Origin: Eledone cirrhosa | Lineage: Eukaryota | Length of the DNA stretch: 64,000 nucleotides | Assembly: GCA_964016885.1 (NCBI GenBank) | Contig: OZ024741.1 | Location: 312,294,001-312,358,000 of the forward strand | Direction of reading: 5' to 3' | In this document: positions 1-64,000 of the stretch, piece by piece | How the letters are laid out: each line of letters starts with the position of its first letter | Numbering within the stretch: position 1 is the first letter of the stretch | Notes under the pieces: model-generated | Databases searched by the model: none | What the model was told of the DNA's origin: nothing | What the model saw: only the letters and a program-made list of their open reading frames with translations | Made by a program: the position numbers and the translations under genes

Positions 1-413
1 AGAGACTTTTATTTCCAGGTACCTTATAAACATGACTTTCCGTATTTATTACTGTTATGAGATATTGTTTTTTTGGGGGGTACCACTTCTCTGTTTTTAG
101 CCTAAGAAAATATCTATATGCGTGTGTAAATACTTACTTGCATACATTTATTTTTTTTAATTAATTGAGTTCTTAACACGCAGGATTGATAATGTTTGTG
201 AAAAAACTAATTAACCCACGTGTATATTATTTTACTTTTCTCGTGACTCGTTGTTGTCTCTCTTTTCCGCTTCGTGACGCTATGATACTTCCTCAGTCAA
301 AAGACTGCTGGAATTTCAAATTTGGCGGTCATTCGATGCGTGAAGGGACAACTTAGCGGACACGAAAATTAACTGCGCTAAGGAATTTTTTCTTATATCA
401 AAGTTTAATGGGC

Positions 414-538
414 TTCCACTGACGATTTATAAGTGCCCACCTAAATATATTCTTAGATGAAAATATGTTAGGCTTCTACATAAACTGGAAACATTCTCCC
501 AACTTGTAGAGAACTTATAATGAAACAATTGTTTGGAA
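414..538 (+). ncRNA. Type I hammerhead ribozyme motif in monomer 1 (repeated once per monomer)
   Basis: Stem I TTCCA(414-418)/TGGAA(534-538); core CTGACGA (419-425); stem II T-TTATAAGT(426-434)/ACTTATAA-T(513-521) enclosing two further hairpins; GAAA (522-525); palindromic stem III CAATTG (526-531); GTT triplet with predicted cleavage after 533. The order matches the CUGANGA...GAAA...NUH consensus. Confidence 0.85.
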
Positions 539-1161
539 AGAGAGATATATTTTAACTTTAATTATGTCTCATATAAAATAATACAACTGGCGTTCCACAA
601 AATGCATATAGTTAGCACCCCAAACACTTAAATTAGGTTTATACTAACGTATAACCTAATGTTTGTTGAGTGAGATGGTTACCAGTCGGAGTTTAGCTTA
701 AAGCTATCTCTGTTATTGTATTAAATATTTTACTTTTGATTTGACCAGTGACTTTTATTTCAAGGTACCTTATAAACATGACTTTCCGTATTTATTACTG
801 TTATGAGATATTGTTTGTTTTTTTTGGGTATCACTTCTCTGTTTTTAGCCTAAGATAATATCTATATGCGTGTGTAAATACTTACATGCATACATTTATT
901 TTTTTAAATTAATTGAGTTCTTAACACGCAGGATTGATAATGTTTGTGAAAAAACTAATTAACCCACGTGTATATTATTTTACTTTTCTCGTGACTCGTG
1001 GTTGTCTCTCTTTTCCGCTTCGTGACGCTATGATACTTCCTCAGTCAAAAGACTGCTGGAATTTCAAATTTGGCGGTCATTCGATGCGTGAAGGGACAAC
1101 TTAGCGGAAATGAAAATTAACTGCGCTAAGGAATTTTTTCTTATAGCAAAGTTTAATGGGC

Positions 1162-1286
1162 TTCCACTGACGATTTATAAGTGCCCACCTAAATATATTC
1201 TTACATGAAAATATGTTAGGCTTCTACATAAACTGGAAACATTCTCCCAACTTGTAGAACACTTATAATGAAACAATTGTTTGGAA
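1162..1286 (+). ncRNA. Type I hammerhead ribozyme motif, monomer 2
   Basis: Same elements as monomer 1; predicted cleavage after 1281, 748 nt from the first site. Confidence 0.85.
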
Positions 1287-4200
1287 AGAGAGATATATTT
1301 TAACTTTAATTATGTCTCATATAAAATAATACAACTGGATTTCCACAAAATACATATAGTTAGCACCCGAAACACTTAAATTAGGTTTATACTAACGTAT
1401 AACCTAATTTTTGTTGAGTGAGATGGTTACCAGTCGGAGTTTAGCTTAAAGCTAGCTCTGTTATTGTATTAAATATTTTACTCTTGATTTGGCCAGAGAC
1501 TTTTATTTCCAGGTACCTTATAAACATGACTTTCCGTATTTATTACTGTTATGAGATATTGTTTGTTTTTTTGGGTATCACTTCTCTGTTTTTAGCCTAA
1601 GAAAATATCTATATGCGTGTGTAAATACTTACATGCATACATTTATTTTTTAAAATTAATTGAGTTCTTAACACGCAGGATTGATAATGTTTGTGAAAAA
1701 ACTAATTAACCCACGTGTATATTATTTTACTTTTCTCGTGACTCGTGGTTGTCTCTCTTTTCCGCTTCGTGACGCTATGATACTTCCTCAGTCAAAAGAC
1801 TGCTGGAATTTCAAATTTGGCGGTCATTCGATGCGTGAAGGGACAACTTAGCGGACACGAAAATTAACTGCGCTAAGGAATTTTTACTTGTATCAAAGTT
1901 TAATGGGCATCCACTGACGATTTATAAGTGCCCACCTAAATATATTCTTACATGAAAATATGTTAGGCTTCTACATAAACTGGAAACAATCTCCCAACTT
2001 GCAGAAAACTTATAATGAAACAATTGTTTGGAAAGAGAGCTATATTTTAACTTTAATTATGTCTCATATAAAATAATACAACTGGCTTTCCGCAAAATAC
2101 ATATAGTTAGCACCCGAAACACTTAAATTAGCTTTATACTAGCGTAAAACCTAATTTTTGTTGAGTGAGATGGTTACCAGTCGGAGTTTAGCTTAAAGCA
2201 ATCTCTGTTATTGTATTAAATATTTTACTCTTGATTTGGCCAGAGACTTTTATTTCCAGGTACCTTATAAACATGACTTTCCGTATTTATTACTGTTATG
2301 AGATATTGTTTTTTTTGGGGGGTATCACTTCTCTGTTTTTAGCCTAAGAAAATATCTATATGCGTGTGTAAATACTTACTTGCATTCATTTATTTTTTTT
2401 AATTAATTGAGTTCTTAACACGCAGGATTGATAATGTTTGTGAAAAAACTAATTAACCCACGTGTATATTATTTTACTTTTCTCGTGACTCGTGGTTGTC
2501 TCTCTTTTACGCTTCGTGACGCTATGATACTTCCTCAGTCAAAAGACTGCTGGAATTTCAAATTTGGCGGTCATTCGATGCGTGAAGGGACAACTTAGCG
2601 GACACGAAAATTAACTGCGCTAAGGAATTTTTTCTTATATCAAAGTTTAATGGGCTTCCACTGACGATTTATAAGTGCCCACCTAAATATATTCTTACAT
2701 GAAAATATGTTAGGCTTCTACATAAACTGGAAACATTCTCCCAACTTGTAGAAAACTTATAATGAAACAATTGTTTGGAAAGAGAGATATATTTTAACTT
2801 TAATTATGTCTCATATAAAATAATACAACTGGATTTCCACAAAATACATATAGTTAGCACCCGAAACACTTAAATTAGGTTTATACTAACGTATAACCTA
2901 ATTTTTGTTGAGTGAGATGGTTACCAGTCGGAGTTTAGCTTAAAGCTATCTCTGTTATTGTATTAAATATTTTACTCTTGATTTGGCCAGAGACTTTTAT
3001 TTCCAGGTACCTTATAAACATGACTTTCCGTATTTATTACTGTTATGAGATATTGTTTTTTTGGGGGGTACCACTTCTCTGTTTTTAGCCTAAGAAAATA
3101 TCTATATGCGTGTGTAAATACTTACTTGCATACATTTATTTTTTTTAATTAATTGAGTTCTTAACACGCAGGATTGATAATGTTTGTGAAAAAACTAATT
3201 AACCCACGTGTATATTATTTTAGTTTTCTCGTGACTCGTTGTTGTCTCTCTTTTCCGCTTCGTGACGCTATGATACTTCCTCAGTCAAAAGACTGCTGGA
3301 ATTTCAAATTTGGCGGTCATTCGATGCGTGAAGGGACAACTTAGCGGACACGAAAATTAACTGCGCTAAGGAATTTTTTCTTATATCAAAGTTTAATGGG
3401 CTTCCACTGACGATTTATAAGTGCCCACCTAAATATATTCTTAGATGAAAATATGTTAGGCTTCTACATAAACTGGAAACATTCTCCCAACTTGTAGAGA
3501 ACTTATAATGAAACAATTGTTTGGAAAGAGAGATATATTTTAACTTTAATTATGTCTCATATAAAATAATACAACTGGCGTTCCACAAAATGCATATAGT
3601 TAGCACCCCAAACACTTAAATTAGGTTTATACTAACGTATAACCTAATGTTTGTTGAGTGAGATGGTTACCAGTCGGAGTTTAGCTTAAAGCTATCTCTG
3701 TTATTGTATTAAATATTTTACTTTTGATTTGACCAGTGACTTTTATTTCAAGGTACCTTATAAACATGACTTTCCGTATTTATTACTGTTATGAGATATT
3801 GTTTGTTTTTTTTGGGTATCACTTCTCTGTTTTTAGCCTAAGATAATATCTATATGCGTGTGTAAATACTTACATGCATACATTTATTTTTTTAAATTAA
3901 TTGAGTTCTTAACACGCAGGATTGATAATGTTTGTGAAAAAACTAATTAACCCACGTGTATATTATTTTACTTTTCTCGTGACTCGTGGTTGTCTCTCTT
4001 TTCCGCTTCGTGACGCTATGATACTTCCTCAGTCAAAAGACTGCTGGAATTTCAAATTTGGCGGTCATTCGATGCGTGAAGGGACAACTTAGCGGAAATG
4101 AAAATTAACTGCGCTAAGGAATTTTTTCTTATAGCAAAGTTTAATGGGCTTCCACTGACGATTTATAAGTGCCCACCTAAATATATTCTTACATGAAAAT

Positions 4201-7200
4201 ATGTTAGGCTTCTACATAAACTGGAAACATTCTCCCAACTTGTAGAACACTTATAATGAAACAATTGTTTGGAAAGAGAGATATATTTTAACTTTAATTA
4301 TGTCTCATATAAAATAATACAACTGGATTTCCACAAAATACATATAGTTAGCACCCGAAACACTTAAATTAGGTTTATACTAACGTATAACCTAATTTTT
4401 GTTGAGTGAGATGGTTACCAGTCGGAGTTTAGCTTAAAGCTAGCTCTGTTATTGTATTAAATATTTTACTCTTGATTTGGCCAGAGACTTTTATTTCCAG
4501 GTACCTTATAAACATGACTTTCCGTATTTATTACTGTTATGAGATATTGTTTGTTTTTTTGGGTATCACTTCTCTGTTTTTAGCCTAAGAAAATATCTAT
4601 ATGCGTGTGTAAATACTTACATGCATACATTTATTTTTTAAAATTAATTGAGTTCTTAACACGCAGGATTGATAATGTTTGTGAAAAAACTAATTAACCC
4701 ACGTGTATATTATTTTACTTTTCTCGTGACTCGTGGTTGTCTCTCTTTTCCGCTTCGTGACGCTATGATACTTCCTCAGTCAAAAGACTGCTGGAATTTC
4801 AAATTTGGCGGTCATTCGATGCGTGAAGGGACAACTTAGCGGACACGAAAATTAACTGCGCTAAGGAATTTTTACTTGTATCAAAGTTTAATGGGCATCC
4901 ACTGACGATTTATAAGTGCCCACCTAAATATATTCTTACATGAAAATATGTTAGGCTTCTACATAAACTGGAAACAATCTCCCAACTTGCAGAAAACTTA
5001 TAATGAAACAATTGTTTGGAAAGAGAGATATATTTTAACTTTAATTATGTCTCATATAAAATAATACAACTGGCTTTCCGCAAAATACATATAGTTAGCA
5101 CCCGAAACACTTAAATTAGCTTTATACTAGCGTAAAACCTAATTTTTGTTGAGTGAGATGGTTACCAGTCGGAGTTTAGCTTAAAGCAATCTCTGTTATT
5201 GTATTAAATATTTTACTCTTGATTTGGCCAGAGACTTTTATTTCCAGGTACCTTATAAACATGACTTTCCGTATTTATTACTGTTATGAGATATTGTTTT
5301 TTTTGGGGGGTATCACTTCTCTGTTTTTAGCCTAAGAAAATATCTATATGCGTGTGTAAATACTTACTTGCATTCATTTATTTTTTTTAATTAATTGAGT
5401 TCTTAACACGCAGGATTGATAATGTTTGTGAAAAAACTAATTAACCCACGTGTATATTATTTTACTTTTCTCGTGACTCGTGGTTGTCTCTCTTTTACGC
5501 TTCGTGACGCTATGATACTTCCTCAGTCAAAAGACTGCTGGAATTTCAAATTTGGCGGTCATTCGATGCGTGAAGGGACAACTTAGCGGACACGAAAATT
5601 AACTGCGCTAACGAATGTTTTCTTGTATCAAAGTTTAATGGGCATCCACTGACGATTTATAAGTGCCCACCTAAATATATTCTTACATGAAAATATGTTA
5701 GGCTTCTACATAAACTGGAAACATTCTCCCAACTTGCAGAAAACTTATAATGAAACAATTGTTTGGAAAGAGAGATATATTTTAACTTTAATTATGTCTC
5801 ATATAAAATAATACAACTGGCTTTCCACAAAATACATATAGTTAGCACCCCAAACACTTAAATTAGGTTTATACTAACGTATAAAGTAATGTTTGTTGAG
5901 TGAGATGGTTACCAGTCGGAGTTTAGCTTAAAGCAATCTCTGTTATTGTATTAAATATTTTACTTTTGATTTGGCCAGAGACTTTTATTTCAAGGTACCT
6001 TATAAACATGACATTCGGTATTTATTAATGTTATGAGATATTGTTTGTTTTTTTGGGTATCACTTCTCTGTTTTTAGCCTAAGAAAATATCTATATGCGT
6101 GTGTAAATACTTACATGCATACATTTATTTTTTAAAATTAATTGAGTTCTTAACACGCAGGATTGATAATGTTTGTGAAAAAACTAATTAACCCACGTGT
6201 ATATTATTTTACTTTTCTCGTGACTCGTGGTTGTCTCTCTTTTCCGCTTCGTGACGCTATGATACTTCCTCAGTCAAAAGACTGCTGGAATTTCAAATTT
6301 GGCGGTCATTCGATGCGTGAAGGGACAACTTAGCGGACACGAAAATTAACTGCGCTAAGGAATTTTTTCTTATATCAAAGTTTAATGGGCTTCCACTGAC
6401 GATTTATAAGTGCCCACCTAAATATATTCTTACATGAAAATATGTTAGGCTTCTACATAAACTGGAAACATTCTCCCAACTTGTAGAAAACTTATAATGA
6501 AACAATTGTTTGGAAAGAGAGATATATTTTAACTTTAATTATGTCTCATATAAAATAATACAACTGGATTTCCACAAAATACATATAGTTAGCACCCGAA
6601 ACACTTAAATTAGGTTTATACTAACGTATAACCTAATTTTTGTTGAGTGAGATGGTTACCAGTCGGAGTTTAGCTTAAAGCTATCTCTGTTATTGTATTA
6701 AATATTTTACTCTTGATTTGGCCAGAGACTTTTATTTCCAGGTACCTTATAAACATGACTTTCCGTATTTATTACTGTTATGAGATATTGTTTTTTTTGG
6801 GGGTACCACTTCTCTGTTTTTAGCCTAAGAAAATATCTATATGCGTGTGTAAATACTTACTTGCATACATTTATTTTTTTTAATTAATTGAGTTCTTAAC
6901 ACGCAGGATTGATAATGTTTGTGAAAAAACTAATTAACCCACGTGTATATTATTTTACTTTTCTCGTGACTCGTGGTTGTCTCTCTTTTGCGCTTCGTGA
7001 CGCTATGATACTTCCTCAGTCAAAAGACTGCTGGAATTTCAAATTTGGCGGTCATTCGATGCGTGAAGGGACAACTTAGCGGACACGAAAATTAACTGCG
7101 CTAAGGAATTTTTTCTTATATCAAAGTTTAATGGGCTTCCACTGACGATTTATAAGTGCCCACCTAAATATATTCTTAGATGAAAATATGTTAGGCTTCT

Positions 7201-10200
7201 ACATAAACTGGAAACATTCTCCCAACTTGTAGAGAACTTATAATGAAACAATTGTTTGGAAAGAGAGATATATTTTAACTTTAATTATGTCTCATATAAA
7301 ATAATACAACTGGCGTTCCACAAAATGCATATAGTTAGCACCCCAAACACTTAAATTAGGTTTATACTAACGTATAACCTAATGTTTGTTGAGTGAGATG
7401 GTTACCAGTCGGAGTTTAGCTTAAAGCTATCTCTGTTATTGTATTAAATATTTTACTTTTGATTTGACCAGTGACTTTTATTTCAAGGTACCTTATAAAC
7501 ATGACTTTCCGTATTTATTACTGTTATGAGATATTGTTTGTTTTTTTTGGGTATCACTTCTCTGTTTTTAGCCTAAGATAATATCTATATGCGTGTGTAA
7601 ATACTTACATGCATACATTTATTTTTTAAAATTAATTGAGTTCTTAACACGCAGGATTGATAATGTTTGTGAAAAAACTAATTAACCCACGTGTATATTA
7701 TTTTACTTTTCTCGTGACTCGTGGTTGTCTCTCTTTTCCGCTTCGTGACGCTATGATACTTCCTCAGTCAAAAGACTGCTGGAATTTCAAATTTGGCGGT
7801 CATTCGATGCGTGAAGGGACAACTTAGCGGAAATGAAAATTAACTGCGCTAAGGAATTTTTTCTTATAGCAAAGTTTAATGGGCTTCCACTGACGATTTA
7901 TAAGTGCCCACCTAAATATATTCTTACATGAAAATATGTTAGGCTTCTACATAAACTGGAAACATTCTCCCAACTTGTAGAACACTTATAATGAAACAAT
8001 TGTTTGGAAAGAGAGATATATTTTAACTTTAATTATGTCTCATATAAAATAATACAACTGGATTTCCACAAAATACATATAGTTAGCACCCGAAACACTT
8101 AAATTAGGTTTATACTAACGTATAACCTAATTTTTGTTGAGTGAGATGGTTACCAGTCGGAGTTTAGCTTAAAGCTAGCTCTGTTATTGTATTAAATATT
8201 TTACTCTTGATTTGGCCAGAGACTTTTATTTCCAGGTACCTTATAAACATGACTTTCCGTATTTATTACTGTTATGAGATATTGTTTGTTTTTTTGGGTA
8301 TCACTTCTCTGTTTTTAGCCTAAGAAAATATCTATATGCGTGTGTAAATACTTACATGCATACATTTATTTTTTAAAATTAATTGAGTTCTTAACACGCA
8401 GGATTGATAATGTTTGTGAAAAAACTAATTAACCCACGTGTATATTATTTTACTTTTCTCGTGACTCGTGGTTGTCTCTCTTTTCCGCTTCGTGACGCTA
8501 TGATACTTCCTCAGTCAAAAGACTGCTGGAATTTCAAATTTGGCGGTCATTCGATGCGTGAAGGGACAACTTAGCGGACACGAAAATTAACTGCGCTAAG
8601 GAATTTTTACTTGTATCAAAGTTTAATGGGCATCCACTGACGATTTATAAGTGCCCACCTAAATATATTCTTACATGAAAATATGTTAGGCTTCTACATA
8701 AACTGGAAACAATCTCCCAACTTGCAGAAAACTTATACTGAAACAATTGTTTGGAAAGAGAGATATATTTTAACTTTAATTATGTCTCATATAAAATAAT
8801 ACAACTGGCTTTCCGCAAAATACATATAGTTAGCACCCGAAACACTTAAATTAGCTTTATACTAGCGTAAAACCTAATTTTTGTTGAGTGAGATGGTTAC
8901 CAGTCGGAGTTTAGCTTAAAGCAATCTCTGTTATTGTATTAAATATTTTACTCTTGATTTGGCCAGAGACTTTTATTTCCAGGTACCTTATAAACATGAC
9001 TTTCCGTATTTATTACTGTTATGAGATATTGTTTTTTTTGGGGGGTATCACTTCTCTGTTTTTAGCCTAAGAAAATATCTATATGCGTGTGTAAATACTT
9101 ACTTGCATTCATTTATTTTTTTTAATTAATTGAGTTCTTAACACGCAGGATTGATAATGTTTGTGAAAAAACTAATTAACCCACGTGTATATTATTTTAC
9201 TTTTCTCGTGACTCGTGGTTGTCTCTCTTTTCCGCTTCGTGACGCTATGATACTTCCTCAGTCAAAAGACTGCTGGAATTTCAAATTTGGCGGTCATTCG
9301 ATGCGTGAATGGACAACTTAGCGGACACGAAAATTAACTGCGCTAACGAATGTTTTCTTGTATCAAAGTTTAATGGGCATCCACTGACGATTTATAAGTG
9401 CCCACCTAAATATATTCTTACATGAAAATATGTTAGGCTTCTACATAAACTGGAAACATTCTCCCAACTTGCAGAAAACTTATAATGAAACAATTGTTTG
9501 GAAAGAGAGATATATTTTAACTTTAATTATGTCTCATATAAAATAATACAACTGGATTTCCACAAAATACATATAGTTAGCACCCGAAACACTTAAATTA
9601 GGTTTATACTAACGTATAACCTAATTTTTGTTGAGTGAGATGGTTACCAGTCGGAGTTTAGCTTAAAGCTATCTCTGTTATTGTATTAAATATTTTACTC
9701 TTGATTTGGCCAGAGACTTTTATTTCCAGGTACCTTATAAACATGACTTTCCGTATTTATTACTGTTATGAGATATTGTTTTTTTTGGGGGTACCACTTC
9801 TCTGTTTTTAGCCTAAGAAAATATCTATATGCGTGTGTAAATACTTACTTGCATACATTTATTTTTTTTAATTAATTGAGTTCTTAACACGCAGGATTGA
9901 TAATGTTTGTGAAAAAACTAATTAACCCACGTGTATATTATTTTACTTTTCTCGTGACTCGTGGTTGTCTCTCTTTTGCGCTTCGTGACGCTATGATACT
10001 TCCTCAGTCAAAAGACTGCTGGAATTTCAAATTTGGCGGTCATTCGATGCGTGAAGGGACAACTTAGCGGACACGAAAATTAACTGCGCTAAGGAATTTT
10101 TTCTTATATCAAAGTTTAATGGGCTTCCACTGACGATTTATAAGTGCCCACCTAAATATATTCTTAGATGAAAATATGTTAGGCTTCTACATAAACTGGA

Positions 10201-13200
10201 AACATTCTCCCAACTTGTAGAGAACTTATAATGAAACAATTGTTTGGAAAGAGAGATATATTTTAACTTTAATTATGTCTCATATAAAATAATACAACTG
10301 GCGTTCCACAAAATGCATATAGTTAGCACCCCAAACACTTAAATTAGGTTTATACTAACGTATAACCTAATGTTTGTTGAGTGAGATGGTTACCAGTCGG
10401 AGTTTAGCTTAAAGCTATCTCTGTTATTGTATTAAATATTTTACTTTTGATTTGACCAGTGACTTTTATTTCAAGGTACCTTATAAACATGACTTTCCGT
10501 ATTTATTACTGTTATGAGATATTGTTTGTTTTTTTTGGGTATCACTTCTCTGTTTTTAGCCTAAGATAATATCTATATGCGTGTGTAAATACTTACATGC
10601 ATACATTTATTTTTTAAAATTAATTGAGTTCTTAACACGCAGGATTGATAATGTTTGTGAAAAAACTAATTAACCCACGTGTATATTATTTTACTTTTCT
10701 CGTGACTCGTGGTTGTCTCTCTTTTCCGCTTCGTGACGCTATGATACTTCCTCAGTCAAAAGACTGCTGGAATTTCAAATTTGGCGGTCATTCGATGCGT
10801 GAAGGGACAACTTAGCGGAAATGAAAATTAACTGCGCTAAGGAATTTTTTCTTATAGCAAAGTTTAATGGGCTTCCACTGACGATTTATAAGTGCCCACC
10901 TAAATATATTCTTACATGAAAATATGTTAGGCTTCTACATAAACTGGAAACATTCTCCCAACTTGTAGAACACTTATAATGAAACAATTGTTTGGAAAGA
11001 GAGATATATTTTAACTTTAATTATGTCTCATATAAAATAATACAACTGGATTTCCACAAAATACATATAGTTAGCACCCGAAACACTTAAATTAGGTTTA
11101 TACTAACGTATAACCTAATTTTTGTTGAGTGAGATGGTTACCAGTCGGAGTTTAGCTTAAAGCTAGCTCTGTTATTGTATTAAATATTTTACTCTTGATT
11201 TGGCCAGAGACTTTTATTTCCAGGTACCTTATAAACATGACTTTCCGTATTTATTACTGTTATGAGATATTGTTTGTTTTTTTGGGTATCACTTCTCTGT
11301 TTTTAGCCTAAGAAAATATCTATATGCGTGTGTAAATACTTACATGCATACATTTATTTTTTAAAATTAATTGAGTTCTTAACACGCAGGATTGATAATG
11401 TTTGTGAAAAAACTAATTAACCCACGTGTATATTATTTTACTTTTCTCGTGACTCGTGGTTGTCTCTCTTTTCCGCTTCGTGACGCTATGATACTTCCTC
11501 AGTCAAAAGACTGCTGGAATTTCAAATTTGGCGGTCATTCGATGCGTGAAGGGACAACTTAGCGGACACGAAAATTAACTGCGCTAAGGAATTTTTACTT
11601 GTATCAAAGTTTAATGGGCATCCACTGACGATTTATAAGTGCCCACCTAAATATATTCTTACATGAAAATATGTTAGGCTTCTACATAAACTGGAAACAA
11701 TCTCCCAACTTGCAGAAAACTTATACTGAAACAATTGTTTGGAAAGAGAGATATATTTTAACTTTAATTATGTCTCATATAAAATAATACAACTGGCTTT
11801 CCGCAAAATACATATAGTTAGCACCCGAAACACTTAAATTAGCTTTATACTAGCGTAAAACCTAATTTTTGTTGAGTGAGATGGTTACCAGTCGGAGTTT
11901 AGCTTAAAGCAATCTCTGTTATTGTATTAAATATTTTACTCTTGATTTGGCCAGAGACTTTTATTTCCAGGTACCTTATAAACATGACTTTCCGTATTTA
12001 TTACTGTTATGAGATATTGTTTTTTTTGGGGGGTATCACTTCTCTGTTTTTAGCCTAAGAAAATATCTATATGCGTGTGTAAATACTTACTTGCATTCAT
12101 TTATTTTTTTTAATTAATTGAGTTCTTAACACGCAGGATTGATAATGTTTGTGAAAAAACTAATTAACCCACGTGTATATTATTTTACTTTTCTCGTGAC
12201 TCGTGGTTGTCTCTCTTTTCCGCTTCGTGACGCTATGATACTTCCTCAGTCAAAAGACTGCTGGAATTTCAAATTTGGCGGTCATTCGATGCGTGAATGG
12301 ACAACTTAGCGGACACGAAAATTAACTGCGCTAACGAATGTTTTCTTGTATCAAAGTTTAATGGGCATCCACTGACGATTTATAAGTGCCCACCTAAATA
12401 TATTCTTACATGAAAATATGTTAGGCTTCTACATAAACTGGAAACATTCTCCCAACTTGCAGAAAACTTATAATGAAACAATTGTTTGGAAAGAGAGATA
12501 TATTTTAACTTTAATTATGTCTCATATAAAATAATACAACTGGCTTTCCACAAAATACATATAGTTAGCACCCCAAACACTTAAATTAGGTTTATACTAA
12601 CGTATAAAGTAATGTTTGTTGAGTGAGATGGTTACCAGTCGGAGTTTAGCTTAAAGCAATCTCTGTTATTGTATTAAATATTTTACTTTTGATTTGGCCA
12701 GAGACTTTTATTTCAAGGTACCTTATAAACATGACATTCGGTATTTATTAATGTTATGAGATATTGTTTGTTTTTTTGGGTATCACTTCTCTGTTTTTAG
12801 CCTAAGAAAATATCTATATGCGTGTGTAAATACTTACATGCATACATTTATTTTTTTTAATTAATTGAGTTCTTAACACGCAGGATTGATAATGTTTGTG
12901 AAAAAACTAATTAACCCACGTGTATATTATTTTACTTTTCTCGTGACTCGTGGTTGTCTCTCTTTTCCGCTTCGTGACGCTATGATACTTCCTCAGTCAA
13001 AAGACTGCTGGAATTTCAAATTTGGCGGTCATTCGATGCGTGAAGGGACAACTTAGCGGACACGAAAATTAACTGCGCTAAGGAATTTTTTCTTATATCA
13101 AAGTTTAATGGGCTTCCACTGACGATTTATAAGTGCCCACCTAAATATATTCTTAGATGAAAATATGTTAGGCTTCTACATAAACTGGAAACATTCTCCC

Positions 13201-16200
13201 AACTTGTAGAAAACTTATAATGAAACAATTGTTTGGAAAGAGAGATATATTTTAACTTTAATTATGTCTCATTTAAAATAATACAACTGCATTTACACAA
13301 AATACATATAGTTAGCACCCGAAACACTTAAATTAGGTTTATACTAACGTATAACCTAATTTTTGTTGAGTGAGATGGTTACCAGTCGGAGTTTAGCTTA
13401 AAGCTAGCTCTGTTATTGTATTAAATATTTTACTCTTGATTTGGCCAGAGACTTTTATTTCCAGGTACCTTATAAACATGACTTTCCGTATTTATTACTG
13501 TTATGAGATATTGTTTGTTTTTTTGGGTATCACTTCTCTGTTTTTAGCCTAAGAAAATATCTATATGCGTGTGTAAATACTTACATGCATACATTTATTT
13601 TTTTAAATTAATTGATTTCTTAACACGAAGGATTGATAATGTTTGTGAAAAAACTAATTAACCCACGTGTATATTATTTTACTTTTCTCGTGACTCGTGG
13701 TTGTCTCTCTTTTCCGCTTAGTGACGCTATGATACTTCCTCAGTCAAAAGACTGCTGGAATTTCAAATTTGGCGGTCATTCGATGCGTGAAGGGACAACT
13801 TAGCGGACACGAAAATAAACTGCGCTAACGAATGTTTTCTTGTATCAAAGTTTAATGGGCATCCACTGACGATTTATAAGTGCCCACCTAAATATATTCT
13901 TACATGAAAATATGTTAGGCTTCTACATAAACTGGAAACATTCTCCCAACTTGCAGAAAACTTATAATGAAACAATTGTTTGGAAAGAGAGATATATTTT
14001 AACTTTAATTATGTCTCATATAAAATAATACAACTGGCTTTCCACAAAATACATATAGTTAGCACCCCAAACACTTAAATTAGGTTTATACTAACGTATA
14101 ACCTAATTTTTGTTGAGTGAGATGGTTACCAGTCGGAGTTTAGCTTAAAGCTATCTCTGTTATTGTATTAAATATTTTACTCTTGATTTGGCCAGAGACT
14201 TTTATTTCCAGGTACCTTATAAACATGACTTTCCGTATTTATTAATGTTATGAGATATTGTTTGTTTTTTGGGGTATCACTTCTCTGTTTTTAGCCTAAG
14301 AAAATATCTATATGCGTGTGTAAATACTTACATGCATACATTTATTTTTTTAAATTAATTGATTTCTTAACACGAAGGATTGATAATGTTTGTGAAAAAA
14401 ATTATTAACCCACGTGTATATTATTTTACTTTTCTCGTGACTCGTGGTTGTCTCTCTTTTCCGCTTAGTGACGCTATGATACTTCCTCAGTCAAAAGACT
14501 GCTGGAATTTCAAATTTGGCGGTCATTCGATGCGTGAAGGGACAACTTAGCGGACACGAAAATTAACTGCGCTAACGAATGTTTTCTTGTATCAAAGTTT
14601 AATGGGCATCCACTGACGATTTATAAGTGCCCACCTAAATATATTCTTACATGAAAATATGTTAGGCTTCTACATAAACTGGAAACATTCTCCCAACTTG
14701 CAGAAAACTTATAATGAAACAATTGTTTGGAAAGAGAGATATATTTTAACTTTAATTATGTCTCATATAAAATAATACAACTGGCTTTCCACAAAATACA
14801 TATAGTTAGCACCCCAAACACTTAAATTAGGTTTATACTAACGTATAACCTAATTTTTGTTGAGTGAGATGGTTACCAGTCGGAGTTTAGCTTAAAGCTA
14901 TCTCTGTTATTGTATTAAATATTTTACTCTTGATTTGGCCAGAGACTTTTATTTCCAGGTACCTTATAAACATGACTTTCCGTATTTATTAATGTTATGA
15001 GATATTGTTTGTTTTTTGGGGTATCACTTCTCTGTTTTTAGCCTAAGAAAATATCTATATGCGTGTGTAAATACTTACATGCATACATTTATTTTTTTAA
15101 ATTAATTGAGTTCTTAACACGCAGGATTGATAATGTTTGGGAAAAAACTAATTAACCCACGTGTATATTATTTTACTTTTCGCGTGACTCGTGGTTGTCT
15201 CTCTTTTGCGCTTCGTGACGCTATGATACTTCCTCAGTCAAAAGACTGCTGGAATTTCAAATTTGGCGGTCATTCGATGCGTGAAGGGACAACTTAGCGG
15301 ACACGAAAATTAACTGCGCTAAGGAATTTTTTCTTATATCAAAGTTTAATGGGCTTCCACTGACGATTTATAAGTGCCCACCTAAATATATTCTTAGATG
15401 AAAATATGTTAGGCTTCTACATAAACTGGAAACATTCTCCCAACTTGTAGAGAACTTATAATGAAACAATTGTTTGGAAAGAGAGATATATTTTAACTTT
15501 AATTATGTCTCATATAAAATAATACAACTGGCGTTCCACAAAATGCATATAGTTAGCACCCCAAACACTTAAATTAGGTTTATACTAACGTATAACCTAA
15601 TGTTTGTTGAGTGAGATGGTTACCAGTCGGAGTTTAGCTTAAAGCTATCTCTGTTATTGTATTAAATATTTTACTTTTGATTTGACCAGTGACTTTTATT
15701 TCAAGGTACCTTATAAACATGACTTTCCGTATTTATTACTGTTATGAGATATTGTTTGTTTTTTTTGGGTATCACTTCTCTGTTTTTAGCCTAAGATAAT
15801 ATCTATATGCGTGTGTAAATACTTACATGCATACATTTATTTTTTTAAATTAATTGAGTTCTTAACACGCAGGATTGATAATGTTTGTGAAAAAACTAAT
15901 TAACCCACGTGTATATTATTTTACTTTTCTCGTGACTCGTGGTTGTCTCTCTTTTCCGCTTCGTGACGCTATGATACTTCCTCAGTCAAAAGACTGCTGG
16001 AATTTCAAATTTGGCGGTCATTCGATGCGTGAAGGGACAACTTAGCGGAAATGAAAATTAACTGCGCTAAGGAATTTTTTCTTATAGCAAAGTTTAATGG
16101 GCTTCCACTGACGATTTATAAGTGCCCACCTAAATATATTCTTACATGAAAATATGTTAGGCTTCTACATAAACTGGAAACATTCTCCCAACTTGTAGAA

Positions 16201-19200
16201 CACTTATAATGAAACAATTGTTTGGAAAGAGAGATATATTTTAACTTTAATTATGTCTCATATAAAATAATACAACTGGATTTCCACAAAATACATATAG
16301 TTAGCACCCGAAACACTTAAATTAGGTTTATACTAACGTATAACCTAATTTTTGTTGAGTGAGATGGTTACCAGTCGGAGTTTAGCTTAAAGCTAGCTCT
16401 GTTATTGTATTAAATATTTTACTCTTGATTTGGCCAGAGACTTTTATTTCCAGGTACCTTATAAACATGACTTTCCGTATTTATTACTGTTATGAGATAT
16501 TGTTTGTTTTTTTGGGTATCACTTCTCTGTTTTTAGCCTAAGAAAATATCTATATGCGTGTGTAAATACTTACATGCATACATTTATTTTTTAAAATTAA
16601 TTGAGTTCTTAACACGCAGGATTGATAATGTTTGTGAAAAAACTAATTAACCCACGTGTATATTATTTTACTTTTCTCGTGACTCGTGGTTGTCTCTCTT
16701 TTCCGCTTCGTGACGCTATGATACTTCCTCAGTCAAAAGACTGCTGGAATTTCAAATTTGGCGGTCATTCGATGCGTGAAGGGACAACTTAGCGGACACG
16801 AAAATTAACTGCGCTAAGGAATTTTTACTTGTATCAAAGTTTAATGGGCATCCACTGACGATTTATAAGTGCCCACCTAAATATATTCTTACATGAAAAT
16901 ATGTTAGGCTTCTACATAAACTGGAAACAATCTCCCAACTTGCAGAAAACTTATAATGAAACAATTGTTTGGAAAGAGAGATATATTTTAACTTTAATTA
17001 TGTCTCATATAAAATAATACAACTGGCTTTCCGCAAAATACATATAGTTAGCACCCGAAACACTTAAATTAGCTTTATACTAGCGTAAAACCTAATTTTT
17101 GTTGAGTGAGATGGTTACCAGTCGGAGTTTAGCTTAAAGCAATCTCTGTTATTGTATTAAATATTTTACTCTTGATTTGGCCAGAGACTTTTATTTCCAG
17201 GTACCTTATAAACATGACTTTCCGTATTTATTACTGTTATGAGATATTGTTTTTTTTGGGGGGTATCACTTCTCTGTTTTTAGCCTAAGAAAATATCTAT
17301 ATGCGTGTGTAAATACTTACTTGCATTCATTTATTTTTTTTAATTAATTGAGTTCTTAACACGCAGGATTGATAATGTTTGTGAAAAAACTAATTAACCC
17401 GCGTGTATATTATTTTACTTTTCTCGTGACTCGTGGTTGTCTCTCTTTTCCGCTTCGTGACGCTATGATACTTCCTCAGTCAAAAGACTGCTGGAATTTC
17501 AAATTTGGCGGTCATTCGATGCGTGAATGGACAACTTAGCGGACACGAAAATTAACTGCGCTAACGAATGTTTTCTTGTATCAAAGTTTAATGGGCATCC
17601 ACTGACGATTTATAAGTGCCCACCTAAATATATTCTTACATGAAAATATGTTAGGCTTCTACATAAACTGGAAACATTCTCCCAACTTGCAGAAAACTTA
17701 TAATGAAACAATTGTTTGGAAAGAGAGATATATTTTAACTTTAATTATGTCTCATATAAAATAATACAACTGGCTTTCCACAAAATACATATAGTTAGCA
17801 CCCCAAACACTTAAATTAGGTTTATACTAACGTATAAAGTAATGTTTGTTGAGTGAGATGGTTACCAGTCGGAGTTTAGCTTAAAGCAATCTCTGTTATT
17901 GTATTAAATATTTTACTTTTGATTTGGCCAGAGACTTTTATTTCAAGGTACCTTATAAACATGACATTCGGTATTTATTAATGTTATGAGATATTGTTTG
18001 TTTTTTTGGGTATCACTTCTCTGTTTTTAGCCTAAGAAAATATCTATATGCGTGTGTAAATACTTACATGCATACATTTATTTTTTTTAATTAATTGAGT
18101 TCTTAACACGCAGGATTGATAATGTTTGTGAAAAAACTAATTAACCCACGTGTATATTATTTTACTTTTCTCGTGACTCGTGGTTGTCTCTCTTTTCCGC
18201 TTCGTGACGCTATGATACTTCCTCAGTCAAAAGACTGCTGGAATTTCAAATTTGGCGGTCATTCGATGCGTGAAGGGACAACTTAGCGGACACGAAAATT
18301 AACTGCGCTAAGGAATTTTTTCTTATATCAAAGTTTAATGGGCTTCCACTGACGATTTATAAGTGCCCACCTAAATATATTCTTAGATGAAAATATGTTA
18401 GGCTTCTACATAAACTGGAAACATTCTCCCAACTTGTAGAAAACTTATAATGAAACAATTGTTTGGAAAGAGAGATATATTTTAACTTTAATTATGTCTC
18501 ATTTAAAATAATACAACTGCATTTACACAAAATACATATAGTTAGCACCCGAAACACTTAAATTAGGTTTATACTAACGTATAACCTAATTTTTGTTGAG
18601 TGAGATGGTTACCAGTCGGAGTTTAGCTTAAAGCTAGCTCTGTTATTGTATTAAATATTTTACTCTTGATTTGGCCAGAGACTTTTATTTCCAGGTACCT
18701 TATAAACATGACTTTCCGTATTTATTACTGTTATGAGATATTGTTTGTTTTTTTGGGTATCACTTCTCTGTTTTTAGCCTAAGAAAATATCTATATGCGT
18801 GTGTAAATACTTACATGCATACATTTATTTTTTTAAATTAATTGATTTCTTAACACGAAGGATTGATAATGTTTGTGAAAAAACTAATTAACCCACGTGT
18901 ATATTATTTTACTTTTCTCGTGACTCGTGGTTGTCTCTCTTTTCCGCTTAGTGACGCTATGATACTTCCTCAGTCAAAAGACTGCTGGAATTTCAAATTT
19001 GGCGGTCATTCGATGCGTGAAGGGACAACTTAGCGGACACGAAAATTAACTGCGCTAACGAATGTTTTCTTGTATCAAAGTTTAATGGGCATCCACTGAC
19101 GATTTATAAGTGCCCACCTAAATATATTCTTACATGAAAATATGTTAGGCTTCTACATAAACTGGAAACATTCTCCCAACTTGCAGAAAACTTATAATGA

Positions 19201-22200
19201 AACAATTGTTTGGAAAGAGAGATATATTTTAACTTTAATTATGTCTCATATAAAATAATACAACTGGCTTTCCACAAAATACATATAGTTAGCACCCGAA
19301 ACACTTAAATTAGGTTTATACTAACGTATAACCTAATTTTTGTTGAGTGAGATGGTTACCAGTCGGAGTTTAGCTTAAAGCTATCTCTGTTATTGTATTA
19401 AATATTTTACTCTTGATTTGGCCAGAGACTTTTATTTCCAGGTACCTTATAAACATGACTTTCCGTATTTATTAATGTTATGAGATATTGTTTGTTTTTT
19501 GGGGTATCACTTCTCTGTTTTTAGCCTAAGAAAATATCTATATGCGTGTGTAAATACTTACATGCATACATTTATTTTTTTAAATTAATTGATTTCTTAA
19601 CACGAAGGATTGATAATGTTTGTGAAAAAAATTATTAACCCACGTGTATATTATTTTACTTTTCTCGTGACTCGTGGTTGTCTCTCTTTTCCGCTTAGTG
19701 ACGCTATGATACTTCCTCAGTCAAAAGACTGCTGGAATTTCAAATTTGGCGGTCATTCGATGCGTGAAGGGACAACTTAGCGGACACGAAAATTAACTGA
19801 GCTAACGAATGTTTTCTTGTATCAAAGTTTAATGGGCATCCACTGACGATTTATAAGTGCCCACCTAAATATATTCTTACATGAAAATATGTTAGGCTTC
19901 TACATAAACTGGAAACATTCTCCCAACTTGCAGAAAACTTATAATGAAACAATTGTTTGGAAAGAGAGATATATTTTAACTTTAATTATGTCTCATATAA
20001 AATATTACAACTGGCTTTCCACAAAATACATATAGTTAGCACCCCAAACACTTAAATTAGGTTTATACTAACGTATAACCTAATTTTTGTTGAGTGAGAT
20101 GGTTACCAGTCGGGGTTTAGCTTAAAGCTATCTCTGTTATTGTATTAAATATTTTACTCTTGATTTGGCCAGAGACTTTTATTTCCAGGTACCTTATAAA
20201 CATGACTTTCCGTATTTATTAATGTTATGAGATATTGTTTGTTTTTTGGGGTATCACTTCTCTGTTTTTAGCCTAAGAAAATATCTATATGCGTGTGTAA
20301 ATACTTACATGCATACATTTATTTTTTTAAATTAATTGATTTCTTAACACGAAGGATTGATAATGTTTGTGAAAAAACTAATTAACCCACGTGTATATTA
20401 TTTTACTTTTCTCGTGACTCGTGGTTGTCTCTCTTTTCCGCTTAGTGACGCTATGATACTTTCTCAGTCAAAAGACTGCTGGAATTTCAAATTTGGCGGT
20501 CATTCGATGCGTGAAGGGACAACTTAGCGGACACGAAAATTAACTGCGGTAAGGAATGTTTTCTCATATCGAAGTTTAATAGGCTTCCACTGACGATTTA
20601 TAAGTGCCCACCTAAATATATTCTTACATGAAAATATGTTAGGCTTCTACATAAACTGGAAACATTCACCCAACTTGCTGAAAACTTATAATGAAACAAT
20701 TGTTTGGAAAGAGAGATATATTTTAACTTTAATTATGTCTCATATAAAATAATACAACTGGCTTTCCACAAAATACATATAGTTAGCAACCCAAACACTT
20801 AAATTAGGTTTATACTAACGTATAAAGTAATGTTTGTTGAGTGAGATGGTTACCAGTCGGAGTTTAGCTTAAAGCAATCTCTGTTATTGTATTAAATATT
20901 TTACTTTTGATTTGGCCAGAGACTTTTATTTCAAGGTACCTTATAAACATGACTTTCGCTATTTATTAATGTTATGAGATATTGTTTGTTTGTTTTGGTA
21001 TCACTTCTCTGTTTTTAGCCTAAGAAAATATCTATATGCGTGTGTAAATACTTACATGCATAGATTTTTTTTTTTAATTAATTGAGTTCTTAACACGCAG
21101 GATTGATAATGTTTGTGAAAAAACTAATTAACCCACGTGTATTTTATTTTACTTTTCTCGTGACTCGTGGTTGTCTCTCTTTTCCGCTTCGTGACGCTAT
21201 GATACTTCCTCAGTCAAAAGACTGCTGGAATTTCAAATTTGGCGGTCATTCGATGCGTGAAGGGACAACTTAGCGGACACGAAAATTAACTGCGCTAACG
21301 AATGTTTTCTTGTATCAAAGTTTAATGGGCATCCACTGACGATTTATAAGTGCCCACCTAAATATATTCTTACATGAAAATATGTTAGGCTTCTACATAA
21401 ACTGGAAACATTCTCCCAACTTGCAGAAAACTTATAATGAAACAATTGTTTGGAAAGAGAGATATATTTTAACTTTAATTATGTCTCATATAAAATAATA
21501 CAACTGGCTTTCCACAAAATACATATAGTTAGCACCCCAAACACTTAAATTAGGTTTATACTAACGTATAACCTAATTTTTGTTGAGTGAGATGGTTACC
21601 AGTCGGAGTTTAGCTTAAAGCTATCTCTGTTATTGTATTAAATATTTTACTCTTGATTTGGCCAGAGACTTTTATTTCCAGGTACCTTATAAACATGACT
21701 TTCCGTATTTATTAATGTTATGAGATATTGTTTGTTTTTTGGGGTATCACTTCTCTGTTTTTAGCCTAAGAAAATATCTATATGCGTGTGTAAATACTTA
21801 CATGCATACATTTATTTTTTTAAATTAATTGAGTTCTTAACACGCAGGATTGATAATGTTTGGGAAAAAACTAATTAACCCACGTGTATATTATTTTACT
21901 TTTCGCGTGACTCGTGGTTGTCTCTCTTTTGCGCTTCGTGACGCTATGATACTTCCTCAGTCAAAAGACTGCTGGAATTTCAAATTTGGCGGTAATTCGA
22001 TGCGTGAACGGTCAACTTAGCGGACACGAAAATTAACTGCGGTAAGGAATTTTTTCTTATATGAAAGTTTAATGGGCTTCCACTGACGATTTATAAATGC
22101 CCACCTAAATATATTCTTACATGAAAATATGTTAGGCTTCTACATAAACTGGAAACATTCTCCCAACTTGTAGAAAACTTATAATGAAACAATTGTTTGG

Positions 22201-25200
22201 AAAGAGAGATATATTTTAACTTTAATTATGTCTCATATAAAATAATACAACTGGCTTTCCGCAAAATACATATAGTTAGCACCCCAAACACTTAAATTAG
22301 GTTTATACTAACGTATAACCTAATGTTTGTTGAGTGAGATGGTTACCAGTCGGAGTTTAGCTTAAAGCTATCTCTGTTATTGTATTAAATATTTTACTCT
22401 TGATTTGGCCAGAGACTTTTATTTCCAGGTACCTTATAAACATGACTTTCCGTATTTATTACTGTTATGAGATATTGTTTGTTTTTTTTGGGGTATCACT
22501 TCTCTGTTTTTAGCCTAAGAAAATATCTATATGCGTGCGTAAATACTTACATGCATACATTTATTTTTTTAAGTTAATTGAGTTCTTAACACGCAGGATT
22601 GATAATGTTTGTGAAAAAAATAATTAATCCACGTGTATATTATTTTACTTTTCTCGTGACTCGTGGTTGTCTCTCTTTTCCGCTTCGTGACGCTATGATA
22701 CTTCCTCAGTCAAAAGACTGCTGGAATTTCAAATTTGGCGGTCATTCGATGCGTGAAGGGACAATTTAGCGGACACGAAATTTAACTGCGGTAAGGAATT
22801 TTTTCTTATATCAAAGTTTAATGGGCTTCCACTGACGATGTATAAGTGCCCACCTAAATATATTCTTACATGAAAATATGTTAGGCTTCTACATAAACTG
22901 GAAACATTCTCCCAACTTGTAGAAAACTTATAATGAAACAATTGTTTGGAAAGAGAGATATATTTTAACTTTAAATATGTCTCATATAAAATAATACAAC
23001 TGGCATTCCGCAAAATACATATAGTTAGCACCCCAAACACTTAAATTAGGTTTATACTAACGTATAACCTAATGTTTGTTGAGTGAGATGGTTACCAGTC
23101 GGAGTTTAGCTTAAAGCTATCTCTGTTATTGTATTCAATATTTTACTCTTGATTTGGCCAGAGACTTTTATTTCCAGGTACCTTATAAACATGACTTTCC
23201 GTATTTATTACTGTTATGAGATATCGTTTGTTTTTTTTGGTATCACTTCTCTGTTTTTAGCTTAAGAAAATATCTATATGCGTGTGTAAATACTTACATG
23301 CATACATTTATTTTTTTAAGTTAATTGAGTTCTTAACACGCAGGCCTGATAATGTTTGTGAAAAAACTAATTAACCCACGTGTATATTATTTTACTATTC
23401 TCGTGACCCGTGGTTGTCTCTCTTTTCCGCTTCGTGACGTTATGATACTTCCTCAGTCAAAAGACTGCTGGAATTTCAAATTTGGCGGTCATTCGATGCG
23501 TGAAGGGACAACTTAGCGGACACGAAAATTAACTGCGCTAACGAATGTTTTCTCGTATCAAAGTTTAATGGGCATCAACTGACGATTTATAAGTGCCCAC
23601 CTAAATATATTCTTACATGAAAATATGTTAGGCTTCTACATAAACTGGAAACATTCTCCCAACTTGCAGAAAACTTATAAAGAAACAATTGTTTGGAAAG
23701 AGAGATACATTTTAACTTTAATTATGTCTCATATAAAATAATACAACTGGATTTCCACAAAATACGTATAGTTAGCACCCGAAACACTTAAATTAGGTTT
23801 ATACTAACGTATAACCTAATTTTTGTTGAGTGAGATGGTTACCAGTCGGAGTTTAGCTTAAAGCTATCTCTGTTATTGTATTAAATATTTTACTCTTGAT
23901 TTGGCCAGAGACTTTTATTTCCAGGTACCTTATAAACATGACTTTCCGTATTTATTACTGTTATGAGATATTGTTTGTTTTTTTTGGGTATCACTTCTCT
24001 GTTTTTAGCCTAAGAAAATATCTATATGCGTGTGTAAATACTTACATGCATACATTTATTTTTTTAAATTAATTGAGTTCTTAACACGCAGGATTGATAA
24101 TGTTTGTGAAAAAACTAATTAACCCACGTGTATATTATTTTACTTTTCTCGTGACTCGTGGTTGTCTCTCTTTTCCGCTTAGTGACGTTATGATACTTCC
24201 TCAGTCAAAAGACTGCTGGTATTTCAAATTTGGCGGTCATTCGATGCGTGAAGGGTCAACTTAGCGGACACGAAAATTAACTGCGGTAAGGAATTTTTTC
24301 TTATATCAAAGTTTAATGGGCTTCCACTGACGATTTATAAGTGTCCACCTAAATATATTCTTACATGAAAATATGTTAGGCTTCTACATAAACTGGAAAC
24401 ATTCTCCCAACTTGTAGAAAACTTATAATGAAACAATTGTTTGGAAAGAGAGATATATTTTAACTTTAATTATGTCTCATATAAAATAATACAACTGGCT
24501 TTCCACAAAATACATATAGTTAGCACCCGAAACACTTAAATTGGGTTTATACTAACGTATAACCTAATTTTTGTTGAGTGAGATGGTTACCAGTCGGAGT
24601 TTAGCTTAAAGCTATCTCTGTTATCGTATTAAATATTTTACTCATGATTTGGCCAGAGACTTTTATTTCCAGGTACCTTATAAACACGACTTTGCGTATT
24701 TATTACTGTTATGAGATATTGTTTGTTTTTTTGGGTATCACTTCTCTGTTTTTAGCTTAAGAAAATATCTATATGCGTGTGTAAATAATTACATGCATAC
24801 ATTTATTTTTTTAAGTTAATTGAGTTCATAACACGCAGGACTGATAATGTTTGTGAAAAAACTAATTAACCCACGTGTATTTTATTTTACTTTTCTCGTG
24901 ACCCGTGGTTGTCTCTCTTTTCCGCTTCGTGACGCTATGATACTTCCTCAGTCAAAAGACTGCTGGAATTTCAAATTTGGCGGTCATTCGATGCGTAAAG
25001 GGACAACTTAGCGGACACGAAAATTAACTGCGCTAACGAATGTTTTCTTGTATCAAAGTTTAATGGGCATCCACTGACGACTTATAAGTGTCCACCTAAA
25101 TATATTCTTACATGAAAATATGTTAGGCTTCTACATAAACTAGAAACATTCTCCCAACTTGTAGAAAACTTATAATGAAACAATTGTTTGGAAAGAGAGA

Positions 25201-28200
25201 TATATTTTAACTTTAATTATGTCTCATATAAAATAATACAACTGGCTTTCCACAAAATACATATAGTTAGCACCCGAAACACTTAAATTAGGTTTATACT
25301 AACGTATAACCTAATGTTTGTTGAGTAAGATGGTTACCAGTCGGAGTTTAGCTTAAAGCTATCTCTGTTATTGTATTAAATATTTTACTCTTGATTTGGC
25401 CAGAGACTTTTATTTCCAGTTACCTTATAAACATGACTTTCCGTATTTATTACTGTTATGAGATATTGTTTTTTTTTGGGGGGGGGGGTATCACTTCTCT
25501 GTTTTTAGCCTAAGAAAATATCTATATGCGTGTGTAAATACTTACATGCATACATTTATTTTTTTAAATTAATTGAGTTCTTAACACGCAGGATTGATAA
25601 TGTTTGGGAAAAAACTAATTAACCCACGTGTATATTATTTTACTTTTCGCGTGACTCGTGGTTGTCTCTCTTTTGCGCTTCGTGACGCTATGATACTTCC
25701 TCAGTCAAAAGACTGCTGGAATTTCAAATTTGGCGGTCATTCGATGCGTGAAGGGTCAACTTAGCGGACACGAAAATTAACTGCGGTAAGGAATTTTTTC
25801 TTATATGAAAGTTTAATGGGCTTCCACTGACGATTTATAAATGCCCACCTAAATATATTCTTACATGAAAATATGTTAGGCTTCTACATAAACTGGAAAC
25901 ATTCTCCCAACTTGTAGAAAACTTATAATGAAACAATTGTTTGGAAAGAGAGATATATTTTAACTTTGATTATGTCTCATATAAAATAATACAACTGGCT
26001 TTCCGCAAAATACATATAGTTAGCACCCCAAACACTTAAATTAGGTTTATACTAACGTATAACCTAATGTTTGTTGAGTGAGATGGTTACCAGTCGGAGT
26101 TTAGCTTAAAGCTATCTCTGTTATTGTATTAAATATTTTACTCTTGATTTGGCCAGAGACTTTTATTTCCAGGTACCTTATAAACATGACTTTCCGTATT
26201 TATTACTGTTATGAGATATTGTTTTTTTTTTTTGGGGTATCACTTCTCTGTTTTTAGCCTAAGAAAATATCTATATGCGTGCGTAAATACTTACATGCAT
26301 ACATTTATTTTTTTAAGTTAATTGAGTTCTTAACACGCAGGATTGATAATGTTTGTGAAAAAAATAATTAATCCACGTGTATATTATTTTACTTTTCTCG
26401 TGACTCGTGGTTGTCTCTCTTTTCCGCTTCGTGACGCTATGATACTTCCTCAGTCAAAAGACTGCTGGAATTTCAAATTTGGCGGTCATTCGATGCGTGA
26501 AGGGACAATTTAGCGGACACGAAAATTAACTGCGGTAAGGAATTTTTTCTTATATCAAAGTTTAATGGGCTTCCACTGACGATTTATAAGTGCCCACCTA
26601 AATATATTCTTACATGAAAATATGTTAGGCTTCTACATAAACTGGAAACATTCTCCCAACTTGTAGAAAACTTATAATGAAACAATTGTTTGGAAAGAGA
26701 GATATATTTTAACTTTAAATATGTCTCATATAAAATAATACAACTGGCTTTCCGCAAAATACATATAGTTAGCACCCCAAACACTTAAATTAGGTTTATA
26801 CTAACGTATAACCTAATGTTTGTTGAGTGAGATGGTTACCAGTCGGAGTTTAGCTTAAAGCTATCTCTGTTATTGTATTCAATATTTTACTCTTGATTTG
26901 GCCAGAGACTTTTATTTCCAGGTACCTTATAAACATGACTTTCCGTATTTATTACTGTCATGAGATATCGTTTGTTTTTTTGGGTATCACTTCTCTGATT
27001 TTAGCTTAAGAAAATATCTATATGCGTGTGTAAATACCTACATGCATACATTTATTTTTTTAAGTTAATTGAGTTCTTAACACGCAGGACTGATAATGTT
27101 TGTGAAAAAACTAATTAACCCACGTGTATATTATTTTACTATTCTCGTGACCCGTGGTTGTCTCTCTTTTCCGCTTCGTGACGCTATGATACTTCCTCAG
27201 TCAAAAGACTGCTGGAATTTCAAATTTGGCGGTCATTCGATGCGTGAAGGGACAACTTAGCGGACACGAAAATTAACTGCGCTAACGAATGTTTTCTCGT
27301 ATCAAAGTTTAATGGGCATCAACTGACGATTTATAAGTGCCCACCTAAATATATTCTTACATGAAAATATGTGAGGCTTCTACATAAACTGGAAACATTC
27401 TCCCAACTTGCAGAAAACTTATAAAGAAACAATTGTTTGGAAAGAGAGATATATTTTAACTTTAATTATGTCTCATATAAAATAATGCAACTGGCTTTCC
27501 ACAAAATACATATAGTTAGCACCCGAAACACTTAAATTAGGTTTATACTAACGTATAACCTAATTTTTGTTGAGTGAGATGGTTACCAGTCGGAGTTTAG
27601 CTTAAAGCTATCTCTGTTATTGTATTAAATATTTTACTCTTGATTTGGCCAGAGTCTTTTATTTCCAGGTACCTTATAAACATGACTTTCCGTATTTATT
27701 ACTGTTATGAGATATTGTTTGTTTTTTTTGGGTATCACTTCTCTGTTTTTAGCCTAAGAAAATATCTATATGCGTGTGTAAATACTTACATGCATACATT
27801 TATTTTTTTAAATTAATTGAGTTCTTAACACGCAGGATTGATAATGTTTGTGAAAAAACTAATTAACCCACGTGTATATTATTTTACTTTTCTCGTGACT
27901 CGTGGTTGTCTCTCTTTTCCGCTTAGTGACGTTATGATACTTCCTCAGTCAAAAGACTGCTGGAATTTCAAATTTGGCGATCATTCGATGCGTGAAGGGT
28001 CAACTTAGCGGACACGAAAATTAACTGCGGTAAGGAATTTTTTCTTATATCAAAGTTTAATGGGCTTCCACTGACGATTTATAAGTGTCCACCTAAATAT
28101 ATTCTTACATGAAAATATGTTAGGCTTCTACATAAACTGGAAACATTCTCCCAACTTGTAGAAAACTTATAATGAAACAATTGTTTGGAAAGAGAGATAT

Positions 28201-29145
28201 ATTTTAACTTTAATTATGTCTCATATAAAATAATACAACTGGCTTTCCACAAAATACATATAGTTAGCACCCGAAACACTTAAATTGGGTTTATACTAAC
28301 GTATAACCTAATTTTTGTTGAGTGAGATGGTTACCAGTCGGAGTTTAGCTTAAAGCTATCTCTGTTATCGTATTAAATATTTTACTCATGATTTGGCCAG
28401 AGACTTTTATTTCCAGGTACCTTATAAACACGACTTTCCGTATTTATTACTGTTATGAGATATTGTTTGTTTTTTGGGGTATCACTTCTCTGTTTTTAGC
28501 TTAAGAAAATATCTATATGCGTGTGTAAATACTTACATGCATACATTTATTTTTTTAAGTTAATTGAGTTCATAACACGCAGGACTGATAATGTTTGTGA
28601 AAAAACTAATTAACCCACGTGTATTTTATTTTACTTTTCTCGTGACCCGTGGTTGTCTCTCTTTTCCGCTTCGTGACGCTATGATACTTCCTCAGTCAAA
28701 AGACTGCTGGAATTTCAAATTTGGCGGTCATTCGATGCGTAAAGGGACAACTTAGCGGACACGAAAATTAACTGCGCTAACGAATGTTTTCTTGTATCAA
28801 AGTTTAATCGGCATCCACTGACGACTTATAAGTGTCCACCTAAATATATTCTTACATGAAAATATGTTAGGCTTCTACATAAACTGGAAACATTCTCCCA
28901 ACTTGTAGAAAACTTATAATGAAACAATTGTTTGGAAAGAGAGATATATTTTAACTTTAATTATGTCTCATATAAAATAATACAACTGGCTTTCCACAAA
29001 ATACATATAGTTAGCACCCGAAACACTTAAATTAGGTTTATTCTAACGTATAACCTAATGTTTGTTGAGTAAGATGGTTACCAGTCGGAGTTTAGCTTAA
29101 AGCTATCTCTGTTATTGTATTAAATATTTTACTCTTGATTTGGCC

Positions 29146-32100
29146 AGAGACTTTTATTTCCAGTTACCTTATAAACATGACTTTCCGTATTTATTACTGT
29201 TATGAGATATTGATTGTTTTTTGGGGTATCACTTCTCTGTTTTTAGCCTAAGAAAATATCTATATGCGTGTGTAAATACTTACATGCATACATTTATTTT
29301 TTAAAATTAATTGAGTTCTTAACACGCGGAATTAATAATGGTTTTGAAATAACTAATTAACCCGCGTGTATTAAATATTTTACTCTTAATTTGGCCCGAA
29401 ATTTACATTCCCAAATGCCTTTTAAAGCGTAACATTCCGTATTTATTACAGTTATGAGATGTGGTTTGTTATTTAGGTATCACTTTCTCTGTTTTTAGCC
29501 TAAGAAATTATCTATATTTGTGTGTAATTAATACACGCTTACATTTATTTAAAAAAAATTAATTGAGTTCTTAACACACATGATTGATACTGTTTTTGAA
29601 AAAACTAATTAACCCAGGTGTATACTATTTTACTTTTCTTGTGACTCGTGGTTGTCTCCCTTTTCCGCTTCGTGACGCTATGATACTTCCTCAGTCAAAA
29701 GAGTGCTGGAATTTCAAATTTGGCGGTCATTCGATGCGTGAAGGGACAACTTAGCGGAAACGAAAATTAACAGCGGTACGGAATTTTTTCTTACATCAAA
29801 GTTTAATGGGCTTCCACTGACGATTCATAAGTGCCCACGTAAATATATTCTTACATGAAAATATGTTAGGCTTCTACATAAACTGGAAACATTCTCCCAA
29901 CTTGTAGAAAACTTATAATGAAACAATTGTTTTGAAAGAGAGATATATTTTAACTTTAATTATGTCTCATATAAAATAATACAACTGGCTTTCCACAAAA
30001 TACATATAGTTAGCACCCGAAATACTTAAATTAGGTTGATACTAACGTATAACCTAATGTTTGTTGAGTGAGATGGTTACCAGTCGGAGTTTAGCTTAAA
30101 GCTATCTCTGTTATTGTATTAAATATTTTACTCTTGATTTGGCCAGAGACTTTTATTTCCAGTTACCTTATAAACATGACTTTCCGTATTTATTACTGTT
30201 ATGAGATATTGATTGTTTTTTGGGGTATCACTTCTCTGTTTTTAGCCTAAGAAAATATCTATATGCGTGTGTAAATACTTACATGCATACATTAATTTTT
30301 TCAAGTTAATTGAGTTCTTAACACGCGGAATTAATAATGGTTTTGAAATAACTAATTAACCCGCGTGTAATAAATATTTTACTCTTAATTTGGCCAGAGA
30401 TTTACACTCCTAAATGCCTTTTAAAGCGTAACTTTCCGTATTTATTACAGTTATGAGATGTGGTTTGTTATTTAGGTATCACTTTCTCTGTTCTTAGCCT
30501 AAGAAATTATCTATATTTGTGTGTAATTAATACACGCTTACATTTATTTAAAAAAAATTAATTGAGTTCTTAACACGCGGGATTGATACTGTTTTTGAAA
30601 AAACTAATTAACCCAGGTGTATATTATTTTACTTTTCTTGTGACTCGTGGTTGTCTCCCTTTTCCGCTTCGTGACGCTATGATACTTCCTCAGCCAAAAG
30701 AGTGCTGGAATTTCAAATTTCGCGGTCATTCGATGCGTGAAGGGACAACTTAGCGGACACGAAAATTAACTGCGGTAAGGAATTTTTTCTTTTATCAAAG
30801 TTTAATGGGCTTCCACTGACGATTTATAAGTGCCCACCTAAATATATTCTTACATGAAAATATGTTAGGCTTCTACATAAACTGGAAAGATTCTCCCAAC
30901 TTGTAGAAAACTTATAATGAAACAATTGTTTGGAAAGAGAGATATATTTTAACTTTAATTATGTCTCATATAAAATAATACAACTGGCTTTCCACAAAAT
31001 ACATATAGTTAGCACCCGAAACACTTAAATTAGGTTTATACTAACGTATAACCTAATGTTTGTTGAGTAAGATGGTTACCAGTCGGAGTTTAGCTTAAAG
31101 CTATCTCTGTTATTGTATTAAATATTTTACTCTTGATTTGGCCAGAGACTTTTATTTCCAGGTACCTTATAAACATGACTTTCCGTATTTATTACTGTTA
31201 TGAGATATTGATTGTTTTTTGGGGTATCACTTCTCTGTTTTTAGCCTAAGAAAATATCTATATGCGTGTGTAAATACTTACATGCATACATTTATTTTTT
31301 AAAATTAATTGAGTTCTTAACACGCGGAATTAATAATTGTTTTGAAATAACTAATTAACCCGCGTGTATTAAATATTTTACTCTTAATTTGGCCCGAGAT
31401 TTACATTCCCAAATGCCTTTTAAAGCGTAACATTCCGTATTTATTACAGTTATGAGATGTGGTTTGTTATTTAGGTATCACTTTCTCTGTTTTTAGCCTA
31501 AGAAATTATCTATATTTGTGTGTAATTAATACACGCTTACATTTATTTAAAAAAAATTAATTGAGTTCTTAACACGTATGATTGATACTGTTTTTGAAAA
31601 AACTAATTAACCCAGGTGTATACTATTTTACTTTTCTTGTGACTCGTGGTTGTCTCCCTTTTCCGCTTCGTGACGCTATGATACTTCCTGAGTCAAAAGA
31701 GTGCTGGAATTTCAAATTTGGCGGTCATTCGATGCGTGAAGGGACAACTTAGCGGAAACGAAAATTAACAGCGGTACGGAATTTTTTCTCATATCAAAGT
31801 TTAATGGGCTTCCACTGACGATTCATAAGTGCCCACGTAAATATATTCTTACATGAAAATATGTTAGGCTTCTACATAAACTGGAAACATTCTCCCAACT
31901 TGTAGAAAACTTATAATGAAACAATTGTTTTGAAAGAGAGATATATTTTAACTTTAATTATGTCTCATATAAAATAATACAACTGGCTTTCCACAAAATA
32001 CATATAGTTAGCACCCGAAATACTTAAATTAGGTTGATACTAACGTATAACCTAATGTTTGTTGAGTGAGATGGTTACCAGTCGGAGTTTAGCTTAAAGC

Positions 32101-35100
32101 TATCTCTGTTATTGTATTAAATATTTTACTCTTGATTTGGCCAGAGACTTTTATTTCCAGTTACCTTATAAACATGACTTTCCGTATTTATTACTGTTAT
32201 GAGATATTGATTGTTTTTTGGGGTATCACTTCTCTGTTTTTAGCCTAAGAAAATATCTATATGCGTGTGTAAATACTTACATGCATACATTAATTTTTTC
32301 AAGTTAATTGAGTTCTTAACACGCGGAATTAATAATGGTTTTGAAACAACTAATTAACCCGCGTGTATTAAATATTTTACTCTTAATTTGGCCAAAGATT
32401 TACATTCCCAAATGCCATTTAAAGCGTAACTTTCCGTATTTATTTCAGTTATGAGATGTCGTTTGTTACTTAGGTATCACTTTCTCTGTTTTTAGCCTAA
32501 GAAAATATCTATAATTGTGTGTAATTAATACACGCATACATTTATTTAAAAAAAATTGAGTTCTTAACTCGCAGGATTGATAATTTTTTTGAAAATATAA
32601 TTAACCCACGTGTATATTATTTTACTTTTCTCGTGACTAGTGGTTGTCTCCCTTTTCCGCTTCGTGACGCTATGGTACTTGCTCAGTCAAAAGAGTGCTG
32701 GAATTTCAAATTTGGCGGTCATTCGATGCGTGAAGGGACAACTTAGCGGACACCAAAATTAACTGCGGTAAGGAATTTTTTCTTATATCAAAGTTTAATG
32801 GTCTTCCAATGACGATTTATAAGTGACCACCTAAATATATTCTTACATGGAAATATGTTAGGCTTCTACATAAACTGGAAACATTCTCCCAACTTGTAGA
32901 AAACTTATAATGAAACATTGTTTGGAAAGGGAGATATATTTTAACTTTAATTATGTCTCATATAAAATAATACAACTGGCTTTCCACAAAATACATATAG
33001 TTAGCACCCGAAACACTTAAATTAGGTTTATACTAACGTATAACCTAATGTTTGTTGAGTGAGATGGTTACCAGTCGGAGTTTAACATAAAGCTATCTCT
33101 GTTATTGTATTAAATATTTTACTCTTGATTTGGCCAGAGACTTTTATTTCCAGGTACCTTATAAACATGACTTTCCGTATTTATTACTGTTATGAGATAT
33201 TGTTTGTTTTTTGGGGTATCACTTCTCTGTTTTTAGCCTAAGAAAATATCTATATGCGTGTGTAAATACTTACATGCATACATTTATTTTTTTTAATTAA
33301 TTGAGTTCTTAACACGCGGAATTAATAATGGTTTTGAAATAACTAATTAACCCGCGTTTATTAAATATTTTACTCTTAATTTGGCCAGAGATTTACATTC
33401 CCAAATGCCATTTAAAGCGTAACTTTCCGTATTTATTTCAGTTAAGAGATGTCGTTTGTTACTTAGGTATCACTTTCTCTGTTTTTAGCCTAAGAAAATA
33501 TCTATATATGTGTGTAATTAATACACGCATACATTTATTTAAAAAAAATTGAGTTCTTAACTCGCTGGATTGATAATGTTTTTGAAAATATAATTAACCC
33601 ACGTGTATATTATTTTACTTTTCCCGTGACTAGTGGTTGTCTCCCTTTTCCGCTTCGTGACGCTATGATACTTGCTCAGTCAAAAGAGTGCTGGAATTTC
33701 AAATTTGGCGGTCATTCGATGCGTGAAGGGACAGCTTAGCGGACACCAAAATTAACTGCGGTAAGGAATTTGTTCTTATATCAAAGTTTAATGGGCTTCC
33801 ACTGACGATTTATAAGTACCCACCTAAATATATTCTTACATGAAAATATTTTAGGCTTCTACATATACTGGAAACATTCTCCCAACTTGCAGAAAACTTA
33901 TAATGAAACAATTGTTTGGAAAGAGAGATATATTTTAAATTTAATTATGTCTCATATAAAATAATACAACTGGCTTTCCACAAAATACATATAGTTAGCA
34001 GCCCAAACACTTAAATTAGGTTTATACTAACGTATAACCTAATGTTTGTTGAGTGAGATGGTTACCAGTCGGAGTTTAGCTTAAAGCTATCACTGTTATT
34101 GTATTAAATATTTTACTCTTGATTTGGCCAGAGACTTTTATTTCCAGGTACCTTATAAACATGACTTTCCGTATTTATTACTGTTATGAGATATTGTTTG
34201 TTTTTTTGGGTATCACTTCTCTGTTTTTAGCCTAAGAAAATATCTATATGCGTGTGTAAATACTTACATGCATACATTAATTTTTTTAAGTTAATTGAGT
34301 TCTTAACACGCGGAATTAATAATGGTTTTGAAATAACTAATTAACCCGCGTGTAATAAATATTTTACTCTTAATTTGGCCAGAGATTTACATTCCCAAAT
34401 GCCTTTTAAAGCGTAACTTTCCGTATTTATTACAGTTATGAGATGTGGTTTGTTATTTAGGTATCACTTTCTCTGTTCTTAGCCTAAGAAAATATCTATA
34501 TTTGTGGGTAATTAATACACGCATACATTTATTTAAAAAAAATTAATTGAGTTCTTAACACGCATGATTGATAATATTTTTGAAAATCAATTACTCCGGG
34601 TGTATATTATTTTACTTTTCTCGTGACTCGTTGTTGTCTCCCTTTTCCGCTTCGTGACGCTATGATACTTCCTCAGTCAAAAGAGTGCTGGAATTTCAAA
34701 TTTGGCGGTCATTCGATGCGTGAAGGGACAACTTAGCGGACACGAAAATTAACTGAGGTAAGCAATTTTTTCTTTTATCAAAGTTTAATGGGCTTCCACT
34801 GACGATTTATAAGTGCCCACCTAAATATATTCTTACATGAAAATATATTAGGCTTCTACATAAACTGGAAACATTCTCCCAACTTGTTGAAAACTTATAA
34901 TGAAACAATTGTTTGGAAAGAGAGATATATTTTAACTTTAATTATGTCTCATATAAAATAATAAACTGGCTTTCCACAAAATACATATAGTTAGCACCCG
35001 AAACACTTAAATTAGGTTTATACTAACGTATAACCTAATGTTTGTCGAGTGAGATGGTTACCAGTCGGAGTTTAGCTTAAAGCTATCTCTGTTATAGTAT

Positions 35101-37085
35101 TAAATATTTTACTCTTGATTTGGCCAGAGACTTTTATTTCCGGGTACCTTATAAACATGACTTTCCGTATTTATTACTGTTATGAGATATTGTTTGTTTT
35201 TTGGGGTATCACTTCTCTGTTTTTAGCCTGAGAAAATATGTATATGCGTGTGTAAATACTTACATGCATACATTTATTTTTTTAAATTAATTGAGTTCTT
35301 AACACGCGGAATTAATAATGGTTTTGAAATAACTAATTAACCCGCGTTTATTAAATATTTTACTCTTAATTTGGCCAGAGATTTACATTCCCAAATGCCT
35401 TTTAAAGCGTACCTTTATTACAGTTATGAGATGTGGTTTGTTATTTAGGTATCACTTTCTCTGTTTTTAGCCTAAGAAATTATCTATATTTGTTTCGTAA
35501 TTAATACACGCTTACATTTATTTAAAAAAAATTAATTGAGTTCTTAACACGCAGGATTGATAATGTTTTTGAAAATCAATTACTCCGGGTGTATATTATT
35601 TTACTTTTCTCGTGACTCGTGGTTGTCTCCCTTTTCCGCTTCGTGACGCTATGATACTTCCTCAGTCAAAAGAGTGCTGGAATTTCAAATTTGGCGGTCA
35701 TTCGATGCGTGAAGGGACAACTTAGCGGACACGAAAATTAACTGCGGTAAGGAATTTTTTCTTTTATCAAAGTTTAATGGGCTTCCACTGACGATTTATA
35801 AGTGCCCACCTAAATATATTCTTACATGAAAATATGTTAGGCTTCTACATAAACTGGAAACATTCTCCCAACTTGTTGAAAACTTATAATGAAACAATTG
35901 TTTGGAAAGAGAGATATATTTTAACATTAATTATGTCTCATATAAAATAATACAACTGGTTTTCCACAAAATACATATAGTTAGCACTCAAACACTTAAA
36001 TTAGGTTTATACTAATATATAACCTAATGTTTGTTGAGTGAGATGGTTACCAGTCGGAGTTTAGCTTAAAGCTATCTCTGTTATTGTATTAAATATATTA
36101 TTCTTGATTTGGCCAGAGACTTTTATTTCCAGGTACCTTATAAACATGACTTTCCGTATTTATTACTGTTATGAGATATTGTTTGTTTTTTGGGTATCAC
36201 TTCTCTGTTTTTAGCCTAAGAAAATATCTATATGCGTGTGTAAATACTTACATGCATACATTTATTTTTTTTATTTAATTGAGTTCTTAACACGCGGAAT
36301 TAATAATGGTTTTGAAATAACTAATTAACCCGCGTGTATTAAATATTTTGCTCTTTATTTGGCCAGAGATTTACATTCCCAAATGCCTTTTAAAGCGTAA
36401 CTTTCCGTATTTATTACAGTTATGAGATGTGGTTTGTTATTTAGGTATCACTTTCTCTGTTTTTAGCCTAAGAAAATATCTATATTTGTGTGTAATTAAT
36501 ACACGCATACATTTATTTAAAAAATATTAATTGAGTTCTTAACACGCATGATTGATAATGTTTTTGAAAAAACTAATTAACCCACGTGTATATTATTTTA
36601 CTTTTCTCGTGACTCGTGGTTGTCTCCCTTTTCCGCTTCGTGATGCTATGATACTTCCTCAGTCAAAAGTCTGCTGGAATTTCAAATTTGGCGGTCATTC
36701 GATGCGTGAAGGGACAACTTAGCGGACACGAAAATTAACTGCGGTAAGGAATTTTTTCTTATATCAAAGTTTAATGGGCTTCCACTGACGATTTATAAGT
36801 GCCCACCTAAATATATTCTTACATGAAAATATGTTAGGCTTCTACATAAACTGGAAACATTCTCCCAACTTGTAGAAAACTTATAATGAAACAATTGTTT
36901 GGAAAGAGAGATATATTTTAACTTTAATTATATCTCATATAAAATAATACAACTGGCTTTCCACAAAATACATATAGTTAGCACCCGAAACACTTAAATT
37001 AGGTTTATACTAACGTATAACCTAATGTTTGTTGAGTGAGATGGATACCAGTCGGAGTTTAGCTTAAAGTTATCTGTTATTGTAT

Positions 37086-37090
<5 letters not shown>
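29146..37090 (+). repeat. Long-monomer layer (~1 kb) containing a diverged ~250-bp internal tandem duplication
   Basis: After ...TTAACCCGCGTG each unit restarts with TATTAAATATTTTACTCTTAATTTGGCC and a diverged second copy of the first ~250 bp. Confidence 0.95.
36780..36904 (+). ncRNA. Type I hammerhead ribozyme motif, last monomer
   Basis: TTCCA-CTGACGA-TTTATAAGT...ACTTATAAT-GAAA-CAATTG-TT-TGGAA is intact in the terminal long-type monomer. Confidence 0.85.

Positions 37091-37132
<42 letters not shown>
37089..37132. repeat. (TA)n microsatellite at the array boundary
   Basis: Direct reading. Confidence 0.98.
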
Positions 37133-37133
<1 letters not shown>

Positions 37134-37134
<1 letters not shown>

Positions 37135-37157
37135 TACACCTACGGTAGTAGGTGTAT
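37134..37157. repeat. Perfect 10-bp hairpin, possible Helentron/HINE-type terminus
   Basis: ATACACCTAC-GGTA-GTAGGTGTAT. The shape resembles the terminal inverted repeat of DINE-1/HINE-type elements (inference). Confidence 0.45.
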
Positions 37158-37437
37158 AGTATTCTTAAGGTCCCATTTCGGTCACTCGAGACACCTTCAA
37201 TGATTTGTCACTAATTCAATTTTTGATAGAATTGGATGCGGCTTCCTGCACTTTAAAGGACTACAGATAAGCTACTTTTTGACATAAAAATACTGAAATT
37301 TTGTTCAGTAGAAAAAAGTTACATAAAAATAAGTGAGGACCAAATGAGTGTAAGGATCTACATACATAACTAACGCTTAGTTTGTTTCTAATTTCTAATA
37401 CATTAAAATACTGATAGATTGTGCAATAGCGAATTGT

Positions 37438-37510
37438 GGTCAGGTAGCTCAGTCGGTAGAGTAGCGGACCGGGAATCCGAAGGTCGTGTGTTCGATTCCC
37501 ACCCTGATTA
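37438..37510 (+). pseudogene. tRNA-like sequence (nominal anticodon GGG), probably a pseudogene or element-borne tRNA head
   Basis: Cloverleaf: acceptor GGTCAGG/CCTGATT, D arm GCTC/GAGT, anticodon arm GCGGA/TCCGA with loop CCGGGAA, T arm GTGTG/CCCAC with TTCGATT loop; TTTT follows at 37512. It has stem mismatches and C instead of U33. Confidence 0.75.
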
Positions 37511-37623
37511 CTTTTCCTATCTGCACTTCTTCCTATTCATTATTATTTATTTAACTTATTTGTTGATAAATATTTTTAATATTAATTTAATATCCTTGCA
37601 TTGCCTGGAAAAAAAGTGGATTA

Positions 37624-38986
37624 CAGGGAAAAATGCGGGCGCATGTAAAGAAATATTCTTAAATTAAGAAACCTAGAAAAGTAAAGGACAAGTTATTACA
37701 CCTAGAAAAGTAAAGGACAAGAAAATTTCTTCTTAAAACTTCTTAAAATATTGCAGCTAAAGTCTAAATTTGAAAAAAAATATTTAGATTATAAAACTAA
37801 AAATAAATAATTATAAGTTAATTGTTAAAAAAATATCACTTTAAAGGACTGGAAAAATGACTGTCTTATAGGAAGAGTTGACTACTGTATACTTAATTTT
37901 TTTCTTGGTGTATACAAATTAATCTTTTTAAAATAAAATTTGTACAATAATTTGTACAATAATTTGTACAATAAGTAATAAATAATTATCGACCCCGTAA
38001 GGATGAAAGGCAAAGTCAACCTCGGCGGGATTTGAACTCAGATCATAAAGGGACGTAACTATGCTGGAAAGCATGGCGTCCGACCCTCTACTGATACTGT
38101 CAATCCACCGCCCTTTTTTTATTAATAAATAATAATAATAATAATTAATATGTATAATTTATTAATTTATGTTATAAGATATTTAAACATTTTCACTCTT
38201 AATCAAATTATATTTTTAAAAATTTAGTTATAAAATAATGCAGTAAAATAAATCAAAAACAGTGCATCATATAAATGCATTTTTTATGAGTATTACAGAT
38301 TTTTTTTATAATATAGTAAAATTCAACATCTCAAGAGGCAAAATTAGGTAAAAGTCAATTCATCAATTATTCATTTATAGTGAATCAATCAATTATAGTG
38401 AATTCATCAATTCATTAGATGAACTTTTGAATTAGACAATGTTTAATTTTTAATTGTAGTCTAATTTTACTCTACCTAAAAATGTAGATTGGTTATTTTG
38501 ATCTTTGACAGGTCTTAAATTTCATTATTAAACAATTATAATTTGTTATTATTTATCATTACAGTTGGCTCCTTAATTAATTATTAATTAATTGTTAGTG
38601 TCATTTACACGCCAACATTTTGTTTTATTTGATGTTTATAATTGTCACTCATTTTTTCAGTCCCATTTAGTAAAGTAAAATAAAGTATATTTATTTAATG
38701 ACCCAACCACTATGTAGTAAATTAGGATCACAAAATTAAATAAATGATCATAAATTAGTATTATTATCAATTAGAGAGTCAACTGTATTATTAGAATTTA
38801 TCACTTTCTATGTATATTTAAATATAATATTTTTTATTATTCAAAGTTATACTATAGCTGCAATATTTTAAGAAGTTTTAAGAAGTTTTCTTGTCCTTTA
38901 CTTTTCCAGGTGTAATAACTTGTCCTTTACTTTTCTAGATTTATTAATTTAAGAATATTTCTTACATGCGCCCGCATTTTTCCCTG
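37624..38986. mobile_element. Non-autonomous DNA transposon with ~140-bp TIRs and TA flanks
   Basis: TA|CAGGGAAAAATGCGGGCGCATGTAA... (37624-37763) is the reverse complement of ...TTACATGCGCCCGCATTTTTCCCTG|TA (38851-38986). Each TIR has a duplicated CCTAGAAAAGTAAAGGACAAG-type motif. No transposase ORF is visible. Confidence 0.9.
37986..38113 (-). mobile_element. tRNA-derived SINE, 3'-truncated, nested in the TIR element
   Basis: The minus strand has a B box GAGTTCAAATC and the core GCCTTTCATCCTTACGGGGTCGATAA; homologous to three other copies in the window. Confidence 0.85.
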
Positions 38987-39017
38987 TAATATATATATAT
39001 ATATATATATAGATATA

Positions 39018-39519
39018 TTTCTTTATTAGCCACAGGGGCACAAAAGAAGGGGACAAATACAAAGGGGGAAGTTTACATACAATAAAAACGTGTAAAATGT
39101 TATCACAGATGGAATTTAAAAGTTAGTCGATTTTCCCCAATAGAGGGAGACAGTTTATATGGGTAACACATACCCCCGAAAAAAATGTGCAACCCTCATC
39201 TCCAGGAGTACGAAGAGCTTGTACTCCTTTCCTCTCCTCCTCCTTTTCCTCAATCTACAGGCTGATATAGAGAGAAGGCCCATTCACTCGGGCCATTCTC
39301 GCCACTTTCACCCACCTTTCATAAAACTTGCTGGGGTACAGCACCTCTCTCTCCATCCTGATTCTTCTTCCAAAGTGGTATTTGAAAAAAAGAATCAGTT
39401 GTTGGCCGGAGAGAAAGGTGTCTGACGTCAGCCCTTTCAACCTTGTCCACCATACAACCTCTTTCGCCATAGCTATCACACAAAGGAAAACCGCCTCTCC
39501 TTCGTTTTTGGCGGTTTGA
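39018..39519 (-). mobile_element. 5'-truncated 3' end of a Tx1/L1-type LINE
   Basis: Peptide AMAKEVVWWTRLKG...FYERWVKVARMARVNGPSL matches the ORF2 C-terminus of the element at 46956-52792; AATAAA at the 3' end; (TA)n on both sides. Confidence 0.85.
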
Positions 39520-39565
39520 TCTATATATATATATATATATATATATATAGATAGATATATAGATA

Positions 39566-39930
39566 TATTAATAAGAGGAATTCCAACTTTGTCTGATTTA
39601 CTCGTTTTATTTACAATCCTTTAAAATTTATAATGGTATTATAATGAAATAGTATGATAGAATATTAAATTCATGCTTTCGCAATCTTCCGGTTCATAAT
39701 ATGTGGTGACAGTCAAGTTTGCAATTTTCAACTGACAGTTGAAAATTGCAAAGTTGATTGTCACCACATAATATGAACCTGAAGATTGCGAAAGCATGAA
39801 AGTACTTGTTCAATTAACACTTAGAATTTAATATTCTATCATACTATTTCATTATAATACCATTATAAATTTTAAAGGATTGTAAATAAAACGAGTAAAT
39901 CAGAAAAAGTTGGAATTCCTCTTATTAATA
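39566..39930. repeat. ~365-bp near-perfect palindrome, likely an inverted Penelope-like pseudo-LTR
   Basis: The arms mirror around ...TTTTCAACTG-A-CAGTTGAAAA (centre 39735); the right arm has an extra 26 bp and contains a hammerhead motif. Confidence 0.9.
39774..39812 (+). ncRNA. Minimal type I hammerhead motif
   Basis: TGAAC-CTGAAGA-T-TGC GAAA GCA-T-GAAA-GTAC-TT-GTTCA: stem I TGAAC/GTTCA, GAAA-capped stem II, palindromic stem III. Confidence 0.8.
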
Positions 39931-39960
39931 TAATCTTCTATACACAATCATACACACCCG

Positions 39961-40172
<212 letters not shown>

Positions 40173-40686
40173 ATTAGAGTATGGCGTTAACTGCACATGA
40201 CGGTTGTGAACGAAATAAAAAGAAGCGCTCGACGACCTGCATTAATGGTGCAAGCCGGAGCATTATATATTAATAAAAGATAATCCTCAGCGAAATATGT
40301 ATAACGGAGTTTAATAAACCTGAATCAACTGAATATGGCCTCCTATCTTTTATTAATATATATATGATGGCTGCAACTTGATTTCGAATAATGACATCCC
40401 TTGATACTGAAGCATGTGCATCACGGACATGGCTTTTCAGTCATGCTGGGGACTTGCCTATCGCCAGCAATACCATGAAACACAAAAACATGTCACCTAC
40501 CAAGCGATGTCTGTGCTTGAAGATATTTTAAGCGACGAAAGGCTTTGCACGGAGCCAATCCCACTCTCTGAACTTCGAATGCATTTGACCAAAAAGTAAA
40601 ACTGGTCTACATCATTCGCAGGGTTTATATCGGAGTGACCTTCTCCCAGGGAGATATCTTATTGAAGACTAGGAGTCTCTCGATCC

Positions 40687-40727
<41 letters not shown>

Positions 40728-40805
40728 CGAAGGAAGTGTGGTAAGGAAGCAGGTGGACCATAACACGCCAGAGAACTCGATACCTTGGGTATTAGAGTGG
40801 GTAAT

Positions 40806-40926
40806 AGGGAAATGTTCAGGACCCCGACGGCAGAGCTGAAGCCGTTTCGATGGCTATTTCAAGTATTTCAGAAATAACCGTCGAAACGGCTTGAGCTCTG
40901 CCGTCGGGGACCTGAACCTTTTCCTA
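40806..40926. repeat. GC-rich ~120-bp imperfect hairpin
   Basis: GTTCAGGACCCCGACGGCAGAGCTGAAGCCGTTTCGATGGCTATTTC pairs with GAAATAACCGTCGAAACGGCTTGAGCTCTGCCGTCGGGGACCTGAAC. Confidence 0.9.
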
Positions 40927-41391
40927 TGTATATATATAATAAATGAGTGAAAAATAACACGGATCGGCTGTACAGTAGAGTTTAGAACAAATTAACACAA
41001 TTCTGATTAAGTGTGTATGATAGAGTGCGCTAGTGTTTATAGATACATGAAAAATAACAATAATAATAATAATAAGGAAAGTATAGTGAAGAGGATGATA
41101 TTAGGATAAAGGCAGAAAACATAGTAACAATAATAACATGAAAAAAAAGTTGTTTGAAAAGATAATATAACGAAAATGATAAAAAAGTAAAAAAATAATA
41201 GAGATAGTAACAAAATAAAAAACAATAATAAAAAATACTTAATGTAAAGATGGGAAGTGAGGGTACAAGTGTAATAAGACAGTGTAATAAAGTGGGATGA
41301 GATGAAACGAAAGGATACAGGTGACAGTGTAATAAAGTGTGATAAGTTGAAATAAAAAGATAAAACAAAAAATATAAAACAAAGAGATAAT

Positions 41392-41555
41392 TGTTTCTAC
41401 TTTAGGCACAAGGCCAGCAATTACCAGTGCATTACTGGTACTTTATTTTATCGACCCCGTAAGGATGAAAGGCAAAGTCAACCTCGGCGGGATTTGAACT
41501 CAGATGGTAAAGGGACGTAACTATGCTGGAAAGCATGGCGTCCGACCCTCTACCG
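41392..41555 (-). mobile_element. tRNA-derived SINE with an 18-bp target-site duplication
   Basis: Same SINE core; flanked by ATAAAACAAAGAGATAAT at 41374-41391 and 41556-41573. Confidence 0.92.
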
Positions 41556-41969
41556 ATAAAACAAAGAGATAATGATAACAAATAGGTAATTAGGATTGAG
41601 GGTATTTTGAAAAGTGTAATCTCAATGGATAGAGATGACGATTTATGAAGATTACGGCTATGAGGGGTGATTGATGCTGTATGTGAAGGAAGGTATTTGA
41701 AGGGATGTGTCTTTAAAGAAAAAATACTTAATCACCGAGGAAGGGCCGGTTAATCTTGCTTTCTATTAGTTGGTGGTGTAACTTTTGAAGATTTAAAGAA
41801 AGCTTGCGCTCGTACGTGAATAACCGTTAACCATGGTAAGGAGGTGTCAAAGTGGTTCGTTGGCGCCAATTTAGCAGACACAATAAATCCAGGGAGTTGT
41901 ATTGTTTACATGGATAATGAGGTTGCTGGATCGAATCATGTTTAACTCGGTTTGTAATTCGGAAATTTA

Positions 41970-42720
41970 CTAGTGCCTACAAAAAATTATCCGCTCGATT
42001 TTGCCTTTTAGTAGCGTCTTATTATACGGTAGAATATTGAGTAACTCCATATTGCATAGTCCGCATTGGGACATCCCGTTCGTGTAGGCTTTTGTATTCG
42101 ATAATTTCAACCAGCTACTTTTATATCCTTGATTATTGTCCTTAAGTTGCCAGATTTTATTGACCAACGTCGGTTTATAACTGGGCCTCCAGTCCTCTAT
42201 GGAGTGCCGATGCACATACCATCGTTTTTAAAGGCACTAGTCGTAGAACCTATGTAATACCACATATGGTTGCCAGACTTAATAGTGCACGGATATACTA
42301 TACCGGAATCCAGGCATCTATTCTGTAGTGGGCCTTTATCCGGCAGGTGGCAGTTACATTTGGAGACATTCCTACGTGATGGTTCCTCGTTATAGTTCGA
42401 TTTGTGGATTGAGATGGACTTGGATGCTAGTCTGTTTGTGTTTTGTTGTGACATATATCGACGGACAGCCGGTTGTGATGCTGTTATGCGGTTGTGTTTT
42501 GTATTTGATGCTGTGGTGATGGTTTGTGGACTACATTTTTTAGATATTCTCCTGGAGTTTTTTATGTGTGATTCGTTGTTGATGTCCTCGAGTGTACCTT
42601 CAAGGGTTTGCCGGTATTTTTTGTGTAGTTCACGGCGTATAAAGCTGTTGTAGGTGTCTAGGCTCATGGTATATACGTTCGATATTTTGTCCGCTTTAAC
42701 TATAATTCAGTCAGTATTGC
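41970..42720 (-). mobile_element. Penelope-like element remnant: N-terminal region plus frameshifted GIY-YIG endonuclease
   Basis: IIVKADKISNVYTMS...; CNCHLPDKGPLQNRC...GIVYPC...YYIGSTTSAFK; next frame ...AYTNGMSQCGLCNME...CRH. These are PLE-type GIY-YIG motifs. Confidence 0.85.
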
Positions 42721-43521
42721 CTAGTTTTTTTTCAAAAGTGCATTGATGTCGTTCTGCAGTTTGTTGTGACCAATGCATTCTTTTAAAACTTAATTCCACT
42801 TATTCTCTTCATGAGGTCGAGTTCAAAAGCGTCAAGCTGGGGTTACTTGGTGGGTCTTTGCAAGGTTTAAATCCGCATTACTCTGTAGTGTTTCCGTCAA
42901 TATCAGTTGTGTATCCCTTGCCTTAATGATATGCTTTCCATCGGATTCGATGGTTAAATCATTGGTGCGCTGCACCATGCCGAGTGTATAATACCTGTTT
43001 GTAGGTATAGGCAACATTTTAGTGACATGCCTATGTTGTGCTTTTCCATGTTAATGCCTGGCGTTTAAATTCTTACTCAACTTGGTTGGAGCTAATCATA
43101 TTAGTTAACGAGGTATCGTTTAAGGCAATCCAAGTAGAGATTTTGAGTACTCTGTATCGGGGATAGTTGAACGTTCGGAGTTGTTTCACTCAACAAGACA
43201 TTCACTTAGTTGTGGTGTTCGGGTGGCCGATTTAAGACAGTTCCCATGTAAAAAGTTCCTGGACTATTAATAATAAATGAGTGAAGAATAAAATGGGTCT
43301 GCTGTACGATAGGATTTATTCGAAGTATTAACAAATTTTGCATTAGTCCAGTGTGTCTAAAAACTGCTATTCGCATTATGGTGCAGCACCCGATTTTAAT
43401 TACAATTGAAACCCGACCAAATATATATTTCAAAACATATATATATCAGGATAGAAACAGTTTGAAACTCGTTAGACCATTACTCTACAGAGTACGCGAT
43501 ACTTGGGGTAGTAGGGTATGA

Positions 43522-44043
43522 CTCCATTATAATGATTCAGTATCCGAGGACTTAGCTCTAGCCTTTTCAATAACTTGTTCGAGAATCTGTAGGTTAAACT
43601 ACCCTACTCTCACCAACCGTAGAAGCAACTGTAACTGCCGTTACCCTAATGCATGCCCACTAAATGGACACTGCCGGACACCCAACATAGTCTATAGGTG
43701 CACGGTTAAAACTGCTTCGAATACCAGCTCCTATATCGGGTCTACCTCTATCCTTTTTAAGGTACGCTATAACGCGCCCTCTTTTTCCTTCCGAGACCCT
43801 AACAACAGATGTTCGACATCTCTAGCTAGGCTCATTAAAAATCTTAAATTAAACAACATTGAACACTCACCAACATGGGATATCTTAGCTAGGGCCCAAC
43901 CGTTCAATGGACGAAGAAAATATTGTGATCACTGTATTACCGAAGCATATTACAAAACTCTATCACGACCTCTACCGATTAACGATAGAACGGAGGTAAC
44001 TATTAGCTGTCAACATCGAAGGGCTAATTCCTTCGCCAACTGA
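43522..44043 (+). mobile_element. Penelope-like GIY-YIG endonuclease, open frame lacking a start codon (absent from the ORF track)
   Basis: Manual translation from 43621: RSNCNCRYPNACPLNGHCRTPNIVYRCTVKTASNTSSYIGSTSILFKVRYN...WDILARAQPFNGRRKYCDHCITEAYY...NDRTEVTISCQHRRANSFAN*. Confidence 0.88.
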
Positions 44044-44440
44044 ATATTTGACCCAACATAGTCATCTAGCCCCATTTTTACTGGTAGCTAATAAGTTAAA
44101 TAGCTATAACTAACTTAGATAATTATAAGTTACCTCCCCTACATTGTCTCTCAATTAAAAAAATAAAAACATTAGCACTTAACTATAAACTACACACAAT
44201 TTCTAATCTCTCGAGGAGTTAGTTCCCCTGAAACCACCCTCTAATCAGTAAGGTAAAAATGTCCATTGGCGGCCATCTTGTTACCCATAGGCAGATCTAA
44301 CACAATGCAGCCTCGACAGTAGAATACTGCTTGATTATGGCAGACAATTGATACATCCAGGACACCATAGTGAAATACCAATATATGGAACATTTCATTA
44401 TGTAACATTCTTTCCTTATTTTAATTTATATTCCTTTGAA

Positions 44441-44559
44441 GTTCCGATGAGCCGCTCTATCTTTAATTATGTTAATTATTTTCAACTGAACCAGATCCAT
44501 AATGATATATAGTCATTTTATCCAGAAATATTATATGGAGTAGCGAAACAATTGTAAAC
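44441..44559 (+). ncRNA. Degenerate type I hammerhead with long stem II insert at the 3' end of the PLE
   Basis: GTT-CCGATGA-GCCGCTCTAT...ATGGAGTAGC-GAAA-CAATTG-TA-AAC; the core has C in place of U4. Confidence 0.7.
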
Positions 44560-44867
44560 GGACATTATTATTATTAATATTATTATTATTATTCTCTACA
44601 TTCCTTATATCAAACTAAAATGTGTTGACAATCTTTTAATAATGTCTTCCTTGTGAAATTCGTGGTTTTGATTTGCTTAACTAATGAATATTTCCAGCCC
44701 TGTGCGCCTAACTTCTGCATGAACCCAGCCACCTAGCTGCTTTCCACTACATATTGCACATTGAGCACATGCCTTTCCGATTTGGCCTCTAACTAATTCA
44801 CCAATCTCTCCTCTCCTATCTCCTCGCCTATATCCATCTCTCTCTTTAAGATTGGTTACTCTTCAAT

Positions 44868-44948
<81 letters not shown>

Positions 44949-45094
44949 ATATAGAATTTACAAGAATAAAAGCTATGTTCAAATCATTTATTCATTTACA
45001 ATTGTTTCATCCAAACCTAGGCTTGGTTTCTTCGGAGCATTTTTCAATGCTTGTACATATAATTGACCTCCTATCCAACGCAAGAGACATACAG

Positions 45095-45208
<114 letters not shown>

Positions 45209-45357
45209 ATGTACAGTGGAGTATGTACATATATATTTAATATACAAATGGCTTCTACAGGACTTGAATTGTTTCATCTGGGAGAAATCACATGATGGTT
45301 AAGAGGGGCCTGTAAGTGCGAAAAGATACGTTTTCCGCTGGTTCTTTCGGGTTGTAA

Positions 45358-45525
45358 CCACAGTAAGTAAGGTAGTCAATACATAGCAGAGTAGTTTCAT
45401 ACGGGAGAAATCATCAGGAAACCTCTGATAATTTCTCCCGAATGAAACAGTTCAAGTTCTGTAGAAGGCATTTCTATATTAAGTATTTTTACTCTGCTAT
45501 GTATTGACTAATTTACTTACTGTGG
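45358..45525. repeat. Asymmetric palindrome from a dispersed pLTR-like family, containing hammerhead core motifs
   Basis: Outer arms 45358-45393/45490-45525; inner arms 45394-45417/45425-45448 (CTGATRATTTCTCCCGWATGAAAC). Related copies at ~45215-45297, 56937-57027 and ~62413-62500. Confidence 0.8.
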
Positions 45526-45552
45526 CTACCTCCGGTTGAATCCGGGATAAAC

Positions 45553-45591
<39 letters not shown>

Positions 45592-45717
45592 AAAGTTCTA
45601 TTTAAATTGTTGGGATACAACAAGCAAATATTATTATAACTGATATAAAGCACTCGACAAATATTTGGAGTAGATATACAATATTAATAAATGGAAACTA
45701 TTTATAAAACCATATTT

Positions 45718-45780
45718 ATTTCATTATATATATTTCAAGGATACCAAGTTAAATCATGGTATGCCTTCATCAGACAAAAT
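45718..45780 (-). ncRNA. Type I hammerhead motif
   Basis: Minus strand: ATTTTGT-CTGATGA-AGGCATACCA TGATTTAACT TGGTATCCTT-GAAA-TATATA-TA-ATGAAAT. Confidence 0.8.
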
Positions 45781-46721
45781 ACAATATATAACAGTTTTAC
45801 AAATAGATATTGACGTACCCTTTCAAAAAGGTGACCGTTGTTTTTGGAGGCCATCCGGATAGTGGTTTGTTTACTTTAATAAGTCATAGTGTTAAGAGTA
45901 AGTAAAAAGATGGAGAGAGAGAGAGAGAAAAACGTGGAGAGAAGATAGATAAAGAAAAAGAAGAAAGCAAAGAGAAAAGAGAACAGAGGAAAAATAACGG
46001 GGAGATATCAAAACATCAGACAGAGAAAGAACTCAAGAGAGAGATATGCAGAGATAGAGAGAGGGGGGAGAGAACGAAAACCTTAAGTTATGTTATATTA
46101 AGTTGAGTTAACAATTGAGATGAAATGAATAAATAAAATTAGAAATATTAATATTCGTGAATGGAATATAAATATATAATATGAGAGATTACACATTGTT
46201 TAATTATGATTATATATTTAGTTTAAAAATTGTGATCAATATATAAAAAATTGGAATTTAAACATTATAAAATATATATATTGCGAGAGAGATTATCTAT
46301 CGTATATCACATATACATAGGCAAAGGTACATAAATATATATATATACTCACTCACTCAGAAAATACACATTATATCTACTCCCGCACATAATGTATACA
46401 TACAAAGCATAAGTGATTTTTTATTTATTGCTATACATTCCTTGTGTTATTAATTAAAAGATTTTAGTATATATATATAAATATATAGGATTAACTTTTC
46501 TGCATTTATGGCTGTTAAATTATGTATATCTGCAATCAAAAGCTGCATGTGTAAGCCTGTACATTCACACCCATAATTCTTAGCTATATATGAATAGATA
46601 TGTGTGTGCATCTTCAATTGGCATACATGCGTCACTCATGCATATAGTTGCTGCAGACATAGATTGAACTCAACGTTTAAATATAAATATAAATTTAAAA
46701 TGTAGTTCTCTCCCCCCCTCT

Positions 46722-46902
46722 CTCTATTTGGCACAAGGCCAGCAATAAACAGTACATTACTGGTACTTTATTTTATCGACCCCGAAAGGATGAAAGGCAA
46801 ATTTAACCTCTGCGGGACTTTAACTCAGTCCGTAAAGGGACGTAACTATGCTGGAAAGCATGGCGTACGACTCTCTACCGATACTGCCAATCCACCGTCC
46901 TT
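46722..46902 (-). mobile_element. tRNA-derived SINE, near full length
   Basis: Minus-strand head GGACGGTGGATTGGCAGTATCGGTAGAG, SINE core and tail GCTGGCCTTGTGCC. Confidence 0.88.
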
Positions 46903-46904
46903 AA

Positions 46905-46955
<51 letters not shown>

Positions 46956-46956
<1 letters not shown>

Positions 46957-49900
46957 TTTTCTTTATTAACCACAAGGGTTTACATAAAGTAGACATTAAG
47001 GACAGTACAGGACAATAGAGGACGGTACAAATGGGCATTTCTGCGTGTAAAAAAACAGAGGATGTAATAAAATAACAAAGAAAAATTCCCCAATAGGGGG
47101 GAGACTTCCGAGGGACATTTGTGGAGAAAGCCCATTAAAAGACCACAGTGACATACTCAGAGAAGGCCCATTCATTCGGGCCATACTTGCTTCTCTCACC
47201 CATCTTTCAACAAAATGCTGGAAAGAGAGCACTTCCCTCTCTACCCTGATTTTCCTTTTCAAATGAAATTTGAAAAAGTTAATCAGGGCATCACCGAAGA
47301 GGTAAGTGCTCGTCTTCAGCCCTTTCAAACGTGTCCACTATACTATCTCTTTCGCCATGGCCACCAGACAGATAAAAACTGCCTGCCCTTCCCGGCTAAA
47401 GGAAGAGGGCGGGGCAATCCTCACGATGGACTCAGCTGATAGCTGGATCCGTCCTACACGTGACAGTAGGTGTTCGACATAAACCCACAAGTCAGCAATG
47501 CTCGGACACTGGACGAGTGCGTGCAGGACGGTTTCGTCGCCCTGTGCGCATCTCGGAAATGCCCGGCTGACGGCACCTCCATGTCTGTAGAGTTTATCTC
47601 GAAATGGCAAAGCTCCCCGGTAGCACTGCCAGGCCAGGGATTTCTGGAAGTTGTCCATAGGCCCCGGCCCGAAAGTCCTTCCGAAGAGATTGGCTAGTTG
47701 ATTTTCGTCGAAGCCCAGAATTTCTCCAAGTACGTCGTCGCTCTTCCCCTCCACTAATCCTCTATATAACGCCAAGGTGGAGTTTCCACCGATCACATTG
47801 CCCGATTGGTCGAGGGCTGTGAGCGCCTGAAGACATTCCAGTCTCCAAGCGCTCCCTCTCGGTCTTCGCTTGACCCAGGACTGCAGCTCCGTCAAGGAGA
47901 CGAGCTGGGGAAAAACGTGTCTAGCAAACGGCGACCACACCTGATCACCGTCGAGGAAGAGGTGGAGATGTCGTAGCCTGAGCGCGTGTCTGCGCATCAT
48001 CAGCCACGGCATGCCCAGCCCTCCACGTAGCGGGTGTTGACAGCAGAGGACCGCCTGACCATCGGAGCGCGTCCCTTCCACAAGAAGCGAAAGAGCAAAC
48101 GCTCCAGCGCAGTCAGGCGGGGCTTAGGACAAGATACGACGGTCAGGCAGTAGTAGATGACGGACGCGATGTATGCGTCAGCCACCTCCGCTCGACCTTT
48201 CAGGGAGAGCTTCCTCTCGGCCCATTTCTGGGTGAGAGCAGCCACCCTGCTCGTCACCTCGTCCCAGTTTTTGTCCGTCTGGAGGTCTGGACCGAACCAG
48301 ACCCCTAGTAATTTAACCGGTCCGTCCGTCCAACGCCCGACGACGCTGTTGGACGGCATGGATCTGCTTCTCCAGGTGCCGAGCTGCAGGCCCACTGACT
48401 TTCCCTGGTTGATCATCGCTCCTGTCACCGCTTCGTATTCTCTTAGTGTAGTGCCGATCGCCTCGATGTGTTTGGCGTTCGACTCCACTACAGGGACATC
48501 GTCCGCATATGCTGACACGGATCTTCGGCATCCTAGTTCGCGTGGAACCCCCCTCAACGTCTCCAGTTTGTGTAGTAATGGCTCAAGAGTCAATACGTAC
48601 AATAGGGACGGGAGCGGACATCCTTGGCGGACCGAGCGCATGATGTTGAACGGTTCCGAAAGGTGACCGTTCACTCTCACTACAGAGCAGATGTCGCTGT
48701 GCATGGCAGCGATCCAGCCTCTGAAGACGGGCCCAAAGCCAGCCGCCCTCAGGACTGCCGCTAGGTAACGATGGTCGACCCTATCGAAGGCTTTCGACTG
48801 ATCTAAATTGATCAAAGACCCACCCGTGCCAGGTCCCAAGCTACCCTCTCTACGATGTATCGCATAAGGTAGAGGTTGTCGTGGATGGATCTGTCGGGAA
48901 TGGCGCATGTCTGTGCCTCTCCCACCAGATCACCAACGACAAGCGCCAACCTCTTTGCTAGCACCTTGGCCAAAATCTTGAACTCTGTGTTTAGCAGAGT
49001 TATGGGCCTAAAATTATCTATGTTATCCCCCTTGTTCGGATCCTTTCTCAGCAGCGCCACCGCTCCTCGGCTCACAGAGCTGGGAATTCTCCCGTTCTGT
49101 TGCCAGTTGCAGTAGACGTCCGCCAAGAGGCCTCCGAACAAGTCTGGCATTTGTACGTAAAGTTCATAGGACAGACCATCCAAACCAGGCGATTTACCTC
49201 TTGTGCAGCCAGTCATTGCCTCCCGTACTTCAGCGGTTGTTATCGGCTTTTCGCAACACTCCGCCTCAGTGGCCGAAAGCCGCGACAGTCCGTCGAGGTA
49301 GACACTAAAGTCCATCCCTCGACCCGGCCCGCCATTGCCTCCGAACAGCTGAGCGAAATTGCGCTGAAAAGCTTCACACATTTGCCCGGGATCGAGTAGC
49401 ATAAGCCCGTCGTAGTCTACCAAAGACCGGATCGTGGCTTTGTTGCCACGACGCGCCTCCGCCACTCGGGCCCATTGAACGGCTTTCGTCCCGTCGTGTC
49501 TGAGAGCACACACCCTAGCACTGACAACGCAGCCTTCGTGCTTTGCATTGAAGAATTGGTCAAGGGCCTATTTCGCCGCAAGTACGTCGGTCGCGCTGTC
49601 TTTGCTAAGCGCCTCGTCTAATTTTCTAACTAATTCTCCCTCTGCTCTATTTTTCTCTATTGCTAAAGCCTTACTAAACCTAATGGACTCTATTCTAATT
49701 GCTCTTTTCAGAGCAAACCACCACTTGTTGTTGACGATGGCCCCCGTCAACGCCCGCTTAACTAGTTCGCTAATCCGGTCTCTGTAGGCCTTGCGCGCTG
49801 ATAAGGACGCGTGTAGCTTCCAGTAGCCAGGTCCTCGTCTATGAAGCCTATCTAAGTCAAGCACACAGATCACGAATTTGTGGTCCGTGTAGCTGACTAT

Positions 49901-52792
49901 CTTGAATTGTGGACAGCCTATGCTAGACCTATTTATTTCCCTACACAATACTCTATCTAGATATGATCTGGATGACCCTATGCGATTTGTCCAAGTCCAC
50001 ATTGGTACATTCGGGAAATCCATTCGGTACCTGTCAGACAGTTCAAAACGCCTGAGCATGTTGGTGAGACACTTGCACCCTCCTTCCCTATCCACTAATC
50101 CCACACAATCCCATCTTGCATCTAAGATCCCGTTCCAGTCGCCCACTAACACTAAAGTGCGGGACGTTCCAAGAAAGGTCTCCAGACGTCGGAAGAAATC
50201 AGGCCGCCCTGCTCCTGTCGGAGCATAGATGGCCACTAACGTCAAAGCTTGCCCGTCTCCGCTGGTCACGTCCAGCACCACCAACTTACCTTCTGGGTCC
50301 AGGGAGATGGCCCGTATGGCAAGATCCAAACCTCTCCGAAAAAGCACAGCAACTCCTCCCCCGATCCCGGACGGCTGGGAGATGCATACACATCGTAGCC
50401 GACTAAGATCGGTGCGAAGGCCCGTGCTTCGGAGTTTCTGGTCTCGCTGATGGCCACTACCTCTATGTTTAGTGACCCGAGGTCGTTGAACAGGTGGCCC
50501 TGCTTCCATGACGACCCCAAGCCACGCGCATTTATGCTGCCTATTCTGAGTGAGGTTATGTTGAAAAGGAGCGGAAAAGATGGGAAAGACCACTTACCTT
50601 AATTCTCGTAGGGGAACGACGGTTTTTCCATCCCTTTCACTGCTTGTGGCCTCCTCAGGAAGGATGTCCTTATAAATTCTCCTGGAGAGTGCTTGTCGGA
50701 TGTCTCCGATGTCTTTGGGGAATTTTTGTTTTAGTGTCATGTACGTTTTCTGTGTGATGCGAGTGATTTGTATGTGTGGAGGTGGTGTGAATTTTTGGGT
50801 TGTTGTGTTGTCATTTTCTGTGATGCTGGTGTTGTGTTTGATGTAGTGTAATAATTGGTTGTTGTTCAAACTTAATGCTGTGTAGTGTGTATCGTTTTGG
50901 TTGTTTTGTTTTGTTTGCGTTTGTTTCTGTTTCGCATTTTGGTGACTTTTGTGGTGTAGGTGATGGTGGTGTTGGGGTTAATGATGGTGATGGTGTTGGT
51001 GTTTGGGTTGATGGGGTTGGTGATGCTGGTGTGGATGGTGGCATATCTGTCCTAACTCTTTTGTTTGTTAATTTATTTGTTTCCCTCTGTATTTTGTTTT
51101 TGGAGGGGGAAGGAAGAGAATTTTTTCTTATTTGGTTTATTATTTTTTTTCCTGATACCGTTTCCAACTCCTCGTCGTCACAATCTGTCTCCAGTTGTGA
51201 TAGGCCGGGGAGTGGAAAATCCTCCACGGGCGTTAGTTTTGGTTGTGGCGTGGTGGATGGTGTAGGCGCTGGTGCTAGTTCTGAAGCGTTGGGTGGTGGT
51301 GGTGTTGGTTTTGCTGGTGGTGGTGGTGTTGGTTTGCTACTGTTGCTGGGGTTGTTGCTGTTATAGTTGCTTCTGTTGTTGCTGCTACAATTGTTGCTGC
51401 CATCTCTGCTACTGGTGGTGTTGATGGTTGTGTCACTGGGGTGGGTAGGAGAGGTGGCCTCAACCTTTTAGCCTGAGGGCAGAAAGCCCTTAGGTGGGTT
51501 CCTTCACCACAAACGACACACCTAGGCCTTCTGCCCTCGACAATTACGGTGAGGTGCCGTCAGTGAGGTCTATTACCTCTGGGATCTCCTCAATGCTTTT
51601 TTGGTCCGCTTGGATCAGGAGCTCCATCCCAGATCCGGACCAGTTCTCCTGCTTTTCTTTTGCTATTGCTATTATCTTTGTGTTGGCTTCGATGCCGGCG
51701 AGGACGGCCGCTATTAGCCAGGGAATTTCGATGGCCGGTGGAACGTGGGTCACCCTGATCTTTACGAGTCTCTGGCCACAATAGCTTGGGACGAGTGTGA
51801 AGTCGTCACTTCTTAATGGGGTCATGGAGTGTTCTCTAGTATCCTCTGGTGTTTCAAAGAACACGTCCACGGTTCCATACTTCTGCCCACGTCTGATGTG
51901 GGTTTTTCTTGCCCACACATGTTCCAAAGCTTTTTGGATTTGGGACTCGGATGCCCGTTCCACTCGGGGCGATTTTACATTTATTGTTCGATACGACACG
52001 GTGCATAGGCGCCGATGCTCCATTTTATTAGGTGGGGGGTGAGGCTGACCCTGTGACCATCTTTCTTTACCATTTGTCTGGCATTTTCTAATTCCTCCTG
52101 AGTTACCGTAAATGCTTCTCACTGTTTTGCTACTCTGGCAAAACTCAAGGTGGTTTTTTTAATGTCATTGTTGTTGTTGTTGCTATCGTTATTTTTGTTA
52201 CTATTAATTTTAGTTTCAGTTGTGGTGGTGGTGACGTCAGTGAAGTTCGGTTTGGGAGAGTCCATTTTGGTTGAAAATATTTCGACATCACGAGTTGATT
52301 TATTTTTTCCTTTTGTTTCTGTTGTCGCGTCGGTGGTGGTGGTGGTGGTGGTGGGGGGGGGGGGGGGGTTGTCGCGGTGGTGGTGGTGGTGACGGCTTTA
52401 ACACCTACAGTCATTGGTAATGGCGGGAAATGAATGTCTGCCTGAGACAAATTTAAAATATTGCTAGTGCTTAAATTGTTTGTGTTGGCAGACGTATAAT
52501 CATTTACAATGGTGGTGTCGGTGTGAGGTGTTAATTTGTGAGAAAGGCTTTCAGCAGCTTGGTGCAGTGGTGAATTAGCCATTTTTTTCTCAAAGAAATT
52601 TTTTGATAATCATAAAAGTTTAAATTTTGGGCACAAGGCCCCAATCTTTTTGCGTGTCCTTTTCGGAAAACAATGTATGTGCGCTTATATATAGTTAACA
52701 ATAAAAAATTTCCATAAATGGCAATTTTTAACAAACGGAAATAACAAACCTTTGCGGAGCTCACGATGATACGATTTACTACGTAGGTCGCC
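46956..52792 (-). mobile_element. Apparently full-length (~5.8 kb) Tx1/L1-clade LINE, disrupted by frameshifts and stops
   Basis: ORF1 pieces (52582 to ~50594) include the zinc knuckle CVVCGEGTHLRAFC. ORF2 pieces carry APE motifs (AIYAP, VGDWN, SYLDR, TDHK), RT motifs (KSPGLDG, FRPITLLN, DQSKAFDRV, RQGCP, YADD) and C-terminal ETVLHALVQC. AATAAA at the 3' end; (AAT)n on both sides. Confidence 0.95.
46996..50593 (-). pseudogene. ORF2 (AP endonuclease-reverse transcriptase) of the Tx1-type LINE, split over at least five ORFs
   Basis: ORFs 49568..50593, 48812..49513, 48000..48908, 47338..48081 and 46996..47328 give colinear domains. Confidence 0.93.
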
Positions 52793-52836
<44 letters not shown>

Positions 52837-53090
52837 GGTCTAATGATTACATATCGCAAATCCCAGGAAACCCGCGTATAGGAGAAATACAAAAGATAGT
52901 ACTAATGGGAACTGCCCATATACTAAGGAAGATTCTGTCAATATAAGTACATCACAAGTCTAAACACTAAAGATGCATGTGTGAATATGTATGTTCTTTC
53001 TTGAACATGGCGGACCTTGTTGTCTCTTGAGGTCACTGGTTGTGACTTGGTGATAACTCGTATGAACATAAAGCAAGATAAATGCAACTG
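52837..53090 (+). mobile_element. 5'-truncated 3' end of an R4/Dong-like LINE (second family)
   Basis: Encodes ...IQKIVLMGTAHILRKILSI*; almost identical to ~56532-56785; flanked by (TAA)n. Confidence 0.88.
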
Positions 53091-53112
53091 TAATAATAAT
53101 AATAATTATTAT

Positions 53113-53151
<39 letters not shown>

Positions 53152-53152
<1 letters not shown>

Positions 53153-56100
53153 TGCCAGACAAGCGAGCCGGCGGGAAATGAAGGTGAGGAGGTCCTGAGA
53201 ACGGAGGAACCACCCGAAGCAGACAATGATCTGAATACTGAGATAAATAATACCTGGAACAGAGATACGGCCACTGAGGAGATGAATGCTGACGGGCTAG
53301 GACAAGATTCGGTTGACATCCTAAATTTAGTGGTAGATGAGTTGAACAACAATGATAGTGGGAGACCTATGAACCTAAGATTTGTAGACAGGAAAAAGTT
53401 AAAAGAAACAACAGCTAAGGTAAACAAAGTCATCCCATACCTTGAGGCGAGGAGTCTTCACCAGTGCAACAATATCCTCAAAGCAACAGCAAATACGGTG
53501 AGGAAACTACTTGGTATAAAAGCGAGAGGAAACAACAGACAAGAAAGAGCAGAGCCGTGGTGGAAGAAGCGACTGAGTGGGCAAATCGGGGAAATGAGAA
53601 ATGACATAGGAAAGCTTGAGTCACTACTGAATGGGACACTAAAAAACATAGGCACTAAAAATAGAATGGAAATAAAATACAAAACTAGGAGTAAAAACTA
53701 AATATTATCATAGAGGAATTGAAGCAACGCATTGTAGCAAAGAGTGCCAAAATCAGGCGATACGAGAACAGAGTCAGTCAGTATAAACAGAACCGCATGT
53801 TCGACAACAACCAGAAGATGCTGTTTGGACAGCTTGAGGGGAAAGAAAGAGGCAACGACTTGATCCCTGGGGCGGAACAAGCTAAAACATTCTGGAGAGG
53901 AATATGGGAGCAGGATGTTAGACACAATGCCCAGGCAGGGTGGATTGAGACAGTACAGAGGGAGATCGGTGAGCAGGCACAGCAACAGACTGATTTGAGT
54001 ATCACAGTTGAAACTCTTAAGGGGCAAGCCAAAAAACTAACCAACTGGAAATCACCAGGCCCAGATGGTGTGCAGGGGTATTGGATTAAACATTTAACAT
54101 CCCTCCACCCGAAGCTGACGGCCATGTTCAATGACTGCTTGGTGTCGGGTGAGGTGCCAGAGTGGTTGACAAAAGGTACCACAGTTCTGATAATGAAAGA
54201 CCGAATCAAGGGTAATGATGTTACCAACTATAGACCTATCACATGTCTGCCCGTAATGTGGAAACTGTTGACGAGCATTGTGTCTGAGGAAATCTACCAT
54301 CACCTCCACACAAACAACTTGTTGCCGGACGAACAGAAAGGATGCCGAAAGAAGTCACGTGGTACAAAGGACCAGTTGCTTATTGATAAGATGGTAATGG
54401 GGAATTGCAGGAGGAGACACACTGATCTTGCCATGGGATGGATAGACTACAGAAAGGCATTTGACATGGTGCCTCATTCCTGGATCACCAAAAGCCTGGA
54501 GATCTTCAGGGTGGCAGATAACATCAGACAGTTGCTGGGCAGGAGTATGGGGTCCTGGGAGACAGAGTTGACATCAACTGGAGTATCCTTGGGAAGCGTG
54601 AAGATCAAGAGAGGTATCTTCCAGGGAGATAGCCTGTCCCCTCTGTTGTTTGTCCTTGCCCTGATGCCCTTGACCATTATGCTGCGAAACGTGAGAGCAG
54701 GATACAAGTTGGGAAGGGGAGAGCTTACCATCAATCACCTCCTCTTCATGGACGATCTTAAGCTCTTCGGGAAAAGTGAGAAGGAGTTGGATGTGCTTGT
54801 TGACACTGTCCGTATTTTCAGCAGTGATATATGTATGCAGTTTGGTATTGGAAAATGTGGAGTCATTGTGATGAGGAGGGGTAGGTTGAGCAGAAGTAAC
54901 GGGATCCAGATACCAACAGGTGAGATGATAAAGGAAATTGACTCTGAGGAAGGATACAAGTATTTGGACGTTCTGGAGGCTGATGGCATAAAGAACAAAA
55001 AAATGAAGGAATTGTTAAGAACTGAATACATTCGGAGAGTAAGGAGCGTATTGAAGTCACATCTGAACAGCAGAAATGCCATAAGCGCAGTAAATTCCCG
55101 AGCTGTGTCTATTATTAGGTACAGTGCGGGAATTCTGAGATGGAATGTTGCTGAACAAAAAGAAATGGATAGGAAGACTAGGAAGCTATTGACTATCTAC
55201 AACATGTTCCACAAGAGGAGTGATGTCGATAGACTCTACCTAAGGAGATCTGAGGGTGGAAGAGGTCTTATCAGCATAGAGGACTGTGTTCAGATGGAGA
55301 AAAACAACCTATACAAATACGTGACCTATAGTAAGGAGCCAATGCTCAGAGCTGTACTGAAGGAGGGGACAGTAGGCCAGGGGATACCCAAGGAGGAAAT
55401 AACATCAAGGAGGAAGAGCAGCCTTAAGGGAAAATCCCTTCATAGTACCTTCTTTGAGAAAACTGAATTTAGAGATCCACAGACATGGAACTGGTTGAGA
55501 AGAGGAGACCTCAAAAAGGCTACAGAAGGAATGCTAATGGCTGCGCAGGAGCAGGCCCTCAAAACGAAGTGGTTGAAGCACCATATCTACAAGGAGGAGG
55601 CTAGCCCACTGTGCAGGATCTGTGGAGAGAGAGAGGAGACTGTGGCTCACATTGTGTCCGAGTGTAAAGACCTAGCCCAGACCCACTATAAGGGCTGGAG
55701 ACACGATGTGATGGGCAGGGTGATCCACTGGCACCTGTGCAAAGTAAACAATCTACCACATTCTGAGAAATGGTATGAGCATAGGCCAGAGGCGGTGATG
55801 GAGAACAGTCAGGTGAAGGTGCTGTGGGATTTTAGGATACAGACGGACAAAAAACTGGAACACAATAGACCTGACCTGGTGGTTGTGGACAAAGAAAAAA
55901 GATCGTGCCTGATTGTGGATGTGGCCTGCCCGTTCGACACGAGAGTGCAAGAGAAGGAGAGGGAGAAAATTAACCGATACCAGGACCTAAAGTGGGAGGT
56001 GAAAAGGATTTGGAACTGCCATGAAGTCAAAGTGATCCCGATTGTCATAGGCGCACTGGGGACTATCTCCAAAGGTTTCCAGGGATGGTTAAAGAAAATC

Positions 56101-56258
56101 GGCCCCTTCACGCTTTTTGGAACGCTTCAAAAGGCATGCTTGCTTGGAACGGCAAGAACCCTCCGATACGTCCTGAATATCTGAGGCTGCAGGTAGTGGC
56201 TTGATATTCAATCCAACGGACTTTCCAGTTAACCAACATCAATGACTGAGATTCAAGG
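53152..56258 (+). mobile_element. R4/Dong-like non-LTR retrotransposon (RT plus restriction-like endonuclease), 5'-truncated, one frameshift near 53695
   Basis: RT motifs (KSPGPDG, YRPITCL, IDYRKAFD, GIFQGDSLSP, FMDD), CCHC finger CRIC...HIVSEC, RHD and RPD...D...K REL motif; (TAA)n on both sides. Confidence 0.93.
53719..56184 (+). CDS. Reverse transcriptase/REL endonuclease frame (821 aa, C-terminal part of the element ORF)
   Basis: Uninterrupted ORF with all RT and REL motifs; the upstream part lies in frame 53282..53701. Confidence 0.9.
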   Translation: MKQRIVAKSAKIRRYENRVSQYKQNRMFDNNQKMLFGQLEGKERGNDLIPGAEQAKTFWRGIWEQDVRHNAQAGWIETVQREIGEQAQQQTDLSITVETLKGQAKKLTNWKSPGPDGVQGYWIKHLTSLHPKLTAMFNDCLVSGEVPEWLTKGTTVLIMKDRIKGNDVTNYRPITCLPVMWKLLTSIVSEEIYHHLHTNNLLPDEQKGCRKKSRGTKDQLLIDKMVMGNCRRRHTDLAMGWIDYRKAFDMVPHSWITKSLEIFRVADNIRQLLGRSMGSWETELTSTGVSLGSVKIKRGIFQGDSLSPLLFVLALMPLTIMLRNVRAGYKLGRGELTINHLLFMDDLKLFGKSEKELDVLVDTVRIFSSDICMQFGIGKCGVIVMRRGRLSRSNGIQIPTGEMIKEIDSEEGYKYLDVLEADGIKNKKMKELLRTEYIRRVRSVLKSHLNSRNAISAVNSRAVSIIRYSAGILRWNVAEQKEMDRKTRKLLTIYNMFHKRSDVDRLYLRRSEGGRGLISIEDCVQMEKNNLYKYVTYSKEPMLRAVLKEGTVGQGIPKEEITSRRKSSLKGKSLHSTFFEKTEFRDPQTWNWLRRGDLKKATEGMLMAAQEQALKTKWLKHHIYKEEASPLCRICGEREETVAHIVSECKDLAQTHYKGWRHDVMGRVIHWHLCKVNNLPHSEKWYEHRPEAVMENSQVKVLWDFRIQTDKKLEHNRPDLVVVDKEKRSCLIVDVACPFDTRVQEKEREKINRYQDLKWEVKRIWNCHEVKVIPIVIGALGTISKGFQGWLKKIGPFTLFGTLQKACLLGTARTLRYVLNI

Positions 56259-56270
56259 AATAACAATAAC

Positions 56271-56329
<59 letters not shown>

Positions 56330-56344
56330 TATTAATAATAAATA

Positions 56345-56785
56345 TAATATTGAAGGACTTTCAAAAGAGGGTTTGCCTGCTAATTGATATGTCTGTTCCA
56401 ATAGACAAGAATGTATCTATAAAAACATTTGAAAAATTGAGCAAGTATGGAGATAGAAATTGGAAAAATGTGGAAATTGAGAACTAAAACAATACCAGTG
56501 GTTGTAGGCGCTCTGGGAATGATACCTAAGGGGTCTAATGACTACTTATCGCAAATCCCAGGAAACCCGCGTATAGGAGAAATACAAAAGATAGTACTAA
56601 TGGGAACTGCCCATATACTAAGGAAGATTCTGTCAATATAAGTACATCACAAGTCTAAACACTAAAGATGCATGTGTGAATATGTATGTTCTTTCTTGAA
56701 CATGGCGGACCTTGTTGTCTCCTGAGGTCACTGGTTGTGACTTGGTGATAACTCGTATGAACATAAAGCAAGATAAATGCAACTT
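56345..56785 (+). mobile_element. 5'-truncated R4/Dong-like LINE 3' fragment (second family)
   Basis: ...VCLLIDMSVPIDKNVSIKTFEKLSKY / ...KTIPVVVGALGMIPKG...GTAHILRKILSI, followed by (TAA)n. Confidence 0.88.
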
Positions 56786-56807
56786 TAATAATAATAATAA
56801 TAATAAT

Positions 56808-56838
<31 letters not shown>

Positions 56839-57039
56839 ATAAGGTATATTTTTAGGCTCAACATGTCAAAATGTACGCTGGAATATACGGCAACTATATA
56901 TATATATATATATAAGTTTATACCTGGTTCAATTGGAGGTTGCCACAGTAATTAAGTTAGTCAATACATAGCAGAGTGTAAATATTTAATATAGAAATGT
57001 TTCCTACAGGTCTTGAACTGTTTCATTGATATTGTGCAA

Positions 57040-57216
57040 TGGCAGTATCGGTAGAGAGTCGGACGCCATGCTTTGCAGCAAAGAGTTACGACCCTTTATG
57101 GTCTGAGTTCAAATCTCGCCGAGGTTAACGTTACCTTTCATCCTTACAGGGTCGATAAAATAAAGTCCCAGTAATGTACTGGGTAATTGCTGGCCTTGTG
57201 TCAAAAGTAGTAACAA
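57040..57216 (+). mobile_element. tRNA-derived SINE
   Basis: TGGCAGTATCGGTAGAG...GAGTTCAAATC...CCTTTCATCCTTACAGGGTCGATAAA...GCTGGCCTTGTG. Confidence 0.88.
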
Positions 57217-57379
57217 TTATTATAATATCTACGTTAAACAGAAATGATTGTGATGGGCTGCTAGAGTTATGGTAAGTGGTGTACAACAAGTGTTACTCAG
57301 CCAGTTTCACTGTTTAATCGTCAGTGGTAAAGGTTCCTATTTCATATTCGGCGGACAAGTCGTCCCCTGGTTTTGGACA

Positions 57380-59569
57380 GATATTTTGTATAGATATGAA
57401 ATACAAATTAATGAGAGTAAACCGGATTTACTTCGCCTTCAAGTTCATCTACCCGAGGAAAATCACATCTTCTTTCGGGTCAATGCTGCTGTTAAAGTAA
57501 ACAACAGCATGGCTAAGACGACTCTGACTGAGTTCATGGATCTTTGCGATCGCGATCCGCCTGCAGAAACAACGTATTATGCCGATGTGCCAAAGTTTTA
57601 CACTTGGAGTAATAAGAGATGGGAAAGGAGAAAGTTGGGGAAAACAGTTGAGAAGTATCCAGGGATTTTTGAGGCGAACGTTTTTGGACGAACATACACT
57701 GTTTCTCCACGAAGTGGTGACCTGTATTATTTAAGACTCCTTCTGCATCACGTCAAAGGGCCAGTATCCTTCAACTCTTTGAACATGTATGATTGAGAAC
57801 TCCTGTCATTATTCAAACACGTCTGCAGAGAGAAAGGTTTGCTTCAATCGGATGATCATTGGCAGCAGAATCTGGTAGATGCTGAGCGAACAAGGCTTCC
57901 CAAAGCCACGAGAGCTTTATTCATCGTGCTCCTCACAAATATGGAAATTGACAATCCCACTGCTTTATGGGCTCGATTTAAGCATTCGCTGTCTGAGGAT
58001 TACTATCAAATAGAAAAAAAGGGCTACCAGAAACTCTAACCTTTTTATTAGCGAGAGACATTATGATCAATGTCTTCTGTACTTTCAAGACAAACTTAAC
58101 GACCTGGGCAAAAGTCTTACTGACTTTAACTTGCCAAGGCCAAATAATATTGTTGCTAATCAGGATATTGGCAATTTGGAGGTATTGCATGAATTACAAT
58201 ACAGCAGAGAAGAGCAGCGACGATTTATAGAAAAGACGGAGCCTCTATTGATTAGTGAACAAAAACACGTGTACGACTTCGTTTGTAACAGTTTAGAGAC
58301 GAACACATCTGCATTGATTTTGATTGACGCTCTAGGTGCAACAGGAAATACATTCTTGATTAACTTAATTCTTTCAAAGGTCAGGGGAAACGGCGACGTG
58401 GCTATTGCTGTTGCGTCATCTGGCATTGCCGCAACACTGATGCCTTGTGGAAGAACAGCGCATTCTAGGTTCAAAATACCGATAGTAGTGAAAGAAAATG
58501 GTCTGTGCAACATTGATAAAAACTCAAAGACGGCAAACCTCTTCCAGCATACAAGGCCGATTGTTTATAATGAATGTCCTATGATTAGGAGGGAAAGCTT
58601 CGAAGCTGTTGATCTCACTCTGCGTGACATATGCGACAACAATGAGGCAGAGGAATTTCGACAGTTTTCTGTGGCAATTTCCGACAGCCTCTTCCCGTAG
58701 TGAAAAGGGGAAATGAAGCGGACGTTGAAAACGCCTGCATTAAAAAACGCTACTTACGGCGAAGCTTGAAAATATTTCAGTTGAAGACAAACATGCGATT
58801 GGATGGGGGAGCAGGAGACTATTCACAGTTCCTATTGGATATTGAAGTAGATAAGATAAAAAAAACTGAAAAGAGGATATTATTTTGCCAAAAGAAATGG
58901 TTCTCCAAGTCACAACTATGGAAGAATGTATTGATTTCATCTACCCCTCATTCGACAATCCAGCTGAAGAGTTTTCGAACAATTACATCTCAGTACCTCT
59001 CAATGAAATGATGAGAAGCATAAATTCCACCTGTATCAGACGCTTCCCTGGAACCATAAAAGAGTACCGATCCTATAATTCTGTGAGTGATGGTGCCAAC
59101 GCCCCTCATTTCCCGACTGAATTCCTTGATTCGGTTAAACTATCAGGACTGCCACCACATAATCTGGAATTGAAAAAAACGATCGCCAATAATTCTTATG
59201 AGAAACTTGAATCCTCCAAGGCTTTGTAATGGAACGTGCATGATCGTGAATGAACCGCACGACGATCTCATGGTAGCAGAAATGAGATCGTTATGATACC
59301 TAGAATAAGAATTAATCTATCCGAGGGTGAGGATATTGCAGCGAAACTAATTCCCAGTTAAATCGTGCTTCGCTATGACTATTCATAAAGCACAAGGACA
59401 AACTATGGAAAACGTCTTGGTTTATCTGGAACGACCTGTATTCCAACACCGTCAACTGTATGTAGCCTTTAGCCGCGGAAAACGAATAGAAAATGACGGA
59501 GGGTTTCTGAAGGATATCCAGTCAACTAAGAATGTTGTCATCAAAAGCATTCTTTTGAAAAAACTGTAA
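57380..59569 (+). pseudogene. Helitron RepHel, Pif1-like helicase region, decayed
   Basis: RLQVHLPEE, YYLRLLLHHVKGP, degenerate Walker A DALGATGNTFL, GRTAHSRFKIP, SGLPPHNLELK, MTIHKAQGQT and QLYVAFSR over several frames. Confidence 0.93.
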
Positions 59570-60341
59570 CAGCGTGAATATGAGAAAATGTTGATTCCGA
59601 CGTCAGAAGATGAAAGGGAAAGGAAAAACTAAGACAATTAAGAATAATTTCTTTCAAATGTTTGTAAATAAAACCAGCCTTTCATTAACATTGCAACTTT
59701 TTAAGCAGAAAAATCTTTCAGAACAAACAGTCAAGCATCCATAGAGATATAGAAAAAATAATTTTGAAGTGGAGTGATTGGATAGCTATTTGTAAAAAAT
59801 GATTTGATATTTTCTTTGTGAAAATACTTATGAATAATACAATGAAAAGACAAATTAGGTGTAAATCGGACCACGGGTTCCCGAGATACGCGGGTTTTTT
59901 TCGAGTACCTTTATAAATAGCCAAAAGAGGAAATGAAGCGGACGTGGAAAACGCCAGGATTTAAAAATCCTACTTATGGTGAAGCTTCAAAATATTTCAG
60001 TTGAAGACAAACATGCGATTGGGTGGGGGAGCAGGAGACTATTCACAGTTCCTATTGGATATTGGAGAAGATAAGATAAAAAAAAAACTGAAAATGAGGA
60101 AATTATTTTGTCAAAAGAAATGGTTCTCCAAACAACAACTATAGAAGAATGTATTGATTTCATCCACTCCTCATTCGACAATCCAGCTGACACCCACACA
60201 TACAAACACGCACATATATATATATACACGTACATATACACACACACATACACGTATATATATATTGGCTTCCAATGTCATTTTACATTATATACATTTT
60301 GTGTATATTTTAATTATTTAAACATTAATTTTAAGTGAACA

Positions 60342-60368
60342 TGACCCAACGAGTCAGGGGTGGTCTAG
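60342..60368 (+). mobile_element. Helitron 3' terminus (hairpin plus CTAG followed by T)
   Basis: TGACCCAACGAGTCA-GGGGTGGT-CTAG|T. Confidence 0.75.
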
Positions 60369-61545
60369 TATATTACTAAAAGTCTGTGATTGCTTGCTTG
60401 CTTGTCTGTAATGTAATGCAGCCAAAAGGGTGAATAATGGGAAAATGCTTTGAATGGAAGTTGCCCCTGGAATGGAAATACAAATGGATTAAAACAAGTT
60501 TCGCGTACTTCGGACCACGGTTTCCCGAGATATGGGTTTTTTCCGTGTACCTTCATAAACAAAGAGAGAGAAAGATAGAGAGAAACAGATAGTGGATGTG
60601 ACAGAGTAGATTGAAAGAGAGACATAGAGAGGGGGAGAGGAGACAGAAAAGAGAGAATGAAAGAGAGCTGGAGGTGTTGTTGTATATATGTGAGTGTGTG
60701 TGTATATATATGTGTGTGTCTATGTGTGTGTATATGTGTGTGTGTGTCTATGACAAGTGCATATAAATCACATACATCCATATATATATACGCACACACA
60801 TACATATATATATATATATATGTATACACACACATTTTTATTTATACATACACGTGTGGTTTCGTCTATCTATATAATACTAAAAGTCTGTGATTGCTTG
60901 TTTCCTTGTCTGTAATGTAATACAGCCAAAAGGGGCGCATAATGGGAAAATACTTTGAGAAGGACTTGAGCCTGAAATGGCAATATAAATGGAATAAAGC
61001 AAGTTTCGCGTAAATCGAAGCATGCGTTCCCGAGATATGGGATTTTTCCGGGTATCTTTATAAATAGCCAAAACGGTGCATAATGGGAAAACACTCCGAA
61101 AGTAATATAACCCTGCAAACCTTCATAAAAATCCAAATTGCTGCATAATGGGAAAATATTCCGATATTAAAATTACCCTGAAATGGGATTACAAACAGAA
61201 TAAAACATGTTTGGCGTAAATCGGTACACGGGTTCCTGAGATATGGGGTTTTCCGGTTACCTTCATCAACAGAGAGAGTTAAAGATAGAGAGAAAGAGAT
61301 AGTGGTTGTAAGAGAGTAGATTGAAAGAGGGACATAGAGAGAGGGAGAGGAGACGGCGCAGGAGGACGGAGCAGGTGGCGTTGTCGTGCATATATATATA
61401 TGTGAGTGTGTGTGTATATATACATATATACGTGTGTGTATATTTGTGTGTATGTCTATGACCTGTGTATATAGATCACATACACCCACATACACACACA
61501 CACATGCACACACACACACACACACACACACAGACAGACACACAC

Positions 61546-61577
<32 letters not shown>

Positions 61578-61787
61578 GTATGTGTTTGTATGTATGTACA
61601 TATATGTATACACACATTTATATACATACACACACACGTATATATATATAGACCCACCGGTTTCATTTCACATTATATACATGTCGGTGTATATTTTATT
61701 CATTTAAAAATTATTTTGAATTGAACATGATTTAAAAAAATAACATTTTGAAAGTGAATGTGACTCAATGGCTCACCGGTGGTCTGG
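60369..61787 (+). mobile_element. Tandem non-autonomous Helitron units
   Basis: Two starts TA(T/A)TACTAAAAGTCTGTGATTGCTTG (~60371, and after A|TC at 60869); internal subrepeats with ...GAGATATGGG; second 3' end GTGACTCAATGGCTCAC-CGGTGGT-CTGG|T at 61760-61787. Confidence 0.75.
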
Positions 61788-61923
61788 TGTATAATATTAA
61801 TAAACACATGAAAGTCTTCAGCTATGAATAGAGGCTGACGATGAACGGAATCCAACAGAGGTAAGAGCAGGTAAATCTCAATGATATTCGTTTATCAATG
61901 CGGTGGCTATCAAGACAGTGCTC

Positions 61924-61985
<62 letters not shown>

Positions 61986-62166
61986 AAGTTATATACTGAG
62001 TTAGAAGCTCAAAATAGTCTCTTACAATAAAATAGCCCTAGGAAAGAGATTTTTCCAAGCCGTATATTATAACTGAATATAAAAGAAAAACGAACACAGA
62101 CATACACATATGTGTTCAGATCGTAAGGGACCAGATTCGCTAAGGTGAATCTGGTCCCTTACGATC

Positions 62167-62366
62167 CAGAGTTGACATTGCACTCAGTGCTCCTGTGGGA
62201 GCCCCTACATGGACACACTGGAAGAGGATTACCAAGGTTAACGTATGTTGATGCCCTAAGGACAGACACTGATCTGTTGGAGACACGGGACATGGAAGCG
62301 ATAATTAGGGACAGAGACCAATGGAGAGAACTCGTCCATGGATCTCGGGAATTTTACCCGCCCTAG
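62167..62366 (+). mobile_element. 3' fragment of an RTE-type LINE
   Basis: VLLWEPLHGHTGRGLPRLTYVDALRTDT...RDRDQWRELV resembles the RTE-clade C-terminal region. Confidence 0.7.
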
Positions 62367-62500
62367 ATATATATGCATTTAGAAATATTTGAACTATTTC
62401 ATTCAAATGTAATCATCAGGAAAGCCGTATCCAGATGAACAACCTTGGATGAAACATTTCTAGTCTTGTAGAAGCGATTTCTATATTAAACATCATATTT

Positions 62501-62532
<32 letters not shown>

Positions 62533-62533
62533 G

Positions 62534-62637
<104 letters not shown>

Positions 62638-62677
62638 TGTGTGTGTGTAGTAAATATGTAACAAGCTTTTTATATAC

Positions 62678-62812
62678 CTTGTTGGCAATTGGCACCAGTA
62701 TAACCTGCAGCACATTCATCTGAACATATTCCATTTCGCTTGTCACAGTTACTATTGTCGCGACAATGGCATTTCCCTGTACAATTAACACCGAAGGTTC
62801 CTGTTTGGCATT
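62678..62812 (-). CDS. 135-bp phase 1-1 exon encoding an EGF/laminin-EGF-like repeat (MEGF10/SCARF-like host gene)
   Basis: tttcag|AATGCCAA...CAACAAG|gtatat; translates xCQTGTFGVNCTGKCHCRDNSNCDKRNGICSDECAAGYTGANCQQ (8 Cys). Confidence 0.88.
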
Positions 62813-62987
62813 CTGAAATATATATAAGATTTCTATATTAAACATTATATTTACACACGCACACACAAACGCATGCACGCATACACCCACACACAAACAC
62901 ACATACACATACACGCATATATATATATATATATATGTGTTGTGTATATAGTAATTATTGTAATTACGTAAGAAGTTTATGATATAC

Positions 62988-63048
62988 CTTGGCAATTGTC
63001 ACCAATATAACCTGTAGAACATCTATCTGAACATGTTCCATTTCGCTT
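62988..63048 (-). pseudogene. Partial paralogous EGF-repeat exon interrupted by a LINE
   Basis: KRNGTCSDRCSTGYIGDNCQ followed by G|gtatat; homology stops where the LINE fragment begins. Confidence 0.78.
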
Positions 63049-64000
63049 CATTTGCAGTCCAGACAGCATTTGAATGTCGCATCATATCCCTTCGACAACA
63101 TGTACCAACCTCAAAGCCTAGGAGCCCGTCTCTCGAGCAAGTCTATCCCTGTGTGATAATCAAAAACTCACACCCAGGGAAGTCGCTCAGCAGTATCGCA
63201 CTGAATCAATGGATGAAAAACTGTATGATTTTCAGCAAAAAATCATGCATGTATATGTTGCCAGGAAGCTCCAGAGTGAGAGTAATATAGATAAACAAAG
63301 TAGTCTATCTTGGATCAATAACTGCTATATTGGCTACCATTTTGAAGGATACGCTTTTGTAATGAAAGAAAAGGAAATCAACACGAAAAGAGATAGGGAT
63401 GCAGGCAAAACACCTAGATGTGATAACAAGTACAGACCTTGCAGAATTAACATCGAAGATGTCACCCATCTCATAAGCAGCTGTCGAACGTTGTCCTCGC
63501 GGTACTATCAACCTATGAGGCATGTTGTAATGGCCAAAGCACTGTACAAAACTAAAGCTACAGCAATGTGGAAGACATAAATATACATAATATGAAAGAG
63601 TACTGGTGGAATGTTCCTGCAAAAATCCCCAATAAAATGCAGGCATAACAGACCAGATATAATGATATGGGACAGGGAAAAGAAGGCAGGTACAGTAATG
63701 GAAGTTAGCTGCCCAACAGATGCCAATATAATATCAAAGATTAGCGAAAAGGAGTATATTTATGCAGAACTAATGAGAAATCTGCTGATACTCCACCCTG
63801 ATTATACCTTCAGATATATGCCTGTGACTATTGGCACACTGAGATATGATAGTAACTGCCGCAATACAAATCTTGAGAAGCTGGGCGTCACAGGAACAGA
63901 AAGAACACAACTAGTTAGGAAATTACAAGTACGATCCATTAAAGGAACAGTATAAATATGTAAACATTCCAAAAAATGTGCATCTAATACCTGCATATAC
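63049..64000 (+). mobile_element. Decayed RT-REL (R4/NeSL-like) LINE C-terminal fragment
   Basis: AVQTAFECRIISLRQH, CRINIEDVTHLISSC, RH, HNRPDIMIWDREKK, EVSCPTD and PVTIG motifs over shifted frames. Confidence 0.85.

Follow-up and report, generated by a model that had tools for sequence, protein, structure and literature searches.

The non-LTR retrozymes described in the preprint of Li, Clavereau and Pollet (2026) have consensus lengths of 51-972 bp and reach up to 300 units, and its discussion proposes that tandems grow locally once an element has inserted (10.64898/2026.07.22.740005). Coral retrozyme arrays are found as 62-mers, and 24 of 57 Xenopus retrozyme families match a known element. 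Among Penelope-like elements (PLEs), almost all Hydra families were reported to target (TA)n, and most of the tabulated Hydra hammerheads read ctgatgat...tgaa, which is a U.U at positions 10.1-11.1; the largest tabulated loop II, of 35 nt, belongs to a spike-moss PLE (Craig et al., 2021, PMC8557442). Naiads likewise prefer (TA)n, and the target is not exclusive to Hydra. In the anole PLE PAc, reverse transcription was reported to start internally, downstream of the hammerhead, on uncleaved RNA, and hammerhead cleavage to be protein-assisted (Frangieh et al., 2024, PMC11167929).

In our study, a tandem array of hammerhead-bearing units was examined in a window of 64,000 nt of Eledone cirrhosa DNA (the whole stretch analysed, whose numbering is used below). 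The class is not new; the array is a satellite that has grown out of a retrozyme. A two-step origin, in which a Penelope-type retrozyme was inserted and then expanded at the DNA level, was considered the best explanation, with a probability of about 0.78.

Array layout and anatomy of the hammerhead

The window contained 47 type I hammerhead motifs on the + strand, from 414 to 36904, spaced 38 times by 746-753 nt and then 8 times by 989-999 nt. The earlier note had described a satellite of more than 37 kb with a hammerhead in each monomer; the array was found to be larger, with 63,967 nt and 80 motif-bearing units, starting 26.9 kb before the window. Both ends adjoined (TA)n, the junction at each side was unique, and the array contained no N. 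Units with a complete type I hammerhead stood side by side in tandem, as in non-LTR retrozymes. The features are as follows.

G000:C2:312267122 (26.9 kb upstream of the window), + strand: 5' start of the array, behind a (TA)n run; rearranged
1..37088, + strand: window part of the tandem array, 47 of the 80 units
1..29124, + strand: units of 746-753 nt, organised in higher-order repeats (4-, 5-, 7- and 9-mers)
414..538, + strand: first type I hammerhead, with stem I at 414-418/534-538, CUGACGA at 419-425 and GAAA at 522-525
427-434/513-520, + strand: stem II of the first hammerhead, with the U.U at 426/521 and the palindromic stem III at 525-532
410..438, + strand: candidate pseudoknot of the stem I extension with loop II, GGGC (410-413) with GCCC (435-438)
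440..511, + strand: loop II insert, with hairpin A (440-472) and hairpin B (474-511); predicted multiway junction on stem II
726..975, + strand: example of the A-to-B crossover module, which defines the 747-nt unit
29125..37088, + strand: eight units of 989-999 nt, all containing a 252-nt module A and its diverged counterpart B
36776..36904, + strand: last hammerhead of the array
36900..37088, + strand: 189-nt tail between the predicted cut and the element's fixed 3' end, the putative start of reverse transcription
37089..37132, strand not applicable: (AT)22 microsatellite, the insertion target, bordering the array on the 3' side
43522..44870, + strand: 3' part of a Hydra-clade PLE, context outside the array, ending in (TA)n
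44441-44559, + strand: long-loop hammerhead of this PLE, after a GIY-YIG-type endonuclease, with a CCGAUGA core

The canonical type I order claimed for the motif (CUGANGA, GAAA and NUH) was confirmed in 46 of the 47 window units, whereas the type I descriptor matched 0 of 6,000 strands of a dinucleotide-shuffled monomer (3,000 shuffles on 2 strands). Both core boxes were retained in 46/47 units, and stems I-III as well in 37/47. The same descriptor, a relaxed type I one, gave 39 matches on the + strand and 0 on the - strand. The predicted cut of the first hammerhead was located after U533 (GUU), which agrees with the site proposed between GUU and UGGAA. The motif was canonical in order but not in size, because the core boxes lie 96 nt apart and two further hairpins are found within stem II. 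The 8-bp stem II that had been claimed was present, but a U.U pair at 10.1-11.1, where no Watson-Crick pair (usually G-C) was found, intervenes between it and the core. Likewise, the claimed stem I sequence TTCCA occurred, but ATCCA occurred too. Helix III contained only 2 bp and was palindromic. No hammerhead family of Rfam was found at the gathering threshold in the window, nor at E<=10 in the region 2250-3800. A CUGAGGA sequence, present once per unit on the minus strand, was considered as a second ribozyme and rejected, as it had no type I fold.

The 96-nt spacer is predicted to be structured, with a branched loop II. This large loop II, which the earlier note had not singled out, is the most unusual feature of the element, and loops of its type occur also in several autonomous PLEs of the genome. 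Spacers of 44-105 nt gave about 7,700 pattern matches genome-wide, and the PLE-type hammerheads of this single genome formed a spacer series from 11 nt to about 98 nt. Through this natural series, which includes a family with a U4C core, the role of the PLE hammerhead and the question of a circular template become directly testable. The candidate 4-bp pseudoknot was paired in 92.6% with no two-sided change, and 0 of its 8 columns were variable (p=0.2). Inspection by eye across families gave no consistent pseudoknot between stem I and loop II. We suggest, very tentatively and as an unlikely reading, that a loop II of 40-90 nt could be a PLE-protein-binding domain gating cleavage, lengthened independently or repeatedly in at least 10 PLE-related families and representing an unrecognised hammerhead subclass, in which ~1-kb circles would form only when the copying enzyme is present. 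If so, such motifs would evade short-loop descriptors, and PLE clades reported as hammerhead-less or as having 'half cores' only may carry long-loop motifs. The discontinuous Clec2 hammerhead, reportedly interrupted by a large insert too, is a precedent; it is said to be a single-copy type III motif in the 3' UTR of a mammalian gene, its insert lying in loop I.

Dispersed family, its putative partner and selection on the motif

The unit family was found to be dispersed over many chromosomes, with 1,486 pattern matches against 0 in the control and 260 exact 16-mer matches against 2 in the control. The dispersed form was the 989-999-nt unit with modules A and B; the dispersed copies examined carried one or two hammerheads each, and dispersed dimers occurred. 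At 30 of 32 dispersed loci the copies shared one 3' end and ran into TA repeats. This fixed end was located about 189 nt beyond the predicted cut, the 5' truncations were scattered all over the unit, and the array carried the same two junction types. The unit was non-coding (longest ATG frame 54 aa), and no similarity to a PLE endonuclease was found in its six frames. Since the family is dispersed and non-coding, and its copies share one 3' end, are cut short to various extents on the 5' side and sit in (TA)n, a pattern that Hydra-clade PLEs leave as well, the ~1-kb unit is a non-LTR retrozyme in architecture. Both the retrozyme-like element and the Penelope-type mobilisation of the earlier note are supported by these counts. 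A metagenome pattern scan gave 0 matches.

The ~1-kb unit would thus be a non-autonomous Penelope-type retroelement. We infer that a Hydra-clade PLE supplies the reverse transcriptase/endonuclease, which binds the unit RNA and nicks (TA)n, and that reverse transcription would begin at a constant point inside the RNA, about 189 nt downstream of the cut, and proceed across the intact cut site. Variable stops of the enzyme would give 5'-truncated monomers and partial tandems. As template, uncleaved multimeric RNA is somewhat favoured, and a re-ligated circle is the less likely form.

The autonomous PLEs of this genome contained RWK, DKT, CxCx5C, CxxC and CxH, which are Hydra diagnostics; the genome thus has a Hydra-clade enzyme, and the hammerhead type of the unit also occurs close to the 3' end of such PLEs. 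No autonomous PLE similar to the unit was found by blastn, tblastn or an endonuclease HMM (AT-rich noise only) at the sampled loci, which were few beside the 55,069 endonuclease candidates of a first look. None of 20 stretches, each of 5.4 kb, contained a PLE frame continuous with the unit; PLE fragments occurred in 3 of 20 flanks, 1.6-3.1 kb upstream and discontinuous with the unit. GIY-YIG fragments were not recognised by Pfam. All 8 matches that shared stem I and differed in a stem II letter, considered as partner candidates, were family variants. Because the tested loci yielded no similar autonomous PLE and the stem-I matches were all family variants, the partner and its clade are proposed from the target and the junction pattern.

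Selection on the hammerhead architecture in the mobile family is supported by several comparisons. In the first 100 of the 1,486 matches, counted by eye, the core position left free (N7) was T/A/C in 67/20/13, and the other six core positions were canonical in 592 of 600 cells. Subfamily-level changes were found in 1 of 35 columns of the stems, U.U, pseudoknot and N17, against 47 of 206 flank columns (p=0.005). In 10 long-insert clusters, the pairing of stems I and II was 0.80 and 0.86, respectively, against 0.44 and 0.57 with partners swapped, and 0 of 5,000 swaps reached the observed values; N17 was G in 0 of 54 cases across such clusters. Within the family, stems I-III were nearly invariant and no compensatory change was found in them; only 3 pairs changed on both sides, and these belonged to the hairpins of the insert, a count that kinship alone can yield. 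Family-wide conservation and between-family covariation in stems I and II indicate that the claimed hammerhead is a real architecture. Inside the array, the core kept in 46/47 window units is compatible with selection and is no proof of it.

The monomer hammerhead fold was 3.9-7.2 kcal/mol above the predicted minimum in 10 of 10 copies, and the stem III palindrome duplex between units was predicted at -6.4 kcal/mol. As the monomer is predicted to fold poorly, cleavage probably requires dimers or protein. The hammerhead would then be a weak PLE-type motif, selected in the mobile lineage and cutting probably only as a ACAAUUGU-palindrome dimer or with the aid of a protein. An alternative with a minor but real chance is that the motif persists chiefly because its fold serves the PLE enzyme as a binding site or regulatory signal, with negligible or irrelevant cleavage in vivo. 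Every full-context insertion spans the cut site intact, the monomer fold is disfavoured in prediction, and hammerhead mutants of PAc were reported to insert normally, with no RNA-seq ends at the cut (PMC11167929). One abundant and successful autonomous family carries a fixed U4C core in 1,523 motifs, and motif retention therefore need not mean efficient cleavage. However, the catalytic positions, the free N7 and the NUH rule were all respected across families, which a mere scaffold would not need.

Growth of the array at the DNA level

The array grew by DNA-level recombination, as seen from its higher-order repeats, its amplified core mutants and the confinement of the crossover unit. The satellite-like higher-order structure noticed earlier was real: identical units were found at lags 4, 5, 7, 8 and 9, several blocks a fixed lag apart did not differ at all (0.0% over 545 nt), and 4-9-mer repeats were nested, with a mean divergence between units of 3.9%. 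In the upstream part, 18 of 33 units were core-damaged and 15 of 33 intact. The breakpoint interval of the A/B hybrid module was the same in 38 of 38 hybrids. All 36 matches to the 747-nt hybrid module were located inside the array and 0/36 were dispersed, whereas 31 of 34 control matches were dispersed; the absence of dispersed hybrids could reflect the youth of the array. The 747-nt unit was thus not borne out as the copied template, and the monomer size and array length, which had been called unusual, are not so beside the published retrozyme and coral values given above. In the two-step reading, one partial-tandem insertion at the locus would have become 80 units through unequal recombination of DNA, and a single crossover between two 252-nt modules would have produced the 747-nt unit. 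The locus is a stepwise record of the birth of a satellite, with insertion junctions, one datable crossover, higher-order blocks and ribozyme decay, and its internal marker separates retrotransposition from DNA-level growth.

It is improbable that the array is an active source, transcribed on the + strand and self-processed to 747-nt linear and circular RNAs, from which new genomic copies would be made. The confinement of the hybrid and the amplification of core-mutant units argue against it, although 37/47 window units are intact and their tandem layout would permit dimeric folding through the palindrome duplex. The unit is predicted to fold better than shuffles (z -3.8, 20 shuffles), but no pol III A or B boxes were found on its + strand. 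The axolotl HHR_Amex2 has a U.U at the base of helix II, yet was reported to cut efficiently as a dimer and to yield circles (PMC7229834), whereas only 1 of 9 Xenopus retrozyme dimers cut itself in vitro. A bacterial promoter scan was at chance level, its model being bacterial and not applicable to a eukaryotic host. Three contig-only sequencing runs from one sample gave full cover, with depth climbing in the 3' direction; ends did not pile up and a 252-nt joint was absent, and these runs are uninformative on expression and circles.

The identity of several blocks at fixed lags could also arise if the assembler had expanded a repeat, but the many different lags, the graded divergence, the lack of N and the unique junctions on both sides make such an artefact very unlikely. 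That the whole array, whose two junctions (5' and 3') are those of a single insertion, was written from a circular RNA in one round of rolling-circle reverse transcription is largely refuted by the higher-order structure, the 3.9% divergence, the two crossover-related unit lengths and the one or two hammerheads of the dispersed copies.

Comparison with known systems

Metazoan non-LTR retrozymes, as described in PMC7229834 and 10.64898/2026.07.22.740005, resemble the present element in their non-coding head-to-tail units with a type I hammerhead each, their weak palindromic helix III, their range from monomers to long multimers and their co-occurrence with PLEs. The element differs from them in the 96-nt distance of its core boxes and its branched loop II. 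A pLTR-homologous PLE, as in non-LTR retrozymes, was not found among the sampled PLE loci. The unit of about 1 kb exceeds the circles of 170-400 nt reported by Cervera and de la Pena (2020, PMC7229834) and stands at the top of the preprint range (10.64898/2026.07.22.740005). Newt satellite 2 and axolotl Rtz_331/353 are also satellite arrays with dimer-dependent hammerheads, the dependence being predicted here, but their units of 330-350 nt have a small loop II (PMC7229834).

The minimal PLE hammerheads of Cervera and de la Pena (2014, PMC4209133) are similar in their helix II of 7-8 bp and helix I of 4-5 bp. With PAc (PMC11167929) they are reported to share dimer dependence and low activity, both predicted here, whereas they keep G10.1-C11.1 and have small loops. 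The start of reverse transcription downstream of the hammerhead, proposed here, is a further likeness to PAc, but PAc belongs to the Poseidon clade and its ORF begins inside the hammerhead (PMC11167929).

The Hydra-clade PLEs differ in loop II, which is 3-10 nt in the hammerheads of PMC8557442 and about 80 nt here, and the present element is without an ORF; short-loop searches undercount ribozymes. As in the Hydra-clade hammerheads of that work, the element has a U.U-type 10.1-11.1 pair, a short stem I, a palindromic stem III, U/A/C at the cut, a position near a fixed 3' end and (TA)n targets.

The hammerhead motif of the array

The hammerhead satellite claimed in the earlier note was confirmed, with 47 motif copies in the window between 414 and 36904. 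The motifs were spaced 746-753 nt apart in 38 intervals and then 989-999 nt apart in eight. The full array was found to be 63,967 nt long with 80 motifs, starting 26.9 kb upstream of the window. Both core boxes were unbroken in 46 of the 47 window motifs, and the core boxes together with all three stems in 37.

Anatomy of the first motif
414-418/534-538, +, stem I
remaining motif parts, +, CUGACGA, U.U pair at 10.1-11.1, 8-bp stem II and GAAA
within the palindrome ACAAUUGU, +, stem III of two pairs

The canonical type I layout with an 8-bp stem II, as first described, held for the order of the parts and the stem, but not for the U.U pair at 10.1-11.1 or the boxes, which lie 96 nt apart. The insert between them was predicted to form two hairpins above stem II, and position 17 was U. 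In the descriptor search that had been proposed, a relaxed type I descriptor matched the array 39 times on the + strand and never on the - strand; 3,000 shuffles scanned on both strands gave no match. Rfam reported no hammerhead at either threshold used.

The dispersed family and selection on the motif

In the 3.0 Gb genome, an exact 16-mer of the unit gave 260 matches against 2 for the control, and its flank-and-stem pattern gave 1,486 against 0. We studied 32 dispersed loci, 12 being the non-array loci among 30 listed matches and 20 chosen from the family's rows within the first 100 rows with a 75-105-nt spacer. A common 3' end followed by TA repeats was found in 30 of them (24 called by an automatic rule and six, with short or interrupted TA runs, by eye). 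One exception runs on into another unit beyond the fetched stretch and the other ends ~20 nt early; two of the 32 (L112 and L113) resemble one local duplicate. The 5' ends were scattered across the whole unit, mostly behind TA runs, and several loci contained partial tandems. The right end of the array (37088) was the fixed 3' end of the family followed by (AT)22, and the left end was a rearranged start behind (TA)n. The unit contained no reading frame above 54 codons from ATG, and a Penelope-like element (PLE) frame continuous with it was absent in all 20 longer stretches examined. The unit is a dispersed mobile family. An older subfamily (loci L104:4851-4990, L106 and L111) contained a single 252-nt module in a ~730-nt unit, ~81% identical; its hairpin A was stronger and was topped by a loop of the C(UACG)G type.

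Comparison of the copies shows that the hammerhead is not a chance occurrence and that selection acts on it in the mobile lineage. The pattern leaves the core unconstrained; in a count by eye of the first 100 of its 1,486 rows, N7 was T, A and C in 67, 20 and 13, and the other six core positions were canonical in 592 of 600 cells. Changes common to at least three of 31 copies were found in 1 of 35 motif columns (stems I and II, U.U pair, candidate pseudoknot and N17) vs. 47 of the 206 columns in the flanks (p=0.005 by Fisher test, the columns being non-independent and 11 of the 31 copies picked for near identity). Across 34 aligned family copies, 96.4% of cells were paired, in a structure drawn from those same sequences; stems I-III were nearly invariant, and only three two-sided pair changes occurred, all in the insert hairpins.

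The between-family comparison is a stronger test than this within-family alignment. CTGANGA-spacer-GAAACAATTGT gave 8,113 matches with a spacer of 10-40 nt (control 6), 1,817 with 44-74 nt (control 7) and 5,902 with 75-105 nt (control 4), the long-spacer counts including a minority of short motifs caught via the upstream box. The first 54 loci listed, on contig 1 and with two pairs that are each one motif counted twice, formed 14 clusters, ten of which had an insert of at least 40 nt. In these ten, among which L088 resembles an inverted-duplication artefact and was retained, pairing was 0.80 in stem I and 0.86 in stem II vs. 0.44 and 0.57 with swapped partners, and 0 of 5,000 swaps equalled the observed values. 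Position 17, outside the search pattern, was U, A or C in all 54 loci. The insert fold z ranged from -5.4 to -0.2 (19 copies). About 15,800 motifs of the genome had the stem III palindrome in common, with core spacers of 11 to ~98 nt; 10.1-11.1 was mostly non-Watson-Crick across them, and at the 11-nt spacer stem II was two pairs after the U.U.

Growth of the array and the template of reverse transcription

The array units differed by 3.9% on average, and array blocks had identical partners at lags 4, 5, 7, 8, and 9. Damaged cores, mostly G5A, were present in 18 of 33 upstream units and were copied within higher-order blocks. G5A and U4C core changes are expected to impair hammerhead cleavage. 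The close dispersed relatives of the array contained two 252-nt modules that have diverged from each other. In the window, each of the 38 single-module units was an A-to-B hybrid, and by 30 diagnostic columns their breakpoints all fell in one interval; in this they differ from the older dispersed single-module subfamily. The hybrid-module pattern gave 36 matches, all within the array, vs. 34 for the matching two-module pattern, 31 of them dispersed (p=8e-17). Given the blocks, the copied core-damaged units and the confined hybrid, the array probably grew by DNA recombination, for which the ribozyme would not be needed; units would be multiplied in place, core-damaged ones included. The typical array unit thus left no dispersed copy visible to the exact hybrid pattern, for which a young array is an alternative reason.

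In the full-context insertions examined, the predicted cut was spanned unbroken and the end lay ~189 nt beyond it; therefore, the RNA of the unit would serve for reverse transcription either uncleaved or as a re-ligated circle. We favour uncleaved RNA (probability about 0.6). In PAc, an anole PLE, reverse transcription begins at an internal site that lies downstream of the hammerhead; insertion is normal in core mutants, cleavage requires the protein, and no RNA-seq reads terminate at the cut (PMC11167929). Circles, as in the model proposed in PMC4209133 and PMC7229834, are a possible though less favoured template. In 10 of 10 copies the monomer hammerhead fold was predicted 3.9-7.2 kcal/mol above the minimum, with a stem III probability of 0.09 in the monomer and a palindrome duplex of -6.4 kcal/mol; dimeric or assisted cleavage would hence be expected, as for axolotl HHR_Amex2, which also has U.U (PMC7229834).

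Penelope-like elements and known systems

The window contained a GIY-YIG-type fragment (43522-44043); behind it lies a hammerhead-like motif whose spacer is 94 nt long. Of the 30 best relatives, 29 had this motif ~500 nt beyond the endonuclease, and (TA)n formed the end of most. A GIY-YIG-type endonuclease was present upstream on the same strand in 6 of 30 listed long-spacer loci, from three clusters. Locus L153 is a full element, hammerhead-ORF-hammerhead between TA runs, and carries RWK, DKT, CxCx5C, and CxxC, with CxH in its relatives; these are diagnostic of the Hydra clade, of which almost all families target (TA)n (PMC8557442). In the published Hydra hammerheads, U.U mostly adjoins the core and loop II measures 3-10 nt (PMC8557442, File S2); by this source, U.U is thus ordinary for the clade, unlike the large loop. 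Some observations speak against a simple Hydra link: Naiads likewise prefer (TA)n, a neighbouring autonomous Hydra-clade PLE family has a fixed U4C core (1,523 motifs; control 1), and none of the PLEs sampled resembled the unit in sequence. Homology with PLE terminal repeats (pLTRs) was likewise not found among the PLEs sampled. The U4C family had two alternative 3' ends, ~140 and ~330 nt past the hammerhead. Hammerheads were often paired in inverted orientation, at distances of tens to thousands of bases (loci L074-L077, L083-L084, L095-L096, L154, and L155); such 5' inversions are typical of PLE insertions. Judging by the flanking repeats, the host may be a cephalopod-like animal.

Other features of the window
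37438-37510, +, tRNA-like match (Rfam 54.5 bits) 350 nt past the array, possibly a SINE head
39620-39940, long inverted repeat, arms ~150 nt (by eye and mirrored ORFs)
42197-42706, -, second PLE fragment of a different family, reverse transcriptase (RT) mostly missing
44441-44559, +, long-loop hammerhead of the U4C family, CCGAUGA core
44997-45035, -, short hammerhead-like motif, CCGAAGA core, 21-nt spacer, weak stem I
47338-52839, -, broken LINE, endonuclease and RT
53072-56184, +, 829-aa RT frame with nuclease-like C-terminal part
57254-59229, +, PIF1 helicase fragments

On its testable features the unit is a non-LTR retrozyme, and it appears to work like one. Its monomer size and array length had been called unusual, but monomers of up to 972 bp and arrays of up to 300 units are reported in a preprint (10.64898/2026.07.22.740005). 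Its authors likewise suggest that tandems grow locally once an element has inserted, and describe cleavage of one of nine retrozyme dimers. A full-text literature search found no PLE or retrozyme hammerheads with a branched loop II of 40-90 nt, of which supplements of earlier surveys may list some; the largest published loop II met was 35 nt (PMC8557442, File S2). The satellite mechanism is ordinary; what deserves bench work is the series of oversized, covarying loops II.

Follow-up and report, generated by a model that had tools for sequence, protein, structure and literature searches.

A type I hammerhead motif with a branched 78-nt insert in helix II, in a likely Penelope-derived element of Eledone cirrhosa

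Is a hammerhead whose helix II is capped by 78 nt of branched sequence a genuine ribozyme motif, to what kind of element does it belong, and what might the insert do? These questions were raised by a 64,000-nucleotide stretch of the Eledone cirrhosa genome (the window, contig OZ024741.1), in which an initial annotation made from the letters had described an unusual hammerhead at 426..521 with a U·U opposition at 10.1/11.1 and a large insert.

The hammerhead motif and its U·U mismatch

The motif noted earlier, with its U·U and its 78-nt insert, was confirmed. Positions 414–538 form a complete type I hammerhead motif with an open-ended stem I, and the U426·U521 mismatch, the 8-bp helix II and the insert can all be read directly from the letters, as laid out here with the array to which the motif belongs.

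1–37088, plus strand: 747-bp unit repeated in tandem, reaching about 998 bp per unit towards the 3′ end, with 47 hammerhead copies
409–413, plus strand: UGGGC, complementary to 435–439; candidate pseudoknot or inhibitory hairpin
414–418, plus strand: stem I 5′ strand TTCCA, 4–5 bp with TGGAA at 534–538
419–425, plus strand: catalytic box CTGACGA (CUGACGA, C3–A9), from the sequence
426–434, plus strand: U10.1 (T426) and helix II 5′ strand TTATAAGT (427–434), from sequence, fold and alignment
435–512, plus strand: the 78-nt insert, from the sequence
435–439, plus strand: GCCCA linker of the three-way junction, from fold and alignment
440–472, plus strand: hairpin 1, variable in sequence with pairing kept (double changes in 5 of 13 pairs)
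474–511, plus strand: hairpin 2, with a near-invariant outer stem UUCUACA/UGUAGAR (97–100% identity)
513–521, plus strand: helix II 3′ strand ACTTATAA (513–520) and U11.1 (T521), from sequence and alignment
522–533, plus strand: GAAA box (522–525), palindromic stem III ACAAUUGU and U17 (T533), from the sequence
534–728, plus strand: stem I 3′ strand and the 195-nt segment up to the fixed 3′ end of dispersed copies

The CUGANGA and GAAA boxes, the A15.1-U16.1 pair and a non-G at position 17 are all present, and the core is intact in 46 of the 47 copies in the window, with the U·U in 43, all eight helix II pairs in 40 and all seven hairpin 2 pairs in 27. Stem I measures 4–5 bp, helix II 8 bp and stem III either 2 bp or, as a dimer, 8 bp, and the three hammerhead helices are paired in 96–100% of alignment cells. 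Stem III comes from the palindrome ACAATTGT at 525–532, which is retained in relatives as ACGATCGT and ACGGCCGT via double changes, and stem I shows a U-A to C-G change in subfamily A2. The cut is predicted between 533 and 534, at a GUU triplet. Both hairpins that had been proposed for the insert (440–472 and 474–511) are found in the MFE structure of 405–545. The G10.1-C11.1 pair, common though not universal in hammerheads, is absent from 414–538, where U426·U521 stands instead. We rejected a reading of U426 as the extra base of Penelope-like element (PLE) hammerheads, as the U·U opposite U521 remains even so.

The initial annotation had inferred a lineage-specific architecture; comparison gave no support for a U·U that is bound to the insert and restricted to one lineage. 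Among 62 copies, the 10.1/11.1 state was U·U in 47, G-C in 13, G·U in one and a deletion in one, and in a midpoint-rooted FastTree tree the U·U fell into two separate clades, which implies at least two switches. Sister subfamilies carry the same insert with a canonical G10.1-C11.1, and one G-C subfamily gave 260 exact matches (control, 0). Short-loop T..T motifs, moreover, matched the genome 9,419 times (control, 154), and the same U·U lies at the base of helix II in the axolotl HHR_Amex2, a natural ribozyme that cleaves and whose helix III is 2 bp with a tetraloop (Cervera & de la Peña 2020, PMC7229834, accessible parts). From the G-C sisters, the short-loop motifs and HHR_Amex2, we conclude that the U·U has precedent, changes readily and does not depend on the insert. 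The accessible description of the published min-HHR descriptor already permits extra N10/N11 bases, and a Hydra row in what is legible of the PMC4209133 supplement resembles the U·U, uncertainly so (figure letters are partly lost). A branched or 60–120-nt helix II domain in a PLE or retrozyme hammerhead was not found in the open-access literature consulted. Sister subfamilies that share the insert and differ in U·U versus G-C provide a natural series for testing the role of each feature. One same-insert subfamily with the canonical pair, represented by L306, L316, L318, L319 and L321, has a GUA triplet.

A tandem array and a dispersed family with Penelope-like traits

The array stops at the fixed 3′ end of the family, followed by (TA)n, and extends about 27 kb upstream of the window with 33 further units. 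No ORF of ≥120 aa and, by tblastn, no PLE protein match was found in 1–37088. The array is made of non-coding units in tandem, with one type I hammerhead per unit, as in non-LTR retrozymes, and the element lacks the reverse transcriptase (RT) plus GIY-YIG ORF of an autonomous PLE. The intact-core pattern fails in 18 of the 33 upstream units, in repeating blocks (L029–L027), and the core-breaking variants have spread through higher-order repeats. Because so many upstream units are core-broken and these variants were amplified, we conclude that the array is not being preserved in intact form for the sake of catalysis; most likely, this 64-kb array grew later through DNA-level amplification, regardless of catalysis. 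The units of about 998 bp (29116–36591) contain an internal 252-bp duplication missing from the 747-bp units, and forms with and without it are both present among dispersed copies.

A genome-wide search with a 17-nt anchor found at least 3,258 copies of the family (control, 0), and the family and its variants are present in three contig sets (from one sample, of unknown library type). Dispersed copies share a 3′ end about 195 nt past the predicted cut; in 30 copies chosen by a 3′ anchor and counted by eye, (TA)n came next in 23 and a further unit in 3, and 4 were interrupted. The copies are 5′-truncated and form partial tandems and inverted pairs with (TA)n flanks. The family shows the traits of a non-autonomous PLE: its 3′ end is fixed, its copies are truncated at the 5′ end and occur in partial tandems and in inverted form, and (TA)n is targeted; the fixed 3′ end with truncation, the partial tandems and the inverted pairs are given as PLE hallmarks in the accessible parts of bioRxiv 2021.04.23.441226. 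The element is likely a derivative of a Penelope-like retrotransposon.

No autonomous partner with the same hammerhead was found among 83 loci (L186 and L187 at a coarser level). PLE-protein matches occurred at 14 of the 83, and in none does the match lie on the same strand and start about 215 nt downstream, the arrangement in autonomous elements; blastn against ten UTR stretches of autonomous elements gave no significant match. L024, with a PLE RT fragment upstream on the same strand, was rejected as a partner because unrelated sequence and (TA)n separate this fragment from the element. A recently active PLE family at L211:2187-4328, with many copies 95–99% identical and an intact 714-aa ORF preceded, about 215 nt upstream, by a hammerhead whose helix II is of medium length, is a candidate source of RT in trans.

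In its overall plan, the element resembles non-LTR retrozymes of metazoans, for example the axolotl HHR_Amex2, which are non-coding tandem repeats with a type I hammerhead in each. Its unit is 680–1,000 bp, in contrast to about 170–400 nt in metazoan non-LTR retrozymes (as far as the accessible descriptions go), and retrozyme families of up to 972 bp appear in the available part of bioRxiv 10.64898/2026.07.22.740005. Where HHR_Amex2 is described with a small loop, the window motif has an 8-bp helix II with the 78-nt branched insert, and it differs from metazoan retrozymes in its 4–5 bp stem I, the lack of a classical loop 1–loop 2 contact and a circular RNA that is predicted. The reported cleavage of HHR_Amex2 is 22% in 1 h for the monomer and higher for the dimer (PMC7229834, accessible parts).

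The 5′ ends of shortened copies pile up at the start of the 534–728 segment. Among 96 anchor-picked copies, 63 span the hammerhead (core intact in 54), 10 start inside it and 23 start at or within about 45 nt past the cut, a modest excess of 23 versus 10 with p about 0.02 after allowing for ATAT microhomologies. Junctions with (TA)n were tallied by hand among the matches listed (100 of 343 in a first set, 100 of 176 in a second subfamily group). In the matches listed for the first set, 19 of 26 loci lay at −2..+9 and 10 of the 26 within 2 nt of the cut, 2 lay at −13..−3 and 5 at a TATAA microhomology. The matches listed for the second group placed 27 of 29 junction loci at +1..+9, most of them at +4..+9 and not +1, and the remaining 2 at −5 and −10. 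Pooled, 46 of the junctions among the matches listed fell at −2..+9 versus 4 at −13..−3 (p about 2e-10). Copies beginning at the predicted cut site thus suggest that the ribozyme likely cuts in living cells, and the step would fit cleavage-made 5′ ends in subfamilies with both the U·U and the insert. It concerns the past mobilization of the family, not the array copy in the window. As a cheap genome-only test, the junction step can be repeated in any PLE-rich genome.

Conservation of the insert and a proposed mechanism

Mean pair probabilities were 0.85 for helix II, 0.85 for the base and 0.53 for the upper part of hairpin 1, and 0.92 for hairpin 2. The fold of 427–520 had z = −3.1, with none of 300 shuffles as good; the z of just −1.6 for the whole 405–545 arises because the core and the stem III strand pair with each other in the MFE structure. 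The active monomer fold lies 6.5 kcal/mol above the MFE, and the helix II probability falls to 0.03–0.12 in three wider contexts. Pairing is conserved in relatives: the branched fold (outer stem plus two hairpins) was the MFE structure in 53 of 62 copies versus 2 of 420 shuffles. No region diverges more than hairpin 1, with 61% identity between subfamily representatives and pairing nonetheless kept, and identities are 78–83% in the 3′ flank and 97–100% in the hairpin 2 stem. On the basis of the fold counts and the 61% versus 97–100% identities, we regard hairpin 1 as conserved structure and hairpin 2 as conserved sequence.

Covariation, which had been put forward as a check, gave a divided answer. 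The alignment comprised 41 hand-picked motifs (the window copy plus 28 of 58 and 12 of 13 intact-core A2 motifs) and left out copies with deletions; 91.8% of its cells pair, and double-change cells numbered 98 versus 32 ± 5.5 in shuffles. On the two measures that relatedness inflates least, the alignment was not above shuffles: pairs with a double change numbered 10 versus 8.7 (reached in 76 of 500), and further pair types 27 versus 28.7 (484 of 500). Double changes affected 5 of 13 pairs in hairpin 1 and 2 of 8 in helix II, and in hairpin 2 one sequence only. In this alignment, essentially no covariation was seen for the UGGGC/GCCCA pairing or for hairpin 2 and its inner stem. Taken together, the modeled folds and alignments make the insert look to be under selection, and it is probably dispensable for the chemistry; it may serve folding control or protein docking or be tolerated cargo, with about equal likelihood.

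The UGGGC/GCCCA complement is conserved without compensatory change. In longer contexts it is predicted as a hairpin over the CUGACGA box (0.74–0.83) that displaces helix II, which would suggest an off-switch rather than a pseudoknot. The helix I–II contact of the sCYDV-RPV hammerhead is inhibitory. According to the accessible parts of the two reports, cleavage of that ribozyme is controlled by helix I–II loop contacts (PMC6155905), and stem I–II Watson-Crick pseudoknots occur in about 40% of hammerheads (Perreault et al. 2011, PMC3088659). Unlike those pseudoknotted hammerheads, the partner strand here is the three-way-junction linker past an 8-bp helix II and shows no covariation, and the pseudoknot geometry looks strained. 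A general stem I–II pseudoknot was not seen across all long-insert families, the complement being family-specific, and we treat it as a lead. The Clec2 discontinuous hammerhead also has a big insertion within a hammerhead helix, but it is of type III, with a 150–1,500-nt insertion in helix I, and is domesticated in mRNA.

The genome is rich in long helix II extensions, with about 22,000 pattern matches versus about 1,070 in controls. The long-insert T..T pattern matched 4,568 times versus 65 in the reversed control, which excludes chance for this motif, and a second long-insert pattern matched 17,626 times versus 1,000. The loci sampled belong to many families unrelated in sequence, mostly rod-shaped, with extensions of 45–120 nt, a helix base of U·U, A·A or C·A and a mostly palindromic stem III. 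At L220 (L220:3972-7373) and L225 (L225:506-2588), long-helix-II hammerheads lie, in the pLTRs of autonomous elements, about 215 nt upstream of RT plus GIY-YIG ORFs with a cysteine-rich linker resembling one described for Neptune/Nematis; ORFs of this type are putatively Nematis. The sequence YAGC-N5-10-TAGRY, a motif picked after the alignment was viewed, occurs on the 3′ strand in 9 of the 17 long-insert families examined, where shuffles reach it at a rate of at most 0.045, and in 0 of 86 members of the window's family. When MFE structures were checked for conserved A·G internal loops, the outcome was mostly negative.

The suspicion that standard descriptors could miss such motifs was borne out. 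An Rfam scan of the window motif gave no hammerhead match at E ≤ 1 or E ≤ 10, and miRNA matches in the Rfam scans were discarded, falling as they do on microsatellites. The published min-HHR descriptor, in its accessible form, limits loop 2 to 10 nt and stem II to 7 bp, and the window motif lies beyond it because its loop 2 exceeds 10 nt. The min-HHRs of PLE pLTRs, as far as they are set out in the accessible text (Cervera & de la Peña 2014, PMC4209133), otherwise share with the motif a short helix I, a longer helix II, a palindromic stem III predicted to be dimeric and PLE-type truncation, tandems and inversions, but their helix II is at most 7–8 bp, their loops span a few nucleotides, and G10.1-C11.1 is usually conserved among them; the window element also has no ORF. 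A stem I/II filter was passed by 0 of 242 listed metagenome and viral matches versus 93 of 196 motifs from the genome itself, a scan that serves as a chance control and is uninformative on other animals. The long helix II class implies that short-loop hammerhead censuses heavily undercount in some animals. A bolder proposal, which we advance tentatively, is a large, overlooked class of PLE hammerheads with structured 60–120-nt helix II domains (about 20,000 motifs in this genome, out of range for Rfam and the published descriptor), in which RT would license cleavage via the domain as a switch or docking site and the junction step would be the in vivo footprint of cuts in the retrotransposition template.

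For the window's family, we think it probable that a type I hammerhead in a protein-less, non-autonomous PLE (a non-LTR retrozyme) cuts after U533 as a dimer or with help from a protein, and that the insert is a selected folding-control domain. Tandem units would be transcribed, the palindromic stem III of two copies would form an 8-bp helix (self-duplex −6.4 kcal/mol), and the RNA would be cut at 533/534. This cleavage may be assisted by a PLE protein, as in Anolis, where the accessible parts of PMC11167929 describe cleavage of the PLE hammerhead only with its protein present, no RNA reads starting or ending at the cut site, and insertion in vitro without cleavage. A Penelope-like RT/endonuclease supplied in trans would use this RNA, linear or circular (predicted fold of the circular monomer, z = −5.7, 25 shuffles), as its template from a start about 195 nt downstream of a hammerhead and would insert the copy into (TA)n, often with run-off at the cut 5′ end. 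The GCCCA linker and UGGGC may form a stem I–II pseudoknot or else a competing hairpin by which the monomer is held inactive, and the invariant hairpin 2 stem is perhaps read by a protein.

It is conceivable, though improbable, that the ribozyme has no activity or no importance in vivo and that the step in 5′ ends comes from RT stalling at a folded domain or from junction microhomology. A GUU triplet, a U·U and a stem I of 4–5 bp are weak hammerhead features, all present here, and core-broken array units were amplified; moreover, many second-group junctions among the matches listed, at +4..+9, coincide with the outer edge of stem I, and junctions are drawn to ATAT words at +11 and +30–38. However, in the first set of matches listed, the 10 of 26 junctions at ≤2 nt from the cut lie at a weak stem's inner end, where there is no TA microhomology, and the AT-rich −13..−3 stretch holds 2. 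The intact core in 54 of 63 spanning copies and the preservation of stem III palindromes by double changes also speak for a ribozyme that matters.

Two other readings concern the insert, and we hold each to be possible but doubtful. The insert might mainly dock the Penelope-like RT, or a host protein, and so couple cleavage to RNA capture for retrotransposition. The identity of the hairpin 2 outer stem across subfamilies (97–100%) fits sequence readout, YAGC-N5-10-TAGRY is common to 9 of 17 long-insert families, and the Anolis PLE protein, required for cleavage, is proposed in the accessible text to bind within 172 nt from helix II; against docking, that motif was picked post hoc and is found in 0 of 86 in this family, the test for A·G internal loops mostly failed, and the very abundant PLE-type hammerheads of the genome have short loops only. 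Alternatively, the insert might be tolerated cargo, with any well-paired loop II accepted and selection just for a compact RNA, possibly a circle, and a core that is not misfolded. That hairpin 1 is free to change in sequence while its pairing stays would suit this reading, as would the 45–120-nt helix II extensions of unrelated sequence and mostly rod-like fold in many families and the ease with which PLE-type insertions make inverted repeats, but an invariant hairpin 2 stem and a conserved GCCCA/UGGGC are unexpected under compaction alone.

Other hammerheads and elements in the window

The T/T opening had also been noted at two further places in the window.

39774–39812, plus strand: short hammerhead with U39786·U39797, a 3-bp helix II and a GAAA loop
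45394–45448, both strands: two degenerate short-loop U·U motifs, inverted relative to each other

The T/T at 39786/39797 was found inside the complete short hammerhead of 39774–39812. This hammerhead sits within an almost perfect inverted repeat at 39564–39932, with arms of 109 nt that match at 99% and arms of 65 nt that match at 94%, a structure typical of an inverted truncated insertion. The cross-reference to 45425–45448 was only partly right: the T/T is there, but the motif is a degenerate copy of a short-loop family, whose plus-strand copy reads CTGATAA (G8 to A) and has no proper stem III 3′ strand and whose minus-strand copy ends abruptly after GAAAC. More degenerate copies of this short-loop family lie at 56812–57027 and 62391–62503.

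Two PLE endonuclease fragments in opposite orientations occupy 42030–44073. A tRNA-like sequence at 37438–37511, called by ARAGORN as tRNA-Pro(GGG) with an unusual anticodon, is likely a pseudogene or a SINE head. A broken LINE-like element on the minus strand and an 829-aa RT ORF (RVT_1, E 6e-22) lie at 47338–52609 and 53695–56184, and ORF fragments at 57254–59011 presumably resemble a Helitron/PIF1-type helicase.

Follow-up and report, generated by a model that had tools for sequence, protein, structure and literature searches.

A predicted type I hammerhead ribozyme, likely a slow cutter, lies in the pseudo-LTR (pLTR) of a young Penelope element of the Hydra clade in the genome of Eledone cirrhosa. 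We consider it likely that this motif has its long insert and its stem III as general features of such elements, and that the large satellite array beside it is a separate retrozyme lineage that probably depends on another partner. These observations come from a 64,000-nt stretch of contig OZ024741.1 (assembly GCA_964016885.1, positions 312,294,001 to 312,358,000 of the forward strand), which we call the window. Its features are collected in Table 1.

A predicted hammerhead in the pseudo-LTR of a Hydra-clade Penelope element

A first-pass annotation had named a CCGATGA about 400 bp past a GIY-YIG frame, a stem II with a long insert, and then GAAA-CAATTG-TA, and all of these are present as placed. 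The core begins 401 nt past the TGA of the GIY-YIG-type frame at 43522-44043. Stem I has 3 bp (GTT at 44441-43 with AAC at 44557-59), CCGATGA occupies 44444-50, and stem II (GCCGCTCTAT at 44451-60 with 44535-44) is paired at 9/10 positions, 2 of them G.U, with one C.A mismatch; this 10-position stem closes a 74-nt insert. GAAA (44545-48) is followed by CAATTG and then TA, and the predicted cut falls after 44556, in a GUA triplet. When compared to the type I core consensus (C3 U4 G5 A6 N7 G8 A9...G12 A13 A14 A15, U16 H17), every position is matched save U4, which is C. On these predictions the hammerhead is real, though weak-looking, and both its kind and the class of its host element are known.

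Table 1. Features of the window, with positions counted from its first nucleotide.
Feature	Position	Strand	Remarks
The satellite (3' part), a tandem array of non-coding 747/999-bp units that spans 63,853 bp in all	1..37090	+	array bounded by (TA)n on either side; 46 CTGACGA cores lie inside the window
Hammerhead in the final unit of the satellite	36780..36904	+	TTCCA/TGGAA stem I, CTGACGA, U.U at 10.1/11.1, 8-bp stem II over two hairpins, GAAACAATTGTT
tRNA-like sequence	37438..37510	+	Rfam RF00005, 54.5 bits; 350 nt past the array end; may be a SINE head
Palindrome of two opposed 3' ends of another Hydra-type family	40815..40925		as in L172, L170 and L085
Second, older, broken Hydra-type Penelope copy of another lineage	41600..43589	-	limits approximate; local copies within ~1.2 Mb, 82-85% protein identity
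Decayed long-insert hammerhead in the pLTR of that older copy	43435..43330	-	
5'-truncated copy of a young Hydra-clade Penelope family (the neighbour element): linker end, endonuclease, 3' UTR/pLTR	43590..44876	+	family homology starts at 43590
Endonuclease part of its ORF	43590..44043	+	CxCX5C linker, IVY..YIG, CxxC..E, N..E..CxH
Its 3' UTR/pLTR	44044..44876	+	two family 3' ends, near 44691 and 44876
Predicted type I hammerhead	44441..44559	+	stem I GTT/AAC, U4C core, stem II, GAAA, palindromic stem III ACAATTGT, GUA
Internal (ATT)n of the pLTR	44564..44593		
Short-loop type I hammerhead in a common repeat	45620..45800	-	core 45773; CTGATGA, 30-nt span, ATATATAT stem III; similar motifs recur in L065, L075, L172 and L220
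Two LINE-type elements and a PIF1-like helicase fragment	47338..50593; 53695..56184; 58014..58700	-; +; +	RVT_1, Exo_endo_phos, zf-RVT

The host of this motif is a Penelope-like retroelement, as had been proposed, with a reverse transcriptase (RT) followed by a GIY-YIG endonuclease and Hydra motifs. In the full-length copy L118 a 727-aa open stretch carries YRDD and then IVY..YIG, and RRIRWK and SDKTK (the RWK and DKT motifs) are present in L118 and L119. The family has a CNCRYPNAC linker, CDHC/CDLC..E and N..TE....CQH, has no CCHH, and keeps one Cys only in the GIY-YIG core (read by eye). No significant Pfam family was found for the endonuclease or for the long ORF. The reading of a single ORF with RT and endonuclease comes from sequence motifs and 107 ORF homologues, Argonauta and Octopus proteins among them. 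The element is assigned to the Hydra clade because RWK, DKT, CxCX5C, CxxC, CxH and the (TA)n ends match the marks of that clade (PMC8557442). In a tree of 37 endonuclease rows, all from the Eledone cirrhosa genome, the family forms a long separate branch. The stop-to-stop frame opens at 43522 with ~22 residues that belong to an adjacent unrelated element.

L118 has a hammerhead before and after the ORF in a unit of ~3.35 kb, confirming that the motif sits in the Penelope pLTR and that both end repeats carry it. The 3' region of the family is 94-100% identical among the best 40 of 2305 candidate places in the 3.0-Gb genome. Copies run into (TA)n either ~140 or ~330 nt past GAAA, which places the two 3' ends ~190 nt apart, and the window copy has the longer one. 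In 8/30 copies chosen by the long end, an adjoining inverted arm stops at the short end. By analogy, the two 3' ends would fit the two internal RT start sites of an anole element (PMC11167929), with a longer spacing. Other Hydra families also have two fixed 3' ends, ~155 nt apart (70 and 225-240 nt after GAAA).

We give almost no credence to the idea that this arrangement arose by chance in AT-rich UTR sequence. Rfam reports no hammerhead family at the gathering threshold and none at E up to 10 over 36600-46000, and the MFE structure of the isolated 141-nt window sequence is not a hammerhead (z +1.40), both as a chance arrangement would have it; pairing probabilities in the motif are 0.01-0.02 for stem I and 0.4-0.74 for stem II. 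However, a fold descriptor, drawn up after the motif had been seen, matches none of 300 dinucleotide shuffles and finds two matches in the 26.9 kb outside the satellite (this motif and the short-loop motif at 45773, minus strand). Moreover, the same fold, built from other paired sequences, follows the endonuclease in four Hydra lineages that are separate in the tree, and this covariation of the stems across families rules out a chance origin.

The long insert in other families and the catalytic state of the motif

A search within 1300 nt of the endonuclease, with no pairing filter, found the core and GAAACA(A/T)TTGT 55-115 nt apart in 18/47 endonuclease ends of other Hydra families; the remaining 29/47 have no anchor match, and some of these are cut short or decayed. 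The cores of the 18 motifs comprise 8 CCGA, 6 CTGA and 4 U3-A8 covariants. In stem II 119/144 cells are paired (slid controls at most 83, partner shuffles on average 105.4) and in stem I 94/108 (at most 53, and 75.3), where the relatedness of the 18 motifs means that shuffle p-values are not probabilities. Two further Hydra families have spans of 75 nt (5/10 loci) and 104-106 nt (6/10 loci), with stem III changed to ACGGTCGT and ACGATCGT, respectively, and one locus has a 116-nt span; in a further family the span is short, at 26 nt. Stem II domains of 66-116 nt and a recurrent U4C are spread across several Penelope families of this genome. The long stem II insert and the CAATTG stem III are common to many Hydra-type families here and carry no specific link to the satellite. 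In the family of the palindrome at 40815-40925, the hammerhead (by eye) combines a U3-A8 core with a stem III that is stable and 5 bp long, which could let it act as a monomer.

Within the neighbour family the core is strongly conserved. Across 52 copies C3, G8 and A9 are each present in 52/52, and position 4 is C in 47, T in 3 and A in 2; CCGATGA is the state of the family and not decay in the window copy. Stem I is an invariant 3 bp. Stem II substitutions between the two subfamilies stay paired, with G.U replaced by A-U in 17/51 copies and another pair reading A-U, G.U or G-C in 17, 20 and 11 of 51. The stability of the insert is about that of shuffles (z +0.07 in the window copy, -0.7 and -1.7 in two family copies). 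According to the available part of PMC3088659, U4C is a natural hammerhead variant whose in vitro activity is considerably lower, and viroid variants that carry it remain infectious. A stem III that is minimal and palindromic points to a dimer as the active form, and hammerheads of this sort are slow in vitro (PMC4209133, as far as accessible). The neighbour motif is thus best described as a predicted hammerhead that is likely a slow cutter.

It is conceivable, although we think it unlikely, that the motif no longer cuts usefully and is kept as a folded RNA signal, for instance in RT binding or dimerisation, in which case U4C and the 3-bp stem I would mark relaxed selection on catalysis. The reduced in vitro activity of U4C variants points this way, and hammerhead mutants of the anole Penelope insert unimpaired in vitro with no reads ending at the cut site (PMC11167929). 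In the neighbour family itself, two full-length copies run through the cut site and 0/30 tail-selected copies have a 5' end at most 5 nt from it. What tells against a purely structural role is that C3-G8 is exchanged for U3-A8, a covariation of the catalytic core, in 4/18 of the other-family motifs, that U4C viroids are infectious, and that the two subfamilies agree at all 14 positions of core and stem III despite 32 variable positions in the 236 nt examined. We continue to favor a hammerhead that cuts slowly. A separate candidate footprint of cutting in this family, 15/30 apparent 5' ends at +7 to +38, is confounded by an (ATT)n run with SINE insertions at that place.

A bolder proposal, which we regard as rather improbable, is that Hydra elements here gained a 50-95 nt stem II domain, often together with a slowed U4C core, as a module that serves as a recognition and timing signal for RT. 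If true, the module would also be retained, for copying in trans, by non-coding retrozymes like the satellite lineage, and a large class of ribozymes would have been missed, since it is invisible to Rfam and to short-loop descriptors.

The satellite is unlikely to descend from its neighbour

The satellite array begins 26.8 kb before the window, at a rearranged 5' junction, and has no attached ORF; the nearest Penelope to its start ends 3.4 kb upstream in its own TA run. GC content is ~0.32 and a single 103-aa stop-to-stop frame is found in 37 kb. Of 69 matched cores in the array, 54 are intact and 15 mutated, 12 of the latter alike. Along the window the units change from 747 bp (1-28800) to 999 bp (28800-37090) by a duplicated 252-bp segment, and both unit types are also found among dispersed copies. 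The monomer is dispersed in the genome, with 3397 candidates, and belongs to one of three non-coding families that are 71-77% identical: A (the satellite), B (695-bp unit) and C. This divergence is far greater than that within the neighbour Penelope family (94-98% alike). The hammerhead stems covary among the three families, with CAATTG of stem III replaced by CGATCG in family C and a canonical GUC site and altered stems I and II in family B, and the insert forms two hairpins in all three (z -3.8 to -5.6).

Of the 71 blocks of this lineage that lie beyond the array, 68 run out into (TA)n, 53 have TA at their start and 25 are longer than one unit; duplicate loci of one place, loci inside the array and L235 (an apparent duplicate of L234) were left out of these counts. 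The fixed 3' end in (TA)n, the variable or truncated 5' ends and the partial tandems are Penelope-type insertion features, and support the earlier suggestion that the monomer is a non-autonomous element. Two hammerheads are counted as spanned in 9/67 copies, which calls for a circular or uncut multimeric template if each copy comes from one reverse transcription. The satellite fits an array of a dispersed non-coding retrozyme lineage, with a circular RNA stage suggested by analogy. An apparent clustering of 5' ends at -3 to +31 of the predicted cut in this lineage (10/19 at risk, nominal p 4e-5) was dismissed: of the 10, 6 have TA-like microhomology at their start, 2 extend across the site and 1 (L185) had been split wrongly.

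The first-pass annotation had gone further and described the two hammerheads as having the same architecture, and this holds for their coarse shape. It had pointed to a common CAATTG stem III and a ~120-nt span. Both motifs have the ACAATTGT stem III and a similar A9-to-G12 span (94 nt in the neighbour motif, 96 nt in the satellite motif). In core, stem I, 10.1/11.1 pair, cut triplet and insert fold they all differ: the satellite has the canonical CUGA, a 5-bp stem I, U.U at 10.1/11.1, a GUU triplet and a stable two-hairpin insert (z -3.8), and the neighbour has CCGA, 3 bp, G10.1-C11.1 and GUA. The satellite motif shares the U.U pair at 10.1/11.1 and GUU with 14/18 of the motifs from other Hydra families, and differs in this from the neighbour motif.

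From the common shape it had been argued that the monomer is an amplified pLTR, or a non-autonomous derivative, of this Penelope group. We find it very unlikely that the neighbouring family gave rise to the monomer, be it by amplification of its pLTR or by deletion. Beyond stem III and the span, the two loci lie 6.5 kb apart, both have (TA)n ends, and TTGGCGG(C/T)CAT occurs upstream of the core in both (by eye). Their common features are, however, shared by many Hydra families, and comparison by blastn (word 7) returns the 11-base core GAAACAATTGT and nothing past it, with a best E of 0.012 for an A-rich 19-mer; the annotation, too, had seen no visible homology in the flanks. Its own refuting condition, a lack of monomer homologues next to Penelope coding sequence, also speaks against descent, in that 0/71 blocks outside the array (taken from the best-scoring copies) form the 3' end of a Penelope ORF. 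The monomer lineage was also non-coding already at the split of its three families, and proximity is weak evidence given 2 endonuclease matches over the 120 kb upstream and another 2 inside the window. Insertion footprints differ as well: inverted arms at the 5' junction are found in 13/27 neighbour copies versus 1/63 of the satellite lineage, and on the 5' side TA is present in 3/27 as against 46/63 (Fisher p about 1e-7 for each), in samples that were chosen differently and with 7 neighbour 5' ends masked by SINE in (ATT)n. Because the homology, ORF-attachment and footprint comparisons all go against it, the neighbour family is unlikely to be the parent or partner of the satellite, and hammerhead shape together with proximity is, as a warning, a poor ground for parentage.

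Five of the 71 blocks lie near coding fragments, and none of these is the ORF's own 3' UTR. L028, L066, L166 and L216, considered as joins of monomer and ORF, proved to be separate insertions; in L028, for example, the RT fragment is 412 nt off, with another repeat and (TA)n between. In L096 (1125-3400; see also L172) an inverted family-B 3' end is fused directly to a 5'-truncated Penelope of another family. This family-B piece is 99% identical to an adjacent copy and recurs past the element's 3' end, and the fusion may reflect joint insertion or local copying.

That the satellite lineage arose from the pLTR of another Hydra family, one that is unsampled or extinct, is quite possible, and compatible with the explanation that we prefer. 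The U.U pair occurs in 14/26 Hydra rows of File S2 of PMC8557442 (in its available part) in addition to the 14/18 motifs of this genome, and the long insert and GUU triplet are common to the satellite and such families. There is also precedent in Xenopus, where 24/57 retrozyme families match transposons and 21 of 22 matched are PLEs (bioRxiv 10.64898/2026.07.22.740005, in the part accessible). Against this origin, a profile of the 18 other-family 3' UTRs scores the monomer at -1.9 bits (shuffle maximum -2.3) with only the 15-base core matched, and the L171, L167 and L168 families give no homology except an 18-base opposite-strand match to family A only. These genome searches cover the best 40-150 places of thousands of candidates, and a Hydra family with the monomer as its pLTR may lie outside them.

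No Penelope partner of the satellite was identified among the best-scoring places sampled. A candidate partner is the L167 family, which has a satellite-like footprint (TA at the 5' side in 5/8, inverted arm in 1/8) and one copy 3.4 kb before the array. Its hammerhead is of the short-loop type, and it has no homology to the monomer (profile -2.3 versus a shuffle maximum of -3.6). Among the families scored besides the neighbour, inverted arms occur in 6/7 and 6/8 copies of two mostly two-armed families, in 1/8 of one mostly single-armed family and in 6/22 of a mixed clade. The exact 18-base opposite-strand match joins satellite unit positions 565-582 (family A) and the L167-family 3' UTR (L254-L262), is absent from the results for B and C, and is probably due to chance.

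We propose, by analogy with published work, that in tandem or partial-tandem transcripts of the neighbour family a pair of motifs would join at the palindromic stem III and cleave behind GUA, so that the RNA is trimmed. Reverse transcription may then start at two internal downstream sites, giving the two fixed 3' ends, with nicks in (TA)n providing the primer. A Hydra-type element of some kind probably mobilised the satellite, as the shared footprint and hammerhead type suggest, and a Hydra-type RT/endonuclease likely copies its lineage in trans, with circular or multimeric RNA as the template; this partner is probably other than the neighbour family. One such insertion would then probably have expanded at the DNA level to 64 kb.

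Comparison with known Penelope hammerheads and retrozymes

Both Penelope hammerheads and retrozymes from Penelope end repeats have already been published (PMC4209133; bioRxiv 10.64898/2026.07.22.740005). Our addition is modest: the element and the kind of ribozyme are known, and what is new is a structural variant missed by standard searches, which combines a long stem II domain with a recurrent U4C. A literature search by title and abstract, with most subscription journals outside it, returned no paper on cephalopod retrozymes or long-insert Hydra hammerheads, and for U4C it returned PMC3088659 only. The cited sources are compared here as far as their accessible parts go.

Hydra-clade PLEs, including Hydra-1_Obim (PMC8557442), share with the neighbour element the C-terminal GIY-YIG, RWK, DKT, CxCX5C, CxxC and CxH, the targeting of (TA)n, a hammerhead near the 3' end, partial tandems and inverted 5' arms. 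The neighbour unit of ~3.35 kb compares to Hydra PLEs that are "generally <3 kb", which is, like the canonical short-loop hammerhead, a general but not strict trait, and its 3' ends ~190 nt apart compare to a 30-40 bp tail in other PLEs. The hammerhead itself departs further. All 26/26 Hydra hammerheads listed in File S2 of that paper have CUGA and a loop 2 of 3-10 nt, in contrast to CCGA and a 74-nt insert in the neighbour; loops to ~34 nt in the same file belong to non-Hydra plant elements, and the motif listed for Hydra-1_Obim is another, short-loop hammerhead.

The minimal type I hammerheads of metazoan PLE pLTRs (PMC4209133) resemble the neighbour motif: they too sit in the pLTR, their stem I is short (2 bp in D. 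virilis), their helix II is long and contains a bulge or mismatch, their helix III is small and palindromic, which points to dimers, and their expected activity is low. The U3-A8 covariants of other-family motifs here are also seen among them. The available part of that paper describes neither a long insert under stem II nor a U4C that is fixed in a family. U4C and U10.1.U11.1 both occur in natural active ribozymes (PMC3088659), and there U4C is a rare viroid variant, in contrast to its place here as the majority state of the neighbour family that recurs in 8/18 other-family motifs. Such long-insert U4C motifs are natural constructs for asking whether Penelope hammerheads must cut, a question raised by the in vitro result of PMC11167929.

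Metazoan non-LTR retrozymes resemble the satellite in being tandem repeats of a non-coding, low-GC unit that carries a single type I hammerhead, and they occur as dispersed monomers and long arrays alongside PLEs (PMC7229834; bioRxiv 10.64898/2026.07.22.740005). Many Xenopus retrozyme families have a pLTR homologue (bioRxiv 10.64898/2026.07.22.740005), unlike the satellite, for which none was found among the sampled families. With respect to known retrozymes (PMC7229834; bioRxiv 10.64898/2026.07.22.740005), the satellite stands apart in its 747/999-bp units, at or above the upper end of 51-972 bp, in its 64-kb array and in its long structured insert. The ends of this 64-kb satellite are those of the short copies of its retrozyme family that are dispersed in the genome.
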